Origin: Chiloscyllium plagiosum
Lineage: Eukaryota
Assembly (NCBI RefSeq): GCF_004010195.1
Contig: NW_025214845.1
Span: 1 to 52,688, forward strand
Length of the DNA: 52,688 nucleotides
Direction: 5' to 3'
Position numbers and translations under genes: made by a program
Notes under the pieces: model-generated
Databases searched by the model: none
Told to the model about the DNA's origin: nothing
What the model saw: the letters and a program-made list of their open reading frames with translations, nothing else
Shown: piece after piece, positions 1-52,688 of the stretch
Layout: the number at the start of each line of letters is the position of its first letter
How positions within the stretch are numbered: the first letter of the stretch is position 1

Positions 1-185
1 GCAATCTCTCACGATTTACTCTTTACTCTTTTTACTCTTCCTGCCAAAATGGGCATATTCATATTTTCCCACAATATACTCCATTTCCAGATCTTTGCCC
101 ACTCATTTAACTTACCTACATTCTTCTGTAGCCTCCTTATGTGCTCTTCACAACTCACTTTCCTCCTTATCTTTGAGTTATTGCC
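1..185 (-). mobile_element. Degraded CR1-type LINE ORF2 fragment
   Basis: Minus-strand translation RLQKNVGKLNEWAKIW resembles the CR1 RT motif LQxDLDxLxxWAxxWQM. Confidence 0.7.
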
Positions 186-529
186 TGACACCTGCTGTTG
201 GCATCAAAACAAAAGACAGACATAAGTGTTGCACTACAAAACTTTGTATAAATTTCAAAAAATGTTATTTTAAAAGATGGATGTATTGTACTGAATTCAA
301 AGCTCCGTGTTCAGTTACAAAAATCCATTATTGGTTCATTTCCTGAATATAATGGTACATCGTTACTATATGAAGACTGCCTCAGCAATTCAGTCAAAGT
401 ACCTTCAAGTAATAACCTGCCTGAACTGCAAGGAGAATATTATAGTTACTGCTATGGTGTAGTCAAAACGTTATTATGAGAACTGACCTGAATGACTAAA
501 TGTTGCTGCAGCTTGCACTTTTAACCTTT

Positions 530-970
530 GGAAAGGCTAGCATTATTGTCCATTAGTAATTGCCCTAGAGGTTCAAGAAGTCATCTTCTTGAACAGCCAC
601 AGACCATTAGATATGGGTAAATCCACAGTGCTGCCAAAGGAGCAAAATCCAGGACACTGAAATAATACCGATATAGTCCCAAGACAAGATTTTGTGCGGC
701 TTGGAGGGGAGCCAGCAGGCCGTGGCATTCCCATGTATTTATCACCTTTGATCTTTTGGGTGCTTGAGGTAATGAGTTTTGAAGATGCTGTTGAAGGTGC
801 CTTGGCAGGTTGTTGCGGTGCACCTTATAGATGGCACTGCAATTATTGTGCATTGGCGGTGCAGGGATCAAACGTTTAAGGTGGTGAATAGAGTGCCATT
901 TAAGTAATCTAGTTTGTTCTGGATGTTGTTAAGCTTCTTCAGTATTGCTGGAATGGAATTGGTTGAGGCG
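530..970 (-). mobile_element. 3' fragment of a CR1/L2-superfamily LINE
   Basis: Minus-strand ORF remnant (IYKVHRNNLPRHLQQHL) followed by a tail matching the ggcaattagggatgggcaat motif, also seen at ~1630 (+), ~11730 (-) and ~35070 (-). Confidence 0.6.
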
Positions 971-1544
971 ACAGAGCAAACTTCATACTGAAGTTTCATT
1001 AGAACCGTGACTTTACCAGTTTAAACTGATCCATAGCCATTAAGTGAAGATAATAGTCATCTGTTTATGTTTGAGTGCATCCTATAATTTTTGTTACTTA
1101 CCATACATTTACAGGAATCCAAATAAATAATTATCTCATCTTTCAATCTAAACCTAAACCAAATTTAAATTTAGAGAAGTTGAAAGACATATAAATATAT
1201 AAATGCAACTCCAGCAGGTGTTGTTGTCTTTTGCAAAAATGAGCCAATGGACTCATGCCATTTCAAGTGCCGAGCATGAATAAGTTAGGAAAATGTTATT
1301 TTTGAATCAAGATTAGTCAATTAAGTGTTATTTCTGGACCGACAATTCTTACAATGAGAGTGAGTTGGAAGTGAATTGGTGTGCTGGAATTCTAAGCTGA
1401 GATCAACATTATAGATGGACGGGCATTTATTTCAAGTTGATTGGATAGCATGGAATAAAATTTGCTTTAAAAATTCTACAATTTTCTTTCTAAGACACAA
1501 TATACATAGATTTACCCAGACTCTTTAATAGTTTGAAATAAATA

Positions 1545-1700
1545 TTTCTGTAACTGCGTCAAAATCCTAGATCTCCTACCCCACATGCATGGGAGCAGTT
1601 CAAGAAGTTGGCTCACCACTACGTTCTCAAAGGCAATTAGGGATGGGCAATGAACACTAGATTTTACAGCAATATTCAGATCAAATGAATGAAAAAAAAT
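1545..1700 (+). mobile_element. LINE/SINE 3' tail fragment
   Basis: gcagttcaagaag...ctcaccac...ggcaattagggatgggcaat...aatgaatgaaaaaaaa; same tail family as 530-970. Confidence 0.6.
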
Positions 1701-2711
1701 TGTCAAGAATCTCATCAGAAATTATTTGCAGTTCACATTAGGCATGGTTTCTTTAAATAATTGTGCCAAGAACATTCCATGCCCAATAAAAAAAACCTTA
1801 AATGTGATATGCCATTCAAGTGTGTTTGCTTCGGGGAAAGTGTGGGTCCCTAACTAAGCAATAAGCTGTCATTTGATTGGTGAAAACTTTCATGAGCTTC
1901 ATCACACCACATTTTATATAGTCACAGGCAGCTGTATTCAGTAGCAGGTTAAAGCACCACCTATTTATTGTCATGAACCAGGGCTGCTCATAAATTAGTT
2001 GCCAGTAAATTGTACAACTATCTCTGAAATAATGGGGAAATGGTATTGAAAATATTTTATTAGTAAGCTACAGATGGATTTTTAACTCATTAATATTCTG
2101 CATATACTGTTTTAAACTGTGGTTAATCTCTGGCAGGAGCTGACTGAACACTGCTCTTGATGTTTTGAAGTGTTTGTTAGTCTGAATTTTAATTCACAAG
2201 TACAGATATTTAAGGCTTAAAGTTAACAATTCAAAGTTAATATTTACTGAGACAGTTATACTGCAGATTTTATCTCAATTCAACTTAATTTTCATGTTGC
2301 ATTAACAGACTATTTTGTATAAAATGCTAGGCAATTTTGAGATTGAATGAATTTAGTTGAAGTGGTGTAGAATCAATTGGCTTGGATTCACACAGGTTAA
2401 ATGTAAAACGCCATTTAAAAGGGCTGAGGTGATCTGCTGGACTTCCTTTAGGTGTCCAGCTGTAACAGAGTTAACATCTTAATTGTTTTGATCCTACACT
2501 AACAAAAGTTCAATGAGAGTCTAACAATAATTTCATCGAGATCCATTTGCACCACTTTAAGAGCATGTCAAGCAAATATTTTCAGTGTAATTATTTACTA
2601 ATATTGGGTAAGTTTTGCAATTATTAGTAGTGAAGTTTGTTACACTTGCTCATAGATTTTTTAAAAATTAAAATAGCTTTTACACATAATATTCTTTACA
2701 GCCAGTTATGG

Positions 2712-3047
2712 GGTGACATGGTGGCTCAGTGATTAGCACTACTGACTCACAGTGCCAAAGAATCAGGTTTGATTCCAGCCTCGAGGGTGACTGTCTGTGG
2801 GGAGTTTGCACAATCTCCCTGTGTCTGTAGGTTCCCACTGGGTGCCCTGGTTTCCTCCCACAGTCCAATGATGTGCAAGTTAGGTAGATTGGCCAGACTA
2901 AATTGCCCATAGTGTTCATGGATGTGTAGGTTAGGTGGATTAGCCATGGGAAATACAGGGTTAAGGGATCTGGGTGGGATGCTTGGGATGCTCTTTAGTG
3001 GGTCGATGCAGAATGGTTTGTTTCTGCACTGCAGGAATTCTATGATA
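2712..3047 (+). mobile_element. HE1-like tRNA-derived V-SINE, older copy
   Basis: A box (tggctcagtgattagc), B box (ggtttgattcc), V-domain core (gtttcctcccacagtccaa.gatgtgca), CR1-like tail ending ttctatgat; homologous to 51305-51611. Confidence 0.85.
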
Positions 3048-3299
3048 CAATGATTGAAAAATTGTGTGTGAATAGGATAAGAAGCACTTTAGCACCTTAG
3101 CTAATCATGTTGACAAATTGCTAAACCATAGTCTGCCAGAAAGTGTCAGAAAATTTAATTCAATGTCAAATAATGTGCATCATACAGAAAGTAAAGAATG
3201 AATTAAAAGAGACAGAAAAAAATGTAATGTGAATTTAAAAAGAATCAACAAGCATGTTTGATGATGTTTGCACATTTGCAGCATTTGCAATTCTACAGA

Positions 3300-3715
3300 C
3301 AGTGCAGCAATTATTTACATTGACATGTAAGAAGACCTGACAACATTCAGGCATGAGCTGATGAACCAAGTAACATTCATGCCATGTGAGGGTTAGACAA
3401 TCAGAGAGAGTGCAACCATTGCTCCCTCGACATTCAATAGCATTATCGACCTTGAACCCCCACTACCAATATTCTGGGTGATATCATTGAGCAGAAATGA
3501 ATTGGTCTAGCCATATAAATACTATGCCTACCTGAGCAGATCAAAAACTGAGATCTTTTGGCAAATAACTCAACCCCTGAATTCCCAGAACCCATCCAAC
3601 ATCTACAAAGCACAAGCCAGGAGTTCTCTCCACTTGTTTGGTTGCTCTTACAATACTCAAAAAACTCAATACCAACCAGATCAAAGCAGTCTGTTTGCTT
3701 GGTTCCTCATTCTGA
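3300..3715 (+). mobile_element. Degraded LINE RT-region fragment
   Basis: gacctgacaacattcaggcatg, aagtaacattcatgcca, catctacaaagcacaag motifs; homologous to the minus-strand copy at ~36700-36960. Confidence 0.55.
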
Positions 3716-5129
3716 TTATCATCCTTAAATCAACCCAATATCCTCAGACCAGAATGCCCAGCTCCAGAGAAAACAGCTTTTCAACTGTTATTAGCTCTCT
3801 AAGAATTTTGTAGGTTTCAATGAGATCACCTTTTATTGTTTAAAATTCTGGAGGATATAAACCTATTCTTCTCAGCCTCTTGGGGGAAAAAAAAATTAAA
3901 GTTAATTTTAAATTTGGCCAAAAACTATCAATTATTTTAATGCCTCAATTTAATGAGCTGAAAATATATGACAACAAAGAGTTGAATTACTGGATTTAGG
4001 GGAGATAGTCCTTCAAGTTCAAAACAATAATTACCTTCTTTCAAACAGTGTGAATCAGTTAGTCCAAAGAATGTACTTTGCAATGAAAACCAAACCACAA
4101 ATATTAGACAAACAAAAAAAAGGTTGGGTTGGGTCCAAAGCAAGAGTATAACAAATGCTTACTTTTTATTTTCATAATTTCCCTTGCCAATTTTCTTATT
4201 TCCTCTCTTGAAGCGCTTTCTACTGTGGTGTTGTTCCACATTCACCAGCAGCTTTATCTAATGGACCATCCTTCATATGAGCCTTGAGTATATGATTTAT
4301 GATACTATTTGACTAGGTAAGTCATCACGAGAGGATTTGTTTAAAATAGAACCATCATATATATGTACATTCCTGTCAGAATTATTGTCAATGACAGATT
4401 CTTCTTCTCTATTCTAGGTGCAGAAAACAATTCCAGTCTTCAATTCCTTCCTTATTAAATGAAATAATGTATTTTATAATGTTTTATTGCATGATACAAA
4501 ATTTGTATGTTCACCAAAATTTAGTTGCACATAAACCTGTATATTGTTAATAGATACTGTTTTATACAATAAGTTAGAACCTCCTGGGCTCACTGTTATG
4601 AATCAACACTGGTTTCAAAATCCAGCTGTATAGCACTACAAAAGAATGGAGCTTGTAAAATGACAAATGTATAGTTTCCAGTAAATTATTGGGATTGTAA
4701 GGGCATTGTCATTGGTGTGCTGTGATGTGCGCAAAATTGGCAGATTGCAATGCCAAACATCATCTAATGTTGATTTGGTGCAGTGCCATTTTACTTGCAG
4801 GTCCTGTGAATATCCTCTCTTAAACACCCTAAGCTAAACATAACTTCAGTTCAATGAAGGATCACTCTCCCTTCCCACTAGTGCTATCATCATTGGGACT
4901 TCTGGGCAAGGTGTGTTGACATTCTTCTACTCTTGCATAATGAATGAATATACTATGTTCAGTGTCATTGGATGAACTTGAAAAGCTTGAAAAATGTTTG
5001 GTGTCAGAAGGCAGTGGTGCTAAGCTTCAAAAGAAAATTGGTCCGCCTCCTCTAACTACGCATATAGCCAGACAGCACAGTGAGGATGGCGAGGTCACCA
5101 TTATTGCAAATCGTGTAAATGTCTGAAAG

Positions 5130-5965
5130 GGTTCATTGTCCAATATGTTGATGTAATAGGGACTCAGTCAGAAGAACAACTTTAGACACCAGAGGAGTAA
5201 AATCTGACTTCAAGGTCTCCCCCACAATCTGGTTGTGAGATTGCTTAGCTCTATCTATCATTTGCAGCTTATGCTTTTTGACATGCAAGTGGTTCTGTTT
5301 GGTAGCTTCACCAGGTTGACACTCCATGTTCAGGTGTACTTGGTGCTGCTCCCGACATGCCTTCCTATACTCTACATTGAACCCAAGTTGATCACCTAGC
5401 TTAATGGTAATGGTTGAGTGGGGATATGCCAGGCCATGAGTTTGCAGATTGTGTTAAAGTACAATTCCGCTGCTGTTGATGACCCACATGAATGCCCAGT
5501 CTTGAGTTGCTAGACCTGTTGGAAATCTGTCCCATTTAGCATAGTGATAGCGCCACACAATATGATGAAAGTTATTTGATGTAAAGGTGTGACTTCATCT
5601 TCACAAGGACTGTGGGATGGTCACTCTTACTGATATTGATATGGACAGATGAATCTCCAGCTGGCATGAGATAAAGTATGTTTTTGGCTGGTTCCCTCAC
5701 CACCTGCTGAAGACCCAATCTAGCAGTATGTGCTTCAGCACCCAACCAGTTTGATCAGTAGTGCTGCTGCTGAGCCACTCTTCGTGCTGGACTTTGAAAT
5801 CCCCCATCCAGAGTACATGATAATCAGCAGGAGGTTTCTTTGCCCATTACCACATACCATCCTCGCTCGGCTAATGAATTGGTACTTCTCCATGTTGAAC
5901 AAACTTGGAGGAAGCCCTGAGGTAGGCAAGGGCATCAAATGTACTCTGGTTGGGGCATTTCATCA
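5130..5965 (-). mobile_element. Degraded LINE ORF2 fragment (endonuclease region)
   Basis: ttgaaatccccca (GDF-like motif on minus) and LINE-like downstream sequence; heavily disrupted. Confidence 0.55.
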
Positions 5966-6079
5966 TACAAAAGGATCCATCATACAAAAGCCATAGCCCT
6001 CAATGTTTATGCTTTTAGATCTTACAGGTATGCTGACTGTTAGTGCTATCGTATCTAATTGCTGCATTAGAAAGGTGAC

Positions 6080-6640
6080 CAAAGCCCCATGTGTCATTGT
6101 GTCCCTGCTTCCCAGGGCTTTAAGGTGGTCAGATTCTTAATGGCACAGGAAGCCATGAATGTTATTCACATGGGTCTGTGGGCCCCTGATATTGATGGAG
6201 AAAAGAACTGTCATCACAAGGGCTACCACTTTCTGAATGTAGCACTTGATGTGCAACCATGCACAGAACATCCTGTCATTGAATGCTTCACTATCTTGGC
6301 AATTGTCACTAAGCATTCATACACAGACAGCTGTACCAACAATACTTCATCCTCTGTGATGAACTGAGTTTGGTTGCTTGCTGACAGTGGGTACTCACAA
6401 TTTCCCTCTGCTACTTTTGAGCAGAGCATCTACAAAGAGCCACACTGTTCAGTATGCTTGAAGGAAACCATCACTATTCTGAAACTAAGGTTCTGCTGCC
6501 TGAACAGCTCTGGCTGAGGTCTCCAATACTTGTTGTAAAGTACCAGTATATCTAGATATGTGAGGGTCTCCTCCGTAATCTCACATTTTGTGGGCTTAGC
6601 TATGCTAATGGGGCCTTGGGAAGCACCTCAGAGGAACAAA
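6080..6640 (+). mobile_element. PIF/Harbinger DDE transposase relic (HARBI1-like)
   Basis: Broken frames give, in order, HMGLWAP...HHKGYHFLNV (cf. HxxIxAP...NRKGYHSINV), WLLADSGYS (cf. WLLGDSGYP) and ETITILKLRFCCL (cf. ERTFGxLKxRFRCL). Confidence 0.7.
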
Positions 6641-7382
6641 GAGGAGGGTGGAAAAGCTATCTTAGACGCTTCACTTTGGATGGTCTGTCCATGACTGACT
6701 ACTCAAACTGCAGTTCCCCTAAAATCTCATTACTTCTGCTCCATGCCTCTCCATATTTCCATATTGTTGCTACATAACATCAGAATATTCTCTTGACCAA
6801 ATTAAAGACATTACAAAAATTTACCTTCCTATCACAACTACATTCAACAACACTTCAAATAATACATACAAAACTAAACTATTGCATTTAATGCATTTTA
6901 TAATGCCTATCTTATGGGCCTCCTTTGCCTTGCTTAGAATCACTATGCAGTGCAACCTCAGTGGAACTACTTCAGTGTTTCTGTTTTTAGGAAAGCTTTA
7001 AAAAAACTCCTTTATTGCAACGCCTTAAGTTTTACTCTCTTTAAATATCAGCTTTGATGGCAAAACCCTGGTCCACTGGTTACTCTGTAAATAAAGTAAT
7101 ACTAATCCAGTCAGAAGCACCAGAGGCAAGAGGTATTACTAAATTCTTCCAATAACTATATTTTATTATTTTTGTCCATGTGGATCTGGCTGTTGTGGCT
7201 TTGCTTGAAATTTGTGCATGCATAGTCCCCTATAAAGAAACAAGACAAATTCTAATTGCAGTGATACAAATGAAGTAATGTGATACCTGACACTTAGCCA
7301 GATATACAATTCAAATAACTTTATCCTGACATTATCGGAACTCTTGTGTACATTACTCCTTACAATGTGAGGTCGAATCATT

Positions 7383-7962
7383 GAGTCATACAGCACGTAA
7401 ATAGATCCTTCGGTCCAACCAGTTCATGCTGACTATAATCTCAAAATAAACTAGTCCCACTTGCTCATGTGCTTGGCCCATATACCTCCAAACATTTCTT
7501 ATTCATGTACTTATCCAAATGTTTTTTAAATGTTGTAGCAGTACCCACATCCACCACTTCCTCTGGAGATTCATTCCACAGATGAACTATTCTCTGTAAA
7601 AGAAAATTGCCTCTCATGCCTTTCTAATATCCTTTACCCCTCACTTTAAAAATACGCCCCCAAGTGTTGAATTGCCCCACCTTAAGGAAAAGAAACTTGC
7701 CATTCATCATATCTATACCCCTCATTATTGTACAAAGGTCTACAAGGTCACCCCGCTACCTCCTACACTCCAGTGAAAGATGTCCTAGCCTATCCAGCCT
7801 CTGCTTATAACTCAAGCCCTCCATTCACAGCCACATTCTGGTAAGCATTTTCTGAAATGCCTCCAGCTTAATAATATCCTTCCTATAACAGGGTGACCAG
7901 AACTGGACACTGTACTCCAGAAGAGGCCTCACCAACATTCTGTGCAACCACAACATGACATC
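7383..7962 (-). mobile_element. CR1 LINE 3' end
   Basis: Homologous to 45009-45600; LEYSVQFWSP-type region to the CR1 3'UTR with atgactc tail. Confidence 0.85.
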
Positions 7963-8271
7963 TTACAAAGTTTTTTCATGTGGTCAACAATTGTTGGAGA
8001 GAGTTGATTGAACCTCAGTTCTGCTCAGTCTGATTCAAATCCTTCATTTATTGCACAAATGTTCTAATCCAGTGCTATGGTTATCAATCTAACAGTTTGT
8101 AATCTGTGTTAGCACAACAGTCCTTTGTATATTATTCCCTCTATTGACTCATTATGCATTTTCATTTTGAAAATGTAATCTTCACTACAAGATCACAAAA
8201 AAAGCTTCAATATTGCATGGTTCGACTTAAATAATAAAATCAATGTCTGTTGGTAAGAGAACTTCTCTTAC

Positions 8272-8362
8272 CTGATGATACAATGCTGGTTGCACAAAAT
8301 GAAAGGACATTTCTCAATTTGCAGTAGCTTTGCATTAGTTTGTGATGAATTTGCATTACCAT
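8272..8362 (-). other. Candidate 91-nt exon, probably 5'UTR of a leftward gene
   Basis: Minus strand: acceptor TTTTCTTTAAACAG| and donor CAG|GTAAG flank non-repeat sequence. Confidence 0.45.
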
Positions 8363-9129
8363 CTGTTTAAAGAAAACACTGATCATTGCACAGGGTATGT
8401 TGATAGACCAAAAGTTTCAATGCCTGACATCAGACAGGTATAACATGTTCTGCTATTTTAGAACCATCTCTATATAATTTGCATAAACCTCATATCAGAA
8501 ATGCAGCAAGCGTATTTGGCAATCGATTTAAGCATGTGTGAGATAACAGAATGCATTATTTAAATAGAACAACAAGACATATGTTTACAAAATGGACATC
8601 AAGTACATTGTTTTATCACAGTGAGATCTGGGTCACCAACAGCGGACATTGAAAACCCATTGTCTCATTCTAAAAACTAAGTGGATTTATGAGACCATAT
8701 TGTTGAATCCAATAAGGTAACTTGTGATTTTACCTGACCATATTTTAAATAACTGTGCATTTTTAAAAAATCCACTATTTTGTGCATAACAATCTAGGAC
8801 TATCAGTCATTCTTTTCTAAAATGTCAATTACACACTCTTAAAATTTAGATGGCCTAAAATGAGATGCAGGCTGCCAACAGGGAACAAGAATTAATGTAG
8901 TCGTAGAGCATATTTCATTAGATGTCATGTACTTACACAAGGGGGAGCAACTGCTCCAAATATAAACTTCTCAGTGAAAGCACTCCAAGTGACTATATTG
9001 AATTGTTTGGATAAATATTGGAAAAAGTCTTTAAAAGTAAAGAGCACAGCTTACAAAATTAATCTATTCCTTTCAAGTGAAATGGTGGAAGAGACATAGA
9101 ATGGGTTAGGGTTTTTTGAATAAATCGAT

Positions 9130-10025
9130 TAACTTTAAGCTTAAAAGGGAAGGTTAACACTAATAAGTACCTATGAGGAATTTTGGTAATATTGTAGAGA
9201 CGTAAAAGACACATTTGATGGACTAGAGGGGAAAATAGACAATGGCTGATTAACAATACGAAAAGAAGTAGGATTTATAATAAACATATTAAAAACAAAA
9301 GATTATCCAATGAGAGGGTAGGACCACACAAGGATAAAGGAGAGAATCTACTAATGGAGTGTGATGAAATGATAAAAGAAATGAAATATTTTACTTTTGG
9401 TTTACATTTAAGTTGGAAGTGGGAATGAAAGGATACTAGAGAACAATATGAAGTAATTAACCTATAGAAAAGGAGAAAATTGGCAGAATTCATGATGGAT
9501 ATGTCAGTGAAGTTTGACGACATGTCCAGTAGACTGAGAAGGAAATCAGAAAGGACAGCTGAGGCTCTGGCCACCTCTTTTAATTCATCTTAAATACGCG
9601 TATTATTATTGTGAACAGGCAGGTGGCTAATTCAGCATCATTGCTCAAGAATGGAAAGAAGGTTAAGTAGGTACTTACAGAAATGCTATGATATCATGGA
9701 AAGCTTTTAGAATCCATAACATGTGATCAAATTAATAGGAATTTAGAAATGTTCAGGCTAATTGAGGACATCCAGTGTAAAATTTAAGTGAAATTTTTGA
9801 AGAAATGTCTTATTGGGTAGTTAAAAAGAATTTAGTGAATCTTGTTTGAAATTGAATTGGATAAAGATTGGAAGCAGGGTTTCTCAGGATCAATGTTGAG
9901 TACACTACAATTCTTCATATAAAAATGTTTTGGACATGGTTATAGAAAGAACAATGTTGAAATTTTCTGATGATATGAAACAGCAAGTTTGGAAAACTGA
10001 GAAAAACTGCAAAGTACTTCAGAAA
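9130..10025 (+). mobile_element. Old, highly degraded CR1 ORF2 fragment
   Basis: Remnants such as gagagggtaggaccacacaaggataaa (ERVGPxKD) and aaattttctgatgatatgaaa (KFxDDxK). Confidence 0.6.
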
Positions 10026-10032
10026 TAATAAT

Positions 10033-10325
10033 CATGTTATGGAGGTGAGAGGGGAAAGATTTAAGAATAACCTAAGGGGCAACTTTTTCATGCAGAAAGT
10101 GGTGTGTGTTTGGAATGAACTGTCAGAGGAAGTGTCAGAGGCTGGTGCAATTACAACATTTAAAGGGCATCTAGATGGGTATATAAATAGGAAGGGTGTA
10201 GAGGGATATGGGCCAAGTGCTGGCAAATGGGTTGAGATTAATTTAGGATATCTGGTTGGTATGGATGAGTTGGACTGAAGGGTCTGTTTTGGTGCTGTAC
10301 ATCTCTATGACTCTATGACTCTAAA
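10033..10325 (+). mobile_element. CR1 LINE 3' end, 5'-truncated
   Basis: RGNFFMQKVVCVWNEL...FKGHLD C-terminal motif and (ctatgact)n tail. Confidence 0.9.
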
Positions 10326-11169
10326 TGGGACAGGTGAAAGATACAATTTAAGAAAGAAGGCAAGGATTGAAAATATGTAGTGAATGAAATATCTTGAAAA
10401 GGTGTGTAATGGAAAGAATAGCAAAAATTTACATTTATAAAATGCCTTAGAAATGTTCTAAGGTGCTTCACAGAAATGTCATCAGAAATTGAACCACATT
10501 TATCTTGATAATTGGCCGAAAGAACAAAGACATGGGTTATAAAGAGCATATTAAAGCTGGAGAGTGTGATAGTGTGCTAGTAAGATGTAGATAAACAGCT
10601 CTGGAGTTTGAATGGTACAGAATTTTGCACAGAACGTATGGACCTGCTTTCCCCTCCCTATCATAACGTAAAGTAGATTTCCTCAGTTGAAGCCAAACTA
10701 GGTAAGGTATTGTGAAGATTAAAACTATGAAGAGGCCAATGAGAAACCACTTCAGGTACTTATCATAATAAGTGTCAAAGATTTAGAAATTTAAGAAAAT
10801 ATTTATGTAAACAAATCATGCAATGGTATTGTTTTTGTTGTGAAAACGATACCTGAATTTCACAGAAGTCACTGCATGATTAAACATTATGTTCTTTACA
10901 CATGAAATCATGATAAAAGTTATGTTCAAATGTTTCAAGACAATGCATCATATTTCTTCCTGGAGACACAAAATTCTACTGAGTTGAATTAAAGATCCAG
11001 TAAATGTGATCAAAGTTTTTTGTCAAACATGCTGGGAGGGATTCCATAAAATCTAGCCTAATATTATAACAGTAACATTTTCATCCACTACTGTTGAGGA
11101 AAGTTTGATCAATTTGTTGCTTTGAGTTTTACCCATTGTACATACTGAAACCTGCCTACTTGTGGAACA

Positions 11170-12449
11170 ATTTAAATATACTGGAACAAATTTTCTTAAG
11201 CAAGAAAACAATAATTTGTGTGCATGCTGGGGATGCACAGTAAAGTTCTGCCACTAGGCCAAAGGAGTTTCAGCTGGTTAAGATTAGTTTTCATCCAGTG
11301 ATATTTAGGTTTTCTGAATAATAAATTGAAAACCAGAATTTTTTTGTCTTAATGTTTTATGGTAGCAATTACCTATTAATATGATGGAAGGCTAAACAAT
11401 TAGCATCTCATTTATGTTAAAAAGATTTTTCAGTTGTGAATTATAGAGCATTTACATGGAATGGTTATTCGCAGTAAACAGAAAAAATAATCACTGCCTG
11501 TGCACAGCCTTTACAAAACTTCATATTTTGGAATTTTTCATACAGTGAAATAACAATGAATAGTTTTACATAGCATTAAATACAGGAAAGTTTGGTTTGT
11601 ATCATGCAACTTTAGAATAGTTTAGCAACTATTTAATCACCAACAATAATGGAAAATAATGTGCCTGACAGTAGCCAATTAACAGATTCTGTTATCCTTT
11701 ATTTAAAAAAAAATTATTTCATGGAACTTGAGCATTGCTGGCAAGATCAGCATTTGATGCTCTCCTCTACTTATCCTTGAGAAGGTTACGATGTTGATTG
11801 GATTCTAACAAATGTATTGAAAAAGTTCAAACGAAAATACAAAAGAATTTAAATCTGTCCCTAGTGATAGACAATGCTTTGCAGTCGATATTTAATCATT
11901 CAATTAATTCTGCAGTAGGTTATCATAACATAATATTTAAATACACTGGCACAAATTTTCTTAAGTAAGAAAACAATAGTTTGTGTGCGTGCAGGGGATG
12001 CCACTAGGCCAAAGGAGTTTCAACTGGTTAAGATTAGTTTTTATCCACCAGTGTATAGGTTTGCTGAATAATAATTTGAAAATCAGAAATAAGTTTTTGT
12101 CTTAATGTTTTTGGTAGCATTTTTTATTATTATGATTAATGGGGAATTAGTTCACATCCAGTTTATGTTAACTGGATTATTTTTTCATTTGCGAATTATG
12201 GAGCATTTACATGGAATGGTAATTTGCACTTAACAAGAGTATTGAAAAAGTAATCACTAGCTGTGCACAGTAGGAAAAAAGTTCAACAGCCTTTACAAAA
12301 CTTCATATTTTGGGATTTTTCATACAGTGAAATGACAATGAATAGTTTTACATAGTGTTAAATACAATGTTTGGTTTTGTATCATGCAACTTTATAGCAG
12401 TTTAGCAACTATTTAATAAGCAACAATAATGGAAAGTAATGATATTGAC
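11170..12449 (+). repeat. Local direct duplication of ~500 bp (11170-11669 and 11935-12449)
   Basis: Collinear blocks such as ccactaggccaaaggagtttca and cagcctttacaaaacttcatattttgg occur in both copies. Confidence 0.9.
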
Positions 12450-13248
12450 GTCTTATAAAGGTGATCCAAAGTAAAAATGAATAGACAGAAGTCACACTAG
12501 AAGGAAAAGAGAGGAAAATAAGATAGAGTAAGGAAAGAGACTTTGAAATCAAATTTGCAACAAACCTTTTATTAGAAACTAAAAGCAAAAAATACTGTAG
12601 TGAGTACGCTTACGCAATATTTGTCCTCAAAACACTTGAAAATGTGTGTTTCCTGCTAGCTCCCAGTTTGCATCACCTTCTCTTTCAAGAAAGAGTAAAA
12701 TATGTCAGTAAATGCCCTGTAATTTTTTGGGCGATGTGATGATCAAGATTTAACTGTACGTATGGCAGCTGAGAGTTGTTGGCACTAGGCTTGCAACTTT
12801 ACTAAGTTTGTGAGGGTGAGATAAAATATTTTAGGATTGAGTTTGATTGATAAGGATTGTTTGTAAGTAGCTAATGGGTGACGGATAGTTAACTGGGCTC
12901 TAGATGAGGCTAAGTTTGCAGTAGGAAGGATATGTAAGTTGAAGATGAATTATTCAACATGACAATTTTTGCAATATCATTTATTTTCCTCCCTGCATTG
13001 CATCCATATTCATGTAACAAAATTCCGGGCATTTACTCCTGTCCCTGTTCCCGCTGTCTCCTGAACATTGATTTGGAAGTCTTCCTGCCCCCTACTGGAT
13101 ACTGAACATCTCTACACTTCGATAATGAGGACTCCAGTGCAGTATCTGAAAATGTTTGTGCACACTCTCAATCATCCTTCCTAGCAGCTTTTCAGAGGTG
13201 CCAACCATCACTCCAATCCCCGTGTCTTGCAGCCAAAACGCGTCTCAC

Positions 13249-13410
13249 CTTTAAGAAATACGGGCTGCTTTTTAGTGGCACAAGTTGATAGCAATATTCG
13301 GATGGTGATAGCTGCAGCCAATTAAACATGGTCGGCGTTGCCTGTTGCACGTATCTATGACAAAGAAGCAGGCAGCAACATGTACGGGTGCGGGTTATTT
13401 ATACCGCGAT
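13249..13410 (-). promoter_or_regulatory. Candidate minus-strand promoter and first exon
   Basis: Local CpG cluster; TATAAATA on minus at 13403-13396; RFX X-box-like motifs 13337-13379; donor AAAG|GTGAG at 13249/13248. Confidence 0.45.
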
Positions 13411-14182
13411 CCTGGTGTCTGGTTTGGGGGATTAGACAATTTTTACCCCATAAACCTCTACTTTAAATAACAAATCTGCTGAAAAGTAATATAAACAAAA
13501 CATTTTCATTTTGAAAAAACCACTTGGCAAGGCACAAACTCATTAAAACCTTTACGCAAAAGTATTCTGAATATTATTTACGTTTCATATGTTTACATCA
13601 CTAGTTAAAGTTAACTACGTTTCAACTAAGTATTTTATAGTTTTTTTTGTTTTCGGAATGGGTAGTTTTACACTATATTCTCACTGAAATTAATTAGTTA
13701 CTTTTCTGTTTAAGATGTAAGACCACAATTCAATTAAATAGGTTGATAAATTTATTGTTATTAGTGCAAGGTACAATATAAGGAACGAAACGGAAACTGT
13801 CCTCATTGGATTCAAAAGGGCAGAATTATCAACATAGGATGGACATTTCCTTTGTCTTTGAACAATATGGATTTGTATTACCTGCATACATAAGCAGGAC
13901 GTGAAGCAAGCTGGATAATTGGACCTGGATAATAGTAACACAACCACACATACGAGTCAGAGAAAAAGGTACTAGTGTTGCACGAACTGACTTTATTACA
14001 CATGCTTGGCTGCAGTTCTAAACTTTCCACATGCTACAGAGCCATAAGCGGTCATTGATGTAATCAGCAGTAACATCTTCAAAATTAAAACCCTTACAAG
14101 CAAGTACAACACTTACATCTTATAGTTTTCATTTAACAAAACATGTGAAGGTAATTTAGGGGAAGGAGTAAAGATTAATGGA

Positions 14183-14302
14183 GGGCCTTTTTTTGTAATG
14201 CAGTGGTACAGTCCCTGCCTCTGGGCCAGAAGACTTGGGTTCAAGTCCTACCTGCTCCAGAGGGGTGTAATAACATTTCTGGACAGGTAGATGTAGAAAA
14301 TT
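14183..14302 (+). mobile_element. Short tRNA-derived SINE
   Basis: gcagtggt...cctctgggccagaagacttgggttcaagtcctacctg; related copies at ~28363, ~28630, ~32034 and ~44771 (-). Confidence 0.7.
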
Positions 14303-15204
14303 AGTGATAGTAGAAAGAGTTGGGAGGATGAAGGAAAATAGTCAAAAATTTTAAGAAGGTTTTATTTTGAACAGGTAGACAGAAATTTAGATGAAGAAGA
14401 GACTTAGAAAGAAAACTTAAATTGCAGACACACACCCGATTGTTACAAGGCAGAAAGAGGCAGTTCAGCCCATCATGTTTGCACTGGCTCTCTGAATGAA
14501 CACTATTACTTAGTGCTGTTTGCTTGCCTTCTTCCCTCAATCGTGCACATTGAATGCCTCAACTGAACCTGCATCCACCACATGGACGTGCCATACATTC
14601 CATATCCCAACTACTCGCTATTATTATAAATGCTTTATGTTTCTTTGAGAACTTATATTTTGAAGGATTGTAGAAAAAGGAATTGTTTTCAATTTTTCTG
14701 GACATACCTGGAGTAGTTTCTTTAAAAGAGGTAATTAAACTTGCATGGTGAAATTGCACTTTTAAAAAGGCTTCTAGAACTCATATGACCAATGATAATT
14801 GTTTTGCTGTAGACCCTGCCTGGACTGTTTTTGCACAGTGGCTGGCTTGGAGAGATTCTTGTTAATTTGGAGGGAAGTGTACTTTGAACAAAATGCAGGG
14901 CTGATCACTTTCATTTCTGAAAAGAAAATCACTTCAGGGTGAAACCTATTTGTTCTTTTGAAACCATGGTTAAAAGAACATTGCAAAATTGTATTCTGTC
15001 AACAAACTGCAGCTGTAAGGCTTAGATCTGACTGTGATTAGTGATTTGACTATGTATGTCAGAACATCAGAGCAACAGACTCCTACGCATTATCCTTTTG
15101 CCTTCAAGAATAACCCACTGCTCAAAGGTGTTTATTTTCCAGAAAACCAATCTCTGTGGAGAAAACTTTTTTTTTGCCCTGCTTTTCATAAAGAACTTGA
15201 TGTC

Positions 15205-16256
15205 CAAAAGGTATCGGGATGAGTTGGCAAGATGGATACAGAACTGACTTAGTCATAGGAGACAGAGGGTAGCAGTGGAAGGATGTTTTTGGAATGGAGG
15301 TTTGTGACTGGTAGTGTTCCACATGGATCAGTGCTGGGACTTCAGCTATTTGTGATCTACATAATTGATTTGGAGGAAAATATAGCTGGTCTAATTAGTA
15401 AGTTTGTGAATGAAACAAAGATTAGTGGAATTTTGGATAGTAAGGAGGATTGTCAGAGGATACAGCAGGAGGCGTGGGCAAAAAAACTGGTAGATGAAGT
15501 TTAATACAGACAAAGTAAGGGGATGCATTTTGGAAGGTCAAGTACAGGTGGAAATTATACAGTGAACGGCAGAACCCTTAGGAGTATCGATATGCAGATC
15601 CACAGATTACTGAAGATGACAGCACATGTAGATCAGGTTGTAAAAAAAGGCCAATGCCATGCTTGCCTTCATTGGAAGAGGCATTGAGTATAAGGATAGT
15701 CAAGTTATACTACATCTTTATGTAACTTTAGTTAGGCGACACTTGAAGTATTGCATACAGTTCTGATCACCATACTACGGGTGGATGCTTTGGAGAGACT
15801 TAACAGGATGTTGCCTGGTATGGGGGATTTTAGCTAAGAAGAAGGGTTGGATAGAAAGGGTTTGTTTTCACTGGAACACAGAAGGTTGAGAGGTGACCTG
15901 ATAGAAGTTTATAAGATTGTGAATGGCATGGATAGAGTGGAAAGTATGAGGGCTTTTCCTCAGGATGGAGGGGTCAATTACTTGGGGACACAGGTTCAAG
16001 GTGCAGGGAGGGAAGTTTAAAAGAGATGTGAGGGGCAAGTTTTTCATGCAAAGGGTGGTGAGTGCTTGGAATATGCTGGCAAAGGAGATGGTGGAAGCAG
16101 ACACAATAGCAGCATTAAAGAAGTACCTGGACGAATACATGAATAGGAAGGGAATAGAGAGATATGGATTCTGTAAGTGAAGACAGTTTTAGTACGGGAG
16201 GGCGAAATGTGGAGGGGCCAAAGGGCCTGTTTCTGTGCTGTATTGTTCTTTATTCT
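15205..16256 (+). mobile_element. CR1 LINE 3' portion (RT to 3'UTR)
   Basis: VPHGSVLG.QLFVIYI.DL, SKFVNETK and FFMQRVVSAWN motifs with frameshifts. Confidence 0.9.
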
Positions 16257-16270
16257 CAGCTCACAGCCTT

Positions 16271-16365
16271 ATTCCTGATGAAGGACTTTTGCCGGAACAT
16301 CGATTCTCCTGTTCCTCAGATGCTGCCTAACCTGCTGTGCTTTTCCAGCACCACTCTCAACACCA
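16271..16365 (+). mobile_element. Penelope-derived pLTR fragment with degenerate hammerhead core
   Basis: attcctgatgaaggacttttgccggaacatcgatt...gatgctgcc...ctgctgtgcttttccagca; homologous to the right arm at 37713-37800. Confidence 0.75.
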
Positions 16366-17639
16366 ATTAACTACTGCCAAGGCTTCTTCAGCATTACCTT
16401 CCAAACTCACGACCTGCAAAGTCTGGGTGGGCAAGAGCAGATTTTTTTTGAATACTAACATCTTTAACTTCCCCTTAAAGTCAAATAACATCTTGTCTTT
16501 GATATTTATCACTGCCCCTTAATTATAGCTTATTCAAAATCTTGGAATTCACTGCCAAGCTACATTGTAAAAGTTCCTTAATTATAAGAACTGCAGTAGT
16601 TCATGAAAACAGTCCACTATTACCTTTTAGGGCAACTGGGATGCACAAAAACAGAGCTAATGCCTTGCATTTGGTGACCCTTTGTCAGAACAATGCTGGT
16701 CTTGCCAGCCTTTGCTGCTGCCTCTATGTTAAAAATCATCCAATCAGGCTTCTGTTTCATACATAGTACTCAAAATCACCAAAGATATTTTATTTAATTA
16801 GGACCGTGGCTAATTGTTCCTTCTCAGAGTGATGGAAGTAGATTAAATAGTAACTTGCAACCAGAAGTGGAAATAGAGTATACCTGGAAAGGGAAAAATT
16901 ACAAGGTTAAGAGATAAAACAGCACTGTGTTGATGGAAAATAGGTTATGTGAAAATCTCTTTCGAGGAATAGCTTGCGTCTACACTGTTGGAATCCAATT
17001 ATTTTTTTTAAAATTTACCCCTTTTAATCTTTCTAACGTATTCAACACTGTTAGGCACAATATTCTTCTAAAACCTCTATGCACAGTTCATGTCTGTAGC
17101 ACTGTTTTATTCTATTTCCATCTTGTCACATCGTAAATAATAACATCCAACAAATTTGTCCTTCCATACCTAAACATCACGAGTGCAACCTGGGTTACAT
17201 AATTACCCATGCCATTTTATAAATTATATCATATTATTTCAGCATGATGGTTATACACATTTTCCATTGTGTATTCAACATAAAAACCTGGATGATCACA
17301 TATCTTCTCCAAGTTAATGCCTGCAGAACCAAATCATCCTTTATGGCTGCTGCAATCACTTTATAGTATCTTATCCTTGGCTGCTACCTCATGCTCTATT
17401 GTTCAAGCTTTACCTTTGCTTCCTCCCCTATAGCTAATTTGTCACCCACCAGGGCACCTTTGTTTCACTTCTACAATATTGTCTGCCTTTTCCCCATCTG
17501 CCTTTCTTTCCTATAAAAGTCCAAATCCATATGTTTATAGATTCATGGCTACACTCCTCCAATGATAGAATTAGTAAGGTTATCATTTAAAAATCACAAT
17601 TACACAGGATGTTACAGTGATTCCATCACCTGCACTGAG

Positions 17640-18130
17640 GTACAGAAAAGATTTACAAGGATGTTGCCAGGCTTGGAGGATTTGGGCTATAGGAAGAGGC
17701 TGAATAGGATGCAGCTGTTTTCCCTGTAGCATTGGAGGCTGAGGGGTGATCTTATAGAGGCTTATAACATCATGAGGGGCCTGGATAGGATAAATAGACA
17801 AAGTCTTTTCCCTGGGGTGAGGCAGTCCAGAACTAGAAGGCATGGGTTTAGGGTGAGAGTGGAAAGATATAAAAGAGACCTAAGGGGCAACTCTTTCACA
17901 CACAGGGTGGTGTGTGTATGGAATGAGCTGCCAGAGGAAGTGGTGGAGGCTGGTACAACTGCAACATTTAAAAGGCATCTGGATGGGTGTTTGAATAGGA
18001 ATGGTTTGGAGGAATATGGGCCAAGTGCTGGCAAATGGACTAGATTAGGTTAGGATACCTGATCTGCATGGATGATTTGGACCAAAGGATCGGTTTGTGC
18101 TGTACATCTCTATGACTTTATGACTCTAAA
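17640..18130 (+). mobile_element. CR1 LINE 3' end
   Basis: ORF MRGLDR...HRVVCVWNELPEEVVEA...FKRHLD and (tatgact)n tail. Confidence 0.9.
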
Positions 18131-18479
18131 TCCTAGTTACCATTACCCCATCAAATTCAGGTAGCTTCCCACTGCCGCAAAGAACTGGATTCTCTTTCAA
18201 ATCCCTCCAATGACTCTCCTACTCATCAAATAACCCACTGTACTCCCCATCTTGGCCACATATTGCATGATCTCCATCAGCTCTACACCCTTGAATACAG
18301 TCTCATGTCCTCAATTGATTGTTGTCCTATTTTTCATTTCTCACACTTCTGTGTTTCCCCTTCCTGCCTTTCTTTCTCTTGTTTTATTTTCTTCTCTGCT
18401 TAGGACTGACTCTAGTTCATTCTTATATTTCAATCTGAGACATTTTTGAAGGCTGCACTAATGTTCCAAAATATTAGTG

Positions 18480-19990
18480 TATGGCAACATTGGAGCAGGA
18501 GTAGGCCATTCACCCAGGCCTGTTCCACTAAATTAGATCATAGCTGGTCATCTGTATCAATACAATTTTTTTGCTCTATCCCCATAACACTTGATGTTAG
18601 TAGTATCATGAAATCTATTAACCTATGCCTTGAACGTAATGCACACTACTCTGTGTGGCAGTAATTGTTTTAGACTAACACTTCCACTTTTCCAGCTAGG
18701 GGAAACATTGTTCCACACTCACCTTTTTATATTTCTAAACTTTAGTGAACATAGGCCCAGCCTCCTCAAGCAATCCTCCATCACAGGAACTAATCTGGTG
18801 AACCTCTGTGGAGTTCCCTCTACAGCAAGTATATCCTTCTTTACATAAGGTGACCAAATTACACATAATACTTCAGCTATGGTCTCACCAAGATTCAATA
18901 CAATTATACCAAAACATTTTTACTATTTACTCAAATCCTCTTATGATAAAAAACCAATATACCATTCACCTTCCAGATTGCTTGCTGCATTTATATGTCA
19001 GCTTTCAGTGATATGAACAAGGACCCATTTTCCCTTTGGAAAGGGAACACTACTCAATCTCTGAAGAAATACTATGCACCTCATTACTGCCACCAAAAGT
19101 GAATAATTTCTCATTTATTCATATTGAATTCCATCTGCCACATTTTCCCCAATCTTTCTGCCTATCTAAATCCTGTGGAAGCCTTTGTATCCTTCTCATA
19201 ATTTAGATTCCAACTTAGATATGTGCTATCGGCAAACTTAGAAATATTATGTTTGGTCCTCACATTCAAATCATTGACATAGATTGCAAACATCTTATAG
19301 TAACCCACTAGTCACAGCCTGCCAATCTGAGAATGAACTATTTATTCCTACTCTGTTTTCTTTCTGTTGACCAGATTCAATCCATGCTAGTATATTGCCC
19401 TTATCCCACTTGTTCTAATTTTCTTTACTAACATCCTACATGGAACATTATCAAACAGCTTCTCAGAATCCAAGGACATAACATTCACTAGTTCACTAGT
19501 TCTCCCCTACCAACTCAAAAAAAGCTCAAAAACTCCAAGTTTGTCAAATGTGATTTTCATTTCATATATCCATGTTCACTCTGACCAATTGGGTGATTAT
19601 CAGCTGTTTTATAGCATTCATTATTTTTCCTACCACCGATTCAGGCTAACACATCTATGGTGACTTATTTTCTCTCTACGGTTTTTCTTAAGTCATGGTG
19701 TTACAACTTGGGGGGTATTATACAGAATTGATAGAATCGCGAAAGATAATCACCAATGCGTTTTATCTCTCTACAGTCACCTCTTCAATACTCTAGGTTG
19801 TAGATTACTGAATCCCAGTAATTCTCCAGGACTACATTTTTTTTCAACCAACACTTTTTTTTCAGTTCTACGTTCTCATTAGTTCCTTGTAACTCTATTA
19901 TTTCAGGGAAATTCTTTTATGTTCTTATTCCCATTATAAATTCTTCTATCTGTCTGTCATGGACCTTCATTTGGCTTTCCTAACCTTTTC
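18480..19990 (-). mobile_element. Old degraded CR1 LINE
   Basis: 3'UTR hairpin region (gagcaggagtaggccattca) then RT remnants on minus (WQMEFN, KFAD). Confidence 0.7.
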
Positions 19991-22229
19991 CTATTTATAT
20001 ACCTATATAAGCTCTTACTGTCCTTTTTTTGTTTTTCGGTTGCGTTCATATTCTATTCTCCCTATATTGCAATCATTAAGTGTTTGCAACAAATTGTCAT
20101 GTACATGATTGCAAAATTTAGCATAGCTATTGAGATACAACAAAATGCAACGATCCAAATGCCTTGTCTGAATGGCTTTTCAGAGAGAAACAACCCTTGA
20201 ATGGCTAGATCAAATATGAGAACACTGCGATGTGGGCCCATAGCATTTAGTATGCAAAGTCCTCGCTAAATATTGGACACTCCCTTGATATCCTTCCTCA
20301 TTCCACTGTTCCGTTCCCGTTTCGCTGTCAAGGACTTAACAGAATATTATGCAATTCAGATGATTGAGTGACAGGGGTTAATGCTGTACTTTAACATTTA
20401 AGAATAACTCATTGATTACGAGTAACATAACCTCTCTGAAATTTGTCTGAGATAAGAATGGGTGATTCCGCATTTACTGCGAGGCTTTTTTTTTGCTCTC
20501 TGAAGATGGGGCGGATATAAAGCTTGTGTACTTAGACTGATTGCAACTACACTTGGAAATATGCTTTCGGTAAATCAGACATCTATTTATTTTGTGTCAG
20601 TCTTGTTTGGCCGGTATATCTTGGAACACATTAGAAATTACTCCATAGTTTTACCAAAAGAGTCATGTTTATGTGAGAAAAAGATATATACGGTATTTTC
20701 CCTTTGATCGCAGTGTCCCCCAAAAGAGTGATTCTAAAATATACTACATTGTGAAGCACAATAAAACAATTCTAAGCAATGATACATTACACTGAAAATA
20801 TTCACTGAACCAATTACTTTCCAGCTTTTGCCTTGCCGAACTTATTGTAGTGAAGACTCTTCATATTTTTCTTTGCTGCGCCCAGCAATTCATAAGTAAA
20901 CACAGCGCAATTAATGTGCAAACACTGAGATCGACCTCTGCATTTCAGTTCTGTTGACGTCCTAATGTTTACTGAAATTGACTGTTCTCTTGGAATACAA
21001 TTACACATGTTTTACGGTGAGATCCGAGTCTTCATTTCGTTTCCCAAGTACTGCATTGGAGGTAAAGAAACAGTCGCCCTTAACTTACTGAATCTCGAAA
21101 ATCATTCCCTGGTTCTCTTGTCTAGATCCTAAACGTAATACCTTGTTAGAGCTATTAATACGCCGAGAAGGTTCTCAAACGACTGCTGAGAAATCAACTA
21201 CAGGACGTGTTTTAACATTATGTTTAATTCTTAAAAACGATATAACTTCTGACGCGCCCTTTTAGTACTCTTTCAGTGTGCAGTCACCTGCTATATTGCT
21301 GAAGGGAGACACGAATTGGCAGTTAAACTACAGTGTCTACAATGAAAATCTGCTTAAAAAAACCTGACCCACGTTAATGTTTTAAAAAATAGAAAGAGAA
21401 TCCCGTACTTCGTGAATTCGACTACATCGCTATTGTTTAATAATCTTTATTCTGCACACTCACCCGTCCACTTTCAGATGATTAATCCACAAAAATGATA
21501 GACTGCACAATTGAAAGCGGTTATTGGCAGAAAGTCCAAGATCACAGCAAAAAAAAATCCGCCAAGAAACATGTTTACGTCGCATAAAAGGAAACCAGTT
21601 AAGATTTTAAAATATAACCGACACACTGTTAACCCCTTGAGCACTTTTCAGTAAAGTTACTCGGCTGGTCATGCGTGCTGCGGCTGTGCTCAATCAGCAG
21701 CGAAATCATCCAACTCACTGAAAATTTTCCAGTTTTGGAATGTCTGAGCAGACAGTAAGAACAACTTTCCTAATTAGTCTGATTACTCTCGATCATTTAT
21801 TGCGAGGTGTTTGCTGCATTTGTAAGATTTTTGACAACTAGTAATGTTCATTTTGAGTTGTAGGTTAGCTTGTTTGTAAACTAAACACTCGGATATGCTC
21901 TTGAGCTGCCCTACCGTCCAGGGCTGCGGACCAGGAGTTTGAAAGCTGGGATAGAGGTTGGAGGGCGCTTATCCATTGGGTAGGGAAACGATGGACCAAA
22001 TGCACTCCTACGATGTCATGTGTTTTTTTTCTATATTCCTAATAGTCGGTATAAAGTCACTTCAATGAATCTAAGTGATGCAATATGTGGGAGTAATCAG
22101 GTTTGCTGCGGGAGGGCTGTGTTTGCTACGGCTGTCGGGTTGATGGCGCTATGAGCTGACTCCTCTTTAGTAGGTTTCACGCTTCGCTAATACTACTCCA
22201 CAGGCGCCTACCTCTCACTCTCCCTTCGA

Positions 22230-22490
22230 GGAGGGGGGGGAAGGGGGGGGTGGGGGGAGGGAAGAGAGAGATTGCTTGTCAATAAACAAAACGTTTTTAG
22301 ATTATTACAAGGTCGCTCCCAGCCTTGAGCAAGCTCGTTCCCGAGTCCCAGCCCTACACATGAAGGCGGGACAAAGGCGGGGCAGCTTGACTTCGGCCAA
22401 TCGCAGAGTGCTCTCTTTTTAAAATTCCCTGTCCGTCACTCAGTTTCCTCTTCGTCAGCCTCCTTCGCCATATTGGGTAACTGAAAAAAA
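22230..22490 (+). promoter_or_regulatory. CDKN1B: CDKN1B core promoter / start of 5'UTR
   Basis: G-tract 22230-22262, forkhead-like ATAAACA 22282-22288, GC boxes ~22365-22383, CCAAT 22397-22401, TTTAAA 22418-22423, Inr-like TCAGTTT 22440-22446, then ttcgtcagcctcc..cgccatattggg as recalled for the human 5'UTR start. Confidence 0.8.
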
Positions 22491-22701
22491 AAGCCAGTTT
22501 TTTTTTCCGCCTTTACTAGAATCAGTTTTGACGAGCGATAGGTTGTAAACTGCTGTTGTTGTTAGCATTTTTGTTGTGGTTCGGTGCTTTGCAGCTTTCT
22601 GAAGAATTGCACGATATTGTTACATCGTGTAACCTTGCAGTTCTGCTGTCTGTGAGGCTTCGGACGATTTGCAGTGAGAGGGGGTACGAAGGGGAAAAAA
22701 A

Positions 22702-23182
22702 ATGTCAAACGTACGCATTTCTAATGGTAGCCCTTCGCTGGAGAGAATGGCAGCTCAGCAAGGAGGGCACCCGAAACCCTCAGCCTGCAGGAACCTTTTC
22801 GGTCCCGTAAACCACGATGAGTTGAACCGAGACTTACAAAAGAAACAGAAGGAGATCCGCGAGCAGGACAGGCGAAGGTGGAATTACGACTTCGAGAGGG
22901 ACAAGCCGTTGGATGGGAATTACAAATGGGAAGCGGTGGATTGCAAGGATGTGCCTAATTTTTACTGGGGTTCTTCGAGGGAGCAAGTGTCATCAGCGGA
23001 TTGCAGTGTGGATGTGAACGGGAACCATGCGATTGTTTGCGTAGGAACTTTGGCTCTGGGAAATTCAGGGGACACGCACTTAACGAATTCAGAGCAAAAG
23101 GACGTGGTTAAAGAGACAACTGAACATTTCACGGACTCAAAAGAGCAGTGCTGTAGTCCCCGAAAACGAGCTGCGTCAGTCG
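22702..23182 (+). CDS. CDKN1B: Cyclin-dependent kinase inhibitor 1B (p27Kip1), coding exon 1
   Basis: MSNVRISNGSPSLERM N-terminus, KPSACRNLFGP cyclin-binding motif, CDI domain WNYDF...PL.G.Y.W, RKR NLS half; phase-1 donor G|GTAAGT at 23182/23183. Confidence 0.97.
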
Positions 23183-23566
23183 GTAAGTGACAAAGATGCA
23201 CTCTCTTTTGGGAGCTGCAGGATCCATTTTCAAACGGACCTTTATGACCTTTTTCTTTTCCCGCAAAAAGAAGCTTTCACCACCAACCAGTGGTTTACTC
23301 CTTTATTTCCAGTGGACCTGCTTTTAAAATCGTGCAGTTCTTGGTCTGTTTGGGGTTAAGCATGAGTTCCCCTACGTTTGAAAAAGGCTACTGCAACTTC
23401 AAAGGCCTTTTAGAAAGATGAAGCAAACGGCTTTTTCCTCGTTCAACAAGCTTGAGATGTGGTTGACTAATACCCACCAGCACAAGTCTTCAATAGGAGT
23501 AGGAATGACCCTCATAATATACCATCATCCTTATTTCAATTTTTAACTAGCTTTTCTTGATTATAG

Positions 23567-23691
23567 ATGGATTTCCAGAAGCAAAAAGAGTCAACACAGC
23601 GACGGAGACAGACTGGTCAGCAAATTCTCCCAATATAAATGCATTAGAGAAAACGCCGAAGAAATCGATTTCGAGCGGGCATCAAACATAA
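23567..23691 (+). CDS. CDKN1B: p27Kip1 coding exon 2
   Basis: Acceptor ttttcttgattatag|; in frame gives (D)GFPEAKRVNTATETDWSANSPNINALEKTPKKSISSGHQT* with TPKK degron and terminal QT; 201 aa total; candidate donors at 23698/23699 and 23706/23707. Confidence 0.95.
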
Positions 23692-25261
23692 AACAAAGGT
23701 GACAAGGTAGTTACGATGTACCTTTTTCAATTGATTGTGTCCTCCCAAAATATCCTATAACGTAGCTAGCAACAAGACTGCATTGATCAATCGGCCTCAC
23801 TAGCCCAGGTTTGAAAGTGTATACAGGGTTGTAATGTCACTGCTGTTTCTTTGCTATATTTTCCTGAACGACACGTATGCACAGGTGATTATTTCCAGCT
23901 GCTTTCAAATAACTAGATACACTATTGCGTTCTGCACAAGAATCCTAACGTCTTCGGTGACCTTTCTTTCCCTGCCCAATATAGTAGATTGCTTTGCCCA
24001 AGTCTTGTCAATAAAGTAAGTCACAGGACTGACTGAAAATGTAGTACATTACGCGGGGGAGTGCGCAACCACAACAGTGGTGTGCCTTTGTAGGCTTTAT
24101 ACAATGAACATTTTTTTTTCTTTACGCCAACGTCCATCATAAATATAATAAAAGGAGAAATAATCACGATAAAAATGGATCACTAGAGCAAGTTGTACTT
24201 TATCTCCCCAGCTAAAATATCCAAGCAGCATTCAAAGTAACACTTGGGATGGAATACAAATTTGTAGAATAGCTGCTTTACAAACATGTTTAACGTTTCT
24301 CATTTTGGGACTCTAATTTCCCCTATGATTTTGCGCTGTAGTAAGATATGAGAGGAGGGAATATATACACAATGCACAAAATGAGGGGTAGGGTGGGGAA
24401 GCTACATTTTAAATGGCTAGTCTCAACAAAGTAAAACTTAATGGAGATTATTCTTATTTCTTGGCCTTGTCCACATTGGTAGCCATAGTAAAAGTAATGC
24501 ATTGAAAATATTGCCCACTTTGTGTGAAATACTGCATATGCTAAATAACTTTGTCTTTTGTGTCAGTTTCACATAGCACAAGATGTGATACCTCATGCAC
24601 CTTTTGTGCTGACATTTTAAATATCCTTTGTCAAAATACTTTTTTTTTTGCAGTTATGACTTTTCTTTAAATTGATAGATCTAACTAGTCAGATCCAAAA
24701 CCTCTAACATACTCATTTCGGTGACTTTCTGTTCAGTTAATGCTGCCAAACTTTATCAATTTGCCCCTCTCACTGCATCAGAAAACAAATCTGTTTCTTT
24801 TTTTAAAGAAAAGCCTAGGAGCATCAGTCCTAATTATATTTGGATTACCAAATAATACATGTTTATGCATTTGAAAATTATGGCTGCTAGTTAAATGTGG
24901 TTGTGTGTCCAATGGGATAAAGTCCCACCATGCTGACTGAAATGGATTTTTTGATTACTTCCAGGCAGAAGATACAACTTATCCAGCTGCTAGATTTTAA
25001 ATGAGATATGGCAATATCACAATAATAACTTGATTGTATCTGTGCACAAGTCTTAACACTACTTATGGTATTGGTTGGCTCAGCGTCCAGTTGAATAACC
25101 AATTGCAATTGCTTAACCCTTTTGCCAACTGTACCCTGTAATCAGCAGCTGAGTTGAAATTATCAGTGTGGCTATGCCAAATAGCATTTTAAGTAATTCC
25201 AATCATACATAATTACCAAACATTGTATTAATCTTTTTTACTTCGTATTTTTCCTTGTTAG

Positions 25262-26005
25262 ATATGAAGATCTTTTTTCCTTGTTCATCCATGGCAGTGC
25301 TTGATGAAGCGAGGACGATCTCCTCAGAGACAGACATATCGTTATCTCTCCAAGTGAGGAGAGCCCAGGCACTGAACTTGTGAACACTAAACCGCCTATT
25401 TTAGAGTGGATATAGCGCTGTGCAATTAGGTTCTTCCTTTATCACTTGGCTGATTTTACTACCTGTGTATATAGTTTTTTTTTTGTAGCACATAAACCAT
25501 TTTTGGTGGGGGAGGGGAGGGAGGGATGAGACGGGAAAATATTAAAACGCAGAGTTAGACAATGTATGACTTGAATAGTAGCAGTATAGTTTTCCAATGC
25601 AGTTTAGAAACTGCAAAGTTACAATACCTGTGTATTGTATGTTTAAAAGAATAAAAAAAAATCTAAAATGTACCTGTGTACATAACTTTGTAAAGACACT
25701 GAGAAATTATACTAACTTATTTATGTTGAAAAGAATTGTTTTTTTGAAATCTAGAAGATAATTTTCCGTTAAGCCAAAGTGGCATTCTTCATGTGCATTT
25801 GTAAATGCTTTATTGTAGATTTTCCCTTCCGTTTTTGCCTGTCATAATATAAGGCTATGCTTGAAAGAGAAAGCGTCCTGAGCCATTTTCTGCCTTAATA
25901 TTGAATATATTCCTCATTTTTGTTTTGTAACGTGTGAAGAGATGCTGACTTTGTCCCGCATCCTGATTTCAAATAAAGAAAAACGTACAATATACGTGTG
26001 TATAG
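25262..26005 (+). other. CDKN1B: CDKN1B exon 3 (3'UTR)
   Basis: Acceptor tttttccttgttag|; blocks tgcaattagg, tactacctgtgtatatagttttt, tgtacctgtgtacataact, aattatactaacttatttatgtt and aagccaaagtggcat match the recalled mammalian UTR; AATAAA 25972-25977. Confidence 0.88.
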
Positions 26006-26559
26006 CTAATTCACATTGCAAATGTCCAAGAAAGCGTTAAAGTAGCTAGTGCTACTACCTTAGTTAAGTTGAGGGATGTTTTGGTTTGCATAATGATTTG
26101 AAAATGATCTCGGGGTTTCTGTGATTGTAAATGTAAGGCTTATTTTGAGATGAGGCATTTTTAAGTGTCGATGCGAGCTACACCTAGTCAAAGAAATAAG
26201 TAAAAATGTTTAATGTTCCATATTTTCAGAAAACCGTTATAATTCCAAGGGTTTTATCCGCACCCTGAAACAGTTGCCTCTGATGCTTAAGACATTATTT
26301 TTAAATGATAAACGCATCTTCTTGGGTGTGATTTTTGAAGAGGGGATTTAGCGTGGCGGGGGAGTTGACAACAGAATGCCAGAGTGCTTAGGTCCTGTAC
26401 CTTATCTTCACCACCTATCTTCCCCCCTCAAAGGAAAAGCGAACCGACATGCATTTGAAAGCCTTATTTTAAAAAAATAACAGTAGCTGCAGAAACAATA
26501 GCTTTGTAAAACATTATCGCCCGCTAAGTAGGAGCCAGACACTCCCAGGAGCAGCTACA

Positions 26560-27050
26560 GTGTGTGTGGGAGAGGGGGAGCTCGAGCTCTGGAGCGGCTA
26601 GCGCTCTGTGGATGATTGACAGCTCGCGTACTAAAAAAAGCACGCCACGGTGTGGCGGCCAATGAGGGCGCGAGCTACTCCAACGTCAGCGCGCGCCTGG
26701 CCGTGTTTGTCTTTCAAAACTGTTGCCCCGCCCACTAGCCACAGTCGCGTTGGCCCACGCTCGAGGAGACGAAACAAACGGTTGGGAACGACACGATTCT
26801 ATTGGAGGACAAGAACGTCAATCAGCGAGAGGAGGCGTCCTTGTCGCGAGCGCGCACGCAGTTCGGAGAGAGGCCGTCCAACTTTTTGAATTCATATTTA
26901 AAACGACAATAACCGTTTCCCAAAGTCTATTTAAAGCTGCGCCAAAAAAATAGAAACCTTCACTTGCCTTTTTTATTGGTCTGTCTCCTGCAACGGTTAG
27001 ACCGAAATGATACATTTACAACGGCACGGCCGCTCGAATTTAGAAAACAA
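26560..27050. promoter_or_regulatory. CpG-island promoter-like element downstream of CDKN1B
   Basis: Very CpG-dense; TGATTGACAG 26613-26622, CCAAT 26659-26663, GC box 26725-26733, ATTGG 26801-26805, GTCAATCA 26817-26824, TTTGAA 26885-26890. Confidence 0.75.
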
Positions 27051-28362
27051 AATGACGATCATACAAAATAGGTCTGTCAATGTAGGCGGAGTGGAATGCG
27101 TTCTTTATATTTTTAAGAAAAAGCCTTAAGTGCGTTTAAGACAGCGAAGTGTGAATAAAATGTAATTTTCTACAGAGTGCAGTATGGAGCGGACCTTTTT
27201 TTAAAAAAGTGATGTTACAGTGCGGACAGGTTTAGATGGCCTCCATCCACCCTTTACGTTCCTTCACATGTTTCACAGCTGCTGCCCAGTGACTAAGTGA
27301 ATTGCCAATTTAAAAAAAAATCATTGGAACGATCACTCCACGCTGTCACATAGGAGCGGGGAAGTTGGTAAGTAGCTTGTTCTCATTTTAGAAGAAAGGA
27401 AAAGAAAAGGCCGCTATTAAAAAGCCATTTTACTCTTGCAGTAATTATGTTGTAATTAGTTATAATAAACACGTCTTACTTAACGAGACAACTTGCTTCA
27501 GCCTGCAGTAAATATTAGGCAGCGAAATGGAAACTAAACTGTATTTCATCTTCAACAATTCTCAGTGTAGACCTCAGCAAGGCAACCACAACGTTTGCAG
27601 TAGGTCTGCCTTTTTAGTGGTATACTGGTACACCCAGTACCTACATCCTAAATAATACCTGTTTTTTAAAAAAGGTACATGTACGTGATTGATGACTGGC
27701 TTTCGTGGTATGTTCCACAGCAAATTTAAATTTAATTTTCACCTACTTTTGCGCAGTCCTCATCAGTCTAACAAGATTATAGTGGCATAGATACTCACTA
27801 AAATGTGCTCTTGACGTTTTTTTTTCTTAAAAAAGCAACAAGTAAAATTGTGTAGCCCCATTTGTAGAAAGACAAGCCTATGCGTGAAATATACAAAGTA
27901 TCTGTTTCATATAAACTTGCCAATAGATAAGAGGAAGAACTCTCGTTTGGAGACCTCGTCTGCTTTCTCCAGGTGTAATCTATTTATTAATGTGAAAACA
28001 ACGCCATTCGCCTTTCATGAGTTTAACACAAACACAATTGAAGCGATCATATATAACACCATGCTGCAAGACATCTCAAACAGAAGGCCTGGTAATTTGT
28101 AAATCATTTCGCGAAGTATCAATCGAGCAGAACTCGTACAGAATTCTAAATCAATTGAAGCCTTCACTCAATCAATAACGACTTTTGTGGGGTTTATTTA
28201 TCTGCTCACTAGGAATAAAAATAGTGGTGGGTGGGGTGGAGCGTTAGTAAGTTATGGGATACTTAATGTCTGCCTGTAATGTTATTGATTAGCTAATCAA
28301 TTGGTTTATGATTATAAACTTGCACACAAAAAATCAGTTGGACTATGAGCTCTTATTTCGTA

Positions 28363-28467
28363 GAGGTAATATCCCTACCTCTGGACCAAGAGGCTCGGGT
28401 TCAAGTCCCACCTGACGCAGAGTAGTATAATAACAGCAGTGAACAGGTTGACTAGAAAATATCTAAG
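28363..28467 (+). mobile_element. Short tRNA-derived SINE (host of the fold-back insertion)
   Basis: ccctacctctggaccaagaggctcgggttcaagtcccacctg...gaacaggttgactagaaaatatc; same family as 14183-14302. Confidence 0.7.
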
Positions 28468-28591
28468 GTAAAAACAATGACTGCAGATGCTGGAAACCAG
28501 ATTCTGGATCAATGGTGCTGGAAGAGCACAGCAGTTCAGGCAGCATCCGAGGATGCTGCCTGAACTGCTGTGCTCTTCCAGCACCATTGAT
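28468..28591. mobile_element. Fold-back Penelope-derived mini-element with 16-bp TSD
   Basis: Perfect inverted arms 28507-28548 / 28551-28592; TSD ctagaaaatatctaag at 28452-28467 and 28592-28607. Confidence 0.9.
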
Positions 28592-31474
28592 CTAGAAAAT
28601 ATCTAAGTATACTTAAGTCCGGCTTGACATGTATCTCTACCTTTGGGCTAAAAGCGCCTGGCTCAAGTCCCACCTATAGATTTGATCAAGTTGATTAAAA
28701 ATATGGAAGTTTTAGATCGATATTAAAACATTAAACGTCGGCTGTCCAAATCTGGCACCACTTAACTATAATCTTCATGCAGAAAAAAAACACTACAGGT
28801 TATGCGTACTTGAACCAAGTATCACTAATTTTACCCGAATTAAAGGCCCTGCCGAATATTAACCTTTTTGTTGAATCGATATTAGGACATCCAATTCAAT
28901 TCTGTTTTCATAATACAATTATAGTCTCTCACCACATAACCACACATTGTTTACGACCCTGGCAGTGTTAAAAATGTTTTGGTATTCATGCATACACCTG
29001 TGACTCCATGTATTTTTACAGATTACACATATTTTGCATATACTTCACCATCAATTGTCATTCTTAAAAAAATGAAATTATTTGGAAAATGAAGCAAGTA
29101 TTTGCATTACATTTACAATGGAATGGGTAAATGGCGGTAAATGGGTTAAATTGGAGAATCGTATATTGTGAAAAGTGAACAGGTACAAAGACAGACTGAT
29201 AAAAGGCTGGAGTCTACATCAGGGACACAGGAGAAAAGTGGCAGATATATGTAACGCAAAACAATCAAGAGTGATTATTACAAGAATGATAGTTTGATTG
29301 GAGGATCGATTGAAATAATAAGATAATACAGAAATGGATGACTTCAGGGGTCTGGATGGACAAAAACCACAGAGAACCAAGGCTGGGATGAACTGATGGT
29401 TTATTTTCAGGTGGAGCAGAAAAAAAAGTGAGCCGCTGCGATGCTTTGGGTGATAAAACCAGACCGGTCTCCCAATACCATCCACGGCCAAGATTATTGA
29501 ACAGGAAGATTATGTAGGAAGACGCAGAAGAATAAATACAAACATGGACTCTTTCAGCTACAATGAGAGATTTAACACAGAGCGTTGTTTGGTTCGAGAA
29601 TAGAATTAGATTTCTATTAACGCGTTTCGTTGTTCCTTATGTATCCCGATCGGTTATCGGTAATGACTCATACACGTTAATTCTAAAATAAAAACCTTAT
29701 TTCTATACCATTATTTCTAAATTTAAAGGAAGGAGAGATATTATGTCTTATTTTCGATGGATTAACGTATCAAGTCAGAGGTCAGTCATATGCACTCAAT
29801 TCAACGCCATCACATATGGAAATAAAGTACAGAAACAATTTTTCTGACATTTGCTATCTAATCGGTATGGGACAGAGATGAAAATTGCTGTTAAATCATT
29901 AATTAAGAGAAAAAGAAAGGGAGGATCTTTCCCCCCCAGACAACAACGTTACATTGATCATTTTTTCTTGTTGGAGAACTTAGTCAATGCTCTAAAGACA
30001 TTTCTTAAATATCATTTAGGCCAGGCTAGTCTATCTCTGGTTACCTAATGGCATACATATAAATTCATACAATACAAAGCAAATTAAAGATGCATTAAGC
30101 TCCCAGGCAGGGGCAAAGATCATATAATCTAACTGTGGGAGTAAAATCATCGTTTGGAAATAAAATAGCTACCCAAGAAATTATGAATTATAACTACACC
30201 GGCTTTACCCATTTCAATCTCCAACTTTTTTTAAGTTGTGAAGGAAAATATCTGAAGCGATGAAAGCTGTGTCAGATAAGGTTGAGATAGATCTTAATGA
30301 TATTTCGTATTGATAGTTTATTATGTGGGGTGGGGGGGGGGGGGGGTGCCTTTGAAATTCCAAAATCGATGCAATGGAATATTGTCCATCTATGAATGAA
30401 TCATATTTCCAAACTAGATTCTATACCTAGTTTAAACATAATTTAAGAATTGATTATGCAAAATTTGTATGAAAACCTTTAATATGCTTTGATCCGCCAT
30501 GGTTAGTAAATTATAAATGTGAAACTTCATAAGAACGGTGCCAGTTAACTGATTCTATGTAGGTAGACTACTTTTACAAATCTGAAAGCCTGTTCCTAAA
30601 GTGTAAATCTCATTGCAACTGAAATGATACTCCGGCTAAATGCTACTTATTATAGGAAACAGTTCGAGTCAATTTCTTACTGTCGAAAGACAGTCAAGAA
30701 TCCATCAGACCTCATCCTGTTTCACTGTTGCAGATTATGTAACGAAATACAACAACGTGGATGAAGCCATCCAGCACAAAGTGAATGAACTATAATCTAG
30801 TTACTGTTGGTTTTTAGTAGATTAGGATTTCGATGACTGTACACCATACAGGTTTGATATAACTCAGTTGAAAACCACATTAAAAGCGGCAATTGAATCC
30901 AAAGAAACAAAGTTGACTAAGCTCGAAAGTAGAATCACATCACTTATTTAACCTCTGAAGAATGCATATTCTACAACTGCTCTTCCGTGCATTTCTATAA
31001 CATTAAACAACTTACAATTCCAGAGTGAATGCATAACACTCTACTGTTTACCGCACATATTTGCACGTGCTCTGCGCCTATTTCCACCTCTTAAACCGAC
31101 ACATAGACATCAGAAAAAAATCCCTCCCCACACAAATATTATCCAGTCTCTCCTAAACATACAATCAACAAATGCGTAGTAGAGAATCAGTTTCCGTTTT
31201 AAATATTTGCTCCATTCACGAAACATCAATTACTATGTCTAACGTTTCTACAATAAAGACGAAAAACTTGCCTTCCCGTTTCTCACAATGTGTGTGGGGA
31301 TGAATTTCCGCCAAGGTTTTTCCGCTCTCTTATACAGAAATTTACTCCACTTCCATTTTACTTAGGAAATCTTTGCGCAATCAATTTGCATTCCCGAACA
31401 ATTGGATGGTTTAGACACAAAGAAATTTGAGTTTTAACTGAAGATAACATTGTCACTCTAGGGGTATAAAAAGA

Positions 31475-31862
31475 TGGTAGCCATGACTTGGAGGTACCGG
31501 TATTGGACTGCTGTGGACAAATTTGAAAACCACACACTGCCGGGTTATAGTCCAACAGGTTTATTTGGAAGCACTAGCTTTCTAAGCGCTGCTCCTTCCG
31601 GATTTAACCTCTGAAGAATGCACATTCTTCAACTCTTCTTTCGTGCACTTCTATAACATTAAACAACTTACAGTTCTAGAGTGAATGTACAACACTCAAC
31701 TATTTACCGCACATATTTCCACATGCTCTGCGTCATTTTCAACCTCTTAAACGACACAAACATCAGAAACATTTCCCTAGAAAAATTACAACCACCTGAT
31801 GAAGGAGCAGCCGTGCTTCTAAATAAACCTGTTGGACTATAACTGGTGTTGTGATTTTTAAC
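31475..31862. mobile_element. Fold-back mini-element with 12-bp TSD enclosing captured local DNA
   Basis: Inverted arms (gttatagtccaacaggtttattt / aaataaacctgttggactataac); TSD ggtataaaaaga at 31463-31474 and 31863-31874; interior 31602-31778 duplicates 30946-31125. Confidence 0.88.
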
Positions 31863-31884
31863 GGTATAAAAAGAAACATTGAGG

Positions 31885-32120
31885 AGGGTGATGGTGTAAT
31901 GGTAATTATTGGGCAAGTATTCCAACTTCAAAATACTTTGGGACACAAGTTCAAATCTCACAATGGTAGACGATAATAAAATATGGAAAAAAAAACTGGC
32001 CTAATGATGAGCATGTAACTACTGTTGATGACTGGGGCTTTTATGGCACAGTAGTGGTGTGTCTATCTCTGAGCCAGGAGGCCCGGTTCAAATCCTACCC
32101 GTTCCAGAGGTTTGTAATAG
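31885..32120 (+). mobile_element. Two adjacent degraded tRNA-derived SINEs
   Basis: A/B-box-like heads tggtgtaatggt...agttcaaatctc and tggcacagtagt...ggttcaaatcc. Confidence 0.55.
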
Positions 32121-32825
32121 TTTCAAATCGACCTGTTCAGAGAAATTAATAGAAGAGAACATTCTCGGGTAATTGTAGCTCTTTCATTGGCTGCAATGCT
32201 CGGGAAAACACCAATGAAGCTACTGTACAGCAGTTATGCGATTATGGCATCACTCGTCTGCGTAAATTCCCTGCTGGAGGACACTCGACCAGGGAACAGA
32301 CATCAGTAACCATATTCCCAGAACTGCAAGTAATTTCTTAGGTTCCGTTTCTTGTTTCTAGTTATTTGTAATTCAAGGAAAAAAAAACTACTGCAAAATT
32401 TTGTTATTTCCTTATTTGAGAAAAACAACCGAGAAGTTTATTTTAAATCTATTTAATGTGAATCTAACGAAATGCTAAGGGAAACACAACTTTAAATGCA
32501 GACTTTCGAGAATGATTGTTAATGTTAACAATACACAGTAGCCAATCAAGATAAACATGTAATAAGGATTCTTTTGAAATTTTCGATTAAGGCTCTACTT
32601 AGCAACTAAGACATTTGAACAATTTCCGCTGTCGATCCATCCAGCTAATTACAAACTTTCCTGGTCAGTTAATTTGGGCCAAATGCACTTTTCAATCTGG
32701 CTGAAATTTGCACTTTGAAGGCAAAGCTTTGAAGCGCCGTTATCTTTTAAATTTTTATACACATGTGCAGTAGTACATAGTGACAATATACGAATAGTTT
32801 ACATCCATCTGTCCTTTTCACGTAG

Positions 32826-32916
32826 GAAGAACGCTGGTCAACCAGATACAACTGATGATCTTTGAAGCAAAAACCTAAACGTGCCCAAGGGAAAAAGCAA
32901 TGATATTTAAGCGAAG
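32826..32916 (+). other. Candidate non-coding exon (91 nt)
   Basis: Acceptor gtccttttcacgtag| and donor AAG|gtgagg; stops in all three frames. Confidence 0.4.
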
Positions 32917-35289
32917 GTGAGGCGAGTTACACATCAGAGGAAGTAGTGGTGAGAGTTTCAACGAGAAGCAATCTCGGAATAGGTTAGATAGGGGTCCAGT
33001 ATGTTGAGTATCCATTGAGATGTAGGTGATGCTAACCTTTATGGACTTTCAAGTCGACAGAAGTCCAAGATTTGATATTTTGCATTATGGAGTGACGCGC
33101 CCTCTACACTACCATATTTCAGGAACGGAATTATGCAGTAATAGTAGTGTGTAATGCAGTAATAGTAGTTGCTCTGACGCGGCGTTCACGAATATGCTAA
33201 CTGCTAATGCCAGCCAGACGTTACGGCCCAGCGACCAAGTTAACTGGATCTTATTTGGAGAGCAGGCAATTACTAACATTCTGAAATTGCATAGATTTGT
33301 TATCATTAGTTACACTCATGGTTAATAAGAGGATATGCCCTCCTGCAGTGACAAAGTGGAGAAGTTGACTGACCCATCAGTGGAATATTTGACTTATGCA
33401 GGACAACTGGTGTTAAAAATCACTGCTTCAAGTCCCACCTGTTTCAAAGTTGATGAGAAAACGTTTCTTTTAAGTTGAAGTGCCCATTCTACGGGTGCTA
33501 ACTGGCTTATTGAGCACCCCCAAATGGTGGCCAGCAAATCGTCATCTTGATTACAGGAAAAAAGTACAGGCATAACACATTTCACTTGTAAAAAAGGGCT
33601 AACCACTCTTGCAGGCATTTATTTCAAAGTTAATTTACTGCGAGGCAGAGTTAGCTACATTGGGGTGAATCAGGTTTTAGGATTACTGGGGAGCCCATAA
33701 AACGTTTTACAATACTCACTTTAAAGCATAACTTCCCATTTAATCAATTATCGGATCCAGTCCAGATCACATCCCTTGACCCCTAGCGCTAATGCTGGAA
33801 TTCCTAACCCTAATGTGAACCGAGTCTTAAACCCAAAACGAATTTACCTGAAGACTTCTGCGATGCTAATAGTGCTCTTATCTTTTACTTCTCTTCCTTG
33901 GAAGGCTGTTGAGCTCTCCCAGTCCTATTATAATGAGAGCTGGAGAGTCTCTGTATGTCATGAGCCTCTTATCCAAAATAGAGCGAACAATCCCAAAGCA
34001 ATTAATTAAAAACTAATTTCAAATATTTAAGCAAAAAAAAGATTAGAAAGTTGGCCCTCTTGGAGCTGGATAATTGGATATTCAATTGTGAAGTGCTACC
34101 CTTCCCTAATTGGAGGGCGCGGAGAAGCTACGTATCAGGAACAAGGACGGGAACAAATAATACACAACGCACTGCAACCTAGATTCGGTTCTTTATTCAT
34201 TGCAGAAAATGTCAATCATTCTAAATGTAAACGATCTTAAAATGTGAAAGTTTTCTCCCCCCCCCCCGTCCTTTTTATGCAAATCGCATTTCATGTTATT
34301 GTAAATGCAAGTTATTGTTTCCAATGTTTGAGAGGCAGCTCTTTGCATATGTATATTCAAGCAAGTAACCGAGATCTCTCCTAAACAGAATGGTTAAAGT
34401 TTCAAATCAGTCGGGAACCAAGCAATGTAAACAGGATTGTTTGGCTGGAACCCAAAATGCTGTTATGCCGACCAATAGCTAAAGAGTAAATGCATTAAAC
34501 TTTCTATAATTGATATAAAATATTTACATTGTATTTTCCTTTGATTAACAGGTGATTGTTTTGTATTAGCATCCTATGATTATATTTTGTGTTCTAATGA
34601 GTGTAATAATTGCAGATGGTCGAACTGCTCCCAGAAAGGAAAGACTTATTTACAAAAAACTAGCTGATTAGTACGTGTTTTTCATGGAATAATACAGACC
34701 TTCGTGATTTATCATTAAGACTCTATTGAAACCAAACGTTTCACTTATTGTAATGTTAACAAACTTCAAGTGCTTTAAATACTTGAAGTGAAAAGAATTG
34801 CAGGCTAAACAGCTCAGCATTGTGGCTAATTAAATAGCGCTTTCAGAAAGCTGGCACAATCATAATGGTTTCCTTCTGTGCTATATTTTCCTATGATTTT
34901 GTATGAAGGTTTTTTTCTGGTACGTACACAATTTGAAGAAACATCTTCCGCATAACTTACAATATTATACTTCCATTATTAATGCATAAGTTAATTATCT
35001 GCATATAATTATGACTCAAACCAGTCTTTGTTTATACACTCATTGGAATATGACATCACTGGCAAACATTCATTGTCCATCCCTAATTGTCTAAGAGAAG
35101 GTAATAGCAAACTGCTTTTTTTGAACTGCTGCAATCTGTGTGGGTGAAGGTAATACTTCAGTTCAATTTTCTATGTCTGGCTTTACTAGTGTACTGTGGA
35201 TCATCGGAGAATGGAGATTCAATAAATCCACTTGTATTGTATGTGGTGATTCATTCTGGTCAAAAAAAATATGTTGTGAACTGTCCTCT

Positions 35290-36290
35290 ACAGTCTTCGG
35301 GAGAGGTCCATTTCCACCAGTTCACTATACTCTGAAGGATGAAATTTCTCTTTCTCAGTCGAGAACAACCTATATTGTATCCTGAGCATGACCGCTTGTC
35401 CTGGGCTGGCACCACCAATCCTGCCCCACCTTGTGGAAAGGAAAACATCCGTTTTGCATGCTCAAGAATGAGAATGTGATTCATGCTTTTAAACTTCAGT
35501 GAATAGCTCCAGTTGACCCAATCTCTCCTAATCAACAACGCCACCAACCCATGGATCTGTCTGGTGAGCCTTTGCTGCATCCCACTTCAGAAAGTATATC
35601 TTGGATGAGGAAACGAAAGCTGTATACAATGCTCCACTTGTAGTCTCAAGGCACAGTAAGCTACAGTAAGATTTCCTTGCTTCTGTACTCAAACGCTTTA
35701 ATGCAATTTACATACCCAACTGCTTGCTGCAACTGCATGCTTGCTTTCAGTGAGCTATCTAGGTCCCTTTTGTGCATCAACATTTCCTAATCTATCATTT
35801 AAACAATACTTTGTCATTATGTTTTTCCTATCAAAACTAACCAACTTCATATTTATCTATACTCTACTGCATCTGCCATGCATTTGCCCACTCACTGAAC
35901 TTATCTGAACAAACAGGATCTTTACACCTTCTTCACCACTTACCATTCTATGTAGTTTTGTGTCATCAGGAAATGTGGAAATAGTGCATTTCATTCTTTC
36001 ATCCTATTAATTTATGTATATTGTGAATAGCTAGCAGTCCAAACACTGATCCCTGCAATACCTGACTAGTGACCACATTCTACTCTGAAAAATGCCTATT
36101 TAATCCTGTTTCTTGTCTACCAACCAATTCTCATTCCATGATGGTATATTGACCTTTAATTCCATGTGCTTTCATTTTGCACAGTAAATGTGATTTCATC
36201 AAAATCTTTCTGAAAATACAAATATTTTCTAGCTCTGCTTGTTTTCCTGCATCAATTCTACTAGTTATTAATTTGAGGCTGACCTTACCT
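35290..36290 (-). mobile_element. Old degraded CR1 LINE
   Basis: Minus-strand remnants KMKAHGIKG, tttgtgtcatcag (xDDTK) and catctgccatgcatttgccca (WANAWQM). Confidence 0.7.
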
Positions 36291-36689
36291 ATCTGAAGGC
36301 ATTTAATATTTAAAATATTCTTCTGGTGCTTTCTGATCATAAGTCACTGTCTTACTGAGGTGCGAAATTTAGCTCATCAGCTATGATGCGATTACATGTA
36401 GAGCAGGGTATTTGGTATGAATGGCTGCTGCCTCCTCTTCCTGTAACTCATCCTTCCCTCATTCACATGTAGCCTGAGTCTTTCTATTTGTTTCTCTTTC
36501 TGTCTCCATGTCTCACACACAAACCACCTGGAAACAATCACAAACATCAGACAGCCATTTTATGTTTGTTATTGGTGACCATTCTATGTCCCCACAGCCT
36601 GGGGTCACTTATTATAGAGATTAATTACTCAATGATTTATTCTGAGTGCTTCAAATGTAACAGAGGCATGGATAATATAGGCAGTAAAT

Positions 36690-37260
36690 GTTTAAGATGG
36701 TAGATATAAGTGCCAATCAAGCAAGGTACTTTATTCTAGATGTTAAACTTCTTGAATGTTGTTGGATGTGGACTCATGCCAGCATGGAGTGTATTCCATT
36801 ACTGTCCTTACATGGGCCTTAAAGTTGGTGGAAAGACAGAGTAAGCCATGTATTGCAGAATATCCAGCTTCTGACCAGCTTATGTATCCACAATATTTGT
36901 GGCTAGACCAGTTAAATTTGTGGTCAATAGTGATCCTAAGATGCTGAAAATGGAGCAATTGACAATGTTTCGATGCTTTTGACTATCAAGGGAATGTGGT
37001 AAGATTCTTTCTAATCGGAGATTGCACATTGTTTTGTTGCACAAATTTCTTTTGGTGCACAGGTTTTGGAGATTTAAGAGGTGAGTTACCTGCTACAAGA
37101 TCCCTAGTCTGTCACATTAATTTAAGTTTAGTCCAGTTGACTTTCTGGTCAATGGTAACCTGCAAGATGTTGCTATCAAGGGATTCAGCAATGATAATGC
37201 CATTGAATGTCCAAGTATATGGTTATGCCCTCTCTTTTTGGAAATGTTCATTGCCATCTA
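36690..37260 (-). mobile_element. Degraded LINE RT fragments, partly duplicated
   Basis: ITIDHKFNWSSH and FKAHVRTVMEY remnants; homologous to 3300-3715. Confidence 0.6.
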
Positions 37261-37635
37261 ATGATAGTCAGTTTAGCAGATTACTAATTCAGCTGTTATG
37301 AGTGGTTGGCAATCAGTATGAGATTTCCTTGCTTATGTTTGCATATTTATGCGAACATCTCTCACCACAACTCTTATTTTGCTTTTTCCTTTCAGATGGC
37401 CAAGAACTGCAGTCTGCCCAGACAAGGCAGAGAGCAATAGGTGGAAGAGCAAGATGACAGTGATGATGAATAAACCCCATCACTTATCACACTTGATCTC
37501 TCACGGTCTCTTAGCTATCAGCTCATACACTGATACTGCACATAATTTAGATAGCTTATAAGTGAGATATGTACATGTTGAGGCACTGTGCATAACTGGT
37601 TGGTAGCCAGATCAGGGGACAAAGATATTGCAGGT

Positions 37636-37845
37636 TGAGTGTATGATGCTGGAAAAGCACAGCAAATCAGGCAGCGTCCGAGGAGCAGGAAAATCTGTTT
37701 CAGGCAAAAGACATTCCTGATGAAGGGCTTTTGCCTGAAATGTCGATTTTCCTGCTCCTTGGATGCTGCCTGTCCTGCTGTGCTTTTCCACCACTGCACT
37801 CTCGATTCTAATCTCCAGCATCTGCAGTACTAACTTTCACCTAAG
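37636..37845 (+). mobile_element. Fold-back Penelope-derived mini-element with TSD and hammerhead motif
   Basis: Arms ~37636-37710 / 37728-37800; TSD gatattgcaggt at 37624-37635 and 37846-37857. Confidence 0.88.
37713..37748 (+). ncRNA. Minimal type I hammerhead ribozyme motif, CpG-decayed
   Basis: attc-CTGATGA-a-gggc-tttt-gcct-GAAA-tgtc-gatt: core boxes, helix II and GUC cleavage triplet. Confidence 0.6.
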
Positions 37846-38199
37846 GATATTGCAGGTGCCAGACGCCCTAAGGGCATATTCTTTTGCCTAGGACTCGTGC
37901 ACTTTGGGACATTATCTTTGCACCATAAGAATCCCTTGTTAATAAATATATATCAATTGTGTTATTTATATTCAGATGGTGGATATTGTGATCTCACTTG
38001 TGGTCATTTGTGTATATGACTCCTGCTCTGGTTTCTTGTGTTCTAAGACAGCATTCATCCATCCAACACTTCTATTCTGCCAGATGTTTGACTCATTTGT
38101 CAACTGGATTGAAGCAATGCTGATTATGAGGCAGAATGAAGTTGTGCTTCTTGAACAAGAATGGCAAGACAGCCTTCACATCCACCAGCATACACCACA

Positions 38200-38830
38200 A
38201 GGTTAAAGCAAAGACAAATGGAATGTTGGTCTTTATTTAGAAGAAATTAGAGTTTAAAATAGGAAAGTCTTGCTAAATCAATAAAAGGCAATTATCTGAC
38301 CACATATTGTGAATAGTTTTGGGCACCTTTTAATCAAGGAAAAGATATATTGGCATGAAAGGCAATCCAGAGAAAGTTGATTAGGCTGATCCTGGATATG
38401 GAGGGACTGTAATAAGAGAAGTTGAGCCTGTATTAATTGCATTGGCTGGGGGGGGGGGGGGGGGGGAAGGGAGAGAGAGAGAGGAGAAAGAGGTGGAGAA
38501 GGAAGAAAGTTGACCTCATTGAAGTTTACACGATTCTTGACAATAGTTTGTTTTGTGCTGGGCTTCTATACCAGTTGACCTCTTGTTCCTCCTCTGCTTC
38601 CATAAGTATAAAAATGAACCTACTTTCCAACACATTTTTCAGTTTTTAAGAAAAGCAGCTCTGAACAAGAGTCATTCTGGACTCAAAGTTAATTTTCTTT
38701 TTTCACATGTGCTGCCAAATCGGCTGAGTTTCTCCAGCATTTTGTTTGCTTAAGATTTGCTTAAGTTTAGATGTGGAAAAGTTGTTTCTCCTTGTGTCTA
38801 GGACCAGATAGCACAATCTCATAATTAAGG
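38200..38830 (+). mobile_element. Degraded CR1 3' region interrupted by a G/purine tract and a pLTR fragment (~38655-38750)
   Basis: gcaatccagagaaagttgattaggctgatcctgg, gacctcattgaagtttac, then tagatgtggaaaagttgtttc resuming after the insert. Confidence 0.6.
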
Positions 38831-39373
38831 TCTTTATGATCATTAAAGGTCCTCAAGCCTCAACTCATCCCCTGATTTTTTTTTGTTAATCCATTGAACC
38901 AAGAGCGACCATGTCTTTAGATTCTAGGTCATCAGCTGTTGAATTCCCTTCAGAAATCTTTACATCTCTTTATTTTCCCCTCAGGTGCTCCTTAAAAACC
39001 TCTCTTTGATCAAGCTTTTGATCACGTATTAAATCTGAGAGACTCTGGCAAGTTTTTTTGACAATGTTTGAGGAGCATTTTGGGATGTCTTGAAATAAGT
39101 TCTATAAATGCAAATTATTTGCATTAAGCATGGATTGGGAAATTAATTTATACTGCTCACTTACAATTTATGATGAAGATCGAAATTGACTCTTTTTATA
39201 TCTGATCTGAAGCACATTTTTGGATAGGGTCTGGGCAGGTTTGCATTGCATCTTTGTGTCAATGGTTAAGCTGACCTTTGAACTACTCAATACTGACACT
39301 CAGTACATGAAATGGAAAGATGAAGTAAAGCATTTGTCGAGTTAAACCTCTCCCTGAACCCATTCAGATCACC

Positions 39374-39540
39374 ATGTAGGAACAAATTACTGCAGATGCT
39401 GGAACCTGTATTGAAAACAAATGCTGGAGATCAAAGCGGATCAGACAACATTCAGAGAGCTATCTCGACTCGAAACATTAGTTTTGCTCTCTCTCCATGG
39501 ATACTGTCTGACCCGCCGTGATCTTCAGCATTTGTTGGTT
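39374..39540. mobile_element. Fold-back Penelope-derived mini-element with 14-bp TSD
   Basis: Arms aacaaatgctggagatca..gcggatcagaca / tgtctgacccgccgtgatcttcagcatttgtt; TSD ccattca(g/a)atcacc at 39360-39373 and 39541-39554. Confidence 0.8.
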
Positions 39541-40904
39541 CCATTCAAATCACCGATTAACGGAACGACCTTGTTACAAAAACCGTTGTTGGAATGTGCT
39601 AATGTCCAGGGTCTGACTTCGTGTTTTAATACACGAGATCGTGTCGATGTTGGTGGTAGCAATATCTTACGGTTCCTGCGATTTTTCGAGTCGAACAATT
39701 AGTTTATCCAGTTTTATTAAATAGTTATTCTTGCGAATATTTAAAAACTACACAAATGCGGCGAACTGGTGACGGCTTTTCCAGATTTGTTTACATTTTG
39801 CATAATTTTATTTCAAATAATGAGACGGGAATTCGTTCTGTCGGATCTATTTTGCATAGATTAAACAAAATCAGGTAATGTCTGGTATATATTAAGCAGT
39901 TTTGTAGAATTTTAAAAATGGTGCCCTGTTTACTTAACCTGATTATTTCAACTACAAAATGTAGTGAAACCGTGAAGTATCATTTCGAATGTGTGACAAT
40001 TTGAAATTTTCAATATCCTTGACGGGACACTGTACGTTTTACGTTAACCCATAAAAAATGCCACATTTCGTAAATATCACATTTTTAAAATGCATAATTT
40101 GCATTATTTCTATGCCTTACCATGAACGATCTTTTGGCCGTTGTGCTTCAGGTTTATGGTTTGATTCAGCCATAGATTCTTTATGTCAATGAAATCCAGT
40201 TGGTTTCGTTTTGTAACATGTATACTGTGGAATAAATGGAAAGACGTTACAGAATGTTCTTGGTTTGCTCTTCTTTCATGGAATATCTTAAAATATCCTC
40301 TTCCGTAATAATTGCGGGCTCATTTCCAGTAATTAGTGAGTTGTTGAAATTCATAGAGTACCCCGAAGGTTCTCCTGCTACTTCCTTTACCGTCATTGCA
40401 GAATCCTCTATTGTCCCATAATTCCCGCCAGAAACTGCTGTATCTAGCGGACCAATAGTGACTGGCAACATAAATCCATTGCAGTCCACCCAAATGGACA
40501 AGATTTCTCGAAAATGTGAATGAAAAATTCCTTGAAAAGTTGGAGTTTTAAAATAAATTAGCATTACACAAAAAAAACTACGACCGAGTGGGTTGGTTGT
40601 GTGACCAACTGTCACTCCTGGGTTAAGTATACCTAAATAAGGTATGACAAATAAATAGTTTCATTCGGTCCATAGACTTCCCATCAATCTTCAAGTTAGA
40701 AGACCCCACGGAAAGTACTTGGGCGTGGAATAAGTGAACGGGAGTACCTGTCATAGATACTGGCAGATGTACAAACAAAAAGCGTGTATTTGGAGTTTAG
40801 TGGCACCAAGGATCTAAGCATTAGTAGAGATTATAGCTATGTAAAGATACCAACAAAATATTGCTAATTGCTTTGATACTGGTCACTAGTTTTTGAAGGG
40901 CAGA

Positions 40905-41612
40905 TGTTAGGACAAAGGGTAAACCCCTCTGCTAATTTAAACACAGAGAAGCTCACAAGCAGTAATGTGTCAAATTTTGAGAAGCACAGAACTATTCTAG
41001 AGGTCACCATTTAAAATAAAAATTAAAAGTTTTAGTCTTTAAGTCCAACAAAGAGCATTAAAACAGCTATTTACAACTCCTTTCTCTTAAACTTATGTTA
41101 CCTCCCACCACTCTACAATACTAATCCAATTAAAAAAGTAAACCCCAGTTAAGATTTATCTAAAAAACGCAATTCAAAACCAGCCTCATCTGTCCATTTT
41201 GCTCTGCATTTTCCTGGGTCATCTCTTCTTCAGTCTTCTGCTGCACAACTTTTCTTACGGGTAGGTACATTTCAGAGAGCTATTTGGCTAGCAGCCTATA
41301 TTTGATAGTATTCCAATTCTCCCACTAACTGTTCAAAATGTCTGGTTTTATACCCCAAAACATCAGATCATTTCATTGGTTAGATGTCATCCCAAACAGT
41401 AACGTTCAATTTGATTGGATTTTGGTATCTACGGCATAATTTAAACTAATTGGCTGAATTTGAATTTGTTTTAGTTCCATGGCAATACAATTCCATCTAT
41501 TTGTTTCAACCAAATGTTGCATTTTGACATTGTTCAGCACACTCTGTGCTTTCAGTCAGTCCTTGCTAGCTTCTTCTCTTTCTTAAAGGTACAGTACACA
41601 CCTACATCTTCA
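40905..41612 (-). mobile_element. Possible solo LTR
   Basis: TG...CA termini, ~700 bp, three CCAAT boxes then TATAAAA on minus (~41350); no convincing TSD. Confidence 0.4.
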
Positions 41613-42901
41613 AATTACAAAGAAATTGCAAGGAGAGAGAGCGTGAGTCTTCCCATTCTACTACTTAAATTGATTTTCCTGCTCTATTCAAAAACTGTCT
41701 TCCTGCAATGCATTTCAATTGTATATTCCTCTGTCTGACATCTGGTTGAATAACCTGCAGACAACTTTGCTCTAATATATGAAACTTCCAGATTTTGGCT
41801 CTGACTGATTTTTGCTTATTGAGATTTTCATGAGCTTGACTCAAGCTGATCATGTGATTACTGCAGACATATTAAGTATTCAACTTTTTCCCCTTTTTTG
41901 TTTCAACCAATTTATTCCATGAAAGGTCTTGGGTGTTAAAATTAGAAAATAGAGATTGGTAGTTCATTTTTACTAGTGTCATAACTATCATAATTCTAAT
42001 TTAATAACCTTTTGCTTAAAGCAAAATGCTGTAGATGTTGGTGATCTGAAATAACAACAGAAATTGATGTAGAAACTCAGCAAGTTTGATAGTGACTGTT
42101 AGAAACAACACTAAAGTTTCAAGTTCAATATAGCTCTTCCATAGAACTCAGTGGAAGTACATTTACCTATTGAGGCCCATAAATTTGGTTATTTATATAT
42201 TGTCTTGTAAACACCATTTAATTTGAAGTATAAAATAAAGCTTGAAATTATCCCAACTTCCCCACTCTTAACAGAATAATAGGCACATGAATTAGACTTG
42301 CAGTAAAATATAATGGTGAATTGTCAAAAAAATGACAAATAACTAATGAAGAGCAGAAATGAAAATTATATGTAAAGAATACATTTATTGAGATGCTAAA
42401 TATTATATTGAAGCACTGTTGAGACAGTTTAGCAGTGACAAGCATTGGTGGAAAATTGAACCTATGGCCTCATTATCAAATGGACAAGCTGCGGACCCTT
42501 AATGATTTTCCTCTTAGCTTCAGCCAGAGGTTCTCTGGTAAGTCCTTAAGGAAGAGGTGACTATGAAGGTTTATTCAGAACAGAGTGTGACCAGGAAAGG
42601 CCTGTTGAGAAGAATAGCAAATTGGGAGAGGGAAATAGGGGCATGGATAGAGGATGGTAATTAAGGTCATTCTTGGAAAGAGGTACAAATAATGGGCCAA
42701 CATTAAATTGAAGTTTGGAAGTATCCTGAAGAAGGGTTATTGGAGCCGAATCATTCATTCTGATTTCTCTTCACAGATGCTTCCAGACGTGCTGAGGTTT
42801 TGTGTTCTTATTTTAAGTTGAGGTTTTACTATTAGGAATACTATCGACCTTCCTACCTCTTATTTAGACAAATATTTTGAAGAAAACATTATATTTTGGA
42901 A

Positions 42902-43650
42902 ACAAAAACAGAAATTGCTGGAAAAGCTCAGCAGGTCTGGCAGCATCTGTGAAAAGAAATCAGAATTAACGTTTCTGGTCTGGTGACCCTTCCTCAGAAC
43001 TGATGGTAGCTAGGAAAATGTCAGTTTTTATGCAGAGGATAGAATAGTGGGGAGGGGCTAAAGAGTAAACAATAGGCAGGGATAGAGCCTAGCAAGAGAG
43101 AACAGTTGGTTAGACATAGGAGTGGACAATGATCTGGCTAGGAGGAGACATAGCTGTTCATGGAGATAGTTAGTGGCTGACAATGGGTTGTATGTAATAG
43201 TAGACTATGCGATCACAAGACCTGGTGTGTGAGGGTGGAAGCTGGAACATAGGAGAGTTCAAGCTCTAAAGTTATTGAACTCAATATTGAGTCCTGAAGG
43301 CTGTAGGGTTCCAAGTGAAAACAAGGTGTTCTTCCAGCTTACGTTGATCTTCACTGGAGCACTGCAGCAAGCCTGAGACAGAGATTTTGACCAGAAAGCA
43401 GGGTGGTGTGTTGATGTGGCAGGCAAGCAGGCAGGGGAAAGGGAGTAAGGCGTACTCCTTACCCTCTTTACCCCCCCCCCCCACCCTATATTCTGCATAG
43501 AAAACAACACTTTCCTAGCTACCATCAGTTTTGAGGAAGAATCACTGGACCTGAAATGTTAACTCTGATTTCTCTGCCAGACCTGTTGAGTTTATCTAGC
43601 AATTTCTGTTCTTGTTTCTGATTTGCAGCATCCACAGTTCTTTGGGTTTT
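42902..43650 (-). mobile_element. 5'-truncated Penelope-like element: GIY-YIG C-terminus, pLTR and inverted pLTR
   Basis: Minus 43420-43259 encodes, with a frameshift, HINTPPC...SGLLQCSSEDQRKLEE/..SLGTLQPSGLNIEFNNFRA*; arms 42902-43045 and 43485-43650 are inverted copies. Confidence 0.88.
42959..43003 (-). ncRNA. Minimal type I hammerhead ribozyme motif in the Penelope pLTR
   Basis: Minus: tcagtt-CTGAGGA-a-gggtc-acca-gacca-GAAA-cgtt-aattctgat; helix I with bulge, helix II, palindromic ACGU helix III, GUU triplet. Confidence 0.65.
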
Positions 43651-43879
43651 TATATTTGTATTTGGAAGCCATACAGCAGTGGTACCAAAAAAGGCTTTAT
43701 TTCAAACTGGGTTCTCCTGAATATATCCTGAACGGGCTTCTTCAGAGCAAATTAACATTGCAAGTCTTGTTTGTCCTCTTTACCTCTTGTTCTTTGAAAA
43801 TACCGTGTCAGAGACATGGAAAATATAATTTTGTCTCTGCACAGGAGAGGACACAAGTTATAAAGCAAAAATAAATATT

Positions 43880-45000
43880 GGAATCTTTTATTAATGAAAT
43901 CTTAAAGCACTTAGAACAGAATAGTCTGATCAGACAAAATCAATATGGTTTTACAAAATGAAAATCTTATTTGACAAATGTATTAGCACTTTTTGAAGAT
44001 TTAAGTAGTGTATAAGGGAGATAAAGAAAAACAATGGATATGATCTATTTGCATTTCTGAAAAGCATTTGATAAGGTGCCATAAAAGATTCATGTGAAAG
44101 TTAAGACTTCAGGGAGATGTGAATAATATGTTAACATTGTCAGCAGTTGGTTATTAGACAGGAAAAAAGATGCATTTATAGGTCATTTTCAAGTTGGCAG
44201 GCTGTCAGTTGTGGAGTGTCAGAAGAATCAGGACTGGATCTTAGCTATTTACAATCTATACTGATAAAGTGAAGAGATAAAGAGTAATGCATCCAGGTTT
44301 ATTGAGGGTACAAAACTAAATTACTCTAAATGGGAATGCAAACAGTGAGGAGGAAACAAAAAAGGGTGCAAAGTGATATGGACAGGCTGAGGGAGTGGAC
44401 AGATGGAGTTTAATGTTGGGAGGTGTCAATTTGGGAATAAGGTTAAAAAGCAAATTACTATTTTAAAAGTTATGAAACTTGTAAATGTTGATGATCAGAG
44501 GGATTTGTATGCACTTGTATGGGAAATATTGAAAATGATCAGACAGGTGCAGCAAGTAATTAGGAAGACAAGTATTATGTTACCTTTTTATTGCAAGAGG
44601 CTTGGTGTACAAAAATATGAAAGTCTTGCAACAACTGTAGAGGGTATTGGTTTAAACCATGCCTGGAATACTGTTCAACCTCCATATTTAAGGAAGGATA
44701 TGCTTGCATTAGACACAGTACTTTCTTTTACTTCCCAATCAGCCTGTTCAAAGATGTTATAATACACGCCTGGAGGAGATAGGACTCGAACCAAAGCCTC
44801 CTGGCTCAGGTAGGGGGCACGATCACTCTGCCACAAGAGCCCTTGGGGGGCAGTATAGTGACAATTCACTAAATTTGTTTCTGAGATGAGAGAGTTGACC
44901 TTTGAGCAATTGACTTAATTTGGCCTACGTTCTCTGGAGTTTAAAAGACTGAGAAGTGGTCTAATTGATACTTAGAAGATTCTGAAGGGGCTTGACAGGA
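43880..45000 (+). mobile_element. Old degraded CR1 ORF2 (RT)
   Basis: aaagcatttgataaggtgcca (KAFDKVP), QMEFNV; short SINE inserted at ~44771-44851 (-). Confidence 0.8.
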
Positions 45001-47315
45001 CATCAGAGGAGTCATAGAGATGTACAGCACAGAAACAGACCCTTCGGTCCAACCCGTCCACGCCGACCAGATATCCCAACCCAATCTAGTCCCACCTGCC
45101 AGCACACGGCCCATATCCCTCCAAACCCTTCCTATTTATATATCCATCCAGATGCCTTTTAAATGTTGCAATTGTACTAGCCTCCACCACTTCCTCTGGC
45201 AGCTCATTCCATACATGTACCACACTCTGTGTGAAAAAGTTGCCCCGTAGGCTTCTTTTATATCTTTCCCCTCTCACCCTAAACCTATACCCTCTAGCTC
45301 TGGACTCCCACATCCCAGGTAAAGGACTTTATCTATTTATCCTTTCCATGCACCTCAAGATTTTATAAACCTCGATAAGGTCATCCCTCAGCCTCTGCGG
45401 TCCAGGGAAAACAGCCCAAGCCTATTCAACCTCTTCCTATAGCTCAAATCCTCCAACCCTGGCAACATCCCTGTAATTTTTTTCTGAACCCTTTCAAGTT
45501 TCACAATATCTTTCTGATAGGAAGGAGACCAGAATTGCATGCAATATTCCAACAGTGGCCTAACCAATGTCCTGTACAGCCGCAACATGACCTCCCAACT
45601 CCTGTACTCAATACTCTGACCAATAAAGGAAATCTTACCAAATACCGCCTTCACTATCCTATCTACTTACGACTCCACTTTCAAGGAGCTATGAACCTGC
45701 ACTCCAAGTTCTCTTTATTCGGCAACACTCCCAAGGACCTTACCATTCATTGTGTTTAAGTCCTGCTAAGATTTGCTTTTCCAAAATGCAGCATTTCACA
45801 TTTATCTAAGTTAAACTCCATCTGCCACTTCTCAGCCCATTGGCCCATCTGATCAAGATCCCATTGTAATCTGAGGTAACCTTCATTGCTGTCCACTGCA
45901 GCCCCAATTTTGGTGTCATCTGCAAACTTACTAACGATACCTCTTATGCTCACATCCAAATCATTTATATAAATGATGAAAAGTAATGGACTCAGTACTG
46001 ATCTTTGTGGCACTCCATTGGCCACAGGCCTCCAATCTGAAAAACAACACTGCACCATCACCCTCTGTCTTCTACTTTTGAGCCAGTTCTGTGTCCAAAT
46101 GGGGAGTTCTCTTTGTATTCCAGGAGATCTAACCTTGCCATCCAGTCTCCCATGGGGAACCTTGTTAAATGCCTTACTGAAGGTCATATAGATCGCATCC
46201 ATCGCTCTGCCCTCATCAATCCTTTTTGTTACTTCTTTAGTCCTTGCCTTTCCAAATACATGTACATCCTGTCCCTCAGGATTCCCTCCAACAACTTGCC
46301 CACCACCGACGTCAGGCTCACTGGTCTATAGTTCCCTGACTTGTCCTTACCACCTTTCTTAAACAGTGGCACCACGTTAGCCAACCTCCAGTCTTCTGGC
46401 ATCTCATCTATGACTATTGATGATACAAATATCTCAGCAAGAGACTCAGCAATCACTTCTCTAGCTTCCCACAGAGTTCTAGGGTACACTGGATGAGGTC
46501 CTGATTTATCCATTTTTATGTGTTTCAAGAAATCCTGCACTTCCTCCTCTGTAATATGGACAATTTTCAAGATGTCGCTATCTATTTCCATGCATTCTAT
46601 ATCTTCCATGTCCTTTTCCACAGTAAATACTGATGCAAAATACTTGTTTAGTATCTTCCTCATCTCCTGCGGCTCCACACAAAGGCCACCTTGCTGATCT
46701 TTGAGGGACCTTTTGTCCTTAATGTATTTGTAAAAACCCTTTGAATTCTCCTTAACTGTATTTGCCAAAGCTGTCTCATGTCCCTTTTTGCCCTCCTGAT
46801 TTCTCTCTTAAGTATACTCCTACTGCCTTTATACTCTTCTAAGGATTCACTCGATCTATCCTGTCTACACCTGACAGATGCTTCCTTCTTTTTCTTAACA
46901 AAGCCCTCAATTTCTTTAGTCATCCAGCATTCCCTATACCTACCAGCCTTTCCTTTCACCGTAACAGAAATGTACTTTCTCTGGACTAGTTATCTAATTT
47001 CTGAAGGCTTCCCATTTTCCAGCTGTCACTTTACCTGCGAACATCTGTGCACAATCAGCTTTCGAACGTTCTTGCCTAATACTGTCAAAATTGGCCTTCC
47101 TCCAATTTAGAACTTCAACTTTTAGATCTGGTCTATCCTTTTCCATCACTATTTAAAAAATAATAGAATTATGGTTGCTGGCCCCAAAGTGCTCCTCCAC
47201 TAACACCTCGGTCACCTGCTCTGCCTTATTTCCCAAGAGTAGGTAAAAGCTTTGCACCTTCCCTAGTAGGTACATCCACATACTGAATCAGAAAACTTTC
47301 TTGTACACACTTAAG

Positions 47316-49856
47316 TAACAAAGAAGAAAAAGAATTTACAGCTCAGGAACAGGCCCTTCGGCCTCTAAGCCTGAGCTGATCCAAATCCACTGTCTAAACC
47401 TGTCACCCAATTCCTAAGCATCTGTATCTCTCTGCTCCCCACCTACTCATGCATCTGTCCAGAAGCATCTTAAATGAATCTACCGTGCATGCCTCTACTA
47501 CCTCTGTTGGCAACGCGTTCCAGGCACCTACCACCCTTTGTGTAAAGTACTTGCTGCGTGTATCCCCCTTAAACGTTTAGCCTTGAAAGCGTGACCTCTC
47601 GTTATTGGATCCTTCACCCTGGGAAAAAGTTTTTCTCTATCTACTCTGTCTATACCCTTCATGATTTTGTAGACCTCAATCAGATCCCCTCTAAATCTCC
47701 TTTTTTCTAATGAAAACAGACTTAACCTACTCAATCTCTCTTCATAGCTAGCACCTTCCATACCAGGCAACATCCTCGTAAACCTTCTCTGCACCCTCTC
47801 CAAAGCGTCCACATCCTTTTCGTAATGTGGTGAGCAGAACTGTGCACAGTATTCTAAATGTGGTCGAACCAATGTCGTGTACAATTTTAACATAACCTGC
47901 CAGCTCTTATACTCAATACGCTGTCCGATGAAGGCAAGTATACCATATGCCTTCTTGATCACTCTATCCACCTTTGCAGCAACCTTCATGGACAATGGAC
48001 CTGAACTCCCAGATCTCTCTGCTCATCAACGTTTCCCAATCTTCCGTTTACTGTATAATTCACTCTAGAATTAGATTTCCCAAAATGCATCACCTCACAT
48101 TTGCCTGGATTGAACCCCATCAGCCACTTTTCCGCCCAACTCTCCAGTCTATCTATATTCGCCTGTATTCTTTGACAGTGCCCTATGCTTTCTGCTATTG
48201 CACCAATCTTTGCGTCATCTGCAAACTTGCTGATCATACCCAACAGTGCCCTCTTCCAGATCATTTATGGATATCGCAAACAACAGTGGCCCCAGTACTG
48301 ATCCCTGTGGAAAACCACTGGTCACCTTTCTCCATTTCAAGATACTCCCTTCAAATCTCTGTCTCCTGTTGCTCAACGAGTACTTTATCCACCTAGCTGG
48401 AACACCCTCCATACCATATGACTTCACTTTCTCTGTTAGTTTACCATGGGGAACCTTACTAAAGTCCATGTATATGACATCTACAGCCCTTCCTTCATCA
48501 ATCAATCTGGTCACTACCTCAAAGAACTCTATTAAGTTGGTAAGGCATGATCTCCCCTGCACAAAACCATGCCTATCACTGATAAGTCCATTCTTTTCCA
48601 AATATAAATAGATTTTATTCCTCAGTACCTTCTCCAGCAACTTTCCCACCACTGACATCAGGCTCAATGGTCTGTAGTTATCCTACTATCCTTCTTGTAC
48701 AGAGGAACAACATGAGCAACCCTCCAGTCCTCCGAAATCTCACTTATGTTTAAGGATGGTACAAAAACATCTGTCAGGGCCCCAGCAATTTCCTCTCTCA
48801 CCTCCCTCAACAACCTGGGATAGATCCCATCTGGTCCTGGGGATTTGTACACCTTAATAACCTCTAGCCTACCCAACACATCTTCCCTACTTATGTCAAT
48901 GTGATCCAGAGTAATCAACATTCATCATGTCCCTCTCCTCAGTGAACACTGATGCAAAGTAATCATTCAGAATTTCACCCATTTTCTCAGGTTCGCCACA
49001 TAACCTTCCTTCCTTATCTTTTTGTGGACCAACCTTTTCTCTAGTTACCCAATTGCTTCTTATATAAGAATAAAAGGCTTTGGGATTCTCCTTAACTCTG
49101 CTCACTAAAGCTATTTCATGACCCCTTTTAGCCCACTTGATTCCTCATTTAAGACTGGTGCTACTCTTCCAATATTCCTCCAGGGCCCATTTTGTCCTTA
49201 GCTGCCTGGACCTTATGTACGCTTCCTCTTGGCTAGTTGTATGATTTCTCCTGCCATCCACGGTTCACGAATCTTGCCTTTCCTACCCTTTGCTTTCAAC
49301 GGGACATGTCTATTCTGCACTATCTTTAACCTATCTTTGAAAGCCTCCTACATGTCAAATGTTTACTTCCCTTCAAATAACTGTGTTCAATCCATATTTC
49401 CCAGCTCGTGCCTAATTTTGATATAATTGGCCTTGGCCCAGTTTAGTACTCTTCGGTTAGGACCACTCTCATCTTTGTCTACGGATATTCTAATACTTAC
49501 AGAATTGTGGTCACTATTCCCAAAGAAATCCCCCACTGCAACTTCTACCACCTGGCCTGGCTCATTCCCCAACTCCAAGTCCAATATGGCCCCTTTTCTC
49601 ATCGGACTATTGACATACTGCTCCAGAAAACTCTCCTGGACGCTTCTTACAAATTGTGCCCCATCCAGACCTCTGACACTAAGTGTATCCCAGTCAATGT
49701 TGGGAAAATTAAAATCTCCCATCACCACTACCCTGTGCATCTACATCTTTCCATAATCTGCCTATGTTTTTGTTCTTCTACCTCACGCTTACTGTTGGGA
49801 GCCTGTAATACAGCCCCATCAATGCAACTGCACCCTTCTTATTTCTCAGCAAATTT
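47316..49856 (-). mobile_element. 5'-truncated CR1 LINE 'B' nested in element A
   Basis: Own 3'UTR/tail at ~47316-47440, second RT set ([26 protein letters not shown]) and EN motifs (VMGDFN, SDHN). Confidence 0.9.
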
Positions 49857-51304
49857 CTTACAAATTCCTCTCCATCTAAACCCTTAACAATATGGCAATC
49901 CAAGTCTATGTTTGGAAAGTTAACACCGCCTACCATAACCACTCTATCATTCTTACAGATAACTGAGATCTCCTTACAAATTTGTTTCTCAATTTCCCTC
50001 TGACTATTAGGGGTCCATAATACAATCCTAGTAAGGTGATCATTCCTTTCTTATTTCTCAGTTCCACCCAAATAACTCCCTGGATGTATTTCCGGGAATG
50101 TCTGCCCTCAGTACAGCTATAATGCTATCCCTTATCAGAAACGACACTCCCCCTCCTCTCTTGCCTCCCTTTCAATCTTTCCTGTGGCATTTGTATCCTG
50201 GAACATTAAGTTGCCAATCCTGTCCATCCCTGAGCCATGTTTTTGTAATTGCTATAATATCCCAGTCTCATGCCCTGAGTTCATCTGCCTTTCCTGTTAG
50301 GCATCTTGGATTGAAATAAATGCAGTTTAATTTATCAGTCCTACCTTGTTCTCTGCTTTGTCTCTGCCTGCCCTGACTGTTTTACTCGCCTTTGTTCTCA
50401 ACTGTACCAGTCTCAGATTGAAATCTTACCTTACTATCTCCCTGGATCCCACCCCCTCCACCCCTTACTAGTTTAAATCCTCCCGAACAGCTCTAGCATA
50501 TCCCCCTGCCAGTATATTAGTCCCCTTCCAATTTAGGTGCAATCGTCCTTCTTGTACAGGTCACTTCTACCCCAAAAGAGCTTTCAATGATCCAAAAATG
50601 TGGATCCCATACACCAACTCCTCAGCCATGCATTCATTTGCTCTATCCTCCTATTTCTACCCTCACTAGCCCATAGCACTGGGTGTAATCCAGATGTTAG
50701 TACTCTCAAGGACCTCCTTTTAAAATTCCCGCCTAACTCTCTGTAATCTCCCTTCAGAATCTCATCCTTTTCCCCTCCTATGTCATTGGTTCCAATGTAT
50801 ACAATTACCTTCTGCTAGCCCCTCTCTCTCTTTAGAACATTCTGCACCCTCTCTGAGACACCCTTGATCCTGGCACCAGGGAAGCAACACACCATTGATT
50901 TTTTGCTGCTGGCCACAGAAATGTTTGTCTGTACCTTGCACTAGAGAGTTCCCTAAGACAATCGATCGCTTGGAACCCGATGTACCTTTCATTACAATAG
51001 AGCCAGTCTCAATACCAGAAACTTGGCTGCTCATGCTACGTTCCCTTGAGAATCCATCACCCCCTACATTTTCCAAAATAGCATACTTGTTTGAAATGGA
51101 GATAGCCACAGAAGTCCTGCACGACCTGCCTACCTCTTTTCCCTTTCCTGGAGTTAACCCATCTATGTGACTGTATCTGAGACTTTCCCCCCTTCCTATG
51201 TTTTCCATCCATCACATTCCCTTGCTCTTGTAAATTCCTCATTGCCTCTAACTGCCTCTCCAACCGATCTATTCCAACTGATAGGATTTGCAACCAATGG
51301 CATT

Positions 51305-51611
51305 TAGATTAGATTACTTACAGTATGGAAACAGGCCCTTCGGCCCAACAAGTCCACACCGACCCGCCGAAGCGTAACCCACCCATACCCCTACATTTAC
51401 CCCTTTACCTAACACTACGGGCAATTTAGCATGGCCAATTCACCTGACTTGCACATCTTTGGACTGTGGGAGGAAACCGGAGCCCCCGGAGGAAACCCAC
51501 GCAGACACGGGGAGAACGTGCAAACTCCACACAGTCAGTCGCCTGAGTCGGGAATTGAACCCGGGTCTCTGGCGCTGCGAGGCAGCAGTGCTAACCACTG
51601 TGCCACCGTGC
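51305..51611 (-). mobile_element. Young full-length HE1-like V-SINE inserted in CR1 ORF1
   Basis: Minus: GGCACGGTGGCACAGTGGTTAGC (A box), GGTTCAATTCC (B box), V core, (TAATC)n tail; CpGs intact. Confidence 0.93.
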
Positions 51612-52433
51612 CTTAAGATATAATCCTCGGTAACCCGTAAACTCTCCCTAAACTGTCATGTGTGACAAGAAGAGCATATCACTCTACTAGAGCCATTTTT
51701 GCTTCTTCAGACGCAGAAAATAGCATTGTCTTATTCCTCTACAAAACACTGCTCCAGGTTACATTAATACTTAGGGCTTAGATTTCAAGTTTAATCAAGA
51801 GACATAGGTCAATAAAACATATAATCAAGAAAGAACCCACTCTACTCACTACTGCAGACTTATCTTAAGGCCATGCTTAAAATCCACTTACTTGTTTCTG
51901 TGCTGTGACCTCTCCCAAGCAGGTTCCTCCAAGATCAGTAGTGAATTTCACTGTTTTTAATTTTCCCAGATGCACTCCGATGTCCAGCGATACATGAATT
52001 TAATAGCAAAGGCAGTAACTGCTAACTCTGTCAGTTAGCAATGTGGGTTTCTTGCTTTTTCTCTCTCTCCCCTGCACTGACCTCACCATGTGCTTACTTT
52101 GACTGTTCTTCTCCCTTTTAAAAGTGCTTTTGTTTTGACTTTTTTTTTCTCCAAAGTTCCAAAACAATGCAACAGCATATAAAACAGTAACTCCTGCTCC
52201 TGGAATTCAAGGAAATCATCTCCAACACCTAAAGTACCCCAAAAAAGCAGCAGCTGTTACAGCCAGAAATTTTTCCCGTCCTCCATCTTGGATTACCCAG
52301 AATCAGTATAGATGGATGATTCACTTTTCTGTTAGTATTTTGTTGAATGAGATTCATGCTGCCCAGTCTGGCTTATCATGGATCAATTCTTTTCATGCAA
52401 TCTTCTGATCTTCCCCTCATTATGCAGAGGAAG

Positions 52434-52600
52434 GCTGGTTAGCTCAGTTGGCTGGATGCAGAGTGATGCCAATAGCATAGGTTTATTTCCCAAACCTGCT
52501 GGGGTATCCATGGAGGACTTTTCTTAATCTACATCCCTCATCTGAGGCATGGTGATGTTCAGGTTAAACCAGTTAGAGAGTAGAGAGAGTAGAGTAGCTT
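52434..52600 (+). mobile_element. Degraded tRNA-derived SINE
   Basis: ggttagctcagttggctgg A-box head; ctgaggcatggtga...caggttaaacca body. Confidence 0.6.
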
Positions 52601-52688
52601 TTATTTGTTATTTCTACCATATACAACTGATACAGTAAAAATATCTGTAATGGAGGGAAGCAAAACCCTGATGATCTTCTCAGGTGTC

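Follow-up and report, generated by a model that had tools for sequence, protein, structure and literature searches.

What produces short DNA insertions whose two ends are inverted copies of one another, and do they form a mobile class of their own or arise from a larger element? The question was raised by a window of 52,688 nt from Chiloscyllium plagiosum (contig NW_025214845.1, the whole stretch analysed), in which a sequence-only reading had described five fold-back insertions related to Penelope-like elements (PLEs), each with a long tailed arm and a shorter inverted arm. The inverted arms were real: all five insertions (here A to E) carried at their 5' end a copy that is inverted and 5'-truncated, and a tail at one end only (40, 48, 44, 42 and 31 nt in A to E, respectively). 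The proposed proportions held for A to D but were reversed in E (tailed arm ~186 nt, tailless arm ~530 nt). Identity between arms, over ungapped columns, was 41/41 in A, 54/61 in B, 62/72 in C, 37/44 in D and 130/155 in E. TSDs of 12-16 bp were clear in A to D, as had been proposed (16/16, 12/12, 12/12 or 14/15 when extended, and 13/14 identical); only 1 of 150 random position pairs equalled or beat the score of D, and while this null had a range of 15 bases compared to 40 for the elements, the TSDs of A to D nonetheless abut the arm ends. The imperfect TSD suggested for E was no better than chance, since its best candidate was an 8-base exact match (42889, 43650) that 3 of 150 random pairs equalled. 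An assembly artefact was ruled out by the TSDs, by the 84-89% arm identity in B to E and by opposite-strand joints in two independent runs. Sequence-distinct subfamilies were also upheld: the arms of A, C and D could be aligned with an E arm, as could four single arms with all of these, and the B arms formed a separate family for which no autonomous partner was found.

All five junctions in the window differed from one another. Element A, with left and right TSD copies at 28452..28467 and 28592-28607, consists of a minus-strand tailed arm (28468..28553; tail 28468-28507) whose 5' end lies ~+39 from the hammerhead C3, hence without the hammerhead, and a plus-strand tailless arm (28551..28591) overlapping it by 3 nt at the junction (28551-28553). 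A SINE-like paralogous copy at 14.2 kb was considered as the empty site of A and discarded because its divergence was too great. In B (TSD 31463..31474 and 31863-31874), the minus-strand tailed arm (31475..31598) begins inside the first hammerhead box (+5), keeping stem II and the GAAA box, and the plus-strand tailless arm (31789..31862), with its C3 at 31796, begins at the front edge of the hammerhead and lacks the GAAA box and the stem II 3' strand through a 12-nt deletion. B is more than a plain hairpin, as its arms are separated by 187 nt (31602..31788, plus strand) copied in the same orientation from local DNA; the probable template is at 30946..31141 on the plus strand (163/196 columns identical), ~330-530 bp to the left of where B inserted. 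Element C (TSD 37624..37635 and 37846-37857) has a minus-strand tailless arm (37636..37710) beginning at +11, within stem II, and a plus-strand tailed arm (37713..37845) beginning 4 nt ahead of C3 (37717), with a predicted cut after 37744. In D, the 14-bp TSD (39360..39373 and 39541-39554) has one mismatch; the minus-strand tailed arm (39374..39465) begins downstream of the predicted cut site, and the plus-strand tailless arm (39467..39540) begins in the loop or stem II.

Element E ties the family to its source. Its longer, tailless arm (42899..43428, minus strand) runs from the end of an endonuclease through a ~260-nt 3' UTR into a degenerate hammerhead, with C3 at 42997 and cleavage predicted between 42968 and 42967, and on into the conserved arm. 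A small, imperfect palindrome (43434..43473; -21.6 kcal/mol as RNA) marks the junction with the plus-strand tailed arm (43464..43649), in which the first hammerhead box is mutated and 11 nt are deleted. Because E joins an endonuclease end to a hammerhead arm, the arms are PLE 3' ends. The GIY-YIG C-terminus recognised by the sequence-only reading (43260..43418, minus strand) is frameshifted, of PLE type and Neptune-like by its relatives; it was 53% and 58% identical to P0001 and P0002, respectively. It had 20 matches at E<=0.001, of which two fall short of a full PLE protein: P0008, an unrelated repeat protein, and P0004, a receptor model whose tail resembles an endonuclease. P0001 scored against Pfam GIY-YIG under the curated cut-off, and a Pfam search with the fragment in 3 frames gave no match. 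P0012, which matched the fragment at 57%, has a C-x4-C-x2-C linker ahead of its endonuclease; the E copy itself is cut before the linker, and no copy in the window extends far enough to include an upstream reverse transcriptase. A C-x2-5-C-xx-C linker between reverse transcriptase (RT) and endonuclease has been tied to Neptune (PMC8557442), so the autonomous source is probably an endonuclease-bearing PLE of the Neptune clade, judged from sequence relatedness.

The four single arms that had been noted were all found, and they were no longer than the paired ones. Two are tailless and on the plus strand: one in the A/C group (16270..16361; C3 = 16275) with a mutated GAAA box, and one (38655..38752) with both hammerhead boxes mutated. 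The third is an old, tailed arm on the minus strand (42019..42147) with the first box mutated, and the fourth, on the plus strand and in the E group (42724..42806), starts at the hammerhead C3 (42726). A TSD search at these four arms gave nothing above the null.

We consider it probable, at about 70%, that each hairpin represents one insertion of an autonomous, endonuclease-bearing PLE, with the inverted structure built during insertion. The RT-endonuclease, likely as a dimer, would nick both target strands 12-16 nt apart, and every free 3' end would prime its own antisense cDNA. A distal RT start would give a tail of 30-48 nt and a proximal start none. Both cDNAs would usually end at 40-135 nt, often in or just ahead of the hammerhead, and would be joined head to head at a few microhomologous bases or with a synthesised patch (C has 2 nt, B its 187 nt of nearby DNA and E the small palindrome); repair would then produce the TSD. 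Survival of one priming alone would give a single arm. Mostly uncut RNA would serve as the template, leaving the hammerheads in the copies as decaying passengers. Parts of this scheme are borrowed by analogy from an anole PLE, Poseidon PAc of Anolis carolinensis, which nicks and extends both strands, starts reverse transcription at two sites bounding the tail and can dispense with hammerhead cleavage, its protein being a predicted dimer (PMC11167929); this biochemistry is that of a Poseidon element with its tail in the ORF start, not of a Neptune element. The hammerhead and tail of PAc overlap the start of its ORF, whereas the hammerhead of E lies ~260 nt past the endonuclease stop and its relatives look Neptune-like. 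What the shark sequences show directly is the anatomy, the TSDs, the tie to the endonuclease, the abundance and the variety of joints; double priming in vivo, the joining and a reason for the early cDNA stops are what we infer.

The tailless arms carry 5' sequence unpaired with the tailed arm in B (~5-12 nt), D (~24 nt) and E (~360 nt), and the tail occurs in the tailed arm only. Since each arm of B, D and E has sequence absent from the other, neither arm can have been copied from the other, and for these three of the five elements separate priming of two cDNAs is favoured over copying by fold-back. The fold-back label is therefore probably the wrong mechanism. True fold-back, in which one tail-primed cDNA folds (or RT switches strand), copies itself and halts before the tail at the second nick, fits A and C equally well: the tailless arm lies entirely within the tailed arm in both, the arms of A are identical with a 3-nt self-complementary centre, and E has a palindrome at its junction, a feature that PMC3846280 reads as self-priming. 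Nonetheless, the centre of A would require a 2-nt loop, and self-copying neither needs nor explains a tail boundary that coincides with the second in vitro RT start site (PMC11167929); we regard it as improbable. Long palindromes are generally unstable, and the short hairpins might instead be what is left of longer inverted insertions after later loss of their centres, which could yield the asymmetries of B, D and E and would agree with the internal deletions in the right arms of B and E. This is very improbable, as the young A (identical arms, intact TSD) is already short, the lone arms are no longer than the paired ones, and ends at the hammerhead front edge are not predicted.

The layout itself is known. 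Its components have all been published for PLEs: PMC8557442 and PMC3846280 describe a truncated copy in inverse orientation, a tail of 30-40 bp, TSDs, palindromes at the junction and unrelated DNA caught between solo pLTRs, and the complex insertions of endonuclease-positive PLEs share with the shark copies their head-to-head pLTRs, one-end tail, TSD and strong 5' truncation. The extreme-truncation reading, and the inverted-pLTR-plus-tail layout invoked with it, were thus borne out. The shark copies differ in often being only 120-220 bp in total with no ORF, in tails of up to 48 nt, in TSDs of 12-16 bp as opposed to the 8-10 bp given for rotifer PLEs in the excerpted source, and in a family that matches tens of thousands of contigs per run. 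In L1 twin priming, a second nick primes a second cDNA and gives an inversion joined by microhomology, as in the model preferred here. In L1, however, the inversion does not usually repeat one and the same stretch, whereas both shark cDNAs cover the same arm, which would need two RNAs or two pLTR copies per RNA. In the literature collection searched, no PLE paper used the term twin priming. The main gain is a natural data set of thousands of very short two-armed insertions, which record in vivo where PLE RT starts, stops and joins, steps that the sole in vitro study leaves open.

Several arms had been credited with hammerhead cores. Among 12 arm stretches surveyed (all arms except D-left), both boxes were present in two (C right, E left) and a single box in seven more, and no hammerhead was fully intact. 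Both boxes with a 4-bp stem II occurred in C right only (0.02 expected per shuffled window), where the helix-III letters are non-palindromic and the closing pair is G-U. Isolated hammerhead stretches folded no better than shuffles (5/5, z -0.85 to +0.95), as expected for minimal motifs and hence uninformative. An Rfam search at E<=1 gave three matches, every one below the gathering score and none to a hammerhead family; both miRNA matches reflect hairpin shape, and a miRNA precursor was rejected. A 23-nt arm motif had no matches among viral contigs or metagenome contigs. The minimal hammerheads of metazoan PLEs described in PMC4209133 are similar in having two boxes, an unpaired base before stem II, a short stem I and palindromic letters in place of helix III (as in E-left), and in being mostly solo in truncated copies; the window copies differ in being all decayed and are recognised by sequence. 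That paper also reports opposite-strand hammerhead pairs 100-700 bp apart in Schistosoma, and the part available contains no mapping of copy 5' ends onto the motif.

Relative to the core C3, arm 5' ends (tailed/tailless) lie at ~+39/+43 in A, +5/-7 to -3 in B, -4/+11 in C, +40 to +51/+12 to +17 in D and ~-68/-430 in E. The inversion point had often been placed at or near the hammerhead. None of the 10 paired arms started at the cut site, predicted at +28 to +30 from C3, and arms defined by that site were rejected; C-right, B-right and the 42726 single start within 7 nt of C3. Seven of the 10 paired arms span the cut site, which agrees with dispensable cleavage in PAc. The spanning also weighs against a retrozyme-like class, in which hammerhead-processed monomers or circles would be reverse transcribed and inserted. 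Non-LTR retrozymes (PMC7229834; bioRxiv 10.64898/2026.07.22.740005) are likewise non-coding, pLTR-related and equipped with a type I hammerhead; they derive from PLE pLTRs and were reported in the sole chondrichthyan sampled (bioRxiv 10.64898/2026.07.22.740005), and cDNA templated by a circle would cross the cut site too. They are, however, arranged as direct tandem units of 150-450 bp, each with its own hammerhead, and have circular RNA, whereas the shark copies are dispersed inverted pairs ending in a PLE tail with a TSD, both boxes and stem II survive in a single surveyed arm, and none of 8 tandem rows in the window was such an array. One head-to-tail joint row in the contigs speaks for such units, but of the explanations weighed here this is the least likely, and the suggestion of a retrozyme-like class was not supported.

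Genome-wide, public DNA contigs aligned to the E-type arm numbered 64,003 in run X1 and 62,743 in run X2, covering the E-type family; the shortest hairpins come from the A/C, B and D families. Run-on from 42899 into a tail-like consensus was seen in 3,749 (X1) and 2,716 (X2) contigs and 199 RNA reads, so the tail is family-wide. Across both runs, 479 different joints were found, the best 15 of the 479 having 1-4 contigs each per run, although contigs break in repeats and a common joint may be under-counted; recurrence of identical short structures at many loci was thus not seen in this family, nor was a master mini-element. Summed depth reached 444 for one joint in X1 and 415 for another in X2, where single-copy pieces had ~7-24. 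Among the eight opposite-strand joints listed, six start one arm at 42994-43005 (C3 +3 to -8). This clustering is unlike the expectation from random truncation and may point to a splice site or to the 5' end of an RNA.

We tentatively suggest a template RNA whose 5' end is fixed 2-8 bases before the hammerhead, so that cDNAs primed at the tail sites of the leading pLTR would run off after ~100-135 nt, much like retroviral strong-stop DNA, two joined head to head giving a mini-hairpin and one a solo stub. The fixed end itself could, just as tentatively, mark where transcription starts or, as in Drosophila Penelope, a 3' splice site. Alternatively, solo pLTR stubs might be transcribed into a 100-135 nt RNA, from the hammerhead front edge to past the tail, and mobilised in trans by PLE protein as a SINE-like non-autonomous class, with the hairpin built at insertion. 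Besides the joint clustering and the three window arms beginning near C3, a head-to-tail row from 43000 to 42899 (3 + 1 contigs) would agree with this, and PMC3846280 states that in rotifer pLTR sequences alone suffice in trans. The arm also outnumbers the endonuclease by ~28 to 1 in peak depth (29x in X1, 27x in X2, ~115x in RNA, X21), a ratio that is confounded by subfamily match to the reference and gives no copy number. RNA-read depth fell 8-fold at the front edge (97 in bin 42985-43003, 12 in bin 43004-43022), but the same step in DNA contigs was only 1.8-fold (X1) and 2.6-fold (X2), with a bigger fall one bin further. RNA reads at the peak were near-equal on both strands (449 vs 387), as in passive read-through, though a poly(A), single-cell library would miss short RNA. 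Both E arms extend upstream of the hammerhead, and the same boundary would be expected from run-off on the 5' pLTR of full-length RNA, a splice site or RT arrest, so we consider a SINE-like class unlikely. RNA reads showed no start or end pile-up, in a library type that cannot test cut-site processing or circular RNA, and mismatches (A>G 45, G>A 43, T>C 21 and C>T 25 places) at 80% likeness over many copies preclude an editing call. A further run, X22, gave 0 reads on the arm and carries no weight. If the front-edge boundary is an RNA 5' end, it would reveal the nature of the inverted pLTR and where in the transcript the ribozyme sits, two questions that this telomerase-related class still poses. 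If the run-off reading is true, inverted pLTRs of PLEs would generally be integrated strong-stop DNA, such integration would rank with the most frequent kinds of insertion in the genome of this shark, and transcribed stubs could spread as a SINE-like class.

Coding exons at 22678..23691 on the plus strand, with a second coding exon near 23572-23691, encode a CDI domain, from which we take the gene to be CDKN1B/p27-like. A look-up of RNA data sets listed none for this stretch, which says nothing either way about its expression. None of four long ORFs tested between 29 and 41 kb had a Pfam match, and a host gene may or may not span the hairpins; intronic hairpins would be natural dsRNA, and nothing ties them to CDKN1B. 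The notion that they seed dsRNA around a cell-cycle gene was unsupported, as the CDKN1B-like frame ends near 23689, the nearest hairpin lies 4.8 kb beyond, and the family is abundant genome-wide.

All five inverted pairs were recovered by self-comparison of the window and a repeat finder: A (28468-28591), B (31475-31862), C (37636-37845), D (39374-39540) and E (42899-43649). An arm profile search of the window matched their ten arms and four unpaired single arms (at 16270, 38655, 42019 and 42724), plus one weak extra; the profiles were built from these same arms, so the search shows only that little was missed. This additional match, at 6494-6536 (E 0.03), may be another decayed stub. Sequence-distinct subfamilies had been proposed, and were found: A, C, D, E and the singles could be aligned as related subfamilies, and B was a family apart from them. 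Every pair carried a tail on one arm (40 nt in A, 48 in B, 44 in C, 42 in D and 31 in E). The sequence-only reading had placed it on the longer arm, which was correct for A to D but not for E, where the tailed arm was the shorter. The target-site duplications (TSDs) reported for four insertions directly adjoined the element ends (A 16/16, B 12/12, C 12/12 and D 13/14), whereas the imperfect one reported for E amounted to an 8-base match between its flanks; a score at the level of D or better arose in 1/150 random pairs and that of E was equalled by 3/150, under a null that searched a narrower range than the element test did.

On the minus strand, a 52-residue frameshifted peptide in the left arm of E was followed by untranslated sequence of about 260 nt, a hammerhead motif and the conserved arm. 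The peptide matched two of six candidate proteins (53% and 58% identity) and, in a wider protein search, 20 proteins (best E 2e-7), bearing out the proposal that the longest copy keeps the C terminus of a GIY-YIG endonuclease. Among these database relatives, P0001 and P0002 had a GIY-YIG motif at their start, Pfam returned weak, sub-cut-off GIY-YIG scores for P0001 and P0014 (2/8 proteins scanned), and P0012 carried a C-x4-C-x2-C motif upstream of the endonuclease. Such a cysteine linker is assigned to Neptune and Nematis in the available text of PMC8557442. From the peptide matches and the linker motif of P0012 we infer that E is the 3' end of a Penelope-like element (PLE), probably of the Neptune clade, as judged from the relatives and not from the window copy itself. 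The gene models of P0004 and P0014 join the terminal part of a PLE endonuclease to a 7-transmembrane receptor or a LINE reverse transcriptase and are probably gene-prediction chimeras. An inverted truncated copy, a tail, a TSD and a minimal hammerhead form the standard set of endonuclease-positive PLEs in the accessible parts of PMC8557442, PMC4209133 and PMC3846280. Our literature search, made without Repbase or Dfam and not proof of absence, found nothing published on mini-hairpins of PLEs in sharks and no study that placed 5' ends relative to the hammerhead, and the available portion of PMC6155905 added nothing on sharks.

In B, D and E, the tail was exclusive to the tailed arm and a stretch of 5' sequence (about 5-12, 24 and 360 nt, respectively) was exclusive to the tailless arm. 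Because each arm in these pairs carries sequence that the other lacks, they point to two separately primed cDNAs, unless later deletions occurred three times. Our main reading, with a probability of roughly 0.7, is of very short PLE insertions made via double priming, real and mostly ordinary. The anole PLE agrees with this: in the available text of PMC11167929 both of its strands are nicked and extended, two start sites bound the tail and a dimer is predicted. Palindrome self-priming remains the main mechanistic rival to double priming, and junction palindromes are so read in the accessible part of PMC3846280. A fold-back copy must sit within the copied strand, as it does in A and C, so the fold-back construction originally proposed is possible for those two pairs, but the unshared arm sequence of B, D and E argues against it there. 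Junctions between arms were of several types, comprising a 3-nt overlap (A), 2 extra bases (C), a small palindrome (E) and 187 nt of copied DNA (B). An imperfect palindrome of ~40 nt at the E junction (43434-43473) is apparently a local copy-back of the right-arm start. The B filler (31602-31788) is a same-strand copy of 30946-31141 (163/196 columns), which lies to the left of B by a few hundred bases, and as this likeness is similar to the 89% between the B arms, the filler is probably as old as the insertion; it likely arose when nascent cDNA switched template to the adjacent flank. Palindromes at junctions and unrelated DNA between solo pLTRs, the PLE terminal repeats, also appear in the accessible part of PMC3846280.

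Hammerhead cores had been claimed for several arms. Across 12 arm stretches (D-left, which starts past the motif, lies outside them), both catalytic boxes were present in 2, one in 7 and none in 3, and C-right alone among the 12 combined both boxes with a 4-bp stem II, a motif expected 0.02 times per shuffled window (100 first-order resamples). In C-right the closing pair is G-U and the letters of helix III are not palindromic, both departures from the minimal PLE hammerhead consensus in the available text of PMC4209133, and a hammerhead was not reported by an Rfam search. The motifs are genuine yet decayed. Relative to C3, the reference base of the hammerhead core, with the predicted cut site at +28 to +30, arm 5' ends lay at +39 and about +43 in A, at +5 and between -7 and -3 in B, at -4 and +11 in C, at about +40 to +51 and +12 to +17 in D (ranges, since the reference is another subfamily), and at about -68 and about -430 in E. 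Inversion points had been suggested to lie often at or near the hammerhead: 5/10 paired arms began inside or just ahead of its core, but none of the ten started at the predicted cut site. Seven of the ten also crossed that site, which points to a template RNA that was uncut or re-ligated. Hammerhead mutants of the anole PLE insert normally in vitro, according to the available text of PMC11167929.

Public runs (4 of 24 used) were matched at 80% likeness to the left arm of E (42890-43455), yielding 64,003 and 62,743 contigs from two DNA runs (X1 and X2), 965 RNA reads from X21 and 0 reads from X22. Loose ends at 42899-42904 occurred in at least 8,105 X1 contigs over four rows, the top row having a tail-like consensus. 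Since peak depth over the arm far exceeded that over the endonuclease (29-fold in X1, 27-fold in X2 and about 115-fold in X21), most family copies would be stubs, with the caveat that subfamily likeness confounds this ratio and depth is not copy number. RNA reads were near equal on the two strands (449 vs 387 at the peak), as expected for copies passively read within host transcripts. Of 479 joints in total, the best 15 were each held by 1-4 contigs per run, none with RNA support; the deepest of these reached 444 in X1 and 21 in X2, and another 415 in X2 and 0 in X1, or at most a few dozen copies among tens of thousands. No master mini-structure of the E-type family was seen among these 15, in contigs that break in repeats, which speaks against the idea of one identical short structure at many loci. 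The suggestion of a retrozyme-like class fared no better: retrozymes are direct tandem units with one hammerhead each in the accessible text of PMC7229834 and bioRxiv 10.64898/2026.07.22.740005, whereas the window copies are inverted pairs, and none of 8 tandem rows in the window held such units. In the endonuclease region, many contigs of both DNA runs stepped back by 36 nt (43385-43389 to 43353-43356), the intervening letters varying; this may reflect an internal repeat in some subfamily or else bases missing from the window copy.

In six of the eight opposite-strand rows among the best 15 of 479 joints, one arm started no more than 8 nt from C3 (42997), at 42994-43005, and its partner at 42939-42964, 3-28 nt beyond the cut; a head-to-tail row joined 43000 to 42899. 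Rows were chosen by support, so they show a hot spot and not its share. Across this front edge, RNA depth fell 8-fold; the drop in the two DNA runs was only 1.8- and 2.6-fold for the first bin, growing to about 6-fold one bin further. A transcript whose end is fixed at the hammerhead, giving strong-stop-like products, is conceivable, though we lean against it. RNA might start at the front edge, such that priming on the leading pLTR copy would run off, like strong-stop DNA. A splice acceptor would also fit, as E has a minus-strand pyrimidine tract and AG at 43000-43018, the AG ending at 43000, three bases before the core, and an AG is similarly placed in the single arms near 38655 (38655-38660) and 42020 (about 42145-42150); the AG is, however, absent from C-right and B-right, and no skip from 42999 to a donor occurred among the best 15 of 479 joints. 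Arrest of reverse transcriptase at a folded or protein-bound hammerhead fits as well. The E-type tract and AG coincide with the start of the best inversion joints and recall the Penelope intron of Drosophila virilis, whose 3' end is the 5' end of helix I (available text of PMC4209133) and whose 5' end lies 46 bp downstream of the start site (available text of PMC2377424).

The window is vertebrate DNA with shark-like repeats. The nearby cell-cycle gene (22678-23691, plus strand) is named CDKN1B-like here on the basis of its CDI domain. Its exon at 22678-23190 matched the cyclin-dependent kinase inhibitor family (Pfam CDI, E 3e-20), and a further coding exon reached to about 23689. Past the stop, 4.8 kb separated the gene from the nearest hairpin; on the other side, 6.3 kb lay between the 16.3-kb single arm and the first coding exon. 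Candidate poly(A) signals (24010-28214) were all left of A. Because the family is so abundant, nine pieces per 52 kb need no special cause. About 3 kb past the stop, a GC-rich island (26500-26999; 53% vs 33-39% around it) is possibly a promoter or exon. Tandem repeat copies at 28372-28460 and 28625-28700 flanked A, with a third at 14212-14301; we take this repeat to be SINE-like, with a B-box-like motif. LINE fragments at 45-50 kb gave RVT_1 and endonuclease matches in 3/8 ORFs tested. Such fragments, presumably CR1-like, were nested or scattered with reverse transcriptase and AP-endonuclease matches (44391-51211, 7375-7962, 10044-10326, 15227-16172 and 17639-18131), and their 3' ends recurred throughout the window. 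A direct local duplication of about 500 bp (11170-11661 and 11935-12441) had 78% identity.

Follow-up and report, generated by a model that had tools for sequence, protein, structure and literature searches.

A direct copy of neighbouring DNA at the seam of a putative Penelope-like insertion in Chiloscyllium plagiosum

Introduction

Inverted copies with tails are standard in Penelope-like elements (PMC8557442), as are minimal hammerheads (PMC6155905), according to the accessible sections of both papers. A lizard Penelope protein was found to cut AT-rich DNA and to extend both strands, with two starts that are separated by the tail (PMC11167929). The way in which the inverted arms are formed is still described as undefined in the available parts of PMC8557442 and PMC11167929. 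Templated local insertion in a retroelement is an already known kind of event, as the accessible literature on L1, on Pack-TIRs and on pLTR capture by Penelope in a rotifer makes clear. For L1, 22 templated insertions of less than 250 bp were found among about 3,600 somatic L1s and were linked to the pairing of the cDNA with nearby DNA (10.1101/2024.08.27.596794, in excerpt), and three more were obtained in an expression model (PMC11702581, in excerpt).

In the present work, we analysed 52,688 nucleotides of C. plagiosum DNA (RefSeq assembly GCF_004010195.1, contig NW_025214845.1, forward strand), a stretch that is called the window below, in which an insert at 31475-31862 holds a copy of upstream flanking DNA between two inverted arms. 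The head-to-head arms and the one-sided tail are the same as those of the Penelope-like insertions described by Craig et al. 2021 (PMC8557442) and Frangieh et al. 2024 (PMC11167929), and the AT-rich target, the target-site duplication (TSD) and the hammerhead core letters are also alike, as far as the accessible sections of those papers show. The tail measures 46 nt here compared to the 30-40 nt published (PMC8557442, in part). What sets the locus apart from the insertions in the available parts of these papers is a non-element piece of 177 bp at the seam and the lack of an ORF. A similar arrangement was reported for Adineta vaga by Arkhipova et al. 2013 (PMC3846280), who found a TSD that enclosed pLTRs with unrelated, non-coding sequence between them. 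In the case that is detailed in the sections examined, a whole gene lay between direct pLTRs and had been moved to a new site, whereas the inverted arms here enclose a short piece of the adjoining flank, copied in direct orientation. The same sections do not trace the fillers to DNA beside their own target, and our literature search, which covered few subscription papers, found no paper that traces a Penelope filler in this way.

Outside the Penelope-like elements, the L1 cases share with this locus a non-element template of less than 250 bp and the duplication of nearby DNA (10.1101/2024.08.27.596794; PMC11702581, both in excerpt). They differ in that L1 is another class of element, in that its templates typically lie no more than 15 bp from the site, possibly with longer ones too, compared to 338-517 bp here, and in that the timing is certain for new somatic events and deduced for ours (10.1101/2024.08.27.596794, same excerpt). 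The single-copy Pack-TIRs (Tan et al. 2021, PMC8277862, accessible sections) also carry a single-copy filler between inverted ends and have a cis donor within less than 5 kb. They are, however, DNA transposons with mostly post-insertion capture and with microhomology in 68% of cases, whereas the locus described here has asymmetric pLTR arms, a one-sided tail and no clear microhomology. An earlier sequence-only reading of the locus spoke of a Pack-like mechanism, which overstated the likeness: there is one copy, it was never re-amplified, and capture by single-copy Pack-TIRs mostly followed insertion in the sections of PMC8277862 that were available. Pol theta insertions show the same flank-templated patchwork with small fillers, but these inserts are generally shorter than 25 bp in the accessible parts of PMC12426944, so the 9-nt filler of our locus alone would fit and the 177-bp piece would not.

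Materials and Methods

Public contigs from four of 24 listed runs were aligned to positions 30400-32000 at 80% likeness. Two of these were DNA runs: X1, from organism A, was read to 84% and X12, from organism B, to 64%. A contig in them is evidence of presence, and the lack of one is no evidence of absence. Runs X17 and X19, which are only guessed to be RNA, were not counted as evidence of transcription. Run X1, which may be the source sample, was not counted as independent support.

Results

The insert and its donor are made up of the following parts:

31463..31474, plus strand: left copy of the TSD, 12 bp, an exact repeat spanned on contigs from organisms A, B and C
31475..31520, minus strand: one-sided tail, by which the pLTR extends 46 nt past the end of the right arm in the arm alignment
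31521..31598, minus strand: left arm, the portion common to the right arm, which stops inside the putative hammerhead core; thousands of family records match it
31599..31601, no strand: left-junction filler of 3 nt, unlike the donor flank and unlike the family continuation
31602..31778, plus strand: captured interior of 177 bp, a direct copy of the donor
31779..31787, no strand: right-junction filler of 9 nt, with likeness to the end of the copied tract
31788..31862, plus strand: right arm, an inverted tail-less pLTR copy that begins 8 nt before CTGATGA and has a 12-nt deletion including GAAA
31863..31874, plus strand: right copy of the TSD, an exact repeat crossed by contigs of organisms A and B
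30946..31125, plus strand: donor segment of 180 bp, native flanking DNA

The TSD, GGTATAAAAAGA, is exact over 12 bp, as the sequence-only reading had claimed, and nine of its 12 bases are A/T; the whole window holds two exact 12-mer pairs spaced 395-405, of which the TSD is one. From left to right, the TSD encloses the tail (46 nt), the left arm (78), a filler (3), the interior (177), a second filler (9) and the right arm (75). By inspection, no separate TSD flanks either arm, and a single TSD encloses both arms and the interior.

The interior aligns to 30946-31125 in the same orientation with 155 of 180 columns identical (86.1%, E 1e-55). The differences comprise 22 substitutions (12 transitions and 10 transversions) and three gap positions, and the substitutions are evenly spread, with 6, 7 and 9 per third. 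The donor ends 338 bases and starts 517 bases upstream of the TSD, which agrees with the same-orientation copy, about 85-90% identical and 340-520 bp upstream, that had been described by eye. Together, the TSD and this alignment bear out the core of that earlier description, a local same-orientation copy within a single TSD-bounded Penelope-like insertion. In the window, the sequence occurs only as the interior and the donor, with no third copy. Identity extends 0 nt outward from the copied tract into the donor flanks on either side, and no clear microhomology was seen at the junctions. The family continuation and the donor have their first two letters in common, yet a 3-nt filler intervenes. 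The 9-nt filler has one mismatch to 31765-31773 and also one mismatch to 31872-31880 in the right flank; such near-matches occur about 0.013 times per 20 nt. If the base of organism B at 31120 is ancestral, the filler is one A apart from the end of the donor. These letters suggest that the filler may be a false start or a slip. A 20-nt inverted repeat (31118-37 and 31288-307) spans the right edge of the donor, at about chance level in 4 kb by a rough estimate.

The two arms, 31521-31598 and 31788-31862, align head to head with 54 of 62 ungapped columns identical. The left arm, read on the minus strand, retains stem II and GAAA without CTGAT, just as the sequence-only reading had it. The same reading misplaced the restart of the right arm; the arm actually starts at 31788, 7 bases before "cctgatg". 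CTGATGA is present in the right arm, but the deletion of the 12 nt that include GAAA means that there is no whole hammerhead core in either arm, and a whole-core pattern matched neither. Rfam gave no match for the arms at the gathering threshold or at E up to 10, nothing special emerged from folding them, and a 22-base arm pattern had no match in metagenome or viral contigs. "Hammerhead" is thus used here as a putative label taken from the core letters, and "Penelope-like" as one taken from the architecture and the core letters.

In other copies of the family, 31580-31598 is joined to 31788-31790 directly or with 2-17 letters between them, and the join of 31582 to 31788 was found on 33 contigs in X1, both among the 15 of 158 joints listed. 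Because these copies join their arms at the same positions, the interior is placed at the usual seam of the family. It is foreign to the arm family itself: ordinary copies join the arms with no or few letters, so that the interior is not part of the element consensus. It also follows that the break inside the hammerhead is normal for the family and not peculiar to the capture, given that the family joins fall in the same zone. Past 31598, family reads continue with letters unlike the interior in the loose-end consensus, and past 31862 they run into tail-like letters. Of the first 17 letters that the loose-end consensus gives alike in all four runs, the right arm includes 13, and it is therefore barely eroded at its centre. 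Judged by eye, the left arm departs from the family consensus at seven of 26 positions in 31517-31542, and the matching region of the right arm keeps the family bases except for two small gaps. This cluster of seven differences adjoins a 31-nt stretch with one difference from the right arm; it is possible that two RNA templates or error-prone synthesis produced it.

In both DNA runs, the donor was covered at the flat depth of one contig, which also covered its flanks, apart from one bin at the donor start (30940-30993) in X1. At 80% likeness, these runs do not show the interior to be the multi-copy sequence that would have spoken against a local capture. A paralogue of the donor at 80% likeness or more was not seen in the two runs (84% and 64% read). 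Records matching the aligned region numbered 24,303 in X1 and 14,920 in X12, nearly all of them on the arms, and the arm depth was thousands to hundreds of thousands of times higher than that of the donor, although summed depth does not equal copy number. With the donor on one contig per DNA run and the arms on thousands of records, the interior is not element body. Cover in X1 is absent over 31642-31749, a hole that is not readable as an empty allele.

All three of the other organisms that were compared (B, C and D) carry parts of the insertion. In organism B, one contig runs over the left arm, the interior and the right arm (31569-31853) with 13 other letters, one runs over the donor, the left TSD and the left arm with 45 other letters in 1168, and one crosses the right TSD. 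The contig of organism C crosses the left TSD and shows the left junction only, and that of organism D matches 31646-31796 without a difference. Neither an empty site nor an allele with arms only was seen among the four runs, in which the joints are swamped by paralogues. At three of the 22 positions where interior and donor differ (30967, 31063 and 31120), the donor of organism B has the base of the interior, which indicates that these changes arose in the donor of organism A after the split and that the copies evolve independently. The corrected distance between interior and donor is 0.136, compared to 0.040-0.052 between organisms A and B, which makes the event about three times older than the A/B split. 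At such an age, the chance of a 12-bp TSD still being intact is 0.20. The arms differ from each other at 8 of 62 positions (12.9%, CI 5.7-23.9) and the interior from the donor at 22 of 177 (12.4%, CI 8.0-18.2; Fisher p 1.0). The arm differences are clustered, with six in the distal 19 columns and two in the other 43 (Fisher p 0.008), and on the 43 proximal columns taken alone, the duplication would seem older than the arms (p 0.18). The matching divergences are weak support for a single event, because the limits are wide and the arm differences are unevenly spread.

Discussion

We tentatively favour a reading that we hold to be close to evenly balanced: in an insertion primed at both ends, one cDNA would have changed template to flanking DNA, and this switch would have connected the two cDNA ends. 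An endonuclease would have cut the AT-rich site with a 12-nt stagger, and both DNA ends would have primed the reverse transcription of pLTR RNA, the left one from the tail start and the right one from the tail-less start. We infer the timing, the DNA template and the double priming, the last of these because the lizard Penelope protein behaves in this way in vitro (PMC11167929). The two cDNAs would be of the same polarity and unable simply to anneal, and in ordinary copies they would be end-joined near the hammerhead. In this copy, one cDNA 3' end would have taken chromosomal DNA 338-517 bp further left as its new template and copied about 180 nt, after which the copying strand would have been released and joined to the other end, with the 3- and 9-nt fillers left behind. 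The polymerase could be the reverse transcriptase or a host repair enzyme. By analogy, the short distance to the template that is typical of L1 (no more than 15 bp) and the generally small size of Pol theta inserts (below 25 bp) would argue against this switch, as would the single-copy Pack-TIRs, which show the same cis bias and are mostly post-insertion in the accessible sections of their description.

The switch onto flanking DNA may have had either of two geometries. In the first, the right cDNA, at the usual end of the RNA, would copy the plus strand, which we infer to be the strand exposed by left-end resection; a right-end primer is favoured by the right arm, which reaches close to the usual end of the family. 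In the second, the left cDNA would loop back into the duplex. A left-end primer is favoured by an exact 12-mer that links the left arm (31523-31534) to 30868-30879 at an offset of 655, compared to 656 for the duplication; no other 12-mer of the left arm recurs exactly elsewhere in the window. This 12-mer was noticed post hoc; 39 of 197,711 random locus pairs match likewise within five diagonals, and the rest of its diagonal is no better than random (81% and 33% of null windows reach the same score). That the landing register was set, in the style of a recombinase filament, by a match of 12-14 nt located within the cDNA and 67 nt back from its 3' end is quite unlikely. The 12-mer includes two bases at which the left arm departs from the family. 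The segment 30819-30945 was considered as a decayed arm and rejected, as only the 12-mer scores.

A later repair event is also possible, although the balance is somewhat against it: a plain head-to-head fold-back would have been inserted first, and its palindrome would have broken at the centre at some later time, with the gap filled from nearby DNA in the manner of templated sequence insertions. The single copy, the cis donor within 5 kb and the internal breakpoint match the pattern of gap-filled Pack-TIRs (PMC8277862, accessible sections), and patchwork fillers suit end-joining repair. The position of the interior does not discriminate, because an inverted repeat is fragile at its centre, which is also where the integration seam lies. 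On the other hand, the divergences of the arms and of the duplication show no lag, the right arm is nearly complete to the usual end of the family, and the interior is present together with its junctions in organisms B and D.

Capture at integration from RNA, in which the reverse transcriptase would have left the pLTR RNA and jumped to a nascent local transcript, seems unlikely. The right arm begins near the usual 5' end of the family, which is the expected jump point, and the locus lies 5 kb behind the poly(A) signal of CDKN1B in a CpG-rich domain. Non-homologous junctions with small fillers fit jumps of a reverse transcriptase, as known from R2 and L1. Template jumps were moreover proposed for the Penelope inserts of a rotifer in the accessible part of PMC3846280. 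An RNA template could, however, derive from anywhere, yet the whole donor lies less than 520 bp from the nick, and a transcript of the donor is putative.

An independent or older duplication, in which two insertions came to flank a copy already there or the insert was the source of the upstream segment, is very improbable. The two differences in the 43 proximal arm columns would suit it, and the 12-mer near the same diagonal could hint at a longer shared history. Beyond the 12-mer, however, the diagonal is at random level, the TSD encloses everything and is absent beside the donor, and in organisms A and B single contigs run unbroken from the donor into its flanks. That the interior belongs to the normal body of the element or is a repeat with many copies, the upstream copy being another insertion, is barely credible: the extra depth of the bin 30940-30993 in X1 (27.7 vs 17.8) and the share of the runs that was read (84% and 64%) leave it some room, but the remaining donor is at one-contig depth in X1 and X12 at 80% likeness and the family has different letters beyond the hammerhead.

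The insert at 31475-31862 is an old, dead insertion of about 400 bp that was never amplified and has no likely function. It is unlikely to matter to the animal; its value lies in a wider survey of fillers, not in the single copy, and a single old copy cannot fix the timing or the template. It is possible, but doubtful, that local capture is a regular by-product of seam sealing by Penelope in C. plagiosum, with a reach far beyond that reported for L1. If this is true, such fossils would be traces of a double-ended intermediate that is long-lived and either resected or looped, and would offer a direct route to testing how the inverted arms of Penelope form and join. Where the local donor of a filler is known, the filler shows the place of the seam and narrows down the possible intermediate, in which both ends would be primed with free 3' ends and the flanking DNA would be reachable over at least 520 bp, as implied by the donor distance. 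Surveyed across a genome rich in short fold-backs, such fillers could serve to measure small local duplication by Penelope elements.

Surroundings of the insertion

The window contains five hairpin inserts with Penelope-like arms (~28475-28597, 31475-31862, 37640-37830, 39385-39540 and 42899-43618), four of which have flanking repeats of 13-17 nt with at most one mismatch; only the insert at 31475-31862 has an interior copied from the window. The fold-backs at 28475-28597, 37640-37830 and 39385-39540 belong to other families and have flanking repeats of 14-17 nt and no foreign interior. Two adjacent Penelope-like inserts lie at 42726-43618, the larger of which is a fold-back with a 398-bp interior. 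This interior (in 42899-43618) had no match in the window and no Pfam match, and it resembles the end of a Penelope ORF.

The frame at 30640-31185 on the plus strand crosses the left edge of the donor; it has three stops in 179 codons and is coiled-coil-like, and 9 of 1200 sampled frames nearby are equally open. Its best Pfam E value was 0.25, none of 336 word-search candidates matched, and a 48-aa part gave nothing in Atlas. Two phmmer matches, to repetitive coiled-coil proteins of unrelated assemblies, were rejected as compositional. Another open frame of 137 codons is found on the minus strand at 40247-40660, near a CpG-rich patch at 39.5-40.5 kb. It had no Pfam match, and a comparison of the ORF at 40250-40537 with 75 candidates yielded no homologue.

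A coding exon of CDKN1B (p27) is located at 22678-23190 (Pfam CDI, E 3e-20), with a second coding exon near 23568-23708 and a long 3' region that runs to an AATAAA near 25972. Around and behind this gene, a CpG-rich domain extends over 21000-34500 with an o/e of mostly 0.4-1.1 and one 500-nt bin at 0.07. The CpG o/e is 0.41-1.14 in 26-34.5 kb compared to 0-0.35 in 35-39.5 kb, with a sharp end near 35 kb. A GC-rich, promoter-like patch with CCAAT boxes and no assigned gene is present at 26500-26860. Finally, the segments 29265-29640 and 32150-33500 read like decayed coding sequence, with long frames and few stops.
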